From Mustelus asterias (lineage: Eukaryota): 64,000 bases of DNA. The stretch lies in NCBI RefSeq assembly GCF_964213995.1, contig NC_135825.1, positions 12,772,001 through 12,836,000 on the forward strand. Reading direction: 5' to 3'. Position 1 is the first letter of the stretch. The number at the start of each line of letters is the position of its first letter. The notes below the pieces were generated by a model that was not told the DNA's origin, ran no database searches, and saw only the letters and a list, made by a program, of their open reading frames with translations. A program made the position numbers and the translations under genes. Below, piece by piece: positions 1 to 64,000 of the stretch.

Positions 1-295
1 TTTAACAACTAAGCTAATCCCAATTGCCCAAGTTTGGCCCATATCCTATCTAAATGTTTTTTAAAAGACAAAATTGTACCCGCCTCTATTACTACCTCTG
101 GCAGCTTGTTCCAGACACTCACCACCGTCTGTGTGAAACATTTGCACCTCTGGGCCCTTTTGTATCTCTCCCCTTTCACCTTAAACCTATGCCTTCTAAT
201 TTTGGACTCCCCGACCTTTGGGAAAAGATGTTGACTATCTAGCTGACCTATGCCCTCATTATTTTATAGACCTCTATAAGATCACCCCTAAGCCT
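1..295 (-). mobile_element. CR1 LINE 3' fragment
   Basis: Reverse complement of the CR1 ORF2 C-terminus and 3' UTR, homologous to the other copies in the window. Confidence 0.8.
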
Positions 296-961
296 CACTA
301 TTGTAAGACTGGCAGGAACCTAACTTACTTCTTCACTTAAACCATTCGTTAATTGCGAAACGCAAACAAAAACTAAACCACAGAGAGAGATTAACCCTTT
401 AGTGACCTCTGTGAGCACCAGGATCGTATTTTACAAGGAGTGGTTATTGGGACAGAGAATACCTAATGAGATTGAAATTATCCTGAGAGCCATTGGTGCA
501 GAACAGAGGCTGGACATTGGTTTCCCTCGCTGAGCAAGCCCACATCGTCTAGAGGTGTGCAGGCCCACAGTTTTATACCGACCAGGCCACTCCCTCCGCC
601 TGTAATTGTCCATGGGCTCAGAAATGGGCAGACTGAGAAAGAATGAAGGGATTCATTTTTTCTTCTCAAGTTTCTTTTCATATTTCCCATTGCGACAAAG
701 TCTGTAAATAAGGAATCTTCTGATTTGGTGGAATCTGGTCCCACAAGAAGCTCACAGCAGATAATCAGAGGGCTGCCTGTTGGGGAAATTGGGGACAAAA
801 ACTGTGGCCTCAATTTTTCGCCAATCGGACTCGCTGGGGCTGGAGGTGGGCGTAAGACATGTTCTCAGCTGCAGTCAACGCCATTTCACATTGGTTGGCC
901 AATTAAGAGTCAGCCAGTGTGAAACACGCACGTGAAAATGCCACAGCCCTGACGGGGAGGG

Positions 962-2213
962 CATAGAACATAGAACATAGAACATAGAACATTACAGCGC
1001 AGAACAGGCCCTTCGGCCCACGATGTTGCACCGACCAGTTAAAAAAAAAAACTGTGACCCTCCAACCTAAACCAATTTCTTTTCGTCCATGAACCTATCA
1101 ACGGATCTCTTAAACGCCCCCAAACTAGGCGCATTTACTACTGATGCTGGCAGGGCATTCCAATCCCTCACCACCCTCTGGGTAAAGAACCTACCCCTGA
1201 CATCGGTTCTATAACTACCCCCCCTCAATTTAAAGCCATGCCCCCTCGTCCTGGATTTCTCCATCAGAGGAAAAAGGCTATCACTATCCACCCTATCTAA
1301 ACCTCTAATCATCTTATATGTTTCAATAAGATCCCCTCTTAGCCGCCGCCTTTCCAGCGAAAACAATCCCAAATCCCTCAGCCTCTCCTCATAGGATCTC
1401 CCCTCCATACCAGGCAACATCCTGGTAAACCTCCTCTGCACCCTCTCCAAAGCCTCCACATCCTTCCTGTAATGTGGGGACCAGAACTGCACACAGTACT
1501 CCAAGTGCGGCCGCACCAGAGTTGTGTACAGTTGCAACATAACGCTATGACTCCTAAATTCAATCCCCCTACCAATAAACGCCAAGACACCATATGCCTT
1601 CTTAACAACCTTATCTACTTGATTCCCAACTTTCAGGGATCTATGCACACATACACCTAGATCCCTCTGCTCCTCCACACTATTCAAAGTCCTCCCGTTA
1701 GCCCTATACTCAACACATCTGTTATTCCTACCAAAGTGAATTACCTCACACTTCTCCGCATTAAACTCCATCCGCCACCTCTCGGCCCAACTTTGCAACC
1801 TGTCTAAGTCTTCCTGCAAACTACGACACCCTTCCTCACTGTCTACCACACCACCGACTTTGGTGTCATCAGCAAATTTGCTAATCCACCCAACTATACC
1901 CTCATCCAGATCATTAATAAATATTACAAACAGCAGTGGCCCCAAAACAGATCCCTGAGGTACACCACTTGTAACCGCACTCCATGATGAATATTTACTA
2001 TCAACCACCACCCTCTGTTTCCTATCCGCTAGCCAATTCCTGATCCAATTTCCTAGATCACCCCCAATCCCATACATCTGCATTTTCTGCAGAAGCCTAC
2101 CATGGTGAACCTTATCAAACGCCTTACTAAAATCCATATATACCACGTCCACTGCCTTGCCCCCATCCACCTCCTTGGTCACTTTCTCAAAAAACTCAAT
2201 AAGGTTAGTAAGG
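962..2213 (-). mobile_element. Young 5'-truncated CR1 LINE (RT, 371-aa ORF)
   Basis: [17 protein letters not shown] and KFADD motifs; (TTCTATG)n 3' tail at 962-990. Confidence 0.97.
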
Positions 2214-2550
2214 CAGGAAGAAGGCAGGAGCTGATAACGGGGACGATGCAGGCTGGTGCTTCCAATGCGCTCCCTCAGGGGGATGGCCGGTGTGGAGTTG
2301 CTTCAGGGAGCTGCAGACCTGTGAAAAATAAATAGCCATGGAAAGACTATGCAAGGAGTGTCTGGTCAGCACATTCAAACACAATGTGCAGATTAAAGTC
2401 ACCCATGATTAGTGCCGTACCATTCTTCCAAGCCCCCAGTACTTCCTGGTTTATACTGTGCTCCACTGAGGAACTACTGCTTGGGACCTATAGATTACTC
2501 CTACCACGTACTTCTTCCCTTTGCTATTCCACATCTTGATCTCCGGTCCT

Positions 2551-3910
2551 TTCTCATCCAGCACTGATCCCTTTCTTCACCAGAAAAGCTACTCCACCTC
2601 CTTTTCCTTTCAGTCTATCTTTCCGAAATGCTGAGTACCCTTGGATATTCAATTCCCAGACCTGCTCTCCTTGTAACCATGTCTCAGTAATCGCCACCAA
2701 ATCATACCCGTCTGCTTCTATTTCCACCATTAACTCATTAATTTTGTTCCGAGTGCTTTGTGCGTTTAGATACAAAGCTTTTAAATTTGTTCTACTGGTA
2801 AACTTCCCTGCTCTTTTATAATTCCTTGGTGCATAAAGACTTTCACTCGTTCCGTCCCTCACTTTTATTGTCTGGTAACCATCCGCCACATCGCTAACCT
2901 GCACTCTTACCTCCTCCTTTAATTTGGGTTTTCTAATTTCCTCGACAAGTGAACCCTCCCCCCACCATTCAGTTTAAAGCCCTATTTACAGCCCGAGTTA
3001 TGTGGTTCACTCGGACTCTGGTCCCTGCATGATTCAGATGAAGACTGTCCCATCGAAACAGGTCCCTTCTTCCCCAATACTGGTGCCAATGTCCCATTAA
3101 CTCAAACCCATTTCTCCCACACCAATCTTTAAGCCATGCATTTACCTGCTAATTGGACCCTGCGTCAATTTGGTCATTGCTCAGGTAGTAATCCAGAGAT
3201 TAGTACCTTTTTGGTTCTGCTTTTTAATTTAGCTCCGAGCTGTTTATACTCCCTTAGCAGAACCTCTGCCCTTGTTTTGTCTCTGTCATTTGTGCCCACG
3301 CGGACCACAACAATTGGATCTTTACCCTCCCCACTCCAAGTTCCTCCGCAGCCCAGATGAGATATCCCAAACCCAAGCATCAGGGAGGCAACACAACCTT
3401 CGGGACTCTTGATCCTGGTCACAGAGAACAGTGTCAATGCCCTGAACTATAATATCCCCAATTGCAACTACATTTAATTTCTCTCCCCCCAACTTGAATG
3501 GCTCCCTGCACCAAAGTGTTCCGCTCAGTTGGCTCACCCTCCCTGCAGCCCCCGTTCCCATCCACACAGGGAGCAAGAATCTGGAACCTGTTGGATAAGT
3601 ACAAGGGCTGAGGCTCCTGCAACCCGCCCTCCTGGATCCCTCTACCTCCCTCACTCACAGCCACGCTCTTCTGTCCCTGACCGCTGGCTGAATTCAAGTG
3701 AGTTTGTCTAAGGGGTGTGACTGCCTCCTGAAACACGGCATCCAGGTAACTCTCCCCCTTCCTGATGTGTTGCAGCATCCGAAGCTCAGAATCCAGCTCA
3801 TCAACGCTGAGTCGGAGTTCCTCCAGCAACCAACATTTCCTATGGATGTGGTCACTGGGAACCAGCTCCCACATCATGCAGGAACAACACATCACCTGAC
3901 CCTCCATCCG
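2551..3910 (-). mobile_element. Degraded CR1 5' region (ORF1 zinc finger/esterase plus start of APE endonuclease)
   Basis: VMCCSCMMWE..HIHRKC; VVVRVGTND (SGNH esterase-like); LYLNAQS...DLVAITETW; frameshifted. Confidence 0.88.
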
Positions 3911-4631
3911 TATTTTATTTAATTAGTTTTGAATTTGTGTTTTTTAAAATGTTTTAACTGTTTTCATATCTCTGCTTATTATCTCAATCTGAATGCAACT
4001 TATAACCGGCAATTTAACACAGATTCAAATTTAGCAGATTCCCGATTAGCTAATCAAATCACAGCCTTACTCTGAAGTTACTTTTCAGTTCCCCCCAGCT
4101 GAAACACTCAGAATCAGATTCCCTTACCGTCTCAGGTTATTCTCCGGCTCGCTCCCACTCTGTCCACTCCTGAAGTCAGGCCCACCACTTACCTGCCGGC
4201 TGTGACGACACGGTTCGATTTCTTTTTACCTTTCTCTTGCCCTCGAGTCTCCCTCGCAGGTCCATATCTTGGCTCCACCCAAAGACAAGTGCCTCTTTCC
4301 CCTCTGTGCCGAATTCCCACTCAGCTCCAAATTCCCGATACCCTCACTCTGGCTGAAATCTCACTCAGGCTGCAGTCTCTCTCCCACTGGCGTGCGCAGG
4401 CTCAGTGGTATCCGTAGTGAGCAACATAAAATTCTGGCCTGTGTCTGTGCAGTGCTTTGAAGGCATGTTGGTGAAATGAAGCAGCACAAGGAATTTGATC
4501 TTAACAATGTAATTTGATCCATCATTGCAAAGGAGATTGTTACAACAATGAAATGGGACTTTTTACTTGGTTGTTATTTAGTTGATTCAGATCGAGCTGT
4601 TAATAACCTTTCCTCATTAACATCCCCATAG

Positions 4632-4961
4632 GTTCATGTCAATTAACTGGACCCAAGGAGGTTAGTGGCCAATTAGGAGGATCAGTCACTGTGAAATGTC
4701 AGTATGATCTGAAATACAAGGACCATGTTAAACAATGGTGCAAAGGTAATTATTACTACCTGGTTAAATGTCCTGTTGTGGTTTCTACTAAAAAGCCGGA
4801 AGAAGGAAGAATATCACTGACTGATAACAAAACACAAGGGATATTTTCAATAACCATGGATAACCTAATGAAGAGTGATGAAGGGCAATATACCTGTGTG
4901 ATAGAAACACCAACATTTGAATATAATCAACGGATTTCTATTGATTTGAAAGTTTCTCAAG
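4632..4961 (+). CDS. Gene 1 (CD300/pIgR-like inhibitory receptor): Ig V-domain exon
   Basis: Acceptor cccatag|, donor G|gtaaga, phase 1-1, 330 nt open. Translates SCQLTGPKEVSGQLGGSVTVKCQY...KQWCKG...KCPVVVS...GRISLTDNKTQGIFSITMDNLMKSDEGQYTC...DLKVSQ: B/F-strand Cys plus the extra WC..C pair typical of CD300/pIgR/TREM V domains. Confidence 0.93.
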
Positions 4962-5439
4962 GTAAGATGCAAACGTATTTCTATTTAATTTATTCTGCCT
5001 CAATTTAAACATTTTGAAATCAGAAATCCCACCTGTCCAATCAGCGGGCCAGCTTAACCTTGGCAGTGTCACCAATTCCCATGGCCACTGCTGAGGCTAC
5101 AGGGGGAAGGTGAAGGGACTCCATGCTGAGGCCCCATCAAAGAAAACATATTTTTTTAAACCGAGCTGGGGCCTGGTGGGCAGGCCTCAGTAACCCGGGG
5201 CATGCACACTCCATCAGGAACACCCTAGCACGGAGGGGATCATTACTGATTGGTGGGCATCTCCACGGGCCATCTGCAGCCACAGAGGAGGCCTCCCCTT
5301 CCAGTGAAACAACTGGGACAGCAGCCAGGGTTTATCCGGAAGTCTCAACATGTGTTAGCAGCTGCTTCCAATGCCAGAAAATTGCTGATTGCAGCAGTGG
5401 ACAATTAATTGGTTTAATTGCAGAGAGGCCGTGGCACAG

Positions 5440-6330
5440 TTGGAATCTCACTGGAGCAGGCAAACAAAGGGGGTCGTCCGACCTGGCTGTCTGCCCCTCT
5501 ACTACGGTTACATTTGTGGCTGGTTGTCCCTGGACAGGAGCATGCAGTGTCCACAGACACTTCGAGGCCTTCCGTGCTGGTTGGGCACCGCAGGGACTGG
5601 GGTGCCTGATTGACCCCTTTAATCACATTTTAATTTGATGTTTTAAGTTTCATTTGTGCTTTGTTTTTGTTGGATTTAGGATCGCTCTAAGGTGCTGCCC
5701 TTTTGACTTTCTCCCTCAGTTCGTTTGATTTGGTTTAATTGGTTTATACAAAAGAGTTGCAATCACATTGGAGGTTCCCAGTGGAGGTCTCTCTATGGAG
5801 CAGTCCTCCCTTATCATTGGGGACCTGAGGTGGAGGGTGCCGCATGTCGCAGACCCACACAACCTTAGATTGCATCGGTTCATGGATTCCCAAGATGCTT
5901 GTCCTTTGTGTGGCCTTGAGGACCATGCATATATAGGATGCGTTAGACTGCATTTCCTTTTTAGTTATTTAAAATATCTTCTGTTACAGTTTTGTTTGCA
6001 CTTCAGCCCCACGCTCCTGATCGACAGGCACCCGGTGCGGGGAGGGGCAGGGAAGGAGGAGGACCTCCTCATGAACCTGCTCCTGGGCCTGGCCAAACTT
6101 GCCCACAACAGGTCCAGGCAGCAAGCAACAAAGGGGGTCATCCGACCTGACTGCCGCTTAACTGCGGCTACATTCACGGCTGGGTGTCCCTGGAGAGTGA
6201 GCATGCAGTGATCAGGGGCACCATCAAGACCTTCCATGCCCGTTGGGCACCATGGGGACTGGGGTGCCTCATTGACCCTTTAATTACATTTCAGTTTGAT
6301 GTTTTAAGTTACATTTGTGTTTTGTTTTCG
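5440..6330 (+). mobile_element. L1/Tx1-like LINE 3' fragments (two partial copies)
   Basis: CPLCG..H..C knuckle followed by FSPTLLI...DLLMNLLLGLAKLA; the 3' segment is repeated at 5460-5660 and 6110-6330. Confidence 0.65.
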
Positions 6331-6639
6331 TTTAAGGCACTGCGGTGACACAGTGGTTAGCACTTTACTTTACTTTACTTTACCCCTTTAAGGGACTGAC
6401 ACTTTTACTTTGTCCATCAGTTCATTTAAATCAATTAAATTGTTCTATACAAAAGGGTTAGAATCTCGCTGAGCTGGCAATCCAGTGGCCCAGAATATTG
6501 CCCTGGAACTATGGGTTCAAATCAAACCACAGCAGCTGATACAATTTAAACTCAATTAATAAATCTGGAATATAAATCTAGTCTCAATAATGGTGACCAT
6601 GACAACTCTCATCAAATGGTGCAAAATCCCATCTGGTTC

Positions 6640-7095
6640 ATAGAATCAGACAGTGCAGAAGAGACCCTTTGGCCCATCGATTCTGTATCGACACGTGAGA
6701 AACACCTGACTTCCCACCTAATCCCATCTGCCAGCATTGGGCCCATAGCCCTGAATGTGCAAAATCCAGGTACATTTTAAAAGATGTGAGGCAACCCACC
6801 TCTACCATCCTCCCAGGAAGCACATTCCAGACTATCACCACCCTCTGGTGGTTTTTTTCTCACATCCCACCTAAACCTCCTGTCCCTCACCTTGAACTTG
6901 GTCCCCTCGTGACTGACCCTTCAACTGAGGGGAACAGCTTCTCCCTATCCACTCTGTCCACGTCCCTCATAATTTTGTACGCCTCGATCAGGTCACCCTC
7001 TCAGTCTTCTCTTCTCCAAGGAAAACAACCCAAGCCTATCCAACCTCTCATCATAACTTAGATATTCCATCCCAGGCAGCATCCTGGTGAACTTC
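6640..7095 (-). mobile_element. CR1 3' fragment
   Basis: Degraded WNVLPG.MVE..LTSFK motif and CR1 tail. Confidence 0.75.
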
Positions 7096-7504
7096 TGGTT
7101 CATTGCCACCCTTACATATTACTCCAAAACCACAGCAATGTGGTTGACTCCTAACTGCTCTCTGGAGTGGCCCAGCAAGCCATTCAGTTCAAGGGCAATT
7201 AGGAATGGACAACAGAAAACTGACCTTTCCCCTGACACCCACATACCGAAAAAGAATTTGAAAAACCTGCCACCTTTTTTTTATCCATTTGTTCTACATG
7301 GGCGTCACTGTCTGGCCAGCATTTATTGCCCATCCCTAGTTGCCTGAGGGCAGTTGAGAGTCAACCATATTGCTGTGGCTCTGATTTTGGTGAAGGGTCT
7401 TCTGCCTCCGAAGACTTATTACAGGCCAGACCAGGTAAAGAGAGCAGATTTCCTAAGGACATTAGTGAACCAGATTGGTTCTTCCAATAATTGACAATGG
7501 TTTC

Positions 7505-9370
7505 ATAAGAACATAAGAACTAGGAGCAGGAGTAGGCCATCTGGCCCCTCGAGTCTGCCCTGCCATTCAATCAGATCATGGCTGATCTTTTCGTGGACTC
7601 AGATCCCTTACCCGCTCACTCACCATAACCCTTAATTCCTTTACTGTTCAAAAATTTATCCATCTTGCCTTAAAAACATTCAATGCTTCACTGGGCAGGG
7701 AATTCCACAGATTCACACTTTGCTCTGCCACCCACCTTAGTATTATCTGTGAATTTTGACACACTACACTTGGTCCCCAACTCCAAATCATCGATGTAAA
7801 TCGTAAACAATTGCGGTCCCAACACTGAAGAAGTTCCTCCTCAACTCAGTCCTAAAACTGCTTCCCCTTATTTTGAGGCTATGTCCCCGAGTTCTAGTTT
7901 CACCCACCAGTGGAAACAACTTCCCCGCTTCTATCTTATCTATTCCCTTCATAATCTTATATATTGCTATAAGTTTTCTCCTCATTCTTCTGAATTCCAA
8001 TGAGTATAGCCCCAAGCTACTCAGTCTCTCCTCATAAGCCAACCCTCTCAACTCTGGAATCAACCTAGTGAATCTCCTCTGCACCCCCTCCAGTGCCAGT
8101 ATATCCTTTCTCAAGTAAGGAGACCAAAACTGTACACAGTACTCCAGCGTGGCCTCACCAGCGCCTTATACAGCTGCAACATGACCTCGCTGTTTTTAAA
8201 CTCCATCCCTCTAGCAATGAAGGACAAAATTCCATTTGCCTTTTTAATTACCTGCTGCACCTGCAAACCAATTCCTTGAGATTTCTACATAAGGACATCC
8301 AGGTCCCTCTGTACAGCAGCAAGCTGCAATTTTTTACCATTCAAATAATAGTCCATTTTGCTGTTATTCCTACCAAGATAGATGACCTCACATTTACCAA
8401 CATTGTACTCCATCTGCCAGACACTAGCCCACTCACTTAGATTATCTATATCCCTTTGCAGACTTTCAGCATCCTCTGCACACTTTGCTCTGCCACCTAT
8501 CTTAGTGTTATCTGCGAATTTTGACACACTACACTTGGTCCCCAACTCCAAATCATCTATGTAAATCGTAAACAATTGCAGTCCCAACACTGATCCCTGA
8601 GGCACGCCACTAGTCACTGATTGCCAACCAGAAAAACACCCATTTACCCCCAATCTTTGCTTTCTGTTAGTTAACCAATCTTCTATCTATGCTAATACAT
8701 TACCCGTAACACTGTGCACCTTTATCTTATGTAGCAGTCTTTGGTGCGGCACCTTGTCAAATGCCTCCTGGAAATCCAGATATACCACATCCACAGGTTC
8801 CCCATTGTCCACTGCACATGTAATGTTCTCAAAGAATTCCATCAAATTAGTCAAACATGACCTTCCCTTCATGAACCCATGCTGCGTCTTACCAATGAGA
8901 CAATTTATATCCAGATGTCTTAATATTTCTTCTTTGATGATAGATTCAAGCATTTTCCCTACTACAGAAGTTAAGCTAACCGGCCTATAGTTACCCGCCT
9001 TTTGTCTACCTCCCTTTTTAAACAGTGGCATCACATTTGCTGTTTTCCAATCTGCGGGAACTACCCCAGAGTCCAGCGAATTTTGGTAAATTACCACTAG
9101 TGCATTTGCTATTTCTCCCGCCATCTCTTTCAGTACCCTGGGATGCATTCCATCAGGACCAGGAGACTTGTCTAACTTTAGCCCTATTAACTTGCTCAAC
9201 ACCAACTCTTTCGTGATAATGATGATTTCTAGGTTCTCACCTGCCATAGCCTTCCTGTCATCAATATTTGTGTCTTCCACTGTGAAGACCGACACAAAAT
9301 ATCCATTCAATGCCTCAGCCATTTCCTCTTCTCATTTCCAGTTATTACATTCCCCTTCTCATCCTCTAAA
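7505..9370 (-). mobile_element. CR1 ORF2 fragment (RT), disrupted
   Basis: ORFs 8687-9322, 8285-8653 and 7788-8114 ([24 protein letters not shown]). About 100 bp of 8480-8590 is re-inserted at about 7720-7826. Confidence 0.95.
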
Positions 9371-9715
9371 GGTTCATGGTCATCATTAGATTATAATTCC
9401 AGATTTTTTTTATTGAATTCAAATTCTGCCTTCTGCCGTGGCGGGATTCAAACCTGGCTCCCCAGAATATTAGCTGACTTTCTGGATTAATAGTCTCGCG
9501 ATAATCCCATTGGGCCATCGCCTCCCCTAAACTGGAGGTAGATGGCTGTGTTACTGAGGTTGCTGCCACTGACAATGGCATGTGGCATCAGGAATACATT
9601 GGGTGACCCTCTTGTCACCTCCCACTACCATTGCCCAAGTCTTCCTGCCTCCCAATCCACCATATACACAAAGTACTTTTAATAATAAAATGTTCAACAA
9701 GTTCCTCTCTTTTAG

Positions 9716-9851
9716 GCCAACCACAAAGTTCAACAATAAGCCCGACCACCAGCGCAACAGGAAATACCAAGGCTTCTGTCAACACAACAGGAAATACCAA
9801 GGCTTCTGTTATCACAACTCTCACCATTTCACCCATCCACTTACCCCACAG
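9716..9851 (+). CDS. Gene 1: Ser/Thr/Pro-rich (mucin-like) stalk exon
   Basis: Acceptor ctcttttag|, donor AG|gtaagt, phase 1 to 2. Encodes GQPQSSTISPTTSATGNTKASVNTTGNTKASVITTLTISPIHLPH; phases join the V exon and the TM exon. Confidence 0.85.
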
Positions 9852-10901
9852 GTAAGTTCTGCAAAAACTGAAGTCAGTATATGTGTACATACTATCTGTG
9901 ATGGTCCACAGAACATTCTTAAGGAGAACTCCTATTCAACTGGCTGCAAACTAGTGCTTCACGCTTCAATCAATATTAGTTGTCATTATTGAGATGAGCT
10001 CCAGCTTCATTTTCCAGATTTATTAATCGAATTCAAGTTCCACCAGCTGCTGTGATGGGAGTTGAATCCATATCTCCGCGGCTATATCCTGGGATTACTA
10101 GTCAACTATTGGCACTGAGTTTAGACCCACAGCCTCTGCTGCCTAGGCAGTACATGCATAGGATCATCATTTCTGACCTTACGTTGGAGGATAGTTCATT
10201 GATGAAGCAGATAGTTGGGCTTAGGACCTAAGGAACTCCTGCAGCAATGTCCTGGGACTCAGTTGACTGAGTTCAAAAAAAACAGCCATATTCCTTACTG
10301 CTGAACGTGACTTCAATCAGAGGAAGGTTTTCCCCCGATTCCCCGCTAAAATCAAAATCAATATTGTGCATCTTTACCATAAGTATGTAACCATTTTGCA
10401 AATATCTCACCAAGACCTTTTTAAAATGCTGAAATGAAGAGGCACGCATAATATATAAATTCACTGCCCTTAGGCGAAACTTAAAATAGATCCTTTTTTA
10501 GCTCTGACATGAAACAGATGATGTGGAGATGCCGGCGTTGGACTGGGGTGAACACAGTAAGAGTTTTAACAACACCAGGTTAAAGTCCAACAGGTTTATT
10601 TGGTAGCAAATACCATTAGCTTTCAGAGCGCTGCTCCTTCGTCAGATGGAGTGGAAATGTGCTCTCAAACAGGGCACAGAGACACAAAATCAGGTTACAG
10701 AATACTGATTAGAATGCGAATCCCTAGAGATCCCTGTAGAGATTCGCATTCTAATCAGTATTCTGTAACTTGATTTTGTGTCTCTGTGCACTGTTTGAGA
10801 GAGATGATGTGGAGATGCCGGCGTTGGACTGGGGTAAACACAGTAAGAAGTTTAACAACACCAGGTTAAAGTCCAACAGGTTTATTTGGTAGCAAAAGCC
10901 A

Positions 10902-10938
10902 CACAAGCTTTCGGAGCTGCAAGCCCCTTCTTCAGGTG
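10902..10938 (-). ncRNA. Minimal hammerhead ribozyme motif (PLE-borne)
   Basis: CAC-CUGAAGA-A-GGGGC(UUGCA)GCUCC-GAAA-GCUU-GUG. Confidence 0.68.
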
Positions 10939-11151
10939 AGTGGGAATTCTGTTCACAAACAGAGCATATAAAGACACAAACTCAATTTACATGAGTAATG
11001 GTTGGAATGCGAATACTTACAACTAATCAAGTCTTTAAGAAACAAAACAATGTGAGTGGAGAGAGCATCAAGACAGGCTAAAAAGATGTGTATTGTCTCC
11101 AGACAAGACAGCCAGTGAAACTCTGTGGGGGTTTGAGAGCACATTTCCACT

Positions 11152-11188
11152 CCATCTGACGAAGGAGCAGCGCTCCGAAAGCTAATGG
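11152..11188 (+). ncRNA. Minimal type I hammerhead ribozyme motif (PLE-borne)
   Basis: CCAU-CUGACGA-A-GGAGC(AGC)GCUCC-GAAA-GCUA-AUGG: core boxes, perfect 5-bp stem II, stem I CCAU/AUGG, palindromic AGCU stem III, UA cleavage site. Inverted copy at 10613-10649. Confidence 0.72.
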
Positions 11189-11660
11189 TATTTGCTACCA
11201 AATAAACCTGTTGGACTTTAACCTGGTGTTGTTAAACAGATGAACATGAATTGCTGATAACCCATCTTTTTCTTAAGATGATCAACTAAATAAAACTAAT
11301 TGAATTATATTTTTCCACCTTCCCTTTGCACGGTGCCATGTTGTGATGTCCTATATTTATCCTCTGTAGGATCTCCATGGGTTAATCTGCCAGGAAGAAC
11401 TATTGCAAAGCACACCAAAAGTAGGCTTCAGTATACCCTCATTTTCAGCATTTAATCTTCCTCAGAAGTGAATGGGGACAAGTTCAGGAAATGGAAAATA
11501 AGTGTTAGTCTGTGTATAATCAATCCCAGTCGCTGTCTGTAGTGGTCGATGGCAGAATTGCCCAACTCTCTCCATTCTGCATTGTCATTGTGTGCAGGCA
11601 AGTGTAACAGCATTCTGCGTGCGTGTGTGTGTTCCTATGTCCCAATAGACAGGAAGAGTG

Positions 11661-12066
11661 TGATGCACGTCAATCGAGCACAAGACACAAGGCTTCGGTA
11701 ACTGAAGGCTTTTATTGTCTAACAATGGAACTATTTGAACACGAGTACACCACTCCAGACTGGAGGGGTCCCGCCCGAGCAGAGGGTCTTATACCTCTCC
11801 CAGGAGGCGGGGCCCGACTGGGATGTGCCACAACAGCAACAACCACAGGTGTATTAATCCCACAGTGTAAACACCCTAGCCCAACAACAACATTATAACA
11901 ACCCCACAGTGTGAACACCCTAACCCAACAACAACATTAGAACAACCCCACAGTGTAAACACCCTAGCCCAACAACAACATTAGAACAACCCCACAGTGT
12001 GAACACCCTAACCCAACAACAACATTAGAACAACCCCACAGTGGTAACCAACGATGGTTCACCACA
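11661..12066 (-). mobile_element. Solo LTR (406 bp) with internal 44-bp minisatellite
   Basis: TG...CA termini, 5-bp TSD GAGTG (11656-11660 / 12067-12071), minus-strand TATAAG and AATAAA. Confidence 0.78.
11861..12042. repeat. 44-bp tandem repeat x4
   Basis: CACAGT anchors at 11861, 11905, 11949, 11993 and 12037; two variants alternate. Confidence 0.95.
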
Positions 12067-12232
12067 GAGTGGCCATTGCGACATCCAATTATTTGCATCC
12101 CAGATGTCAGCTTTTGAACAACCCTTGCTACTGTTGCAGGAAAAGGAATTTAGTAGGAACACATTAAATATTCAATCTTTGCACTGTATAGTTCCATGGG
12201 CATAGAGCTCTCTTAATGGCATCAGACAGTAT

Positions 12233-12575
12233 AGCGGCACGGTAGCACAGTGATGAGCACGGTGGCACAGTGGTTAGCACTGCTGCCTCACAGCATCAGG
12301 GACCCAGGTTCAATTCCAGCCACGGATGACTGTCTGTGCAGAATCTGCAGTTATCCCCGTGTCTGCGTGGGTTTCCTCCGGGTGCTCCGGTTTCCACCCA
12401 CAGTCCAAAGATGTGCAGGTTAGGTGGATTGGCCATGCTAAATTGTCCCTTTGCATCACAGGGACTAGAAGGGTAAATACGTGGGGTCAGGAGATAGGGC
12501 CTATATAGGATTGTCGTCGGTGCAGGCTTGATGGGCCGAATGGCCCCTTCTGTGCTGTAAGTATTGTATGATTCC
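12233..12575 (+). mobile_element. HE1-like V-SINE (CR1-type tail)
   Basis: tRNA-like A/B boxes, V-core GGGTTTCCTCCGGGTGCTCCGGTTTC, GGGCCGAATGGCC tail. Confidence 0.9.
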
Positions 12576-12664
12576 TTCCAAACTCTATCAGGCTGGAATA
12601 GAGCAGGAATGCTGGTCTGGACTAGTACAGCAACACTGTATTTCTCATTTATACGAGATCAGGT

Positions 12665-12890
12665 TGGAACAGAATCTGTGGAACTCGCTACCCCAAAGTG
12701 CAGTGGATGCTGGGACAGTGAGTAAATTTAAGGAGGAGTTAGACAGGTTTTTAATTGGTGATGGGTTGAAAGGTTATAGGGGAAAGGCAGGAAATTGGGG
12801 ATGAGGAGCATATCAGCCATGATCGAATGGTGGAATGGACTCGATGGGCCGAATGGCCTAATTCTGCTCCTATATCTTATGAACTTATGA
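12665..12890 (+). mobile_element. CR1 3' end
   Basis: NLWNSLPQSAVDAG..FKEELDRFL plus 3' UTR; similar copy at 22115-22357. Confidence 0.8.
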
Positions 12891-12972
12891 AGAATGAACT
12901 TAGGAGGAATGTTGTCTAATGATATCAGATCTGTCTGTCTCATGCCCCATATATCACAATTGTATTTTACAG

Positions 12973-13079
12973 TGTGGAAGCCTGGCATGTGACCCTACCA
13001 ATAGTTATGGTGCTAATTATCCTACTGCTCAGCACCGCTCTTATTCTTTATGTGAAACTAAAGCAGCAGAAGAAAAACG
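12973..13079 (+). CDS. Gene 1: transmembrane exon (uncharged TM)
   Basis: Acceptor ttttacag|, donor G|gtgcgt, phase 2 to 1. Encodes SVEAWHVTLPIVMVLIILLLSTALILYVKLKQQKKN: hydrophobic helix followed by a basic stop-transfer cluster. Confidence 0.88.
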
Positions 13080-13454
13080 GTGCGTTCTGTTCAAGTCAAA
13101 ATGTAAAAATTATCAGCAAACATTTTTAATGTAACTGTGGAAATTAATTTGCATTTATTTATTCAGCGCTTTCCGGGAACTCTGGATGCCCCTGAATCAC
13201 TTAACAGCCAATTAAATATTTTGAAGTGCAGTTACTGTCATGACGTCAGAACTGCATCTAATTTGCGCACAGCAAGATCCCACACACTACAAAGAGGGAG
13301 AGGCGATGGCCCAGTGGCATTATCGCTAAATCAATGGATTCTGTAATCCAACAGGACATGCTGATCATGTGATAAGGAACCTAAATCCAAAATCTATCCT
13401 TCAGAAGAAAAAGATCTCCATAGAACATACAATAAACTGGCTTCATGTAGTTAT

Positions 13455-13807
13455 GATGTGGAGATGCCGGCGTTGGACTGGGGGAGGAACACAGTAAGAA
13501 GTTTAACAACACCAGGTTAAAGTCCAACAGGTTTATTTGGTAGCAAAAGCCACACAAGCTTTCGAAGCTCTAAGCCCCTTCTTCAGGTGAGTGGGAATTC
13601 TGTTCACAAACAGAGCTTATAAAGACACAGACTCAATTTACATGAATTACACCTCAATTTTCATGTAAATTGAGTCTGTGTCTTTATAAGCTCTGTTTGT
13701 GAACAGAATTCCCACTCACCTGAAGAAGGGGCTTAGAGCTCCGAAAGCTTGTGTGGCTTTTGCTACCAAATAAACCTGTTGGACTTTAACCTGGTGTTGT
13801 TAAACTT
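13455..13807. mobile_element. PLE inverted-terminus insertion with 14-bp TSD
   Basis: About 150-bp inverted arms; TSD CTTCATGTAGTTAT at 13441-13454 and 13808-13821. Confidence 0.85.
13717..13753 (+). ncRNA. Minimal hammerhead ribozyme motif (PLE-borne)
   Basis: CAC-CUGAAGA-A-GGGGC(UUAGA)GCUCC-GAAA-GCUU-GUG; inverted copy at 13553-13589. Confidence 0.7.
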
Positions 13808-13854
13808 CTTCATGTAGTTATCCATAGAACATCTATCACATATCAGTTAAATTT

Positions 13855-14205
13855 CATAGAATCCCTCCAGGAGGCCATTCGCTTCATTGAGTCTGCACTG
13901 ACTCTGAGAGAGCACCATGCCCTGTCTCTCTCCCTCACCCTATTCCCATAACCCCACACATTTACCATGGCTAATCCATCCAACCTACATGTCTTGAGAC
14001 ACCAAGGGACAATTTATCATGGTCAATCCACCTAACCTGCACATCTTTGGACTGTGGGAGGAAATTGGAGCACCCGGAGGAAACCCACGCAGACACGGAG
14101 AGAATGTGCAAACTCCACGCAGACAGTCACCCAAGGGCAAGAATTGAACCCAGGACCCTGGGGCTATGAGGCAGCAGTGCTAACCCACTGTGCCACCGTG
14201 CCGTC
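13855..14205 (-). mobile_element. HE1-like V-SINE
   Basis: Head, V-core and tail on the minus strand. Confidence 0.88.
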
Positions 14206-14287
14206 CAATAAGTAGATAAAACCCACCAGGAACCTTTGCATGTTTGAACTCAGTAAAGTTCTGATTATAAACCGATATTTTGATTAT

Positions 14288-14520
14288 CATAGAGCCATAG
14301 AGGTTTACAGCGTGGAAACAAACCCTTCGGCCCAACTCGTCCATGCCGCCCTTTTTTTTAAACCCCTAAGCTAGTCCCAATTGCCCACATTTGGCCCATA
14401 TCCTTCTATACCCATCTTACCCATGTAACTGTCTAAACGCTTTTTAAAGGACAAAATTGTACCCGCCTCTACTGCTACCTCTGGCAGCTTTTTCCAGACA
14501 CTCACCACCCTCTGTGTGGT
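14288..14520 (-). mobile_element. CR1 3' fragment
   Basis: Same subfamily as 1-295. Confidence 0.78.
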
Positions 14521-15084
14521 GAGTGTCTGGAACATTATAATTATAATTTACAATTATTAATGGTAATTAAAATTATAATTTTACTTTACAGGCATTGGTG
14601 CGGAGAGCCCTGCAACCTGCAAGGTGAGATGAGGCCGCGTCAGGGTCACATGGTAGACCCAAAGAGACAATTGACAGTTCTGATTGGATAGATCCTGACA
14701 TGACATTCTGAGCACATGACACTCGGGTCACGTGACTCTGGTCACATGATGTCCAATCATGTGACAAATGCAAACGTGAATGAATTTACTTTATAAAGGT
14801 TTGGTCACCTGTGAGTTTGAACCAGGTGCTGATGTATAAGCAGATCGGAGAGCCAGCAAGTTACTCACGGGCAAGCAGAGAGAGGAAACATAGGACAGGG
14901 AAGGGTAGAAATTGAGAAGAAGGGTGAAATTCACAGAGGGGGAACTGGGTGGGAGGAGCTTTAGTTCCACCATTAACTAGAAATTACTCACTGGAATTGA
15001 CTGGTAACTAATAGTGTTACTGGGAACACTCAGACACCCTCGAGTAAGTGAAAGGAATTTGAATAACTCACTGATAGCTTTCTT

Positions 15085-15610
15085 TATTCCTTCATGGGGT
15101 GAGGGTCTCACTGGCTAGTCCAGCTTTTATTGCCCATCCTCATTTCCCTTGAGAAGGTGCTGGGGGGTGAGGTGCCTTCTTGAATGGCTGCAGTCAGTGT
15201 GGCGTAGTTACACCCACAGTACTGTTGGGGAGGAGTTCTAGGACTTTGACCCAATGACAATGGAAGGACAGTGATATACCTCCAAGTTAGGATGATGTGT
15301 GTCTTGGAGGGGAGCCTGCTGGTGGTGGTGGTATTCCCATGTATCTGCTGCTCTTGTATTTCTAGGGACTGAAGGTTGGTGCTGTCTAAGGAGCCTTGGT
15401 GAGATGCTGCAGTGAATCTTGTAGATGGTACACACGCTACACTGTGCATCAGTGGTAAAGGGAGTGAATGTTTAAGTTGGTGCATGGGTTCCAGTCAAGC
15501 GGACTGCTTTGTCCTGGGTGATGTTAACTTCTTGAGTGTTGTTGGAGCTGTATTCACCCAGGCAAGTGGAGACCATTCCTTCACACTCCTGACCTGTGCC
15601 ATGTAGATGA
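15085..15610 (-). mobile_element. Old LINE 3' fragment (recurrent family; also about 30150-30560, 37560-37745/40100-40330, 44340-44630, 57235-57640)
   Basis: Shared WNSLPN..VG.PT..GLQRFKKAAHHHLLKGN* C-terminus and GGGCAATAAATG tail. Confidence 0.7.
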
Positions 15611-15726
15611 TGTTCTCCAGTTGATGCCACTTTTAACAGACCTGCTCTCTCTCCCTATCTCCTTGGACTATGGTTCGGTCTCTGGTCCCCTGTCAAGGTG
15701 ACAACTCCTTTGGAATCCTCATTCAG

Positions 15727-15806
15727 AGCCGACCTGTATTCGCATTATGTCAAAACTGACTGACACAAATTCACCTGAAGCGAACCGAGAAATCACGCAA
15801 AGGGCA
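15727..15806 (+). CDS. Gene 1: candidate cytoplasmic exon
   Basis: Acceptor cctcattcag|, donor |gtaacc, phase 1 to 0, open (EPTCIRIMSKLTDTNSPEANREITQRA). It exactly bridges the TM exon (phase 1) and the last exon (phase 0). Confidence 0.6.
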
Positions 15807-16315
15807 GTAACCTTAGTGCTTGGCACAGTTCTCTGAAATGCCAAGGAGTCTCCTGGATTGAAGCTTGTGATAGTGCCCAGTCGATCCAAGTTTTGGGGCA
15901 ACTGCAGGATGGTCGCTGACCCAGACCCAGGATTGGTTGTAAATGTCCGGAATCATCAGGGAGCCAGTGTTGGGAATGAGAGAGAGCAATGAGAACCAAA
16001 TGGCATGAGTAGTGGGTGTGAGAGGTGGAAACTATCATTGGTTGATTAGAGCAGCCGAAGTCCAGGGAGGTAAGACATGCGGGGGCAAATGAGTCAGGGG
16101 GACCCAAGGTCAGGGCAAAAGGATTAGAACATAAGAACTAGGAGCAGGAGTAAACCCTTGAGCCTGCTCAGCCATTCAATAAGATCATGGCTGATCTTTT
16201 CAGCTCCACTTACCCGCCCACTTAACATAACCTTTAATTTCTTTATTGTTCAATTGATTGGAAGGTGCGAGAATCTTAGTGACTGTAAAACGGTTGGGAT
16301 TCCTAAAAGACACAA

Positions 16316-16509
16316 TATGGAGTTGTCGGCGTTAGACTGGGGTGGGCACAGTAAGTAGTCTCACAACACCAGGTTAAAGTCCAACAGGTTTATTTGGTAG
16401 CACGAGCTTTCGGAGCACTGCCCCTTCATCAGGTGAGTGCCTGATGAAGGGGCAGCGCTCCGAAAGCTCGTGCTACCAAATAAAGCTGTTGGACTTTAAC
16501 CTGGTGTTG
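16316..16509. mobile_element. PLE inverted-terminus insertion with 12-bp TSD and back-to-back hammerheads
   Basis: TSD TAAAAGACACAA (16304-16315 / 16510-16521). CUGAUGA-A-GGGGC(AGY)GCUCC-GAAA-GCUC-GUG on both strands (16401-16435 minus; 16441-16472 plus). Confidence 0.82.
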
Positions 16510-16527
16510 TAAAAGACACAACATTGT

Positions 16528-16846
16528 GGACGGCATGGTGGCACAGTGGTTAGCACTGCTGCCTCGCAGCGCCAGGGACCCGCGTTCAATTCCAACCTCG
16601 GGTCACTGTCTGTGCGGAGTTTATACATTCTCCCCGTGTCTCCAGGTGCTCCGGTTTCCTTCCACACAATCCCAAGATGTGCGGGTTAGGTTGATTGGCC
16701 ATGCTAAATAGCCCCTTAGTGTCAGGGGGTTTGGAGGGGTAAATACACGGGGTTACTGGGATAGGGCCTGGGTGGGATTGTTGTCAGTGTGTGCTCGATG
16801 GGCTGAATAGTCTCCTTCTGCACCGTTGTGATTCTATGATTCTATG
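16528..16846 (+). mobile_element. HE1-like V-SINE
   Basis: Full head, core and (ATTCTATG) tail. Confidence 0.88.
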
Positions 16847-16899
16847 CAACTTCCTTTTTCCCTTACTTTCTTACTTAATTCAGAACAATTCCAAAAAAT

Positions 16900-17420
16900 C
16901 ATGGCAGATCTCGGACTTCAAATCCCTTTCCCTGACTCTTCCCAAATCCCTTAATTCCCTGAGAGACCAAAAATTTGCCATTCACAGCCTTAAATTTGAT
17001 TAGTGATGGAGCATCCACGACTCTCTGGGATGGAGAATCCCAAAGATTCAAAACCATTTGAGTGAAAAAGTTTCTCTTCTCAGTGCTAAATGATCGGCCT
17101 TTCATCCTGAGATTGTGCCCCTGTGTTTTAGATTCCCCAACCAGCAGAAACAATCTCTTGAGTGCCCACCCTATCAAGCCCCTTCCCAATGTTGTAGTTT
17201 TCAATGGACTGGCCTCTCATCTAGAGGCACAACTTACTCAGCCCCTTATCATTGGACATCCCCCTCATTCCAGGGGCCAATGTAGTGAACCACTGCTGTC
17301 CTGCCTCCAATGCAAGTATATCCTTTCCTAAATGTGGAGGTGAAAAATGCGCACAGCACTCCAGATTCACCCTTTACAACAATAGCAAAACTTCTTCATT
17401 CGTGTCGTCCAAACCCCATG
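16900..17420 (-). mobile_element. Old CR1 fragment
   Basis: LF.LVGESKTQGHNLRMKG...NFFTQ..LNLWDS. Confidence 0.75.
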
Positions 17421-18553
17421 CTTAACCTTGATCCTTGATTCAAGTTCCTCAACGTAAAAAAGAACAACAGATCAGAAGAACAATGGACAACAACAGAACA
17501 TTTGCAGCCCTAATATTTATTAGTTGTGATAAAATGTGTGAGCAGAATTTAATGTCCTTTCCCATGGCAACCATGATGATGGAGGGAATCACGGGGGAGG
17601 CTGGGGTCCCCATTGCCTTCCCCACTTCACTTCCCCCTCCATCTCCCCCTCCCCCTTGATTGAGTCTGAGGCTGGAAAGCTTGGGAGCATTCTTCCTGTC
17701 TATAATAACCCCAGGAGTCGGCTGTGAAGGAGCCGTGCTTTTATTGCACAAAATGAAAATTAAAAATTACCGCAAGCCTGCGGTGAACACAACTGGGACT
17801 AAAAGGTTAATGGATCCTCTCAAGGTCTTGCTTTATGCAAGGCTTGGTATTCGAGCTCCACCTGGTTGGTTAATTATTATTCCCCAGGGAACTTGTATTC
17901 AATGAGACCAATGGGGAGGTTGATTAGTGACTCCCCACGCAGATCATGGAGGCTGTCCCACTGCTGATTGAGGCTCTTCTAGTAGTCATATCCTGCCACC
18001 CAGCGCCTAGTGGGGTGATTGCCATGCGGGGAATGTGACAAGCAAAACTGTGCAGGGCTGCGTGTGGGCTTGGGAAGGGGGGGCGCGGTGGTTGTTGTCC
18101 TTATTTAAAGGCACTCAGTGCCTGATGGAGGGGCCAGCTGAGAGTTACCCACCTATCCTTGATGCCCCTCCCCCCATGACCCCCGACCTACTCCTGCCAT
18201 CAGTCATCCATGTGCTGGGGTCCAGCTATTATACTTGGCCACAGGTGTAGGTCTTACCAATAACAGCCACCACTTCCCCAGTGCATAGCCATTCAATAGA
18301 GCTGCCAGCATCTGATTGGCTGGTAGCTCTCGGCAGATGGCACTTCCGCCCCTGGGGTCCTTGATCCCAGGGAAGGCTCTTCACCGTCCAGTTAAGTGCC
18401 TGACTGACACTTCATACAGCAGCAAAGAGGATTCTTGCTGGGTCAGCAGCAGATGGGAGAAACACCCTTTGCCTCCATCAAATACCCGCTATGAGTTTGG
18501 TTAACATTGTGCATAACTGTGGTGACAGTTTTCCCTTGTCTCAATTTCCTCAG

Positions 18554-18706
18554 GAAAATCAAGAGGTGACGTATTCCGCTGTGACCGTGGTACCCAGACC
18601 TGACTTGGAAAATACTTACCTTAATCTTCAGGATCTTACAGCTCAAAGAACAGCCAGAAACCAAGACTTTTCGGAAACTGTGGAATATTCTGCAATTCTT
18701 GTCTGA
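18554..18706 (+). CDS. Gene 1: terminal exon with ITIMs
   Basis: Acceptor tttcctcag|, phase 0. Encodes ENQEVTYSAVTVVPRPDLENTYLNLQDL...SETVEYSAILV*, with ITIM VTYSAV, a YLN motif and C-terminal ITIM-like VEYSAI. Confidence 0.9.
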   Translation, partial: ENQEVTYSAVTVVPRPDLENTYLNLQDLTAQRTARNQDFSETVEYSAILV

Positions 18707-19975
18707 TCATAATGAAATGAACCAACAAAGGAACCATGTTTGTGGTTTTTCTAGACATTTTTCGTACCAAAAAATGGCAGAGTGTTGATGCCGGCGGGAA
18801 AACTCATGCCTTTTTCTCCAGAGAATCACCCCGGTTTTACCTCCAGATCTTAGAACATTCTGCCTAAAATGAATCAAGGGGGTGTGTTTCACGCCGTCAT
18901 GCAGGGGAGCGGGACCTCAGCACGCCAGCAAAACCTGGCTGCACTGAGATTGGGGTGCTATCTTTATCGGGCACCCCAATCATAACAGGAATAAACCCCC
19001 CACCCCCACCAGCCCACCACAGAGATTTTAACGGCTCCCTTCCCTGCCCCCACATGGAGTCAGCACTTTTTTCACCCTCCCCCCCCCATCATCAACCCCT
19101 TCTCTACCCCCAGATCATTGGCCGCATCAACACCATAGTCAGGGTCGGCATCCCTCCCTACCCCCACTAACAGCCATCACCAGCATACCCTGCTCCTCAA
19201 TCTGCTCCTGCCCCACAACCAAATCTGAATGAACACCCCCCCCCCTTCACCACCCCCCATAAAACTCCCACTGGGGCCTGTCCCTTGGCACAAGTTGGCA
19301 CTGCCAGGTTGGTGTGGGCATGGTGCCAACCTGGCAATGACAATCTGTGACAAGAGGCACTGCCAAGGGGTACTGCCTGGCCATGTCCCTCTCCCCCCCG
19401 CAGTGTATTCACCTTTACACCCCCACGTCCGGGTGAGCCTGTTGTAAATGGTGCCGGTGTGACATCACACTGACATCCGCTGAGTATCCGCTGTGGGGGG
19501 CAGGGTGGATGTCCCAGAGAGAGTGCTCGCTAATGACATGCTAATGTACTTAAATGAGCTTTCCGTGGTCCCATGACATGTTTCACGCTACTCCGCTGGC
19601 GAGGGGCCGGTAAGATCAGAACTCGGAAACTCACTGCTGCGAATCGCGCTTTCCGGATTTTGAGTGTGCGCTGCCATCTTGCAGGCGGAGAGTGCGGGCT
19701 CAAAATCTCCCCTGAGACTGTTTTCTTTTGTTGCTGCAGTTTCCCTGTCTGTTCTAACAACACTTTACGTCCATTCTAAGTGTGGCACAAGAAGTGCAGT
19801 GGCCAACAAGGAGAAAGACACGAAGAGCAGGAAATGTACATGAGACACAGTGTCTGATTATACTATAGAGTGTAACATTGATTGTTGGAAATGGTTAGAT
19901 ACCAGTCTTGTTTCATTGATAGGTATAAATATGTGTGTAAGATGCATAATGATGTATACAGAGTTTGTGAACGCA

Positions 19976-19981
19976 AATAAA
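19976..19981 (+). terminator. Candidate polyadenylation signal of gene 1
   Basis: AATAAA in unique AT-rich sequence about 1.3 kb after the stop codon. Confidence 0.35.
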
Positions 19982-20539
19982 TCAAAAATATTCAGTGTAA
20001 ATTTGAAACTAGTTACTTAAGACACACAGCACTGATACACAGATATCTGTCTAATTTCATGCATATCATATGGGAGCATTCCAATAACATAAGCCTACTT
20101 TAATATTGACTCTTCTGCAATGTTAGACCATTGACTCCATAGAATCCCTACAGGAGGCCATTCAGCCCATCAAGTCTGCACCGAACACAATCCCACCCAG
20201 GCCCTATTCCTACAAGCCCATGCATTTACCCTAGTTAGTCCCCCTGACACTAAGGGTCAATTTAGCGTGGCCAATCAACCTAACCTGCACATCTTTGCAC
20301 TGTGGGAGGAAACCGGATGATCAACTCACTCCATTTCTCAGTGAATTTATATATCTGATATATCCATGGAGTATTGTTCTAAATAGAATTTTAAAAACTT
20401 GTATTTATACAGAACCTTTCACGGCCTCAGAATGTCCTGAAGCATTTTACATGCAATGTAGTAGTTTTGAAGTATAGAAATATAGTGATTGATTGTCAAT
20501 TACTTATCCTTCGAGACAGCTTACACTTAAGTAGTAAAA

Positions 20540-20900
20540 CAGACAGACACATACTAGTATACACAGATACACAAATACACACAAACAAACAGACACACAC
20601 GCACAAATACACACACACACACACAACTAATATACACAGTCACACACACAAATATACACACACACACTCACCTTAATATACAGTCACACACACACAAATA
20701 TACACACACACATGCACACACTAATATACACAGTCACACACAAATATACACAAAAAGAAAGACAGACACACACAAACAAATATATCCGTGCACACACACA
20801 CACAAATATACACAAACACACACACAGATATACATAAACACACAGGCAGACACAAATATACATACACACCATATAGATAGACACACACACAAATGTATAC
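20540..20900. repeat. Degenerate (CA)n-rich simple repeat
   Basis: Visible CA/TA runs. Confidence 0.9.
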
Positions 20901-20945
20901 CCCCTTCTTCCCCCGATCATTGGCCACTTCCTCCCCCACCCCCCA

Positions 20946-21705
20946 GCAAAATACTGCAGATGCTGGAACAAGATCAGAGGATGCTGGCAGCATCTGGAGG
21001 GGGAGAAAACAGAGTTAATGTTTGAAGTCCATTTGACTCTTCAGCAGAGCTAAACGAGAGGAAAACATCAGGGATATAACATTGTGTAGGAGGGGGTGGG
21101 ACAGCTGGAACAGTGATTAGTGAGAACTGGGAGTGATTGCAACAACGATGTAGCAAAATTAAAAACTAATAGCTAAAGGCCCAATGGGAGGACAGAGAGG
21201 AAGGGAAAGGTTTTGCATTGAGAGAAAAAAATGTATAGGCTATAAAAAGGGGGGTTAAGACGGAGGAGAAAGATCACAGTCTAAAGTTGTTGAACACAAT
21301 GTTGAACAACTTTAGACCTTGAGCACTCTCCCACATCTTAATCCCCTTTCTTATATCCCATATATTTCTTTTAGCTCAATGCAAAAACCCTCGCTTCCCC
21401 ACTTTCACCACTGGGTCATTTGTCATTTGCTTTTAGATTTGCCAAATTTTTGTTGAAATCTCTTCTAGCCTTCACTAATCACTGCTCCAGTTGTCCCAGC
21501 CTTCATATACAGAATAATCTCAAGCCCATTCTCCCTCTCCTTTAGTTCTGAAGAAGAGACAGGCAGACTTGAAACGTTCACTCTGTTTTCTCTCCCTACG
21601 GATGCTGTCAGACATGCTGGGTGAGTTCTCCAGCCTCCCAGCCGCTTGTTTCCCACCAGAGAATTCCGGCCCCTGATCTTTTCCAACATTCTCTGCTTTT
21701 TGTCA
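20946..21705. mobile_element. Older PLE family, inverted pair with degenerate hammerheads
   Basis: Arms are diverged reverse complements around ctaaagttgtt...aacaactttag (about 21280-21316). CUGAAGA...GAAACGUU at about 21548-21580 and a degenerate inverted copy at about 21012-21050. Confidence 0.6.
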
Positions 21706-22954
21706 CTTGATAGCAATTCCCTGTAAGTGAGAAAACCTAACAGAGTGAAGGACTGTCACTAACGTCGAGATCACCTGAAAACCAACTTCATAGAAATTCA
21801 ACGACCAGCCTGCTAAGAATCCTTCCCCTAACAAGAACCTCGATCCAACTTTAAACCATCCCCTTCATCTCAGAAAATACAGCATGGGCCTGCCATGAAA
21901 TAGATAATTATAAGCTGTGACCGTATATTCCCTTCATCTCTGTCTCATCTGTGTGTGTGAGGGAGAGTGTGTGAGAGAGGAGTGAGCGAAAGATTGCATT
22001 ATTTTGGGGGTAAATGTGTGAGAATAAACAGCCTTCTTTGTTTTTTAACTTCACAAAAGCTTGCTGCTAAAATTATTTAATCTGGGTAAGCACATACTCA
22101 TAGATACAAATTTAAAACAGAGTTGAGGAGAAACTATTTCTCTCAAAGGGTTGTGAATCTGTAGAATTCGCTACCCCAAAGTGCGGTGGGTGCTGGGACA
22201 GTGAGTAAATTTGAGGAGGAGTTAGACAGATTTTTAATTGGTAATGGGTTGAAGGGTTATGGGGAGAAAGCAGGAAAATGGGGATGAGGAGTATATCAGC
22301 TTTGATCAAATGGCGGAACGAACACGATGGGCTGAATGGCCTAATTCTGCTCCTATGACAGAATCTCATCCTACGTCTCTCCAAGGAGAATCTTATGGAT
22401 TTATGGATCTTATGGATTTATGAACTATACAGACATCCTGATCATGGACAGTTAAGGGAACACATACATTTTGTACATGACAACTGATTGGGCCTTGGGT
22501 AAATACCTCACCAAAAATATATAATTGCACTTTCATGCTGACTACAGATGAAGGAAGTGCACGGTAATTTGAAACAAGCTTAGCAACATGTCTCCTTAAA
22601 CGCTGTCGGCAGACTTTACCAGTCATTCACGGTGGGATTCTCTGGTCCTGCTGCGGTGAACGGAGATTTGGCTGAGTGCCAAGTTCTCCATCCTCGCTGG
22701 CAGCGGCAGTGGGACGTGAGCGGCTGGAAAATTCCAGCCTCTACGTTATCCCTTGGGCTAAAATAATGGACGTTCCTCTGTGTACCAAGACTGCCCATAG
22801 CACTCTGAGGCTATCTGTCAAGATATGTACGGCTGGAACGCAGGAGAAATACATTGATAAACTTTGCCCCTCACTTACTGGGAAAGCACATACAACGTAG
22901 TCAGTCCATCTCCTCAGTCACTCCAGTAAGACAATTTGCCAAGCTGGGAAACAA

Positions 22955-24480
22955 TAACATAGAAACATAGAAAAACTACAGCACAAAAACAGGCCCTTCG
23001 GCCCCACAAGTTGTGCCGAACATATCCCTACCTTCGAGGCCTCCCTATAACCCTCCATCCTATTAAGTCCCATGTACTCATCCAGGAGTCTCTTAAAAGT
23101 CCCTATTGAGTTTGCCTCCACCACCACTGACGGCAGCCGATTCCACTCGCCCACCACCCTCTGTGTGAAAAACTTCCCCCTAACATTTCCCCTGTACCTA
23201 CCCCCCAGCACCTTAAACCTGTGTCCTCTCGTAGCAGCCATTTCCACCCTGGGAAAAAGCCTCTGAGAGTCCACCCGATCTATGCCTCTCAACATCTTAC
23301 ATACCTCTATTAGGTCTCCTCTCATCCTACGTCTCTCCAAGGAGAAAAGACCGAGCTCCCTCAGCCTATCCTCATAAGGCATGCCACTCAATCCAGGCAA
23401 CATCCTTGTAAATCTCCTCTGCACCCTTTCAATCTTTTCCACATCTTTCCTGTAATGAGGCGACCAGAACTGAGCACAGTACTCCAAGTGGGGGCTGACA
23501 AGGGTCTTACATAGCTGCATCATTATCCCCGGACTCCTAAACTCAATCCCTCGATTGATAAAGGCCAGCACACCTTACGCCTTCTTAATCACCTCCTCCA
23601 CCTGCAGGGCCGATTTTAGAGTCCTATGGGCCCGGACCCCAAAGTCCTTCTGATCCTATACAGCACTAAGAGTCTTTCCCTTTATATTGTACTCCTTCAT
23701 CCCATTTGACCTGCCAAAATGGACCAATACGCATTTATCTGGGTTGAAGTCTATCTGCCACTTCACCGCTCAGTCTTGCATCCTATCTATGTCCCTCTGT
23801 AACTTCTGACATCCCTCCAGACTAACCACAACCCCACCAACCTTCGTGTCATCGGCAAACTTACCAACCTATCCCTCCACTTCCTCATCTAGGTCATTTA
23901 TGAAAATGACAAACAGCAAGGGTCCCAGAACAGATCCCTGGGGCACACTACTGGTGACCGACCTCCATTTAGAAAAAGACCCATCTATACCCACTCTCTG
24001 CTTCCTTTGGGCAAGCCAGTTCTGGATCCACAGGGCAGCAGCCCCTTGGATCCCATGCCCTCTCACTTTTTCTAGAAGCCTTGCATGGGAGACCTTATCG
24101 AACGCCTTGCTAAAATCCATATAAACCACATCTACCACTTTCCCTTCGTCAATGTGTTTACTCACATTTTCGAAGAACTCCACCAGGCTCATAAGGCACG
24201 ATCTGCCTTTGACAAAGCCATGCTGAGTATTCTTGAGCATACTACACCTCTCTAAATGCTCATAAATCTTGTCCCTCAGGATCTTCTCCATCAGCTTACC
24301 AACCATTGAGGTTAGACTCACCGGTCGGTAATTTCCTGGGCTATCCCTATTCCCCTTCTTGAAAATAGGAACCACATCCGCAATCCTCCAATCCTCTGGC
24401 ACGTCTCCATCGACGACGCAAAGATCATCACCAGAGGCTCTGCAACCTCTTCCCTCGCCTCCCACAGTAACCTGGGGATA
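22955..24480 (-). mobile_element. CR1 ORF2 fragment
   Basis: ORFs 23869-24465 and 22918-23571 with RT motifs; (CATAGAAA) tail. Confidence 0.95.
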
Positions 24481-24732
24481 ACATGGAATAATACCCTACC
24501 AGCTGGCACTATACCATGCCCATATGCCAACATGCGGCACCAGCCACATATAATTGTAAATATCTTGCAACTTGCAATTACACTTGGGCACTCAAAAATA
24601 ATTCATAGTATTATCCCAGTTTACAATGGTAGGCTTGTCTAAGTTAATGAATTATTTTTCTTGCCCCAGTAACATCTGGTAGAGTTTGCAATGGGCTTTG
24701 CAGGATTATATAATCCTGCCAACTAGTCAAAT

Positions 24733-25285
24733 AACAAAGAACAAAGAAAATTACAACACAGGAACAGGCCCTTCGGCCCTCCAAGCCTGCACTGACCATG
24801 CTGCCCGACTGAACTAAAACCCCTTATGCTTCCGGGGACCATAACCCTCTATTCTCAACCTATTCATGCATTTGCCAAGACACCCCTTAAAAGTTACTAT
24901 TGTATCTGCTTCCACTACCTCCCCAGCAGCGGTTTTGGCACCCACCACACTCTGTGTAAAAAACTTGCCTCGTACATCTCCTTTAAACCTTGCCCCTCGC
25001 ACCTTAAACCTATGCCCCATGGTATTGACTCTTCCACCCTGGGAAAAAGCTTCTGACTATCCATTCTGTCCATGCCCCTCTGTCTCATAATCTTGTAGAC
25101 TCCTATCAGGTCACCCCTCAACCTCTGTCGTTCCAGTGAGAACAACGTTTCTCCAACCTCTCCTCACAGCTAATGCCCTCCATACCAGGCAACATCCTGA
25201 TAAATCATTTCTGTCCCCTCTCCAAAGCCTCCACATCCTTCTGCTAGTGTGGCGACCAGAATTGAACACTATATTCCAAGTGTGA
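24733..25285 (-). mobile_element. CR1 3' fragment
   Basis: FSLERQRLRGDLI; GHRFKVRG..FFTQ. Confidence 0.88.
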
Positions 25286-25589
25286 AAAGACCAAGTTCAG
25301 AAGCAATCTATTTATTTAACATCAAACAGGCCATTGGCAAAACAAATATATTTGTGAGACCATTGATCCAAAATTATTCTTAGTTTCTATTGATACGCAA
25401 ATAGCAATCTGAACCAGAATCTTTCCAGAAATGCACTGCAAGTTGGCTCAGGTGAGAGAAACAGTGTGAAGCTCGCAGGCTGCACAGCCAGTTTTCCCCG
25501 CCGTATTTAACAGCACTGTGAAACGTTCAACACTCTGTGAAATTTCAAAGGGGAAGAGAGATTCGCACAGTCAGCTGGAGGGGCGGAGC

Positions 25590-25882
25590 CCCTCCCGGCT
25601 TGGGTCACTGTCTGTGTGGAGTTTGCACATTCTCCTCGTGTCTGCGTGGGTTTCCTCCGGGTGCTCCGGTTTCCTCCCACACTCCAAAGATGTGCGGGTT
25701 GGGTTGATTGGCCATGCTAAAATTGCCCCTTAGTGTCCTGGGATGCGTAGGTTAGAGGGATTAGCGGGTAAAATATGTAGGGATATGGGGGTAGGGCCTG
25801 GGTGGGATTGTGGTCGGTGCAGACTCCATGGGCCGAATGGCCTCTTTCTGTACTGTACAGTTTCTATGATTCTATGATTCTA
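25590..25882 (+). mobile_element. HE1-like V-SINE, 5'-truncated
   Basis: V-core and tail. Confidence 0.85.
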
Positions 25883-26129
25883 AGCAAGCCAGCAACACCG
25901 GGAATCAATCCTATCATATGTTGGAGGGTGGACTCCATTGTAATGCTAAATTGCACAATGCTTATTGACACACAGAGAAAAACTTTAACAAGGCTGCTTT
26001 CCACGTGGAGTACCAGAGGAATTGGGTGGATTAAAAATTGACAAGATTCTTGTCAATTGTCTTCTACATCCTAATCACCGCAGCAATAAGCGTACAACAT
26101 GGCTGACCGATTTCGATAACATGCTAATT

Positions 26130-26710
26130 TTGATTTTGATTTGATTTATTATTGCCACATATATTAGTATACAGCGAAAATTATTGTTTCTTGCATGTTA
26201 TACAGACAAAACATACCATTCATAGAGAAGGGAAGGGGAGGGTGCAGAATGTAGTGTTACAGTCATAGCTAGGGTGTAGAGAAAGATCAACTTAATGCGA
26301 GTAGGTCCATTCAAAAGTCTGACAGCGGCAGGGAAGAAGCTATTCTTGAGTCAGTTGGTACGTGACCTCAGGCTTTTGCATCTTTTTCCCAAAGGAAGAA
26401 GGTGGAAGAGAGTATGTCCGGGGTGCCTGGGGTCCTTGATTATGCTGACTGTTTTCCCGAGATAGCGGAAAGTGCAGACAGAGTCAATGAATGGGAGGTT
26501 AGTTTGCGTAATGGACTGGCCTTGATTCATGATCCTTTGTCATTTCTTGCGGTCTTGGGCAGAGCAGGAGCCATACCAAGCTGTGATACAATCAGAAAGG
26601 ATGCTTTCTATGGTGCATCTGTAAAAGTTGGTGAGAGACGTAGCTGACATGCCAAATTTCCTCAGGCTTCTGAGAAAGTAGAGGCATTGGTGGGCTTTCT
26701 TAACTAAATG
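26130..26710 (-). mobile_element. Rex1/Babar-like LINE 3' fragment (also 35360-35730 minus, 53565-53715 plus)
   Basis: KKAHQCLYFLRSLRKFGMS..LTNFYRCTIESILSDCITAWYG; (AAATC)n tail. Confidence 0.75.
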
Positions 26711-29077
26711 TTGGACATCAACGAACACCAAAGAAGGCAGCATTTGTGGAGGGACCCCGTGATCAACACTACAGATAAAATATTAATATGAATATAATAA
26801 ATAACGCTGAAAACATTCAATTTGTTCAGCCCAAGTAGGGGAGCATCTCAATGAGATGGGATGTCACTATGGGTGTATCACCAGTGCCTGCTAGCAAAAC
26901 ACTGTCAGAAACATGCTCAAAGGTGAGGGGTGGTGCAGGGGGTAGTTTGGTTGGTACGGTGGATGGGAGGAAACCAGGTTGATTTTCATGTTTAGACCCC
27001 AGCATTGGCACTTACCTGTGCTTCTACGCCTCACCAGACTGGCCAACATCGATGGGAGAGACGAGGAAATAGGTACCCTGATGATCAAATTTGAATACAA
27101 ACGGAGGACACAGGTGAAGTTCCAGCAAGCCTCACCAACTCCAAATCAGGGAATGAGGAGGTCCAAGAGGGAGAGAGAACAAACCCCTACCTGCTCTAAC
27201 CCCAGCTCCCCTGACTGAACCTCTAACTCACCTTCTCTCCAGTAGTCATTGTGATGTTACTGTGCCTTTAAGAAATGCATTTGTGTCATGTTTCTTGTGC
27301 AGAATTTTTTGAACATTCAGTTCTATTCGCCCGGTGCCGCTTTGTCTGTAACCGGCAGCCCCTATTTATACTGCAGAACCATAATTGGTCCTACTTGCTG
27401 AAATGTTTGTTTAATCTGGGCTAATGCAGTGTTGTTGTTTTCTCCTGGGGTTTTCAGAGTAGGGCTTGATTAGGTTGATTGACAGGAAAAATCATGTGAC
27501 TGGGTTTTAAAGAGGGTGTTAAATGGGGAGCGTTGGTGAGCAGGAGGGGTTTGGTAATGGAGTTTCAGAGTGTTGGATCCAATTCAGAACACGGCCATTA
27601 ACGTTGGGGCGAAGGGAGAATCCAATGCACTTGTTTCAGGTGAATGAAGAGTTAGCTCCTTCAGGGAGGGGGTTAGTGGAATCTTGGAGAACATTACAGG
27701 AATGTAAACAGATGAGTATAGCTTGCATAATCTAGAGGGCCACATGGCACTCACTCCTGTCACCTAGGGAAAGATCCCTTTAAATAAAGACAGAAACCAG
27801 AGTATCAGTCTTAACCAGCCAGGAAGTCAGCTCATTCTATCTCCGCCAATTTGGCCGAGTGAAAATCATCCTCAGGTTAAATCATTTCAGTTTAAGCCCA
27901 TTGGCAAAATTGTATTTCATTCAGAGAATAATAATGAAGATAAACTTACAGCTCATGTGGAATGCAAGGTTAATATGAATGTCACATCATTAGATTTTAA
28001 CCTGCAAAGATCATTTTAATGATGAGTTTCTTAGCTGGCTGACTGGCTGTTTCCTTCAATGGGTTCTATGTGCTCAGCTCACACTTTTCAATGTGATTTT
28101 TTGTGGTATAAGGATTTGGCACAAATAGAGTCACAATGGAACTGAATACAATACCGCCACATACTGACTTTTCTTCCAAACTTTATTCCTTTCTCAGGGT
28201 TACAAAGCCAATGCTCAGAGTGGACAGGGCCATCCATCTCCTTGCTTGTTCCAAAAAACAATTACAATTCAAATTGAATCCAATTCATGGTCTCCTGGAA
28301 AGGGACATCGTAGACCCAAGCTGACAAGAACAGACATTGCACCTGATCTCAGGCTTGATCCTAGCCAAAAGGCATAATGATGACCCAAGCTCAGCGGTGT
28401 TGAGCAGAGATCATAGACTCAAAGAATCCCTACAGTACCGAAGGCCATTTGGCCCATCGAGTCTGCACCAACTTTCCAACAGAGCTTTCCAACATTTACC
28501 CTAGCTAGTCCCCCCAACACCAAGGGGTAATTTAGCATGGTCAATCCAGCTAAGCCGCGTATCTTTGGACTATTGAGTTGTTGAACTCAATGTTCAGCCC
28601 AGAAGGAGAATGTGCAAACTCCACACAGACAGTGACCCAAGCCGGGAATCGAACCCAGGTCCCTGGAGCTGTGAAGCAGCAGTGCTAACCACTGTGCTAC
28701 CGTGCCACCCTTGCAGTTAACTAATGGAAGAATATAGAGTCTTCTTGAAAACTAACACTTTTCCAACAGTTCTACCTTTGCAGCTCCATCACAAAAAAAA
28801 GAAGCTCCTTTTGTCAATTAAAGTTACTATAATGGTTCTACCGATCAACTGGATGATGATTTTTGATTTTTATACATCATCTGCGTGAGCAAGAGGGTTT
28901 GGAGTCGAGTGCTAAGGTCCACAAATCTCATACTGACTCACTTCTCATACTTCAAGCATCGTTCTGAAACGTACTGGATCGACCTCAGCCGCTTTCAATG
29001 TCACAGGTTCTCCAGACATATCCGTCATGTTGCTCAGTAGAAGGAAGATTCACATACCCAATGGCCCCATGACATAG

Positions 29078-29218
29078 TAAGAAGTCTCACAACACCAGGT
29101 TAAAGTCCAACAGGTTTATTTGGTAATGGCTTGTGCTACCAAATAAACCTGTTGGACTTTAACCTGGTGTTGTGAGACTTCTTACTGCGCTTACCCCAGT
29201 CCAACGTCGGCATCTCCA
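29078..29218. mobile_element. Short PLE inverted-terminus insertion (hammerhead deleted)
   Basis: TSD CCCCAYGACATAG (29065-29077 / 29219-29231); same terminus as the other family members. Confidence 0.78.
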
Positions 29219-29699
29219 CCCCACGACATAGCCCAGTGTCTCGGTATTGGCATCCGAACAAAGTAGAGCAGACTGCACAGGCTGACTTCAACATGAATGA
29301 AAAACAGAAAGTGCTGGACATGCAGACTCTGCACAGACAGTGACCCAAGCCGGGAATCTAACCTGGGTCCCTGGCGCTGTGAGGCCATGATGTGGAGACG
29401 CCAGCATTGGACTGGGGTCAGCACAGTAAAGAAGTCTCACAACATCAGGTTAAAGTGCGACCAAATAAACCTGTTGGACTTTAACCTGGTGTTGTGAGGC
29501 TTATTACTGTGGCAGCAGTGCTAACCACTGTTCTCCTGTCCATATCAGAATTTGTTGCTGCAGCCAAGATTGGAACCAATTGAACTGAAATGAGGCAAAT
29601 CTGAGGTTAAAAGAATAAACTGGGAACAAGAAGGGAAAGTGCAGCAGCTGAAAGTGTTTCTTTGAAATGAAAAGCCTCGAGCAGCATGTTTTGTGCGTT

Positions 29700-30900
29700 T
29701 GTCACCACTAGAGGGTGGAGTGGCTCGATTCAATGTGAACTCATTTGTGGAAGTGGAGGATTGAACTCAGCAAAGGTTACCAGCCCCAACAACAGAGCAG
29801 CTTCAAGCAATAACTAGCCCGGTGGGACTCACTGTGAGGAAATGGGCACAACACACTGAGGAACTAGAAATACTGGCTGAGGAACTTGGCCTCAACTGGA
29901 ACAGGCAGAAGACACAAGCCTGACACGGACCAGGTTACCCTCGGCAAGATTCAGCTGGAGGAGCAGAGGCAAGAGTTAGAGTTTCAGGCAGGGAAGGAAA
30001 AGGGGGATTCCAGGAAAGAGAGTTGGAGTGAGCCTTCCCGCTGGAGAAGCTTGAGGATGAATTACAAGCACCAAACGAGAGGGAACCAAAGCAGATTGAA
30101 GCAGCTTTGGAGAAATTGTCTTTATCCAGGAGAGACACCGCTTGATTGGCACCACATCCACAAACACCCACTCCCCCCAACACCGACGCTCAGTAGCAGC
30201 AGTGTGTACCATCTACACAATACACTGCAGCAATTCACCAAGGATCCTTAGACAGCACCTTCCAAACCCATGACCACTTCCATCTAGAAGGACAAGGGCA
30301 GCAGATACATGGGGAAAACCACCGTCTGTAAGTTCCCCTCCAAGTCACTCACCATCCTGACTTGGAAATATATCGGCCGTTCCTTCGCAGTCGCTGGGTC
30401 AAAATCCTGGAATTCCCTCCCGAACGGCATTGTGGGTCAACCCACAGCACGTGGACTGCAGCGATTCAAGAAGGCAGCTCACCACCACCTTCTCAAGGGC
30501 AACTCGGGATGGGCAATAAATGCTGGCCAACCAGCGACACCCTTGTCCCACGAATGAATTAAAGAAAAGACACCACTGGTAATTTAAACCCCCCGGAGCT
30601 CAGAGACACACTTTGACCTCTCGAAGTATTTCTGATTCACCCCCAGGTTTGACGATGATGCTGTGGAAACCTCCTTCACAGCCTTCGAGAAGCTGGCTGA
30701 TTGGTTAAAGTGGGTGGCAGAGACTTGGACTCTCCTGATGCAGGTTGGCTAGTTGGCGAAGTGCCCACAGTTTATTCCAGACTGCCTGCAGAATGCTCTG
30801 CAAGATATCAACATCAGTGAAGAGCTAGATTGAGCTGATCAGTTAGTAACAGAAGCACCATCAGAGATTTAGGAATTGTTGCAAAAAATCCACGCGACCG
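29700..30900 (+). mobile_element. Degraded Gypsy gag-like remnant (also 56790-58800)
   Basis: PRFDDDAVETSFTAFEKLADWLKWVAETWTLLMQ and, in copy B, LSEIILLQDFKN...HVEEQ...ELIH resemble vertebrate Gypsy gag; interrupted by LINE/SINE insertions. Confidence 0.55.
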
Positions 30901-30944
30901 TCTTTGAATTTGAAAGAATTAAACTGTTGGCATTTGTTTAAAGC

Positions 30945-31415
30945 TATTTATTAATGTCACAAATTGGCTTACATTAACACTGCAATGAACTTACAGTGAA
31001 AATTCCCCAGTCGCCACACTCCGGCACCTATTCAGATACACTGAGGGAGAATTTAACATAATGGACCTAACCAACACGTCTTCTGGAGTGTGGAAGGAAA
31101 CCGGAGCACCCGGAGGAAACCCGCGCAGACACAGGGAGAATGTGCAGACTCCGCACAGATAGTGACCCAAGCCCGGAATCGACTTGGATCACTGTCTCTG
31201 CGGAGCCTGCATGTTCTCGCTGTGTCTGCGTGGGTTTCCTCGGTTCTCTAGTTTCCCCCCACAGTCCGAAGGACATGCTGGTTCGGTGCATTGGCCATGG
31301 TAAATTCTCCCTCAGATTACCTGAACAGGAGCCAGAGTGTGGCGACGAGGGGGTTTTCACAGCAACTTCATTGCATTGTTAGTGTAAGCCTACTTGCGAC
31401 ACTAATAAATAAAGA
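30945..31415. mobile_element. Two head-truncated V-SINEs in inverted orientation
   Basis: Minus copy 30945-31180 abuts plus copy 31185-31415; both have the alternative GTAAGCCTACTTGTGAC-type tail. Confidence 0.8.
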
Positions 31416-31714
31416 TTAAAACTTAGACATTTGTGACCATGGCAAAAAACAACTTGACTCCTTCAAATAAAAATATCAAGAAAGTTTATCTATTTTTTAT
31501 TAGAATAAAAGGAGTTTGCACACAATTTCTGGAGGCGGTACAAAGCATTTCAGATTGTCATAAAGTATAAAATACTGCAATATTGCAAAGTAACTTCCAA
31601 AAGCAAGTGGGAATATTCTGGATATTCGTGTAGGAATTAGTCAATCTTCCGAGCAATCTTCGAATCAAGCTCTGATCCATTTATGTTCTGTGGTTGAGGT
31701 TTCCACATAACCCA

Positions 31715-31764
31715 TCATTTGCTCACCTGGGGAGCTGAAGGAGAAATTAATTTAAGCAACTGGA
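31715..31764 (-). CDS. Gene 2: candidate terminal exon (short tail VQLLKLISPSAPQVSK*)
   Basis: Pyrimidine-rich acceptor tttcacttcatccattttcgacag|, phase 1, open to TGA; minus-strand AATAAA at about 31496-31501. Alternative: the TM exon is terminal. Confidence 0.4.
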
Positions 31765-32164
31765 CTGTCGAAAATGGATGAAGTGAAATACTTTGAGAGA
31801 CACTGGCAAAAAAATAGGCGAAGGAATGGTTGGGGATATCCTCACATAATTGCTGAAGCGTGTTTGCCATAATCACAAACAGTGATATTGTTCAAGTTTC
31901 CTGAGGTAGGGGGAACTTTCTATTTTGCGTGCGGTGCCCATAGCTCTGGCGCCCATCTTGGGGTTCCAGGTTCTACAATGCAATATACTGGGCGGGATTT
32001 TCCGGCCGCACTCGCCCCAAGACCGGAAAATCCCGCCCGAAGTCAGTGGCCATTTGCCCCTCACCTGTTCCGATTTCCACGGCGGGCCAGACGGAAAAAT
32101 TCCACCAACTGTTTCTGATCCAGGAACACTGCTGGTGTTCATTTATCCATGTTCCAGGCCATTG

Positions 32165-32530
32165 AGTCATCTTGGATTCTTAAGGGGCTTGACAGGGTAA
32201 ATGCTGAGAGAATGCTTCCCATCATGGGAGAGTCTAGGGCCAGAGGGCACGGTCTCAGAATAAAGGGGCACCAATTTAAGACTGAGATGAGGAGGAATTT
32301 CTTCTCTCAGAGGGCTGTGAGTCTTTGGAGCTCCTTGTCACAGAGAGCTGTGGGGGCAGAGTCCTTGTGTATATTTAAGACCGAGATAGATAGATTTTTG
32401 ATCAGTAAAGGAATTATGGGTTACGGGGAAGGGCAGGAAATGGGATCAGCCATGATCCTGTTGATTGGTGGAGCAGGCTTGAGGGGCCGAACAGCCTTCT
32501 CCTGTTCCTGTTTCTTATGGTCTTATGGCC
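32165..32530 (+). mobile_element. CR1 3' fragment (also 62935-63305)
   Basis: ILKGLDRVNAERM...RGHGLRIKG...NFFSQR. Confidence 0.85.
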
Positions 32531-32879
32531 ACCTTTGTCCACAAGCGTGCATTTTAAATAAACATTGAATGAAACTGAGTGCTTTGTATCCACTGCCTAC
32601 TTGGAATTTTCCCATCTTGGACTCCCACGTGTAAACTAAAAACTGCAGATGAACTGACAGTTTATCCTTTCTATTAACAAACATAAAATTCACTCCAGCA
32701 GTTCTTGTTCTAACACTGGCCTGGTGATAATGGTTCATTCGGTTCGATTTCTCGAGTAGGAATCATTTTCTTGTGGATTTTTTTGCTGTGTTTTTTCAGC
32801 AACTTTCAAAGTGCCTAAGCTTTAAGATTGAAGTTAAATATCTATAAATATTAGAGGAAACAGATTTAAAATATTATAC

Positions 32880-32986
32880 CTGGGTCTTTTGCAAAATGTG
32901 CATAGCATGTGACTGAAACAGTGCAAGCAACCAGAGCACTCAAGAGCAGCCAGCGGAATATCGCCCATATCTCCAACAGAACGTCT
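32880..32986 (-). CDS. Gene 2: transmembrane exon with intramembrane Arg
   Basis: Acceptor ttttgtcag|, phase 2. Encodes DVLLEIWAIFRWLLLSALVACTVSVTCYAHFAKDP, followed by possible donor G|gtataa; read-through gives GIIF* at 32866. Confidence 0.85.
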
Positions 32987-34035
32987 CTGACAAAACAAGG
33001 AGCTATAATTAATACCAGATAACTTATCTCAAAGTTTATGTGATAAACTTGTGTGATAAACACGGTGGCACAGTGGTGCTTTATCCTTTTTTACCTCAAG
33101 TGCTATTGGGGTCATGCTCACACACATTCATGGTGGCACAGTGGTTACCACTGCTGCCTCACAGCACCAAGGACCCGGGATCAATTCCCGGCTTGGGTCA
33201 CTGTCTGTTGAGTTTGCCCGTTCTCCCCGTGTCTGCGTGGGTTTCCTTCAGGTACTCTGGTTTCTTCCCACAGTCCAAAGATATGCAGGTTGTGTGGATT
33301 GGCCATACTATAATTGCCCCTTAGTGTCCAACGGTGTGCAGGTTAGACAGATTGTCCATGGTAGATGAATGGGTTTATGGGGATAGGGCAGAGAGTCGGT
33401 GCTGATTTGATGGGCCGAATGGAGTTTTCTGTGCTGCAGAAATTCTATGACCATATTCAACCCCCCAAAATGTGTGCAACATCATATTGAAAGCACAGAC
33501 AGTTTGGACAAGCTGTGGGCTGATTTACAACGTGTAATCACATTGCGGAGTTATTGGGGTGTGTGTGCACAGGGAAAATATCTCCAACAGATTGACCCAA
33601 CTTGAGGAATTCATTTACTTACTCCTGAGCTGAGAGCTGGGCAATGTTCTGGTGAGATTACATCTCGTTGTTGACGATACTTTGCAGCAACTTTCTGAGG
33701 CTTCTTCAACATGACCTTCCAAACCTGTGACCATCGCCATTTACAGAGACAAGGGCAGCAGGCATGACAGCGCCACCTGTAATTCCCCTTTTAACTCCCA
33801 CGCTAACTTGAATTGGAAGTGTATCACGGTTTCCTCACCTTTTCTGGGTCAAAACCCTCTCCACTGAATAACATTGTGGGTGCACCGACATCACATGGAC
33901 AGCAGGGGTTGAAAGTTGGCAACTTACCAACTCTTTCTCAAGGGCAATTAGGGATTGGGAATAAATGCAGGCTCTGTCAGCAGCGCCCACATCCCGGGAA
34001 TGAATGAAACACCGGGCTGAGGTGACGGGTGTTCC

Positions 34036-34745
34036 ATGGAGGAGCAGAGGGATCTAGGTGTATGTGTGCATAGATCCCTGAAAGTTGGGAATCAAGTAGA
34101 TAAGGTTGTTAAGAAGGCATATGGTGTCTTGGCGTTTATTGGTAGGGGGATTGAATTTAGGAGTCGTAGCGTTATGTTGCAACTGTACACAACTCTGGTG
34201 CGGCCGCACTTGGAGTACTGTGTGCAGTTCTGGTCCCCACATTACAGGAAGGATGTGGAGGCTTTGGAGAGGGTGCAGAGGAGGTTTACCAGGATGTTGC
34301 CTGGTATGGAGGGGAGATCCTATGAGGAGAGGCTGAGGGATTTGGGATTGTTTTCGCTGGAAAGGCGGCGGCTAAGAGGGGATCTTATTGAAACATATAA
34401 GATGATTAGAGGTTTAGATAGGGTGGATAGTGATAGCCTTTTTCCTCTGATGGAGAAATCCAGCACGAGGGGGCATGGCTTTAAATTGAGGGGGGGTAGT
34501 TATAGAACCGATGTCAGGGGTAGGTTCTTTACCCAGAGGGTGGTGAGGGATTGGAATGCCCTGCCAGCATCAGTAGTAAATGCGCCTAGTTTGGGGGCGT
34601 TTAAGAGATCCGTAGATAGGTTCATGGACGAAAAGAAATTGGTTTAGGTTGGAGGGTCACAGTTTTTTTTTTTAACTGGTCGGTGCAACATCGTGGGCCG
34701 AAGGGCCTGTTCTGCGCTGTAATGTTCTATGTTCTATGTTCTATG
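34036..34745 (+). mobile_element. Young CR1 3' fragment, near-identical to 962-1678
   Basis: The 203-aa ORF differs from the C-terminus of the 1067-2182 ORF at only 2 residues (apart from the first); same 3' UTR and tail. Confidence 0.97.
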
Positions 34746-35048
34746 AAGGAATCAGCAGAAAGTTGCAATGCGATCCTCACATATTATTGTACTGAATGAT
34801 TATTGCCAGGACATGCAAGAACTTTACTCCCTGACTTCGATGTTGTGTGTCTTAAATGGGAAGACAATCAATGGAAGAATCCTGAGGAAAAATATGGCAC
34901 CAAGATTGCCGCTATCTGGACTGTGGTAATATAAAGACATTGCATTGCTCACCATGACTTGTGAGGGAAGCTGGATTATCTATCAACTGTGGCTTCATTC
35001 AAAATGGCTCAACAATTGTTATTTATAAGATGCAAATTCAAATCTTAC

Positions 35049-35079
35049 CTTGAGGTATTGTTGGAAACTTCTGAATTTC
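35049..35079 (-). CDS. Gene 2: 31-nt stalk micro-exon
   Basis: Acceptor acaatag|, donor AG|gtaaga, phase 1 to 2. Encodes GNSEVSNNTSR; the only exon I found that links D2 (phase 1) to the TM exon (phase 2). Confidence 0.72.
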
Positions 35080-36424
35080 CTATTGTAGCAAATAAACATG
35101 AATGAATAATTCAATGAAGAACTGATAACCACCACAATTCTCTTCAGTAGACAGTACTTATAGAAAGTGAGCCTGGGTGTTGTGAGTGGGGGAATGGCAG
35201 GTTGGTGGTGGGGGGCGCAGGGGTTTAATTCATTCTGAAAACTGGCTGGTTAAGTTTCCTTACATCAATTGGTCAAATACAGGATGAATGAACAGTGATT
35301 TTTTGAATGGACTTCTGTGTCCTTAACTAACATATTGAAAAATGAGCTGAGGAGAAGGTTTTGATTTGATTTATTATTGTCACATGTATTAGCATGCAGT
35401 GAAAAGTATTGGTTCTTGCGCGCTGGACCGACAAAGCATCCCTAACATGGTGACAGGAAGGAGAGAGTGTAGAATGTAGTGTTACAACCATTGCTCAGGT
35501 GTAGAGAAAGATCATCTTAATACGAAGTAGGTCCATTCAAAAGTCTGATGGCAGCAGGGAAGAAGCTGTTCTTGATTCGGCTGGTATGTGATCTCAGACT
35601 TTTGTATTTTTTTCCCGATGGAAGAAGGTGGAAGAGAGAATGCCCGGGGTGCGTGGGGTCCTTGATAATTCTGGCTGCTTTTCCGAGGCAGCGGGAAGTG
35701 CAGACAGAGTCAATGGGTGGGAGGCTGGTTTTCTGAGGGGGTTTCACAAGGGGCTAATAGTGTTGGAAAGACAATATTCTGTGAGGTATAGCATAAACTT
35801 TCAATGTAGTTTTATTATTCGTGGTTGTTATTCGTATCAGTGAAAATTTCTAAACTCTTTACCCAGAGAGTGGTTAGAAGGTGGAACTTGTTCAATGTGG
35901 AATTGGGTGGAATCGCTCAAATCCAGTCCTGCTGGATTTCAGACCTTGCTGGAATGCGGTCGGTTGGTTCAGGCCACGGGTGGTTCATGTCTCTCTGGGT
36001 CGGCTGGTGTAAGGGTCACTTTGAGTGGCGGAGAGAGTGGAATATGAAGCGATGAAGCCGGTAACTAGTCGAGAGCTACATGACGGCCAACACAGTGCCG
36101 AGGCAGAATTGTCCAGGTAAGTTTAAAAAAACACTCGGTTAAAATTGGTGCACGGAGCATCTTAAAGATGTCCAGCTTATGGACATTGCTGGTTTTTGGT
36201 CAGTGAATGTGAGATATTCTGAAGGAATACTCTTGCTCCCATTTCCTATGTTTCTGTGTTTACCTGCACCATAAGGTGCAGTTGTGGCAAATATTGTCGA
36301 TACTTTTCGGGGGAATCGAGAGGAACTTACTGGGGAAAAGAATAGAAGGATATGCTGCAAGATTGAGATGAAATAGGGTGATAGCCTTGTGTAAAACATG
36401 AACAACAGCATTGACCAATTGTTC

Positions 36425-36745
36425 AAAGAATCATAGAATCCCCACAGGACAGAAGGAGGCCATTTGGCCCATCGAGTCTGTACTGACCACAATCCCACCG
36501 AGGCCCTATTCCCATAACCTATATTAACCCTGGTAATTCCCCTGATGCTTGGGTCAATTTAGCATGGCCAATCAACCTAACCCGCACATCTTTGGAGTGT
36601 GGGAGGAAACCGGAGCACCCGGAGGAAACCCACACGGACACTGGGAGAATGTGCAAACTCCACACAGACAGTGACCCGAGGCTGGAATGGAATCCGGGCC
36701 CCTGGTGCTGTGAGGCAGCAGTGCAAACCACTCTGCACCACCATG
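36425..36745 (-). mobile_element. HE1-like V-SINE
   Basis: Complete head, core and tail. Confidence 0.88.
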
Positions 36746-36818
36746 CCAGCCTCTGTTATTGTTTTGTGAGTTTTATACAATACTGATTGAATTATAATAA
36801 TTTTATATTGATCCTTAC

Positions 36819-37145
36819 CTTCAGTAATTGTCAAGTTTTTGATCGCTACGATCTTTATGTCATTGATTTTTTCTGCTCCACACCAATACTCTCCTTCATC
36901 GCCTTTGTCTATGTTAGTCATGGTAACGGTAAAATTATGAGAATTATTAATAGTGATTGAAACGTTCCCATTATTCCGATTCTCTGTAACTCCATCAGAG
37001 CTGGCAATAATAATACATTTATTTACAGAGGTTGCTTTACACAAGAATTTCTTATAGAGTCTCTCCTTCTCCGTGAACAGACACGGTATAATGGTGGCAT
37101 TTCCCACAACACCACTGACCTCTGATAGGATTGGTTCCCATCTAC
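36819..37145 (-). CDS. Gene 2: membrane-proximal Ig V exon D2
   Basis: Acceptor atcaacag|, donor G|gtaagg, phase 1-1, 327 nt. GRWEPILSEVSGVVGNATIIPCLF...YKKFLCK...KC...FTVTMTNIDKGDEGEYWCG...NLTITE. Confidence 0.9.
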
Positions 37146-37745
37146 CTGTTGATAAATGAGAAAAAGAGTTTTGAAAAGTTCAAAATGGTGAAAAACTGAA
37201 CATTTTTCATTGCCCAAAACATGATAAATTAACCAAACATTGAAAATGTCAACAATATTTTCTGTTTTTAAAGTACGAAAAGGATTATAGTCATAAAATG
37301 CAGTGTAATTGTTAAATGCTCCTGTATTCAATTCTTGCTCATTCTAAACACTTCATTTAAAATTTCAGAGGTGTCTGGGTCTAAGGTTAATAAAAACCAT
37401 TTCTATTTTCTGCAGCTGCAATGAAATTGCTCAGCATGTCTGGGTGAATTTCCAAAGTTGATGGATGGTATCCAACTCCAGGCCTGTTCTTCATGAACTG
37501 GGTCTAGTTTTGGATGAACACTACAGACTTACAAGTAACATGAGTTTGTTACTTGTAGGTCAAATGGAGTTTGAATCTTCATTGCAAAGTATACCCACTG
37601 TGCTGTTAGGGTGGGCATTCCAGGATTTTGACACAGCGACAGTAAAGGAACAGCAATACATTTCCAAATTAGGATGCTGAGTGGCTTGGAGGGGAGCCTC
37701 CAGGTGAAAGGTGTTCCCAGATTTTTGTTGCTCTTGTCCTTCTAG

Positions 37746-40100
37746 ATGCCAACTAGAGAGGATGCGATATTGGATCTCCTATTGGGAAAGTGGATGATGG
37801 ATGTGAGTGTGAGGGAACACTTTGGATCCAGTGATCATAATGCCATTAGTTTCAACCTGATCGTGGATATGGATAGATCTGGTCCACGGGTTGAAGTTCT
37901 GAACTGGAAAAAGGCCAAATTTGATGAAATGAGAAGGGATCTGGGAAGTGTGGATTGGCACAGGCTGTTCTCTGGTAAGGATGTAAATGGAAAGTGGGAG
38001 GCCTTCAAAGGAGAAATTTTGAGAGTGCAGAGTTTGTATGTTCCTGTCAGGATTAAAGGCAAAGTAAATCGGAATAAGGAACCTTGGTTCTCGAGGGAGA
38101 TTGTAACAGTGATTAAGAGGAAGAGAGAGTTGTATGAAATGTACAGGCAGCAAGGAACAGATCAGATGCTCGAGGAGTATAAAAAGTGCAAGAAGCTACT
38201 TAAGAGGGAAATCAGGAGGGCTAAAAGAAGACATGAGGTTGCTTTGGCAGACAGAGTGAAGGAAAATCCAAAGAGCTTCTATAGGTATGTTAGGAGCAAA
38301 AGGATAGTGAGGGATAAAATTGGTCCTCTTGAAGACCAGAGTGGTAGACTGTGTATGGAACCAAAAGAGATGGGGGAGATACTAAATGGGTTTTTTGCAT
38401 CCGTATTTACTGAGGAAACGGGCATGAAGTCTACGGAAATAGGGCAAACTGGTAGGGAGGTCATGGAACCTTTACAGATTAAAGGGGAGGAGGTGCTCGC
38501 TGTCTTGAGGCAAATCAGAGTGGATAAAGCCCCAGGACCGGACAGGGTATTCCCACGGACCTTGAGGGAAGCTAGTGTTGAACTTTCAGGGGCCCTGGCA
38601 GACATATTTAAAATGTCAGTATTCACGGGGGAGGTGCCGGATGATTGGAGGGTGGCTCATGTTGTTCCGTTGTTTAAAAAAGGTTCCAAAAGAAATCCGG
38701 GAAGTTATCGGCCAGTAAGTTTGACGTCGGTGGTGGGCAAGTTATTGGAAGGTGTGATAAGGGATAGGATCTACAAATATTTGGATAGACAGGGACTTAT
38801 TAGGGAGAGTCAACATGGCTTTGTGCGTGGTAGGTCATGTTTGACCAATCTATTAGAGTTTTTCGAGGAGGTTACCAGGAAAGTGGATGAAGGGAAGGCG
38901 GTGGATGTTGTCTACCTGGATTTCAGCAAGGCCTTTGACAAGGGCCCTCATGGGAGGTTAGTTAGGAAGGTTCAGTCGCTAGGTATACATGGGGAGGTAG
39001 TAAATTGGATTAGACACTGGCTCAATGGAAGAAGCCAGAGAGTGGTTGTGGAGGATTGCTTCTCTGAGTGGAGGCCTGTGACTAGTGGTGTGCCGCAGGG
39101 ATCGGTGTTGGGTCCATTGTTGTTTGTCATCTATATCAATGATCTGGATGATAATGTGGTAAATTGGATCAGCAAGTTTGCTGATGATACAAAGATTGGA
39201 GGTGTAGTGGACAGTGAGGAAGGTTTTCAAAGCTTGCAGAGGGATTTGGACCAACTAGAAAAATGGGCTGAAAAATGGCAAATGGAATTTAACACAGACA
39301 AGTGTGAGATATTGCACTTTGGAAGGACAAACCAAAGAAGAACGTACCGGGTAAATGGTAGGACTCTGAAGAGTGCAGTTGAACAGAGGGATCTGGGAAT
39401 ACAGGTACAGAATTCCCTAAAAGTGACGTCACAGGTGGATAGGGTCGTAAAGAGTGCCTTTGGTACATTGGCCTTTATAAATCGGAGTATCGAGTATAAA
39501 AGTTGGAGTGTTATGGTAAGGTTATATAAGGCATTGGTGAGGCCGAATTTGGAGTATTGTGTACAGTTTTGGTCACCTAGTTACAGGAAGGATGTAAATA
39601 AGATTGAAAGAGTGCAGAGAAGGTTCACAAGGATGTTGCCGGGACTTGAGAAGCTGAGTTACAGAGAGAGATTGAATAGGTTGGGACTTTATTCCCTGGA
39701 GCGTAGAAGATTGAGGGGAGATTTGATAGAGGTGTATAAGATTTTGATGGGTATAGATAGAGTGAATGCAAGCAGGCTTTTTCCGCTGAGGCTAGGGGAG
39801 AAAAAAACCAGAGGGCATGGGTTAAGGGTGAAAGGAGAAAAGTTTAAAGGGAATATTAGGGGGGGCTTCTTCACGCAGAGAGTGGTGGGAGTGTGGAATG
39901 AGCTGCCGGATAAAGTGGTAAATGCGGGGTCACTTTTAACATTTAAGAAAAACTTGGACGGGTTCATGGATGAGAGGGGTGTGGAGGGATATGGTCCAAG
40001 TGCAGGTCAGTGGGACTAGGCATAAAATGGTTCGGCACAGACAAGAAGGGCCAAAAGGCTGTTTCTGAGCTGTAATTTTCTATGGTTCTATGGTTCTATG
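37746..40100 (+). mobile_element. Young CR1 LINE, 5'-truncated, uninterrupted 757-aa ORF2 (end of APE plus RT)
   Basis: [40 protein letters not shown]; (TTCTATGG)n tail; inserted into an older LINE. Confidence 0.98.
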
Positions 40101-41801
40101 GTGGTGGTCGTGGGTTTGGAAGGTGCTGCCTAAGGAGTCTTGGTAAGTTCATGCAGTGCATCTTGTAGATGGTACACTGTCACTGTTCATCAATGGGGGA
40201 GGGATTGAGTTTTTTGTGGAAGGGATAGCAATGAAGTGGGCTGTTTTGTCCTGGACGGTGTTGAGCTTCTTACGTGTTGGTGCTACACACATCCAAACAA
40301 ATGGAGAGTATTCCATCTCTATCCTGACTTGTGCCCTGTAGATGGTGGGCATGGAATTCAGTGCCTGAGTTGGCGGTGGAGGCAGAGACCCTAAACTTGT
40401 TAAAAAGTACCTGGATCTGCACCAGTGCTGTAAGCTACAGGGCTATGGGCCGGCATGAAGATGAAATGAGAAAGGGCACCTGAGTGTCTTTGGGTTGGCA
40501 TGGACAAGATGGGCTGAATGGCCCCCTTCTGTGCTGCATCATTTCTATGGTTCTATGGTCGGCCTTGTGGAGTCAGGTGGTGAGTTACTCGCCTCAGGAA
40601 TCCTAGCCTTTGATCTACTCTAGTAGCCACAGTGTTTACATGGCTAGTCCAGTTCAGATTCTGTTCAATGGTAAATTCTAAAATGTTGAAATCTCATCCA
40701 TTGAGATCAAAAGCTGCAAGAAAAAGTTGATGTTATTTTTGCGCTAAAAATGATCAACTGACATTTGACATCAAATGTGATCAAAGGCATCGAATTCGCT
40801 CAGAAAACCTGCACCAAAACACAAGGAAATGAATTAAATAAAACCTGAATTTATTTATTTTATTTAGTCCAAAAAAGCTATCACTCTAGGTTTTCAAAAC
40901 TACCATCAGATCCCCATTAGTTATTAGTTAATTTTATTAATGTATGCATTACTATTCTGCTGTATTCAGGATTGGAGGAGTGAGTCTCGGTGGCCCTGGG
41001 CGTAGAGTGGGGGATGGAGAGAGGAGAGAAGAAGAGTGGGGTGGAGGAGAGGGAGATAGAGGGAGGAGGAAGTGGGAAACGGGGGTAGGACAGAACCATC
41101 GAAAAGTTACAGCACAGAAGAGGGTCATTTGGCCCACCTTGTCCATGCCAGCCCGAGGACACCCAGGCTCACTTTGTAATCCCACCTTCCTGCACTGGGA
41201 CCATGAGGGAAGAAGACTGGCGCAATCCAGGAGTGGGGGAGTGGTGTCTGGATGGGGGGTTGGGGAGGGGGGAGGGCGGCGTGAGAGGAATCTTTGAGAG
41301 TGAGTGAGTAATTAGTGAGTACCACACGCTATTGTCTGGGCTCACTTGCCCTTACCTTGCCACCAGTCGAGGTCCTTACTTGCGAGGATCACGTACGGTT
41401 CCCCAGCAACGGGTACCAGATGTGATTGCCTCGCCGGTGGGAGTGGAGACCATTGAAGCCTCCTGGATGGTCAGGGGCAGTGCCCCTAGCAAAATAGGAA
41501 GAATCTGCCTGGCAACAGCAGGAACCCACATTCGAACGGGCTGATGAGATGCGTTCCCTAGCAACCATCTAGATAAATTCAGATGTAAATGGCCCTGTTA
41601 TCAGGAAGTGGTTTACCGAGATATCTGTGGCATCAAGGGTGGCATACAGATCCTAATTTTTGAGGGTCAAGGAATGTGGGAGAGACAGACAGTCCATAAT
41701 ACAGTGAGCGCAATCAGAGAGCCAGGGGTATAATTGCCAACTCCCGCAGAAGCAGTGAGGCCAGTTTTAACACGTCACAGGAAGGCCGGTTTTAACATGT
41801 C

Positions 41802-43601
41802 CCTTGGAAGATGAGAGGGGGGATTTAATAGTGGAAAATGAGGAAATGGCTGAGACTTTAAATAAGTTCTTTGTGTCGGTCTTCACGGTGGAAGACACAA
41901 ATAGTTTGCCGAATATTAGAGATCGAGAGTTGGTGGGAGGGGAGGTCCTTAATATAATTACTGTTACTAAGGAGGTGGTGCTTGGTAGACTAATAGGACT
42001 GAAGGTAGACAAGTCCCCGGGCCCGGATGGAATGCATCCCAGGGTACTGAAAGAAATGGCTGAGGTAATAGCAGATGCGTTAGTAGTAATTTATCAAAAT
42101 TCGCTGGACTCTGGGGTAGTGCCGGCTGACTGGAAAACAGCTACTGTTACGCCGCTGTTTAAAAAAGGAAGTAGACAAAATGCGGGTAACTACAGGCCGG
42201 TTAGCTTAACGTCCATAGTTGGGAAGATGCTAGAGTCCATTATTAAAGAGGAAATAACAGAGCACCTGAATAAGAATGGTTCGATCAAGCAGACGCAGCA
42301 TGGATTCATGAAGGGAAAGTCGTATTTGACGAATCTACTGGACTTTTATGAAGATGTCACTCGTGCGGTTGACAGAGGGGAACCGGTGGATGTGGTGTTT
42401 TTAGATTTCCAGAAGGCGTTCGATAAGGTGCCTCACAAAAGGTTGCTGCAGAAGATTGGGGTACACGGAGTTAGGGGTAAGGTGTTGGCGTGGATTGGGG
42501 ATTGGCTATCTAACAGGAAGCAGAGAGTTGGGATAAATGGGTGCTTTTCTGATTGGCAGTTGGTGACCAGTGGCGTGCCGAAGGGATCGGTGCTGGGGCC
42601 TCAATTGTTTACCATTTACATAGATGATCTGGAGGAGGGGACTGAATCTAGGGTATTCAAGTTTGCTGATGACACGAAGGTGAGTGGGAAAGCGAATTGC
42701 GTGGAGGACGCGGAAAGTCTGCAGAGAGATTTGGATAGGCTGAGCGAGTGGGCGAAGATCTGGCAGATGGAATATAACGTTAGCAAATGTGAGGTTATCC
42801 ACTTTGGAAGAAATAATAGTAATTTGGAATATTATTTAAATGGAGAAAAATTACATCGTGCGACTGTGCAGAGGGACCTGGGGGTCCTTGTGCACGAATC
42901 GCAAAAACTCAGTCTGCAGGTGCAGCAGGTGATCAAGAAGGCGAATGGAATGTTGGCCTTTATCGCGAGGGGGATAGAATATAAAAGCAGGGAGGTCTTG
43001 CTGCAACTGTACAAGGCACTGGTGAGGCCGCAACTGGAGTACTGTGTGCAGTTTTGGTCCCCTTATTTGCGAAAGGATATATTGGCCTTGGAGGGAGTGC
43101 AGAGAAGGTTCACCAGGTTGATACCGGAGATGAGGGGTGTAGCTTATGAGGAGAGATTAAACAGATTGGGTCTGTACTCGTTGGAGTTTAGAAGGATGAG
43201 GGGTGATCTTATAGAGACATATAAGATAATGAAGGGGCTGGATAGGGTAGAGGTGAAGAGATTCTTTCCACTTAGAAGGGAAACCAGAACTAGAGGGCAC
43301 AGCCTCAAAATAAGGGGGGGCAGGTTCAGAACAGAGTTGAGGGGGAACTTCTTCTCTCAGAGGGTAATGAATCTCTGGAATTCTCTGCCCATTGAAGTGG
43401 TGGAGGCTTCCTCGTTGAATATGTTTAAATCCCGGGTAGAGAGTTTTCTGATCGATAAAGGAATTAGGGGATATGGGGAGCAGGTGGGTAAGTGGGACTG
43501 ATTCGCTTCAGATCAGCCATGATCTTGTTGAATGGCGGGGCAGGCTCGAAGGGCCAGATGGCCTACTCCTGCTCCTATTTCTTATGTTCTTATGTTCTTA
43601 T
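41802..43601 (+). mobile_element. Young CR1 LINE, 565-aa RT ORF
   Basis: RT motifs, (TTCTTATG)n tail; flanked by a 28-bp direct repeat at 41774-41801 / 43602-43629. Confidence 0.97.
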
Positions 43602-44047
43602 GTCACAGGAAGGCCGGTTTTAACATGTCACAGGAAGGTCGGTTTTAACTTGTCACAGGAAGGCCAGGATAACATCTCGCAGCAAGCTGACTAATATGAG
43701 AGGCCACTTCTAAAGTCTTACAGCTAACTTAATGCAGAAGTCTTACAGCTAACTTAAGGCAGTTTATCTGTCTTCGCTGAACCACTTTCCAGACTGGATC
43801 ACCCTTCTGGTATTGAGTGGTAACAACAAGCTGGATTTTGCTGACAGATTTGTTTAAGGTGGAGGTTGTTTGGGGAATGGGGGAGTCTTGTTGAGTTCAG
43901 GTATGGTAGATATGGTTTGGAACGAGGGGGAATTTGTAAATGAAGCTGTGTGTGTGTGTGTGTATTACTCGGGTGCTTATGTGTCTTATAGAATTGTAGT
44001 CCTGTTTCTCTGGATACCAACAGAAGTTAGGAATATTTTTGTGGCAG

Positions 44048-44305
44048 TGTGACCCTTTAAGGGGAAAGGCGTTCTCGTGAGCCACATGATCCCGCCGGAC
44101 CCAATGGATTGTCAAGGCCGGAAGCTGAGCCAATCAGCAAGAGGGTGCGTACCATGGATCTTACAGTTGGAACCAGGGAACCAAGTTGTTGAGTTGCATT
44201 GTAATTCAGCCTGACCTTGTTGTATATATAATATATATATCCGTATTGTTGGCAATAAATCCTTTATTGGTTCAAGCCACATTGAGTCACCCTCGATCTA
44301 TTACA
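44048..44305 (+). mobile_element. Solo-LTR-like copy of the Gypsy LTR
   Basis: TGTGACCCTTTA...AATAAA...CTATTACA; homologous to 48669-49565; no TSD recognised. Confidence 0.65.
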
Positions 44306-44871
44306 ATGTTACTATGGAGACACACAGCATTGAATTAAATCTCCTTCCAAACCTGCAAAATGTAACACCTAGAAGGAGGAGGGAAGCAGGTGCATGGGAA
44401 CACCACCACTTACAAGCTCCCCTCCAAAACACGCACCATCCAGACTGGGGAATATATCGCCGTTCCTTCACTGTCACTGGCTCAATCCTGGAACTCCCTC
44501 CCTAACAGCACTGTGGGTGTACGTACACCACATGGGCTGCAGCAGTTGAAGAAGGCAGCTCACCACCACCTTCTCAAGGATAATTAGGGATGGGCAATAA
44601 ATGCTGTTTTAGACACATCCCGTGAATGAATCAATAAAAGAGGCTTGCGTGGAATATGATTTTTGGTTTGTAAGAGTAAAGGAGGAAAGGATGTGGAAAT
44701 AGGTTAATGGAAATGGATAGAAATGGGAATATGGGAGGTCACTACTTGTACATGAGGAGTTGTGATAATATTTTATTAATCTGAGTTCACACAGCACACA
44801 GCAGCTGTCCTGTGTTATTGCAGCCAGATCACATTATCAGTGCTATAATCAATCTTCTGAAATATTCTTAC

Positions 44872-45192
44872 CTGAGAAAACCTTCAGTATTATAACATCT
44901 GAAATATGTATTTCGGGTAGAGGTCCACACCAGTATGTTCCTGTATCTGTCTCCTGAAGTTGTTGTATGGTTACAGAAATGTTACCATTGGTATCAGCGA
45001 TCGATGTTCTTCCATCAACATTCCAACCTCTGTCTCCGTCAATGCTCGATATCAGATTGCAACAGTTTTTTGAAGTTTCCTTACACCACCAGATTTCTCG
45101 GTGTTTTTGCTGTGTTGCCTGTGGACATTCCACAGTGATGGTTTCTCCCACTGCAGCTTTCATCACTATCGAGGCAGTTTGTGTCCATAAAA
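44872..45192 (-). CDS. Gene 2: Ig V exon D1b (tandem duplicate of D1a)
   Basis: Same acceptor/donor context as D1a, phase 1-1, 321 nt, open. LWTQTASIVMKAAVGETITVECPQ...IWWCKETSKNCC...LQETDTGTYWCG...ILKVFS. Confidence 0.9.
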
Positions 45193-45744
45193 CTGTTGGT
45201 GAAACATAATGTTTTAAGAAAGCTGGAAATATCCCAACAACCAATTGTAGACAATCCTTTTGGTCCAATGCTAGCCAGTGCTTCACAAGGGGACACACAC
45301 AAGTCCTGGGTGGGACTGGAATCAAGAATCTTACAGCAGAGAAGGAGGACATTCGGCCTGTCATGTCTGTGCTAGCTCTTTGAAAATTTATTGTCCAGTT
45401 GAATCCCACGGCCCAACTTCCCCCACAACCCTGCACATTAATCCCCTCTAAACACATGTCCAATTGCCTTTTAAATCCCTTCCTCATTTTCAATACATTG
45501 ATTCGGTTTCTCTTTAATATTTTCTGTTTCAAGAACAATAATCCCAGTTTCTCCAATCTGTCCACATAACCAAACTCCCTCATCCCTGGCATCATCCTGG
45601 TAAATCTGCTCTGTGTCCTTGCCCCCTTCCTCGAGTGTGGTGCCCAGAATTGAACCCAGTACTCCAGCAGAGACCTAATCAGTGATTAGTAAAGGTTTAG
45701 TGGAACTCCTCATTTCTCTAATTAATAGTCCAATTTTATTTATT

Positions 45745-46048
45745 TATTTATTTATGAATTGTCACAAGTAGGCTTACATTAACACCGCAATGAAGTTGCT
45801 GTGAATATCCCCGAGTCGCCACACTCCGGCGCCTGTTCGGGTACACTGAGGGAGAATTTAGCATGACCAATGCACCTAACCAGCACATCTTTTAGACTGT
45901 GGGAGGAAACCTGAGCACCCGGAGGAAACCCACACAGACACGGGGAAAACATGCAGACTCCACACAGACAGTGACCCAAGCCAGGAATTGAACCCAGGTC
46001 CCTGGTGCTGTGAGGCAGCAGTGCTAACCACTGTGCCACTGTGCCATC
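45745..46048 (-). mobile_element. V-SINE, alternative tail subfamily (also 47162-47455 plus; 51088-51397, 52045-52332, 55495-55762, 58020-58310 minus)
   Basis: tRNA-like head and V-core followed by ...GGCGAC.AGGGGATTTTCACAGTAACTTCATTGCAGTGTTAATGTAAGCCTACTTGTGAC tail. Confidence 0.85.
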
Positions 46049-46259
46049 CCCAAGAAACCCACAACTGCCTCTCAACCTGCCCTTCCACCAGTGGGGTGTT
46101 GCTGTCAGAGTGCACCGGAACCCAACTCCAGCACCTCCAAACGAGGCCTGGGGACAAGCATGAGGAGGCCCTGGGGAGGCGAGCTGGCCACAACGCCCAG
46201 GAGTGAGACTCTGTTGAGCAAAGCCCTAGGCCATGATGGAGGGTGGGAGAGGATGACTA

Positions 46260-46260
46260 C

Positions 46261-46296
<36 letters not shown>

Positions 46297-46715
46297 CGTG
46301 CGGGCGTGAAAGAGAATGTGTGTGAGGGAGAGAGTGAGTGTGAGAGAGAGAGTGTGTGAGGGAGAGAGTGAGTGTGAGAGAGAGAGTGTGTGAGGGAGAG
46401 AGTGAGTGTGAGAGAGAGTGTGTGTGAGGGAGAGAGTGAGTGTGGGAGAGTGTGTGAGGGAGAGAGTGAGTGTGAGAGAGAGTGTGTGTGAGGGAGAGAG
46501 TGAGTGTGAGAGAGAGAGTGTGTGCATGTGTGTGTGTGTGGAGAGAGTGAGAGAGAGTGAGAGAAAATTAGAGTGCGTGTGTGATTGGGAGAGAGAAGAA
46601 GAGAGAGATAGTGTGTGTGTGTGTGTGTGTGTGTGTGCGGGAGTGAGAGAAGGTGTGTGAGCAAGAGAGTGAGAGAGAGTGTGTGAGAGGGAGAGTGTGT
46701 GTGTGAGAGAGAGAC
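46260..46715. repeat. Compound (GT)/(GA) microsatellite with 26-28-bp higher-order units
   Basis: Repeated gtgtgagggagagagtgagtgtgagaga. Confidence 0.93.
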
Positions 46716-46759
46716 AGGATCAAATGTGGAAAAGAAATACTCCCAGATAGATAAGGAAA

Positions 46760-48668
46760 ACTTGGTGGTCATTTATGGGCGACATTTTACAATAGTTTCA
46801 GACCACAAGCCATTGTTAGGTCTATTTAGAGAAGAGAAGCCAGTGCCACTCTGCTCTTGAGCAGACACAATTAGCCGTTGCCTTTGCCACAAACAGTCGC
46901 ACCACCACCGGTTCCTCAAGAGATTATACTGGCTCTGCATCTGGTAGAGACCTTGCCAGTCTCGGCGAAACAGATAAAACTGTGGAGAAAAAGAGAGCCG
47001 GTATGGTCAGAAGTAAAGAAGATGGTAACGCAAGGGTGGCGATATAAGTCAGAGTAGCTCAAACCCTACCAAAGGAGATGGATGGAGATAACCTGTGAAG
47101 ATGGGGTGTTGCTGCGGGTGGCTAGAGTTATAGCGCTACCACAGGGCAGATGACTCCAGGAAGGCATGGTGGCACAGTGGTTAGCACTGCTGCGTCACAT
47201 CGTCAGGGACCAGGGTTTGATTCCCGGCTTGGGTCACTGTCTAAGTCGTGTCTGGTTATTCTCCCCGTGTCTGAGTGGGTTTCCTCCGGGTGCTCCAGTT
47301 TCCTACCACAGTCCAAAGATGTGCGGGTTAGGTGAATTGGCCACGCTAAATTCTCCCTCAGTGTGCCCGGAGAGGCGCCGGACTGTGGCAACTTGGGGAT
47401 TTTCACAGTAACTTCATTGCAATGTGAATGTAAGCCTACTTGTGACTTTAACTTTAACTCCTGTTACAAGAACTGCACCACTCTCATCGAGGTCAAAGTA
47501 GAATGAAGGCCCCACGCATATGTATTTTCACCAGGCATTGGCAGGGAAACAGAATGGATGGTTTGTCAATGCCATAGTTACGAAGCTCAACGGGCTTCAC
47601 CATCACAGGTGAATTTGCACCATTGGGAATGGCCTGGTCGACCTTAGTCGAAGTTACATTTGGATTTTGCCGGGCCATTTCTGGGTCATATGTTTCTTAT
47701 ATTAGTTGTAGTTGGATATGCAGTTGATGAAGTCCCCAACAGCCACGGACACCATTGATCGATTGAGGAAATTCTCTGCTATCCGTGGCATTCCGGAAGT
47801 GGTTGTGTCGGACAATGGCACATCATTCACTGTGGAAGAATTCCAAAAATTCCTCAAGCCCAATGGCATTCACCATGTGAGGTCAATACCTTCCCTCGAA
47901 GCCTCAAATGGACCAGTGGAGAGTGTGGTACAAACATTCAAATCATCAATAATAAAACAAGTAAACTGTCCTCTTCCTTTATGTATGGACAGTTTTTTGT
48001 TGTCTTATAACCCCACCCCAAACGTGACCACAGGGGTTACTCCAGCAGAGTTACTGATGGGATGCCAGTTAAGAACACTATTGGACATGATATTCCCAAA
48101 TCTGGCAGGGAGTGTGCAGTCCTTCAGAAGGAAAACTGTGATTCAGGAAAAGGAAACAAAGTGTTTCAAGCGGGGGGTGCAGTCTTGGTTCCAAATTTTA
48201 CACCAGGCCCGTCCTGGGTGGCTGGTAAAGAGAACAGGACTGGTCTCCGACATTGTGGAGATACAAGGCTGTCGGCTCAGGTAGACCATTGAAGGAGGAG
48301 AGACTGATGGACGCAGAGGATCAACAGGTGCCCCCTGCAGTTGGTTGAACTTTGCCGGGGTTGGTTACTGGGATTTTGGTGGAGAATGTGGGAGCGCAGC
48401 AACCGCTGGTTGTGGAGACTGAGGAACCAGAAGCTGCTGAAGAGCCACCAGACCCTGGATTGATGAGTCTGCCTTTCCCGTCTGTCCCGTCTGGCCCTTT
48501 AAACTTAGGAGAGCAAACCACTGAACTGAGGCGCTCTGCCAGAGACCGGAATCCTCCGGACTGATTAAACCTTTGATGGGTTTTCCATTTCTGTCACTCT
48601 TTTCACTTTAACACTAATCCTGTTCTTTATTCCTCCATAGTTGTATTTCGGATTTTAGGGGGAAGAAT
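46760..48668 (+). mobile_element. Degraded Gypsy LTR-retrotransposon internal region (RNase H / integrase)
   Basis: TIVSDHKPLLG (RNase H), LHHWEWP, GIPEVVVSDNGTSF...SNGPVE..VQTFK (integrase); ends in PPT AGGGGGAAGAA directly before the LTR TG. Confidence 0.85.
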
Positions 48669-49565
48669 TGTGGCCCTTTAATTGGGGTGGGGGAGTGTTT
48701 AGAGGGCCATGTGATTGGGTCAGGCCCTGTGGATTCTCAAGCCTGGAAGCTGAGCCAATCGGCAAGAGGGTGTGAATCATGGGTTGAGGAACGTTTTGCA
48801 TTTGGAGCCAGGGAGCTGAGTAGCAGATTCGCATTGTAATTCAGTCTGACCTTGTTGTGTGTATATATATATATATACTTATTGCGAACAACAAAGAACA
48901 GTACAGCACAGGAACAGGCCCTTCGGCCCTCCAAGCCTGTGCTGATCATGTTTACCTATCTCAACCGAACGCTTAGATCCCTCTATTCCCCGTTTGTTCC
49001 TATGCCGATCGATATAAGTCTTAAATGTGACTAAAGTAATTGCCTCAACCACCTCACTTGGGACTGCATTCCAGGCCCCCACCACCCTCTGTGTAAAAAA
49101 CTTCCCCCGCACATCTCCACTGAACCTTTCCCCCCTTATCTTGAACTTGTGCCCCCTTGTAATTGTCATTTCTGCCCTGGGAAAAAGCTTCCAACTGTTC
49201 ACCCTATCTATACCACTCATAATTTTATAAACTTCTACCAGGTCGCCCCTCAGCTTCCGTCTTTCCAGGGAGAACAACCCCAGTTTATTCAACCTCTCCT
49301 CAGAGCTAATACCCTCCATACCAGGCAACGTCCTGGTAAACCTTTTCCTCACTCTCTCCAATGCCTCCACATCCTTCTAATGGTGTGGTGACCAGAATTG
49401 GACACAGTATTCCAAATGTGGCCGAACCAACGTTTGAGACAATTGTAACATAATTTGCCAACTTTTATACTCGATGCCCAGTCCGATGAAGGCAAGCATG
49501 CCATATTGTTGGCAGTAAAGTCTTTATTGATTCAAGCCACATTGAGTCACCCTCGATCTATTACA
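48669..49565 (+). mobile_element. Gypsy 3' LTR interrupted by a CR1 fragment (about 48887-49503, minus)
   Basis: Follows the PPT; TGTGGCCCTTTA...CTATTACA; CR1 ORF 48879-49370 lies inside. Confidence 0.75.
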
Positions 49566-50112
49566 AGTTACTCTGGAGACACAAAGCAATGAATTAAATC
49601 TCCTTCCAAACCTGCAACATCTAACACCTAGAAGGAGGAGGGAAGCAGGTGCATGGGAACACCACCACTTACAAGCTTCCCTCCAAAACACACACCATCC
49701 AGACTGGGAAATATATCGCCGTTCCTTCACTGTCACTGGCTCAATCCTGGACCTCCCTCCCTAACAGCACTGTGGGTGTACGTACACTTCATGAGCTGCA
49801 GTGATTCAAGAAGGCAGTTCAAGGATAATTAGGGATGTGCAATAAATGCTGTTCCAGACACTCACATCGCATGAAAGAATCAATAAAGGAGCCTTGGGTG
49901 GAATATGATTTTTGGTTTGTAAGAGTATAAATGGAAAGCTGTGGATATAGGTTAATGGAAATGGATAGAAATGGGAATATGGGAGGTCACGACTTGTACA
50001 TGAAGAGCTGTGATAATATTTTATTAATCTGAGTTCACACAGCAGCTGTCCTGTGTTATTGCAGCCAGATCACATTATCAGAGCTATAATCAACCTTCTG
50101 AAATATTCTTAC

Positions 50113-50439
50113 CTGAGAAAACGTTCAGTAATATAGCATCTAAAGCATGGATACTGTTTTGTCCTTGAGGTCCACACCAGTATGTTCCTGCATCTGTCTC
50201 CTGAAGTTTTGTTATGGTTACAGAAATTTTACCATTGGTATTCGCGATCGACATTCTTGCATCATCATTGCTGACACTGTGTCCGGAAGTGCTCACTATC
50301 GAATTGCAATAATTATATGAAGTTATCTTACACCACCAGATTTCTTGGTGTTTTTGCTGTGTTGCCTGTGGACATTCCACAGTGATGGTTTCTCCCACTG
50401 CAGCTTTCATCACTATCGAGGCAGTTTGTGTCCGTAAAA
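50113..50439 (-). CDS. Gene 2: Ig V exon D1a
   Basis: Acceptor ccaacag|, donor G|gtaaga, phase 1-1, 327 nt. LRTQTASIVMKAAVGETITVECPQ...IWWCKITSYNYC...ISVTITKLQETDAGTYWCG...LLNVFS. Confidence 0.92.
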
Positions 50440-52890
50440 CTGTTGGTGAAACATAACATTTTAAGAAAGCTGGAAATATCCCAACACCCAATTGGAGACA
50501 ATCCTTTTGGTCCAATGCTAGTCAGTGCTTCACGAGGGGACCCACACAAGTCCTGGGTGGGACTGGAATCAAGAATCTTAAAGCAGAGATGGAGGACATT
50601 CGGCCTGTCATGTCTGTGCCAGCTCTTTGAAAATTTATTGTCCAATTGAATCCCACGGCCCAGCTTCCCCCACAACCCTGCACATTAATCCCCTCCAAAC
50701 ACATGTCCAACTGCCTTCTGAAAGTTCCTTTGGAATCTCATTCCATCGCCATTCCAGGTGGTGTATTCCGCACCATAACAATCTTCTGCATGAAATAATT
50801 TCCCCTCATTTATCCACTGGTTTGTATTCCAACTATTTGAAATCTATGATCACTGGTTCCTAATCCACCAGCGAGAGGAAATAATTGCTCTCTCCACTTG
50901 CTGTATTAAAACCCTTCCTCATTTTCAATACATTGATTAGATTTCCCTTTAATCTGCTCTGTTCCAAGGACTATTATCCCGGTTTCTCCAATCTGTTCAC
51001 ATAACCAAACTCCCTCATCCCTGGCATCATCCTGGTAAATCCGCTCTGTGCCCTTGCCTCCTTCCTTCGGTGTGGTGCCCAGAATTGTAAAGTAAAGTTT
51101 ATTTATTAGTCACAAGTAGGCTTACATTAACACTGCAATGAAGTTACTGTGAAAATCCCCTCGTCGCCACACACCGGCACCTGTTCAGGTACACTGAGGG
51201 AGAATTTAGCCTGGCCAATGCATCTAACCAGCAAGCCTTTCAGACTGTGGGAGGAAACCGGAACACCCTGAGGAAACCCACGCAGACACGGGGAGAACGT
51301 GCAGACTCCACACAGACAGTGACCCAAGCCAGGAATCGAACCCAGGTCCCTGGCACTGTGAGGCAGCAGTGCTAACCACTGTGCCACTGTGCCGCCCCTT
51401 TTTATATCCCCATACCTGGAGTACCCAATACTCCTGTAGTGAGCAGTAAAGGGTTAATGTAACTCCTCATTTTTATAATTAATATTCATATTTAAAGCAC
51501 ATTCTGCAGGTCAGCCCCTCAGCCTAGCACTGGGGTGAGGCCAAGCCAGTCGATTTCAAGCCTGTATTCTTCCAGAAGAAACAATATATCCTGCTTTTCG
51601 AGTAATGTCCTTTTTTCCTTTGTGTTATCACAAGCAGGAGTGAATCAGGTAATGGCCTCAATTATAGAACCTCAGCACCAGGGCTGTGATCTCGTTCATC
51701 TTCCCAGCCTGATAAATATTTTATAAAGATAAAAACCTGGGTCATGTGAAGCCACATTCTCTATGAACAGAGAGGCTCCTTTCGACCCCAGAGGTTTTGT
51801 CCGTGTCTCTTTTAGTCGCATTTGAAGGAGAAACGCAACATCTAAAATGTAAAATTGATATATATTATGAAGCGATGTTAATTGGTCAGAAATGACGGTG
51901 TGTTATCTTGTGCAATAGAAAGGATGACAGGAAAGATAGTTGAGGGCGCAGGCAAGAATTTCTTCAACATGATATTTGCTCAACATGTTGGGAAGTAATG
52001 GATTTAATCCGTATCCTGAGATATTTGATTTCCATGTGGGCAAAGTAGTAAAGTTTATTTATTCGTGTCACAAGTCTGCTGATATTGACATTGCAATGAA
52101 GTTACTGTGAAAATCCCCTAGTCGCCACACTCAGGTGCCTGAGGGAGAATTTAGCATGGCCAATGCATCTAACCAGCGCGTCTTTCAAACTGTGGGAGGA
52201 AACCGGAGCACCCGGAGGAAACCCACAGACACGGGGAGAACGTGCAGACTCCGCACAGGCAGTGACCCAAGCTGTGAATCGAACCCAAGTCCCTGGCACT
52301 GTGAGGCAGCAGTGCTAACCACTCTGTCACCGTATTTCACAGCACAGAAAGAAACTCTACTGCCCATCATTGAAACTGCAGAACTCTCGAGAAGAACTAT
52401 CGAGGCTGTCCTATTCCCCATCTTCCTCTCTTTTCTTTACTTCAGGTATGAAAGGTATGATGGATTCTATTCCTATCGCTATCTCTGGGTGGCAGGAGTG
52501 AGCGCCATGTGGGTTTCTAGATTAATTTGCAAATTATACACGTCTGTTCACATTCCTGTAATGTCTTCTGATATTCCACTATCCCCCTCCCTGAGGGAAC
52601 TCTCCATTCCTCTGAAACCAAGTGCCCCACCATTAATGGCCGTGTTTTCAACTAGATCCAACCTTTTGAAACTCTGTTGTCAAAACTCTTCTCCTCGCCA
52701 ATTCCCTCTCCCCCTCTTCAAAACCCTTCTCTTCGACTGAGCTTTTGGTTCACCCTTTCCACCTGCCCTCCTTTGGCCCAGAGTCTGTGTTTCTTCACTC
52801 CTCTGTGAAGAACGTTGAACCATTTTCCTCAGATGAAGATTTTACATAAACATGAACTTTCATTCCAAATATAGAACTGGAAAATCTTAC

Positions 52891-52930
52891 TTGATATCAA
52901 AGTGAGGAGCAGCAACTCGGTGAACCTCAT
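52891..52930 (-). CDS. Gene 2 (CD300/pIgR-like activating-type receptor): leader exon
   Basis: Kozak-like ggaccATGA; encodes MRFTELLLLTLIS, then phase-1 donor A|gtaag. Joined to the next exon it gives signal peptide MRFTELLLLTLISILRTQTA. Confidence 0.85.
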
Positions 52931-53063
52931 GGTCCCGGCAAAAGTATCCACAGTTTTCAGCACAAGTGTCTCTAAATCGGTCAAAGGATCTGCACTGAAT
53001 CATTTACTTCGTCATAGCAGTGGAACTATCTCCCCCACACCCACAGGATCAGAGAAGTTGACC

Positions 53064-53123
53064 AACCACACTCTTTCACAACGTAGTTTGTGGAGATGCC
53101 AACGGATGAAGGTGCAGGAAATG
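53064..53123 (-). promoter_or_regulatory. Putative proximal promoter motifs of gene 2 (RUNX AACCACA; ETS CAGGAAAT)
   Basis: Consensus matches 130-190 bp upstream of the leader ATG in unique sequence. Short motifs that may occur by chance. Confidence 0.25.
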
Positions 53124-53950
53124 ATCTGTCCTTGGCTGACTGTTGTCAAAGTACAACGTTACATAAAGATGTTAGCAAAGGAAAGACATCTTCTTTGTAA
53201 AGACATTTTCAGTTGGAACTTCTGTTTGTTCTGCTTTTTGCTGCAATGTGTATTGAAGCAATAAATCACCCTCCTTGGTGCTTTCCGTCAGAAATTAATT
53301 CCAATGCATCCTGTTTGAGTCATGAACAACAATTCAATTTGAGGGATGGGAATCAGTGTGACTTGGTTTTCAGGGAGTGTGAAGAGGAACAGGACTGAGG
53401 ATGTTTTAACTTAAAGCACATCTATAGTATTTTGAACTGGGGTGTTTGCTCCCTCAGGTTTACGAGATCCAAAGAGAGACCGAGCTTATCAGATTTCCAT
53501 TCATTTATTATCAGAGATCTATCGGCCTTTAATGTTTGAATGATTCTTTCTCTACACCCCAGCTATGACAGTAACACTATATTCAGCACCCTCTCCTTTC
53601 CTCCACCCCTATATACTCTGTGAACGGTATGCATTGTCTGTATAGAGCGCAAGAAACAATACTTTTCACTGTATCCCAATACATGTGACAATAATAAATA
53701 AAAATAAATCAAATCAATGACAGAGGCTGACAGTGCGACACTCAAAATCTGACATGTAACTTTAGTGAGACCACCTAACCAGCCATGATGAAACTCTGTG
53801 CCCCTCCCCTGCCCCTTCCAAACCTCCACCCCAGCTGAAAATGCCAATGTTCCTCAGCTGAAGCATTGGATGTGATCAATGGTCCATCCCACATTCACTT
53901 AGCTGAAGTCACATGAATATTTTCCTCAGTTCAATGGGTTTTCTACATTG

Positions 53951-54067
53951 ATGTGGAGATGCCGGCGTTGGACTGGGGTAAGCACAGTAAGAAGTCTCAC
54001 AACACCAGGTTAAAGTCCAGCCAAATAAACCTGTTGGACTTTAACCTGGTGTTGTGAGACTTCTTAC
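53951..54067. mobile_element. Short PLE inverted-terminus insertion with 11-bp TSD
   Basis: TSD TTTCTACATTG (53940-53950 / 54068-54078). Confidence 0.8.
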
Positions 54068-55131
54068 TTTCTACATTGGCCAGATGTTGTCACAGGCTTG
54101 TCAGCTGAGAGCTTTGTGTGGTGCAGCATTTGGGTTTTAAATAAAGTTTTATCGTGAGTAGAACATTGTCACTGGGTTGAGTCAGTCTCCATTCCCTGTA
54201 GACCTCGCTGAAGATTCACTGGATCAGTGCATCATTCGTGTCCCTGCCCCCCACCCACCCCCCCTCCAAAATCCCACCTCCCCAGACACGTCTGTCTGTC
54301 TGACTCTGACTTGGATCTGAACAGGATTCAGCCGTCCCTTGTGTTGCAGTAACTATTGGTACTTTACCCGCATCCCAACTGTCCAATTCATCAAACTCAC
54401 TTGATTCTTTCTAACCTTCTTAACCTTTGTGAATCTCTGAAATTAAAACAAGAAGTATGTGTACAAACGTAACATTTCCAGCATCAAACATCTTGACTAA
54501 ACATGTGCAAGGATCACACATTTTCATGACTATTCTTGGGAGTCTTCTCAGCCACTTATGATGATGTTGTTTCATCTTAACTTCCTGGTTTAACTTCAGA
54601 CTTGTTTCTCTTACTCCACCCCGAACAGGATTCTCTTTCTGTCTGGTTTTGTCCCTCTTCTACTCACTGTGCTAAATGTTCTCAGGAAAATGGACACGAT
54701 GACAGAGTGCCAGCGACGCTTCACCAACTGATTGAGGGCATATTGGAGTGTTGGAAGAAGACCTGTTTAAAAAGAAAGTCCAAGTAAAGTCATGGATCAC
54801 AAACTGTTGATGCTGTAACGTGTCCAACTTCTGAAAAAGGGGAATTGGGACTGTACCCTCTCCTGAGAGGACATGGAATTTGGCACTTGAAAAGGTGTCA
54901 AGGCCCATTTCAAGCAGAGACACTTGAAAGGAAGGCCTGGAAAATGCAAAGGCTGGACTCTAATCATCATGACTTTGTAAAGTGTCAGGAAGACTTGAGC
55001 TGCTCCAGTTTGTCCCGCAGTTCAAAAGATGTGCTGGTAAGGTGCGTTGGAATGCTAAATGCGCCCTCAATGCACCCGAACAGGTGCTGGAATGTGGTGA
55101 CCAGGGGATTTTCACACTAACTTAAAGTAAA

Positions 55132-55495
55132 GGGCGGCACGGTAGCACAGTGGTTAGGGCGGCACGGTAGCACAGTGGTTAGCACTGCTGCTTCACAGCT
55201 CCAGGGTCCCGGGTTCGATTCCCGGCTCGGGTCACTGTCTGTGTGGAGTTTGCACATTCTTCTCGTGTCTGCGTGGGTTTCCTCCGGGTGCTCCGGTTTC
55301 CTCCCACAGTCCAAAGATGTGTGGGTTAGATTGATTGGCCAGGTTAAAAATTGCCCCTTAGAGTCCTGGGATGCGTAGGTTAGAGGGATTAGCGGGTAAA
55401 TATGTGGGGTGGGATTGTGGTCGGTGCAGACTCGATGGGCCGAATGGCCTCCTTCTGCACTGTAGGGTTTCTATGATTTCTATGATTTCTATGAT
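55132..55495 (+). mobile_element. HE1-like V-SINE with duplicated 5' end
   Basis: GGGCGGCACGGTAGCACAGTGGTT x2, then full SINE and (TTTCTATGA)n tail. Confidence 0.92.
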
Positions 55496-58400
55496 AAAGT
55501 TTATTTGTTAGTCACAAGTAAGGCTTACATTAACAGAGCAACGAAGTTACTGTGAAATTCCCCAAGTCGCCACACTCTGGCGGCTGTTTGGGTAAACTGA
55601 GGGAGAATTTAGCACGGCCAATGCACATAACCAGCCCGTCTTTCTGAATGTGGGAGGAAACCAGAGCACTCGGAGGAAACCCATGCCGACACGAAAAGAA
55701 AGTGCAAGCTCCACACATACAGTGACCCAAGCCGGGAATCGAACCCGGGTCCCTGGCTCTGTTGCAGTGTTAAATTAAGCCTGCTTGTGACATTAATAAA
55801 TAAACTTTAAATAAAATTTTAAACTTGAAACTCAAGCTTGAATGAAGTAAAGATTTAAGAATTGGATGCAATAAAGATGAAGGGAGTTCCGATAAAATGA
55901 TGTTTAAAGAATTGGATAAAAGGTCATTGCAGTTGTCTGGAAGATTTTGATATATGAATTAGCTTAGCAGCAAGGCAAACAAATATTTACCGCAGTGAGG
56001 TGGAGAACAATAGGGTATAGAATTGTAAAACTGAGGAAGAGGTATGTTCAAAGTGGAGACATATGAAAGCGGGTCACACTTACATGCTAAAAGCATGGCT
56101 TCTAAGGTGAGTCCTATAGAGATTGTGAGATCAAAATGGAAGTATGATATGTCAGCAACAGGGTGCTGGTGAGTGGTTAAGATCATCTTCACGCCCAGCT
56201 GGTAAGAGAAACTCTCCGGAAAGCAGCATTCTGTTCTAGCCCCAAAGCAGATCTGGGCTCAAAGATATCCTGAACATTCCTTAAATCTTCAACTTCACCC
56301 TGAAATTCCCGTAGTCACCACAGTTTGGGTCAATGCACCAAACTAGCACGTCTTTCAGACTGTGGGAGGAGTACCCGAAGGAAACCCACGCAGGCACGGG
56401 GAGGACATGCAGACTCTGCACAGACAGTGACCCAAGTCGGGAATCTAACCTGGGTCCCTGGCGCTGTGAGGCCATGATGTGGAGATGCCGGCATTGGACT
56501 GGGGTCAGCACAGTAAAGAAGTCTCACAACATCAGGTTAAAGTGCGACCAAATAAACCTGTTGGACTTTAACCTGGTGTTGTGAGGCTTATTACTGTGGC
56601 AGCAGTGCTAACCACTGTTCTCCTGTCCATATCAGAATTTGCTGCTGCAGCCAAGATTGGAACCAATTGAACTGAAATGAGGCAAATCTGAGGTTAAAAG
56701 AATAAACTGGGAACAAGAAGGGAAAGTGCAGCAGCTGAAAGTGTTTCTTTGAAATGAAAAGCCTCGAGCAGCATGTTTTGTGCGTTTGTCACCACTAGAG
56801 GGTGGAGTGGCTCGATTCAATGTGAACTCATTTGTGGAAGTGGAGGATTTAACTCAGCAAAGGTTACCAGCCCCAACAACAGAGCAGCTTCAAGCAATAA
56901 CTAGCCCGGTGGGACTCACTGTGAGGAAATGGGCACAACACACTGAGGAACTAGAAATACTGGCTGAGGAACTTGGCCTCAACTGGAACAGGCAGAAGAC
57001 ACAAGCCTGACACGGACCAGGTTACCCTCGGCAAGATTCAGCTGGAGGAGCAGAGGCAAGAGGTAGAGTTCCAGGCAGGGAAGGAAAAGGGGGATTCCAG
57101 GAAAGAGAGTTGGAGTGAGCCTTCCCGCTGGAGAAGCTTGAGGATGAATTACCAGCACCAAACGAGAGGGAACCAAAGCAGATTGAAGCAGCGAGGGAGA
57201 AATTGTCTTTATCCAGGAGAGATACCGCTTGACTGGCACCACATCCACAAACACCCACTCCCCCCAACACCGACGCTCAGTAGCAGCAGTGTGTACCATC
57301 TACACAATACACTGCAGCAATTCACCAAAGATCCTTAGACAGCACCTTCCAAACCCACGACCACTTCCATCTAGAAGGACAAGGGCAGCAGATACATGGG
57401 AACACCACCACCTGAAAGTTCCCCTCCAAGCCACTCGCCATCCTGACTTGGAAATATATCGCCGTTCCTTCGCAGTCGCTGGGTCAAAATCCTGGAATTC
57501 CCTCCCTGACAGCATTGTGGGTCAACCCACAGCACGCGGACTGCAGCGATTCAAGAAGGCAGCTCACCACCACCTTCTTAAGGGCAACTAGGGATGGGCA
57601 ATAAATGCTGGCCAGCCAGCGACACCCATGTCCCACGAATAAATTAGAAAAAGACACCACTGGTAATTTAATCTCCCCCGGAGCTCAGAGACACACTTTG
57701 ACCTCTCGAAGTATTTCTGATTCACCCCTAGGTTTGACGATGATGCTGTGGAAACCTCCTTCACAGCCTTCGAGAAGCTGGCTGATTGGTTAAAGTGGGT
57801 GGCAGAGACTTGGACTCTCCTGATGCAGGTTGGCTCGTTGGCGAAGTGCCCACAGTTTATTCCAGACTGCCTGCAGAATGCTCTGCAAGATATCAACAGC
57901 AGTGAAGAGCTAGATTGAGCTGATCAGTTAGTACCAGAAGCACCATCAGAGATTTAGGAATTTTGCAAAAAATCCACGCGACCATCCTTGAATTTGAAAG
58001 AATTAAACAGCTGGCATTTGTTTAAAGTTTATTTGTTCATGTCACATTCACACTGCAATGAAGTTAATGTGAAAATTCCCCAGTCGCCACACTCCGGCAC
58101 CAGTTCAGGTACACTGAGGGAGAATTTAGCATGGCCAATACACCCTAACCAACACGTCTTCTGGAGTGTGGGAGGAAACCGGAGCACCCGGAGGAAACCC
58201 ACGCAGACACGGGGAGAACATGTAAACTCCACATAGACAGTCACCCAAGCTGGGAATCAAACCCAGGTCCCTGGCGCTGTGGAGCAGCAGTGCTATACAC
58301 TGTGCCACTGGAGGGTGCGAGCTCTCACAACTGACCGCTTGTCTGAGGGATTAAGTGAAATAATCCTTTTGCAGGATTTCAAAAACCTCCTCTCGTCCAA

Positions 58401-59544
58401 CCCTAAAGCTCATGTGGAGGAACAAGGAGATTCCAAAGCCAGAGGAGCAGCCACCCTGCCCAGTGACAACGAATTGATTCACAACCTCCTCACTCAGAGT
58501 GAAGCTGGATTTAATAATTCCCACAAGCTCGAGAGAGATGAGGTGGAGGTGGATGAAACAGAATCAATCTCCAGAGAACAGGAGAGCAGGGAAGAATAAA
58601 CAGACCGATTTGCCACTGTTCAAAGAAGGAACATTAATGGATGAAGTGCTTGGGAAACCATCAAGAGCAGTCATATGGCTTCTGGTGAACTGTGGGTTCA
58701 TGGAGTGTCCAGCTTAATTCTGCAATGCTGGAAAGATTTGGACTTCACAGGCTGTTGGAGGACAGCGCCTACACGATGCAAATTAGAGCTTCAAGAACTT
58801 CTCGTGGAAGCCTTAGTTTAACCCTTTGATTGGTGCTTCTGCAACCCCTTAGTTACATTGTTCTGTTTCTGGTCTATGTATAAATTTTCCAGCCATTCCC
58901 CCAATGGGATCCTCCGGCCCTGTCATGGTGACCAGTCACGGCGCGATCCCAGGGGCGGTAGGTGTGGTGCATCCAAAGCACTGCAGACATTGGCGGGACT
59001 GGACGATCCCACCAACAGCCAATGGCAGACCACCTCCATCGCCAGAAATATGACACTTATTTGCCACGCGATGTTGGGCAATTAATTATTTTTAAATCCT
59101 TGTGAGACATTTGAGTTCAACTCCTGCATGTTGTCCTCAGTGGGTTGTGAAGGTGCATTGTTGGGTTGAGTGAGTTTAGAAATTTGAACTTTGCCCTGTG
59201 ATATTTTAGTGGGTAATTCTACACAGACTTTTATTTCCCCCGTGGTTTTCACAAGGTGCTGTTTGTCTTTGGGTATGGCATCTCCCCTTCTCCACTTACC
59301 TCAGGGAGGGATTTTCCCCCAATCTATTCCATGTTCCCTGGGACATTACTGCCCTCAGGCGTCAGCCAGGTTTTGCTGAACCCTCTGTGGTGCTACAACC
59401 GGGTGAGGCATCTCCATCAATTTGTGTCTGCCCGCTTGGGAATTCTCTTGGGAACCTTCAAGAACTTTCCAGGGAGCCCTTTTGCCAACACCGTATGATT
59501 TGTTATGCTTTCAGTTTGCATCTCTGAAACCTTTGGGATGAGTC

Positions 59545-60700
59545 GGGGGTGATTCTCCCCAAAAATATCGAAATGTTGAATTCACGTAAAAACTGGAGCA
59601 AATCCCGCTGGATTTTTCAGCGGGAGTTTCCAAATGAATCTCCCACATTGTGCATTGCAGAGTGCACTCGCATGAATCACACTGAAAATCAGTGGGCGGT
59701 GCCTATTCCCGTTGGAGAGGCCGGCAGTGTAGAGCTGAGCGGGCCACTGTGCATACGCTGATTGGTCAGAGCAGAGATTGATGCATCTGTCGTAGTCCCG
59801 CACTGCCGGCCGCCTGATTGCTGGCCAGCCCCCAACAGCCCCCTCCCACCCCCTCCCACCCCCCCACCCCCCCCCCCCCCCCCCCCCCGCCCCCCACCCC
59901 CCCACACCTGCCGCCCATGGCCCAATTGCTGGCCACCCCAACATGCTTGGACCAGGCTCGAACCACCACTCCCCCCACCCCCACTCAGTCCCGGCAGCCC
60001 CGATCTCCTGATCCATCCCTGTTCCGCCCCTCCCCGCAGCCCCGACACCCCCTCCCCGCAGTCCTGTCCCTCTCTCTGCAGCCCCGACCCACCCAGCAGG
60101 CTTCCCCCTCCCACCCTGCTGGCCAGCCCCAATAGCTGGCCTCCCTCCCTCTGTCACTCAGCCTATAGAGGAAAGTGGCAACGCGACCCCCCACCTTCAC
60201 AGATCGCCCCTCCCTCCCCACTGAGGTCCCCCCCATCAGGCCCCACCCCCAATAGGCCCCTCCCCTTGTCCCTGCTCTATGCCCGGTGAGCAGTGCTGAG
60301 AAGCCCCCTGGGCATGGCACTTTGCCACTTGGGCATTTCCAGGGGCCAGGTTGGCACTGCCAATATGGCAATGCCCAGGGGGAACCCCCCCCCCCCCCCG
60401 CCACTGCACCCGATCCTGTGGGGGGCCTCGATGGCTGCTCTTCACTTGAGTGGGTCGGGCCACCGGCTCCCCTCAAGTGGGGAACGATGCTAAACCCGGC
60501 TGGAGTGAAATACTCCTGGCAGGGGGGGTGAGAGGCTGATTTTAAATATATTTAAATGAGGGTCTGCAGACATTATGCAACTGCCCGATTTCCGACGCGG
60601 AGCTGACTGCACCAAAACCCCGGCTACGGGAGATGCGCAGCGGCCGTGACGCCCAGTGAGGAGCCCCAGAAACTGCCTCTGCTCGAGTCTCCCAGGTGCC
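59545..60700. repeat. GC/poly-C-rich interspersed repeat (related segments at about 18740-19715)
   Basis: Poly-C tracts and shared motifs (TTGGCACTGCC, AATATATTTAAATGA-like); possibly a non-autonomous DNA element. Confidence 0.45.
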
Positions 60701-60902
60701 CGGGTTCAATGCCGGCTTGGGTCACTGTCTGTGTAGAGTTTGCACATTCTCCCTGTGTCTGCGTGGGTTTCCTCCGGGTGCTCTGGTTTCTTCCCACAGT
60801 CCAATGATGTACAGGTCAGGTACATTAGCCATGCTAAATCGCCCCTTAGTGTCAGGGAGTTAGCAGGGTAAATAAGTGGGTGTGATAGGGATAGGGCCTG
60901 GG

Positions 60903-61589
60903 TGATGTAGGAGGGAAATAAAGCGAGTTGAGCCTTGGAGACTGTGTTGAACTTCAAGGAAAGTTTTTATTCCGCATGCATGAGGGAGAGCTGGACTCCG
61001 GCCTGAAATCTCAGGTTTCCTGCCAGTCCTTCTCTGCCCCGATAGGTTGGTACTGGTTAATATACTTTTTCAAGTCACAAAGGTTTACATTAGCATATTA
61101 ATTCCTTGAGTTGGATACAAGATGGTTCTTCTAATCTTGTTATGCAGACTGCATTGTGAAGTACATCATCGTTAATCAGTTCTTTGTCGGTTCCGTTTAC
61201 CCGATTATAATGTGAAAGCGCTGTATTTGCTCAACTGATTTGCACTGAATCGTTCCCCCCCCCTCTGCTCGATGATCGTGTTTTACAGAAGACAATATCC
61301 TCCCTGGACTATATGGAGCCTGGCTGTCTTCATGCCGGTTCTCCCATTGTTGTGATAATTCGGAACGATCTCCTGCACATCAGAAGTTGATGGCACGCGT
61401 TAATTGTTACCTGTCGGCAGAGCAGGCCTCGAGCTGTCTGCATTAACCCTTTCCTTCCCTCTGATGAGGCCTGGCTCTCTGGGCTTGCTCTATGTAGCCC
61501 TGCATGTATTATACTGAAATTAAATAAAATATGAATGAACATATCCATTAAAATATAAAAGACACAATGCCCGATATTGTGCTACAACA
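60903..61589 (-). mobile_element. Probable solo LTR inserted into a V-SINE (SINE spans about 60700-61665)
   Basis: Termini TGATGTAG...CTACAACA; the SINE sequence resumes (gtgggattgtg) after it; minus-strand AATAAA near 60965. Confidence 0.6.
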
Positions 61590-62502
61590 GTGGGATTGTG
61601 ATCAGTGCAGACCTGATGGGCCGAATGGCCTCTTTCTGCACTGCAGGGATTCTATGATTCTATGAAACAAGAGCTTGTAGCTCATCAAAGAAAACACAAG
61701 ACTATATTTGGAAGGTGGCGATAAATAACCACGTGGTGAGGAAGACCAGTTTTTGTGCTGCCCCCTTTTATTCAAAGATTCAGGGCACGATCTTACCGGT
61801 CGTTCACGCCCCACTGCCGCTGCAAGCGAGGATGGAGAATTTGGTGTTCAGCCAAATCTCTGTTCACTGCAGCGGGACCGGAAAATCACGCTGACAAGAA
61901 TGGCGGGAAAATCCCGTCCTCAGTCTTCAGATAACGCCTGGAAAGATGCCAGCTGCAGCAGGTGAGGCAGTGTTATCTTTGCCTTTAAAGACCCAGGGCA
62001 AGAATTCTCCAGCCGTTCATGCCCCGTGGCCGATGTCAGCAAGAACGGAGAAATTGGCCCTCAGCGGGACTGGAAAATCCGAGCTGCAAGCGAGATCGGA
62101 GAATCCAGCTCCAGGTGGCCAAAACTCCAAGTCCATCTGTGAATAAATTTTTGTAGGATGGTATTGGGATCCTGGTCTTCTGTGACTTTTAGGGGATTAA
62201 ACTTTAAAACTTAGACATTTGTGACCATGGCAAAAAACAACTTGACTCCTTAAAATAAAAATATCAAGAAAGTTTATCTATTTTTTATTAGAATAAAAGG
62301 AGTTTGCACACAATTTCTGGAGGCAGTACAAAGCATTTCAGATTGTCATAAAGTATAAAATACTGCAATATTGCAAAGTAACTTCTCAAAGCAAGTGGGA
62401 ATATTCTGGACATTCGTGTAGGAATTAGTCAATCTTCCGAGCAATCTTCGAATCAAGCTCTGATCCATTTATGTTCTGTGGTTGAGGTTTCCACATAACC
62501 CA

Positions 62503-62552
62503 TCATTTGCTCACCTGGGGAGCTGAAGGAGAAATTAATTTAAGCAACTGGA
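62503..62552 (-). CDS. Gene 3: candidate terminal exon
   Basis: Identical to 31715-31764 and in the same context. Confidence 0.38.
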
Positions 62553-63657
62553 CTGTCGAAAATGGATGAAGTGAAATACTTTGAGAGACACTGGCTGAAA
62601 CATAGGCGAAAGAATGGTTGGGTATATCCTCACATAAGTGCTGAAGTGTGTTTGCCATAATCTCAAACAGTGATATTGTTCAAGTTTCCTGGGGTAGGGG
62701 GAACTTTCTATTTTGCGTGCGGTGCCCATAGCCCTGGCGCCCATCTTGGGGTTCCAGGTTCTACAATGCAATATACTTAGTGGCACTTTCCGGCCCGCTC
62801 GCCCCAAGACCAGAAAACCCCGCCCGAAGTCATCTGCTCTGATTCCCACGGCGGGCCAGACAGGAAAATTCCACCAACTGTTTCTGATCCAGGAACACTG
62901 CTGGTGTTCTTTTATCCATGTTCCAAGTCAGATTGGATTCTTAAGGGGCTTGACAGGGTAAATGCTGAGAGAATGCTTCCCATCATGGGAGAGTCTAGGG
63001 CCAGAGGGCATGGTCTCAGAATAAAGGGGCACCAACTTAAGACTGAGATGAGGAGGAATTTCTTCTCTCAGAGGGCGGTGAGTCTTTGGAACTCCTTGCC
63101 ACAGAGAGCTGTGGGGGCAGAGTCCTTGAGTATATTTAAGACCGAGATAGATAGATTTTTGATCAGTAAAGGAATCAAGGGTTATGGGAAAGGGCAGGAA
63201 AGTGGACGGAAGGAATGTTGGGAACAGCCATGATCCTGTTGATTGGTGGAGCAGGGTTGAGGGGCCGAACAGCCTTCTCCTGTTCCTGTTTCTTATGGTC
63301 TTATGGCCACCTTTGTCCACAAGCGTGCATTTTAAATAAACATTGAATGAAACTGAGTGCTTTGTATCCACTGCCTACTTGGAATTTTCCCATCTTGGAC
63401 TCCCATGTGTAACTGAAAAACTGCAGATGAACTGACATTTTATCCTTTCTATTAACAAACATAAAATTCACTCCAGCAGTTCTTGTTCTAACACTGGCCT
63501 GGTGATAATGGTTCATTCGGTTCGATTTCTCGAGGAGGAATCATTTTCTTGTGGATTTTTTTGCTGTGTTTTTTCAGCAACTTTCAAAGTGCCTCAGCTT
63601 TTAGGTTGAAGTTAAATATCTATAAATATTAGAGGAAACAGATTTAAAATATTATAC

Positions 63658-63764
63658 CTGGGTCTTTTGCAAAATGTGCATAGCACGTGACTGAAACAGT
63701 GCAAGCAACCAGAGCGTTAAAGAGCAGCCAGCGGAATATCGCCCATATCTCCAACAGAACGTCT
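63658..63764 (-). CDS. Gene 3 (paralog of gene 2): transmembrane exon; upstream exons lie beyond the window
   Basis: Near-identical to 32880-32986 with the same splice sites. DVLLEIWAIFRWLLFNALVACTVSVTCYAHFAKDP. Confidence 0.83.
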
Positions 63765-63837
63765 CTGACAAAACAAGGAGCTGTAATTAATACAAGATAA
63801 CTGATCCCGAAGTTGATGTGATACACCCGTGTGATAA

Positions 63838-64000
63838 ACATGGTGGCACAGTGGTTCGCACTGCTGCCCCACAGCCCCAAGGAACCCGGTTCAATTCCCG
63901 GCTTGGATCACTGTCTGTGTGGAGTTTGCCAATTCTCCCTGTGGGTTTCCTTCAGGTGCTCTGGTTTCTTCCCACAGTCCAAAGATATGCAGGTTATGTG
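63838..64000 (+). mobile_element. V-SINE (truncated by window end; paralog at 33130-33450)
   Basis: Head and V-core. Confidence 0.85.

Follow-up and report, generated by a model that had tools for sequence, protein, structure and literature searches.

The question raised by this 64,000-nucleotide stretch of DNA (the window) is whether its immunoglobulin-domain genes form a cluster of paired inhibitory and activating receptors, and to which receptor family such a cluster would belong. The initial annotation, made from the sequence alone, assigned the DNA to a shark, correctly, as its source is Mustelus asterias, and described a paired-receptor cluster; the opposition of ITIM and Arg-transmembrane (TM) ends and the CD300/pIgR-class V domains bear it out, but genes 1 and 2 are not a mutual pair. 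We consider it probable (roughly 80%) that the window is a slice of a multigene CD300/pIgR-class leukocyte receptor cluster, most probably the equivalent in sharks of the MDIR family known from skates. We observe the exon structure, motifs and fold class described below, and both kinds of signalling end on each V lineage across sharks. The cluster is real but is not a new discovery: the remark that such receptors are poorly characterised in cartilaginous fish is fair as to function, but the class was already described in skates, and both gene 1 and gene 2 are in the RefSeq annotation. Since both the genes and this type of family were already on record, the gain is comparative detail and not a new system: precise gene models, anchored to a chromosome, for a family of activating and inhibitory receptors in the oldest lineage that has antibodies.

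Gene models and signalling ends

Three genes with phase-consistent exons had been proposed, and their 14 exons all have GT-AG splice sites and in-phase introns, with no stop or frameshift. Gene 1, on the forward strand, has a predicted layout of one V domain, stalk, neutral TM segment and a tail with two ITIMs and a YxxL motif. Its V-type exon (4632..4961; lineage A; Cys 22/36/46/88; Pfam V-set 61 bits) is 100% identical to the RefSeq protein P0004. This is followed by a Thr/Ser-rich stalk exon with a 30-bp tandem duplication (9716..9851, phase 1 to 2), a 107-nt TM exon encoding an uncharged helix (12973..13079, phase 2 to 1), a 32-nt cytoplasmic exon (14592..14623, phase 1 to 0) and a tail exon conserved in relatives (18554..18706: ITIM, YxxL, ITIM, stop). 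The exon phases are 1/1/2/1/0, the exons have AG..GT ends and lack internal stops, and the translation exactly matches residues 15-265 of P0004 ("CMRF35-like molecule 8"); the leader is not inside the window and lies before its start. The single V domain and neutral TM segment are as first described. Two of the three tail motifs named, VTYSAV and VEYSAI, conform to the pattern of an ITIM, but TYLNL is a YxxL motif that matches neither ITIM, ITSM nor ITAM. ITIM pairs by themselves are not rare, since 6 six-frame segments in the window hold two ITIM matches within 50 residues; support for the gene 1 tail therefore comes from conservation in relatives, both ITIMs being kept in 13 of the 14 inhibitory-type tails listed. 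Once the receptor is engaged, the two ITIMs would be phosphorylated and recruit SHP-1/SHP-2, damping activation.

Gene 2, on the reverse strand, is predicted to encode a leader, three V domains, a stalk, an Arg-bearing TM segment and a 13-residue tail, and its product is identical to RefSeq P0014 ("pIgR-like", 390 aa). The 40-nt leader exon runs from the ATG (52891..52930, phase 1), the first V exon (50113..50439) and its duplicate, the second (44872..45192), belong to lineage B1, and the third, membrane-proximal V exon (36819..37145) belongs to lineage B2. A 31-nt stalk exon (35049..35079, phase 1 to 2) precedes the 107-nt TM exon (32880..32986, phase 2 to 1), which carries Arg360 in a W-x-x-x-R-W motif, and the last exon (31496..31734) comprises 20 coding nucleotides (31734-31715) and a 3' UTR that extends to the polyadenylation hexamer at 31501. 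A candidate phase-consistent stalk exon at 36329-36264 was rejected, being absent from P0014 and from all 197 proteins compared; neither a phase-1 acceptor upstream of the gene 2 and gene 3 TM exon nor a read-through of that exon's donor was retained, as the 31-nt stalk and 20-nt last exon reproduce P0014.

Gene 3, on the same strand, is represented within the window by its TM exon (63658..63764), with the same Arg and 2 residues differing from gene 2, and its last exon (62284..62522; coding 62522-62503, 3' UTR to a hexamer at 62289), 98% identical to that of gene 2; the remainder lies beyond the window. The 3' block of gene 2 (29316..33077) has copies at 56403-58258 (95%) and 62198-63855 (93%), the latter being the 3' block of gene 3. 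Identity of gene 3 with P0012 was rejected, the TM-exon residues matching in 33 of 36. The opposite strand, intramembrane Arg and short tail attributed to genes 2 and 3 were all confirmed, and the long ITIM tail to which gene 2 might have been spliced was not found in the window. Gene 2 does lie tail-to-tail with gene 1, but gene 3 is instead in tandem with gene 2.

The W-x-x-x-R-W motif is present in 9 of 29 named elasmobranch proteins, from 6 species. Across 10 aligned TM segments, which were selected by this motif and in which the Arg and both Trp are invariant, the uncharged run extends from Arg-5 to Arg+17, so that the Arg is residue 6 of 23. An N-terminal TM Arg goes with Fc-gamma and a central Lys with DAP12, as described in PMC1440944, and the position at residue 6 of a 23-residue helix suggests FcR-gamma/CD3-zeta-type coupling rather than DAP12, which becomes the least likely of the adaptors originally proposed. 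Genes 2 and 3 lack a signalling tail of their own, and their Arg, close to the helix's outer end, would engage an ITAM adaptor of FcR-gamma/CD3-zeta type. PMC4016189 reports neither FcR-gamma nor pIgR homologues in sharks, and the adaptor may therefore be CD3-zeta or something else. That reported absence also favours a different and unlikely explanation, in which DAP10/DAP12 are the partners of the Arg-TM genes, or in which the Arg snorkels to the membrane surface and the products are decoys inert in signalling and secreted in part through TM skipping. Hydropathy computed with a plain window for gene 2 by itself does put the Arg close to the middle of the helix, at position 10, and skipping of the TM exon leaves an open 22-residue end, as in RefSeq models P0005 and P0017. 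The family alignment, however, starts the helix five residues before the Arg, the motif is invariant in the 10 rows, albeit rows picked by that motif, and type I DAP12 partners use Lys (PMC1440944).

It is distinctly unlikely that birth-and-death evolution has left any of the three genes as an unexpressed remnant. Repeated sequence makes up half of the window, the gene 1 cytoplasmic exons are shorter than those of relatives, genes 1 and 3 are incomplete within the window, and the TM-exon donor of genes 2 and 3 is weak (GTATAA); against this stand the 14 intact exons, polyadenylation hexamers downstream of all three genes, and RefSeq models that treat them as coding. There are no genes in the window besides genes 1-3, an Rfam search of it gave 0 matches, and comparison of 29 named relatives and of the window itself (self-BLAST) with the window revealed neither another ITIM tail nor additional V exons nor decayed copies of exons.

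Class and phylogeny of the V domains

All four V exons of genes 1 and 2 score above the Pfam V-set cut-off (E 1e-16 to 6e-11), and all four domains have Cys at about 22/36/43-46/88, from which a second, C-C' disulfide is expected, and the D-x-G-x-Y-x-C motif. Three V exons were compared with the PDB, and for each the best single-domain match is a CD300 protein (66, 48 and 50 bits); in a shorter PDB query the alignments displayed were all to pIgR. An AlphaFold model of the gene 1 V domain (pLDDT 90) is nearest to mouse CD300lf (Z 19.0, rmsd 1.5, 105 residues aligned, for a predicted structure), with CD300lf, pIgR, CD300a and TREM2 as top folds; a teleost pIgR scored Z 16.5, TREM2 14.7 and a TCR V domain 13.6. 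As modelled, the gene 1 V domain folds most like CD300lf. The assignment to the CD300/pIgR/TREM class thus holds on domain scores, cysteines, motif, PDB matches and, for gene 1, fold.

Activating and ITIM members occur together in each of lineages A, B1 and B2 (SH-aLRT 95-99), in trees that were both quick trees on 110 columns. An AU test performed after the first tree had been seen rejected a single clade of activating domains (p 2e-126), a result that is largely trivial given three V lineages. The number of V domains per protein ranges from 1 to 8 across the family, some RefSeq models being gene fusions. Such genes would be modular, each V-domain lineage (A for gene 1, B1 and B2 for gene 2) being joined to either an inhibitory or an activating end.

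Relation to known receptor families

The MDIRs (modular domain immune-type receptors) of Cannon et al. 2006 reportedly have one to six Ig domains in several subfamilies, and are said to include a charged-TM form, ITIM forms and motif-free forms. Their domains were reportedly called I- or C2-set, whereas the shark domains score as Pfam V-set. The MDIRs of clearnose skate, likewise a cartilaginous fish, are described in PMC3031540 as multigenic activating/inhibitory receptors resembling CD300, TREM/TLT and pIgR. In M. asterias there is also a multigene activating/inhibitory CD300/pIgR-like family, of at least 6 genes (genes 1-3, P0005, P0012 and P0016), and in the wider shark family the mixture of Ig subtypes and numbers with either end recurs, with 1 to 8 domains of types A, B1 and B2. 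The sequences of skate MDIR2-4 (ABC86796.1, ABC86797.1, ABC86799.1) were not present among the named hits. The species differ, and the shark genes are known as genomic exon structure and the MDIRs as cDNA; judged by family description, the shark cluster is most likely the MDIR counterpart.

Mammalian CD300 proteins (CD300a, CD300f/CLM-1) are the nearest sequence and fold matches of gene 1, which shares with them a single V domain with four core Cys, a stalk, a TM segment and an ITIM tail. Gene 2 differs in its three V domains and N-terminal TM Arg; activating CD300s have their charged residue in the centre of the TM segment. CD300 and PIGRL proteins bind membrane lipids or microbial surfaces, and our best guess, by analogy, is that the shark receptors may do the same. 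The YWCR motif given for CD300 in PMC3031540 is replaced by QWCK, WWCK, WWCK and FLCK, keeping W/L-C-basic and losing the Tyr. In teleosts, pIgR-like genes with two or three domains form expanded clusters (PMC4016189, PMC9321927), as seen here, and Atlas look-alikes of the shark models are named PIGRL or CMRF35-like at 0.93-0.97; the one goldfish protein in the tree falls outside all shark lineages, on long branches. FcR-gamma-coupled LRC receptors and the Xenopus XFLs show combinatorial domain and TM joining and lineage-specific diversification (PMC2413239). They share with the shark genes an N-terminal TM Arg, a short tail and combinatorial domain and TM types, but use C2-type domains (PMC4016189) and have ectodomains unrelated to the shark V domains.

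We give very little credence to a broader proposal, in which the cluster, kept on a single chromosome across sharks, is the living ancestral CD300/pIgR/FCMR/FCAMR locus and a multi-domain member of the gene 2 kind fills the place of the missing antibody receptor of sharks. A pair of interchangeable cassettes for signalling, each beginning with a 107-nt phase 2-to-1 TM exon, would have been swapped among old V-domain lineages, and the gene 2-like member would bind IgM, IgW or IgNAR and signal through an FcR-gamma/CD3-zeta-like adaptor. It is most improbable that gene 2 encodes a genuine pIgR, or a receptor of Fc-mu type, that binds shark polymeric immunoglobulin and transports or senses it. With pIgR, FCMR and FCAMR it has in common the V subclass with second disulfide and the tandem V domains. 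The RefSeq name, full-length PDB scores that are highest with pIgR, and C-C' cysteines seven residues apart, as described for pIgR domains in PMC9321927, favour it. The pIgR scores, however, are sums over five domains, single domains giving 11-33 bits against 48-50 for CD300. PMC9321927 gives pIgR as a single-copy gene with 2, 4 or 5 domains and a long cytoplasmic tail, whereas gene 2 has three domains, belongs to a multigene family of variable domain number (2, 3, 6, 8), carries a TM Arg and has a 13-residue tail without long sorting sequence, against 51 residues in one teleost pIgR. No firm grouping of any shark clade with bird PIGR domains was seen in the tree. The D1 loop before KYWC has a role in immunoglobulin binding by pIgR, and it is not conserved in alignments of the shark domains to human pIgR D1. 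With these gene models three questions become testable: which ITAM adaptor serves an N-terminal TM Arg in sharks, whether CD300-type ligand sensing antedates bony fish, and whether shark immunoglobulin is bound by any of these receptors, neither a pIgR nor an Fc receptor having turned up in sharks in a survey of 2014.

Receptor pairs and ectodomain diversification

Paired receptors are defined in PMC12310515 by near-identical ectodomains. That gene 1 forms with gene 2 an inhibitory/activating pair for one common ligand is hardly probable, since, for all their adjacent and convergent placement, opposite signalling ends, common V subclass and 107-nt phase 2-to-1 TM exons, their V domains are 30.3, 29.7 and 35.1% identical, fall in separate well-supported clades, and have far closer partners on the same chromosome record. 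The pairing first claimed is thus replaced by partners outside the window, P0005 for gene 1 (89%) and P0016 for gene 2 (74/78/90% across its V domains). At family level, near-identical ectodomains do occur with opposite ends: P0012 and P0016 are up to 99% identical, and such pairs reach 95% in Heterodontus and 98% in Carcharodon. A same-species ITIM domain is nearer than any other-species one for 18 of the 20 activating domains having one, with 2 going the opposite way, these 20 being non-independent (P0012 repeats, two isoforms and one fused model). The likely working pairs can now be named: gene 1 would work with an A-type paralogue, P0005 for example, and gene 2 with P0016, whose tail carries ITIMs. 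The RefSeq model of P0005 has no TM segment, and its putative activating role comes from the likeness of its last exon to that of gene 2 (75% over 16 residues).

Within each species the ectodomains would have been duplicated, exchanged and diversified, as pathogen pressure would predict. The duplicated V exons of gene 2, for which the bootstrap interval of pN-pS (-0.012 to 0.14) touches zero, diverge faster than their own introns, being 86.6% identical against 95.0% and 92.5% in the flanking introns (Fisher p=7e-4).

Anatomy and annotation of the receptor genes

The anatomy of the receptor genes in the window is real and well supported. A six-frame motif scan detected four Ig V exons and three transmembrane (TM) exons, and all four V exons passed the Pfam V-set cut-off. 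Gene 1 (+) comprises V (4632-4961), stalk (9716-9851), TM (12973-13079), small cytoplasmic (14592-14623), and tail (18554-18706) exons. Gene 2 (−) comprises a leader exon (52930-52891), three V exons (50439-50113, 45192-44872, and 37145-36819), and stalk (35079-35049), TM (32986-32880), and last (31734-31715) exons, and the TM (63764-63658) and last (62522-62503) exons of gene 3 (−) are also present. All 14 exons keep phase, have AG and GT ends and contain no internal stops, in line with the three phase-consistent genes of the initial annotation. The gene 1 exons were called from DNA independently, prior to comparison with the database protein; the last exon of gene 2 was taken over from RefSeq rather than called independently from DNA. 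An extra exon in our first gene 2 model, absent from RefSeq, was dropped. Past the third V exon of gene 2, 36329-36264 (−) resembles an exon: it is bounded by AG and GT and stays open in phase 1. It occurs in none of the 197 proteins compared and may be an alternative stalk exon that is used only rarely.

At 100% identity, the V domain of gene 1 matches RefSeq protein P0004, "CMRF35-like molecule 8 [Mustelus asterias]", and the domains of gene 2 match P0014, "polymeric immunoglobulin receptor-like [Mustelus asterias]". The joined gene 1 model equals P0004 residues 15-265 and the joined gene 2 model equals all 390 residues of P0014; genes 1 and 2 are therefore already annotated, under automatic names, and their RefSeq models are predictions. 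A single record of 58,715,561 bases carries P0004, P0014, and their relatives P0005, P0012, and P0016. RefSeq relatives P0001, P0002, P0003, and possibly P0012 are fusions of neighboring genes, with two TMs and an internal leader; they are evidence of adjacency but annotation errors as proteins. P0002 fuses an Arg-TM gene with an ITIM gene, the V domains of which are 98% identical.

Putative inhibitory and activating ends

The neutral TM and multi-tyrosine tail proposed for gene 1 were borne out: the helix is uncharged, and a YxxL lies between two ITIM matches. The motif alone proves little, because six six-frame segments of the window contain two ITIM matches by chance. Both ITIMs are retained in 13 of the 14 inhibitory-type tails among those displayed. 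In relatives the tail exon begins three codons earlier; gene 1 lacks an AG there (18530-18560, +) and uses an in-frame AG 9 bases further on, and the preceding cytoplasmic exon is approximately seven codons shorter than in relatives, the frame being kept in both cases. The stalk contains a 30-bp tandem duplication (9755-9818, +) common to P0005 and absent in other sharks.

Genes 2 and 3 encode a W-x-x-x-R-W helix followed by a 13-residue tail with no ITIM or ITAM matches, confirming the intramembrane Arg and short tail initially described. A search within the window for another ITIM tail to which gene 2 could splice, a possibility raised in the initial annotation, found none. The W-x-x-x-R-W motif is found in 9/29 named elasmobranch proteins from six species, and the activating end is common to several lineages, that of gene 2 being 69% identical to that of an A-type Heterodontus protein. 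CD3-zeta-like chains exist in sharks. Across 10 aligned proteins (seven named and three unnamed, selected by the motif) the uncharged run extends from Arg-5 to Arg+17, and the Arg is therefore residue 6 of 23; hydropathy on the gene 2 sequence alone places it at position 10. PMC1440944 associates N-terminal Arg with Fc-gamma and central Lys with DAP12; with the Arg placed near the N-terminal end of the helix, as in the alignment, we infer a partner of FcR-gamma/CD3-zeta type. A 2014 paper (PMC4016189) states that FcR-gamma was not found in sharks.

With the TM exon skipped, the last exon is read in another frame for 22 residues (31734-31668 and 62522-62456, −), an end matching those of TM-less RefSeq models from Mustelus and Scyliorhinus. 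Such products of genes 2 and 3 may possibly be secreted forms.

V-domain class and probable pairs

Judged by the features tested, the receptor genes are not a pIgR. Scored one domain at a time, the three V domains searched have their best PDB matches among CD300 proteins: CD300lf (66 bits; pIgR D4, 41) for gene 1, CD300a (50 bits) for the first domain of gene 2, and CD300c (48 bits; pIgR D1, 28-33) for its third. pIgR heads the PDB lists only when five domains are summed. When the gene 1 domain was modeled with AlphaFold (pLDDT 90), Foldseek ranks 1-11 were all CD300 entries, and comparison with 48,161 chains gave Z-scores of 19.0 for CD300lf, 16.5 for teleost pIgR, 15.8 for human pIgR D1, 15.5 for CD300a, 14.7 for TREM2, 14.0 for NKp44, and 13.6 for TCR V. 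All four V domains possess an extra cysteine pair, and the Atlas look-alikes are clusters named CMRF35-like and pIgR-like.

Two quick trees were constructed, one of 118 domains, including 10 unnamed proteins, and one of 66 named domains, leaving out unnamed rows, three isoforms, four birds, and goldfish. The window's domains fall in three clades (SH-aLRT 95-99), A (gene 1), B1 (gene 2 V1 and V2), and B2 (gene 2 V3), each with activating and ITIM members; one further group is found only with ITIM-poor tails. Among named sharks, a same-species ITIM domain exists for 20/21 activating domains and is nearer than any other-species domain for 18 of those 20, these rows not being independent; the two exceptions are between two Scyliorhinus species. 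This species-wise grouping fits gene conversion and recent duplication equally. A and B types occur on records of equal length in four of the six species having both, the other two not being decidable.

We consider it likely, with a probability of about 0.8, that the receptor genes work like a paired-receptor family. The initially proposed paired locus holds at the level of the family, but genes 1 and 2 are not each other's closest partners: their V domains are 30-35% identical, whereas that of gene 1 is 89% identical to P0005, and the gene 2 domains are 74, 78, and 90% identical to those of the ITIM-tailed P0016. The locus is probably the shark cluster of modular domain immune-type receptors (MDIR), a family described in skate, whose architecture it shares. 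PMC3031540 presents the skate MDIR as multigenic, with activating and inhibitory members similar to CD300, TREM, and pIgR. In a literature search that covered few subscription journals, no paper described this locus. The genes, being annotated, and the receptor kind, being known from a cartilaginous fish, are not new; what is added is the cross-species cassette-sharing pattern, together with a set of likely pairs and a predicted type of adaptor.

Duplicated V exons and repeats

The first and second V exons of gene 2 derive from a 1.2-kb duplication. The exons are 86.6% identical (278/321), whereas the flanking introns are 95.0% (248/261) and 92.5% (234/253) identical (Fisher p=7e-4). For the exons, dN is 0.171 and dS 0.091, the bootstrap interval of pN-pS is -0.012 to 0.14, and 22/29 residue changes lie at positions 38-62 and 91-105. 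This one pair of sequences suggests diversifying selection on a binding face.

Repeats make up approximately half of the window, and LINE reverse transcriptase (Pfam RVT_1) accounts for much of this, with ORFs at 37746-40016 (+, 757 aa), 41771-43498 (+, 576 aa), 1070-2302 (−), 8690-9331 (−), and 23872-24495 (−). The 757- and 576-aa ORFs are open and lie in the V2-V3 intron of gene 2, antisense to it. Two oppositely oriented LINE 3' fragments, one in an intron of gene 1 (969-1677) and one in an intron of gene 2 (34745-34037), share 99.6% identity across 709 bases, which points to recent retrotransposition. Downstream of gene 3, approximately 3.9 kb (58258-62198), containing G/C-rich sequence that includes a long run of C (59839-59903), is missing from the corresponding block downstream of gene 2. 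Two abundant families of ~300-base interspersed repeats, which we take to be probable shark SINEs, occur at many sites (e.g., 12234-12576, 45747-46045, and 55134-55762), and CA-rich arrays are found at 20539-20891 and 46261-46714.

Follow-up and report, generated by a model that had tools for sequence, protein, structure and literature searches.

A pair of duplicated V exons, D1a and D1b, follows one leader in gene A of the shark Mustelus asterias, and the question is whether splicing chooses between them or places both in the same mRNA. Our analysis of the surrounding window (the whole stretch of 64,000 nucleotides) indicates that the two are probably spliced in together, the main product being a three-domain receptor of activating type with two differing V domains at its tip. 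One D1 may occasionally be skipped.

Exon organization of gene A

Exon modelling places gene A on the minus strand in the order leader–D1a–D1b–D2–stalk–TM(Arg)–short tail. The model is identical to NCBI model P0003 (390 aa) and has the following parts:

52891..52930, minus strand: phase-1 leader of gene A, 13 codons and 1 nt
50113..50439, minus strand: D1a, a 327-nt V-set exon with 4 Cys, of the CD300/pIgR type
44872..45192, minus strand: D1b, the duplicate, a 321-nt V-set exon with 5 Cys
36819..37145, minus strand: D2, V-set exon (identity to D1 about 30%)
35049..35079, minus strand: stalk exon (31 nt; from splice sites and paralog copies)
32880..32986, minus strand: transmembrane exon with Arg in the helix (from splice sites, paralog copies and an AlphaFold helix at 347–381)
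31496..31734, minus strand: last exon (6 codons, stop, and 3' UTR to AATAAA at 31501–31496)

D1a and D1b are 86.3% identical in nucleotides and share the acceptor ..CAACAG, the donor GTAAGA, phase 1-1, open frames and a start of the form L[R/W]TQTASIVM, all as an earlier sequence-only reading of this DNA had described. Given the 13-residue leader, these first residues presumably form the end of the signal peptide. D1a and D1b each match the Pfam V-set above the cut-off, and the extra Cys of D1b adjoins the C–C' cysteine. The intron between the copies is 4920 nt long, GT–AG and U2-type, the lengths of 327 and 321 nt are both divisible by 3, and all donors in gene A are of GTAAG/GTATAA type (0 of U12 type). 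The Arg-bearing transmembrane segment appears to be of activating type; the protein ends about 13 residues beyond it, and the last exon carries no tyrosine motif.

The leader at 52930–52891 is the sole hydrophobic ATG-to-donor candidate in a scan of 36000–64000, blastn detected no second copy within the window, and the leader sequence occurs five times in 264 kb (the window and the adjoining 200 kb), once per complete gene. These results agree with the single leader that had been proposed; a second leader, named beforehand as evidence against a shared one, was looked for over the same ranges and not found. The absence of a transmembrane exon between D1a and D1b also held up: a hydropathy scan (threshold 2.3, at which gene A's own Arg-bearing segment was also missed) gave no transmembrane-like stretch in the interval, and a search with paralog exons gave no copy of the gene A transmembrane exon there. 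Branch-point-like motifs lie 19 and 31 nt past the D1a donor; they were rejected as distant branch points because the 4.9 kb intron has many AG dinucleotides and identical motifs follow D1b.

A duplicated unit in a cluster of paralogs

The duplication extends past the exon. The segment at about 51393–49501 matches 46045–44241 in three pieces at 88–91% identity, and an inverted SINE lies between the copies:

49501..51393, minus strand: first duplicated unit, made up of a SINE, D1a and intron on both sides of the exon
44241..46045, minus strand: second duplicated unit, made up of a SINE, D1b and intron on both sides of the exon
47159..47447, plus strand: inverted SINE copy (80–89% complementary to the SINEs at 45747–46045, 51098–51393 and 52054–52333)

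Four of the five complete nearby paralogs (A, B, C and E) have the doubled D1; gene D has a single D1. The paralogs are 95–98% alike over kilobases. Genes A–D share the Arg transmembrane exon and short last exon, and gene E has a different transmembrane exon and, in its tail, three tyrosine motifs (P0005). Near-identical ectodomains joined either to a charged transmembrane segment and short tail or to a tyrosine-motif tail are the mark of a paired-receptor cluster, and gene A would be paired with gene E as its inhibitory paralog. The inverted SINE sits after D1a in all four doubled genes, a layout that is common to the paralogs through descent.

All four NCBI models found for M. asterias contain D1–D1, and none (0/4) has a single D1 behind the leader. 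These models are not independent proof because P0001 fuses three paralogs (B, C and D), each with its own leader and transmembrane segment, into one 936-aa protein. All 16 near-full chondrichthyan relatives have the two-domain form, which, judged from these sequences, is ancestral. The D1 doubling is lineage-restricted, since the relatives in other sharks and rays are two-domain.

We propose that an intragenic duplication of a 4.6–5.6 kb D1 unit preceded expansion of the cluster and would have been followed by gene conversion between copies and by one secondary loss, in which gene D appears to have shed a D1 unit by deletion. The signal-peptide remnant that opens D1b would then act as a linker of roughly 9 residues, and signalling would proceed via an ITAM adaptor through the transmembrane Arg.

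Sequence change in the D1 copies

Every one of the nine D1 exons in the cluster has an open frame and intact AG/GT splice signals. At least 98 substitutions separate them with 0 stops, an outcome with a simulated chance of 0.005, or 0.0003 with the 4 Cys kept. Between D1a and D1b, non-synonymous change (38/246, 15.5%) exceeds change in the flanking intron (49/820, 6.0%; p=8e-6), and synonymous change (6/72) does not differ from the intron (p=0.44). Changes among the D1 exons are unevenly spread, with 1 in the first 83 nt and 97 in the other 244. A divergence matrix of the upstream introns was left out, being confounded by repeats. With nine of nine exons open and amino-acid change exceeding that of the intron, neither copy looks dead, and the pattern suggests diversifying selection on the ligand-facing loops of D1.

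Predicted fold and splice evidence

Joint inclusion as L-D1a-D1b-D2 is in frame, and the AlphaFold model of this product contains three separate V domains joined, at residues 122–130, by a loose linker of low confidence. The alignment has few rows over D1a, where pLDDT is 63–79. The top Foldseek matches of the gene A model are to pIgR, with TM-scores of 0.22–0.28 that are low because of domain orientation. Among solved structures, pIgR domains, CD300A and CD300LF/CLM-1 match D1a and D2 best.

Contigs were searched with D1b and its flanks in four of 21 listed runs. No RNA run that contains the gene A sequence is among the 21, and no junction of gene A itself occurs among the listed contigs of the four. 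In run X10, from a related organism, the end of a D1 is followed directly by a D1 start in two contigs among the matches listed. Their sides measure 39 and 31 letters, the depth is about 3.6, and neither contig branches where D1 ends; the one of 347 letters is consistent with a precise join of exon end to exon start (305+6+36). These joints, confined to one of the four runs and to another organism, could also derive from single-exon circular RNA or a non-orthologous duplication.

Run X21 carries the same organism label as the best-matching runs, holds a 0.20 share of D1a's sampled words and has a depth of 2–5, at which rare forms are lost from contigs. By difference counts and listed letters, both paralog B copies, D1a and D1b, are represented among its exon-only contigs; no contig among the matches listed fits A_D1a or A_D1b. 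The one leader>D1 contig among the matches listed joins a leader of paralog type to a D1 start, fits B_D1a, B_D1b, C_D1a or D_D1 and is unbroken through the stretch common to all D1 copies; a D1>D1 entry was not assembled. The one D1>D2 contig among the matches listed fits C_D1a or D_D1 (15 edits), and its neighbour contigs fit D_D1. Since gene D has a single D1, it would account for both, and no skipping junction among the listed contigs of the four runs can be assigned to a doubled gene. Run X1 has one leader>D1 contig. In run X2 a 600-letter contig passes the D1 end by about 326 letters without a joint; this is about the size of D2, which the segment may represent. Two runs, possibly from the assembly's own sample, hold 0.83 of D1a's words.

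Alternative readings of the doubled exon

The sequence-only reading had offered alternative transcripts. The three-domain transcript among them is in frame, corresponds to the NCBI model, gives a three-domain fold and has counterpart joints in a relative; the mutually exclusive use of D1a and D1b as alternative ligand-binding domains found no support. D1a and D1b are tandem exons of like length, sequence and frame, as in the mutually exclusive exons of PMC5740500, in the part of that article available to us. The three enforcing features described there (a frameshift, a U2/U12 mismatch, a donor–branch distance <50 nt) are all absent, and the intron measures 4.9 kb. Each D1 exon encodes a whole domain in the AlphaFold model, the available text would reject an in-frame pair joined as in X10 if the joint were true of gene A, and no non-repeat, docking/selector-like inverted pair is evident among 24 listed, the long pairs all being repeat-derived. 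Strict exclusion is therefore unsupported, lacking any barrier of frame, splice type or distance and facing whole-domain exons and the D1>D1 contigs of the relative. A strict, Dscam-like choice remains very unlikely even though both copies are diversifying, both carry the presumed signal-peptide end and the same splice sites, and many human clusters in the same text lack obvious enforcement.

Cassette splicing, with three-domain, D1a-only and D1b-only mRNAs all sizeable and perhaps steered by competing SINE pairing, strikes us as doubtful. Each single-D1 form would be in frame (283 and 281 aa), gene D lives with the ancestral two-domain form, and the SINE at 47159–47447 could, from its complementarity, form a duplex spanning D1a or one confined to the intron, so that inverted pairs flanking D1a could promote its optional skipping. 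However, such pairs are common anyway, there being 104 matches to this kind of SINE in 264 kb; the sole assignable D1>D2 junction has the gene D type of D1, and the X10 contigs do not branch. It is quite unlikely that pairing on either side of D1a picks the displayed V domain, which would make the tips switchable and the diversity Dscam-like and transposon-built. That one D1 copy of gene A is a dead duplicate, never included, is highly improbable: a young duplication (6% intron divergence) is expected to hold few disabling changes, and X21 has no gene A contig among the matches listed, but open frames, intact splice sites, the excess and clustering of amino-acid change and the presence of both paralog B copies in exon-only contigs speak against it. 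The dead copy that had been named in advance as a refuting case was sought and not found. Paralogs 95–98% alike can trouble assemblies, yet D1a and D1b differ by 14% and have distinct flanks, the layout recurs in four genes with a shared SINE position before each second copy, the 264 kb contain 0 N, and D1a's words are well represented in two runs; with no second leader detected either, an assembly artefact or a separate leader or promoter for D1b has a negligible chance of being correct. Joint inclusion of D1a and D1b is the reading that we carry forward.

Relationship to known receptors

All nine D1 exons have the YWCG motif and 4 or 5 Cys (an extra C–C' bond), as in V-set domains of the CD300/pIgR/TREM type. 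The cluster resembles CD300/CMRF35, pIgR and TREM in its V-set, four cysteines, YWCG motif and activating and inhibitory (P0005) forms side by side. Tweety and EBP50_C (TTYH2/NHERF1), which we take to be neighbours of human CD300, have no match on the cluster's contig. Mammalian CD300 has one V domain, according to the accessible part of PMC3031540, whereas the shark genes carry two or three V exons. Skate MDIR, by the same account, is a multigene family known from cartilaginous fish, with activating and inhibitory members and a likeness to CD300, TREM and pIgR; we liken it to the shark cluster by that description.

The "pIgR-like architecture" that had been suggested stands as a resemblance. 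Mammalian pIgR likewise has an all-V ectodomain from tandem exons. In contrast to long-tailed, transcytosing pIgR, gene A encodes a tail of 13 residues and a transmembrane Arg and belongs to a multigene paired cluster. RASSF5 and PFKFB2 presumably mark the human PIGR region; their counterparts (a RASSF5-like gene and PFKFB2) lie on the cluster's contig at 19.28 and 20.73 Mb, and the cluster at 12.6–13.0 Mb is 6.3–8 Mb away, outside their interval. A search for the IL10 family gave no match anywhere, and a TBK1_CCD1 match occurs on contig C1656 only.

In the zebrafish PIGR-like cluster, as far as the available part of PMC4016189 goes, two- and three-Ig-domain members stand side by side among recent, near-identical genes, as in the shark; the shark third domain differs in being a young D1 copy, and comparison of the paralogs shows where it was gained and lost. 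The same part reports PIGR homologs absent from sharks. Such receptors are little described in this group. We found no publication on this cluster or its splicing; the subscription literature was thinly covered, so prior publication is possible. The doubled D1 is an ordinary kind of immune-gene expansion, and its mechanism is not new. On the favoured reading, its value is as a datable case of a two-domain CD300/pIgR-type receptor gaining and losing a V domain in a paired-receptor cluster under probable diversifying selection, and as a model for the origin of multi-V ectodomains such as that of pIgR. It would weigh more if splicing did select one copy over the other, or if shark IgM proved to be a ligand.

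Arthropod Dscam1 and the human atlas of mutually exclusive exons are alike in having tandem duplicate exons of similar length, phase and sequence, but joint inclusion in gene A keeps the frame and gives a three-domain fold, D1>D1 joints occur in a relative, and no enforcing feature was found. Rodent PSG/CEACAM genes have multiplied their leader-proximal V exon internally, and the copies are all spliced in one after another. These genes belong to another family, and PSG is secreted.

Domain organization of gene A

Gene A, the CD300/pIgR-type receptor gene of the window, contains two first V exons (D1a and D1b) between one leader and the next V exon (D2):

52930-52891, minus strand: leader exon, phase 1
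50439-50113, minus strand: D1a, 327 nt, open in the frame of the phase-1 leader
45192-44872, minus strand: D1b, 321 nt, open in the frame of the phase-1 leader
37145-36819, minus strand: D2, downstream of D1b
downstream of D2: stalk exon, 31 nt
32986-32880, minus strand: TM exon, with an arginine within the helix
last exon: six codons

The doubled D1 is real, and a three-domain model already exists at NCBI: leader, D1a, D1b, D2, stalk, TM and last exon joined give 390 residues, identical to P0003 (polymeric immunoglobulin receptor-like, Mustelus asterias). Reading the sequence bears out the coordinates and open frames that the sequence-only reading assigned to D1a and D1b, the acceptor and donor that they share, and the N-terminal start L[R/W]TQTASIVM in each. 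Its single leader is equally correct. A motif scan and blastn found no match to a second one, and a separate leader for D1b, or an artefactual doubling, can be set aside with near certainty. Both exons encode V-set domains, with pIgR domains and CD300 proteins as the closest solved structures, and are 86.3% identical; the duplicated unit also takes in flanking intron and an upstream SINE. Single-D1 forms are in frame too (283 and 281 residues), so frame alone is no guide to D1 choice.

In A and its paralog B, the second copy (321 nt) has a fifth cysteine beside the C-C' cysteine (CC; 45064-45059 region of D1b in A), possibly free for an intermolecular disulfide. The stalk–TM intron of gene A holds a very young LINE-like insertion, absent from the paralogs, whose inverted counterpart matches it over 709 nt at 99.6% identity (969-1677 versus 34037-34745).

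Tandem inclusion and its alternatives

We consider it probable that both D1 copies of gene A are live and diversifying, and that they are included in tandem. D1a and D1b would be spliced together ahead of D2, placing three V domains in one receptor, with the leader remnant at the D1b start as the linker between the D1 domains. An AlphaFold model contains three separate V domains and a low-confidence linker (122-130) of leader remnant; joint inclusion is therefore predicted to be structurally easy. The suggestion that one copy might be a dead duplicate was not borne out. All nine D1 exons of gene A and its paralogs are open with intact splice sites, with at least 98 substitutions among them. 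In a rough simulation that ignores gene conversion, random placement of 98 substitutions gave no stop in 0.5% of cases, and no stop with four cysteines kept in 0.03%. Between D1a and D1b, 38/246 non-synonymous sites differ versus 49/820 in flanking intron (p=8e-6); synonymous differences (6/72) do not depart from the intron. The D1 changes number 1 in the first 83 nt versus 97 in the other 244, and the pattern resembles that of diversifying selection on used domains. A dead D1 in gene A is thus very unlikely. In the D2 exons of A–E, where changes are few, amino-acid change likewise exceeds silent change (mean pN 0.037, pS 0.008).

The splicing alternatives of the sequence-only reading fared differently: its three-domain form agrees with P0003 and with transcript joints from another organism, whereas its mutually exclusive form lacks three of the known means of enforcement. 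By PMC5740500, an in-frame exon pair for which exon-joining reads exist does not count as mutually exclusive, and mutual exclusion can be enforced by a frameshift, by U2/U12 mismatch, by a donor-to-branch distance below 50 nt or by competing RNA structure. D1a/D1b show no frameshift, U2/U12 mismatch or short donor-to-branch distance. Among 24 inverted pairs listed, the long ones all derive from repeats; the SINE at 47159-47447 can base-pair either with SINEs lying upstream of D1a or with that before D1b. This inverted SINE occurs after the first D1 of each of the four doubled genes, shared by descent, and has 104 hits in 264 kb. Transcript data comprise contigs of four runs among at least 21 matching, aligned to D1b at 80% likeness, of guessed or unrecorded kind and with coverage limited to the exon, stopping at splice sites. 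In run X10, which is from the other organism, the end of a D1 is joined to the start of a D1 in two different contigs. The 347-letter contig is consistent with an exact junction between exons, and no branch occurs at the exon end in either contig, a picture that fits linear tandem splicing better than a circle. Strict mutual exclusion is very unlikely. Run X21, which shares its organism label with the best-matching runs, contains one contig linking a type B–E leader to the start of a D1 and another linking the end of a D1 to the D2 start. Difference counts assign the latter contig to the D1 of paralog D (or C_D1a), and neighbouring contigs fit D only; it is explained by this single-D1 gene and is no sign of skipping. 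Sizeable cassette skipping, which the in-frame single-D1 forms would permit, is unlikely. Further contigs of X21 match B_D1a with 10 and 3 differences and B_D1b with 5, and with 6 where 5 were expected; RNA thus seems to include both copies of B. Against tandem inclusion count the lack of an assembled D1–D1 joint in X21, X1 and X2, and of any fit to gene A's own D1 exons among the contigs listed.

History of the paralog cluster

The window (C25:12772001-12836000) and the next 200 kb hold five complete paralogs, A–E, with one leader and one D2 apiece; D1 is doubled in A, B, C and E and single in D. D and C are 98% identical either side of a gap corresponding to C's second unit, indicating that the single D1 of D is a secondary loss. 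The SINE position before each second copy is common to the genes, so the D1 duplication is older than the gene expansion. The two D1 copies of C are 96% alike across 2.3 kb, an apparent sign of gene conversion after duplication. The order of events would be intragenic D1 duplication, gene expansion, then conversion in C and loss of one unit in D. Among 25 related proteins, D1-D1-D2 occurs in three, all from Mustelus asterias, and D1-D2 in 16 other chondrichthyan proteins covering 62-69% of the query (13 aligned, 3 read); the rest are one partial match and five non-chondrichthyan proteins. The doubling thus appears lineage-restricted among annotated species.

Paralogs A–D share the Arg TM and a short tail, whereas the TM of E is of another kind and its tail carries three tyrosine motifs (P0005). 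This is a paired activating/inhibitory layout, with the signalling predicted from known families. Both E isoforms keep both D1 copies; P0004, listed by NCBI without stalk and TM exons, is possibly secreted.

Model P0001 (936 aa; C25:12854399-12958000) strings B, C and D together by D2-to-D1 splices, yet all three possess a leader, stalk, TM and last exon of their own, and P0001 is probably an annotation merge. A (D1-D2)x3 form also occurs in catshark model P0002; read-through of B–C–D, if real, would yield a long pIgR-like ectodomain. A truncated sixth copy on the minus strand (window 62258-63764 and L018:1030-3510; C25 about 12834260-12839510) comprises last exon, TM, stalk and D2 with a 1-nt frameshift; no D1 or leader was found for it. 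B–E run in the opposite orientation to gene A and this copy.

Relation to known receptors

In mode of working the cluster would resemble CD300/pIgR-family paired receptors, but it differs from CD300 proper in having more than one V domain and from pIgR in the short tail of gene A. It also lies outside the interval from RASSF5-like (19.28 Mb; C25:19282797) to PFKFB2 (20.73 Mb; C25:20726883), 6.3-8 Mb off though on the same contig. RASSF5 and PFKFB2 flank the human PIGR/FCMR/FCAMR region, and their presence suggests that the C25 chromosome corresponds to it. The cluster would also resemble the zebrafish PIGR-like clusters, which have members with two or three domains (PMC4016189). Skate MDIRs, as described second-hand in PMC3031540, may be the named family of these receptors. 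On the plus strand, window 4628-4970 and about 12920-13060 hold another CD300-like gene, with a single V exon and an uncharged TM exon; 70-140 kb before the window there are three more distant V exons (L010, L011, L013).
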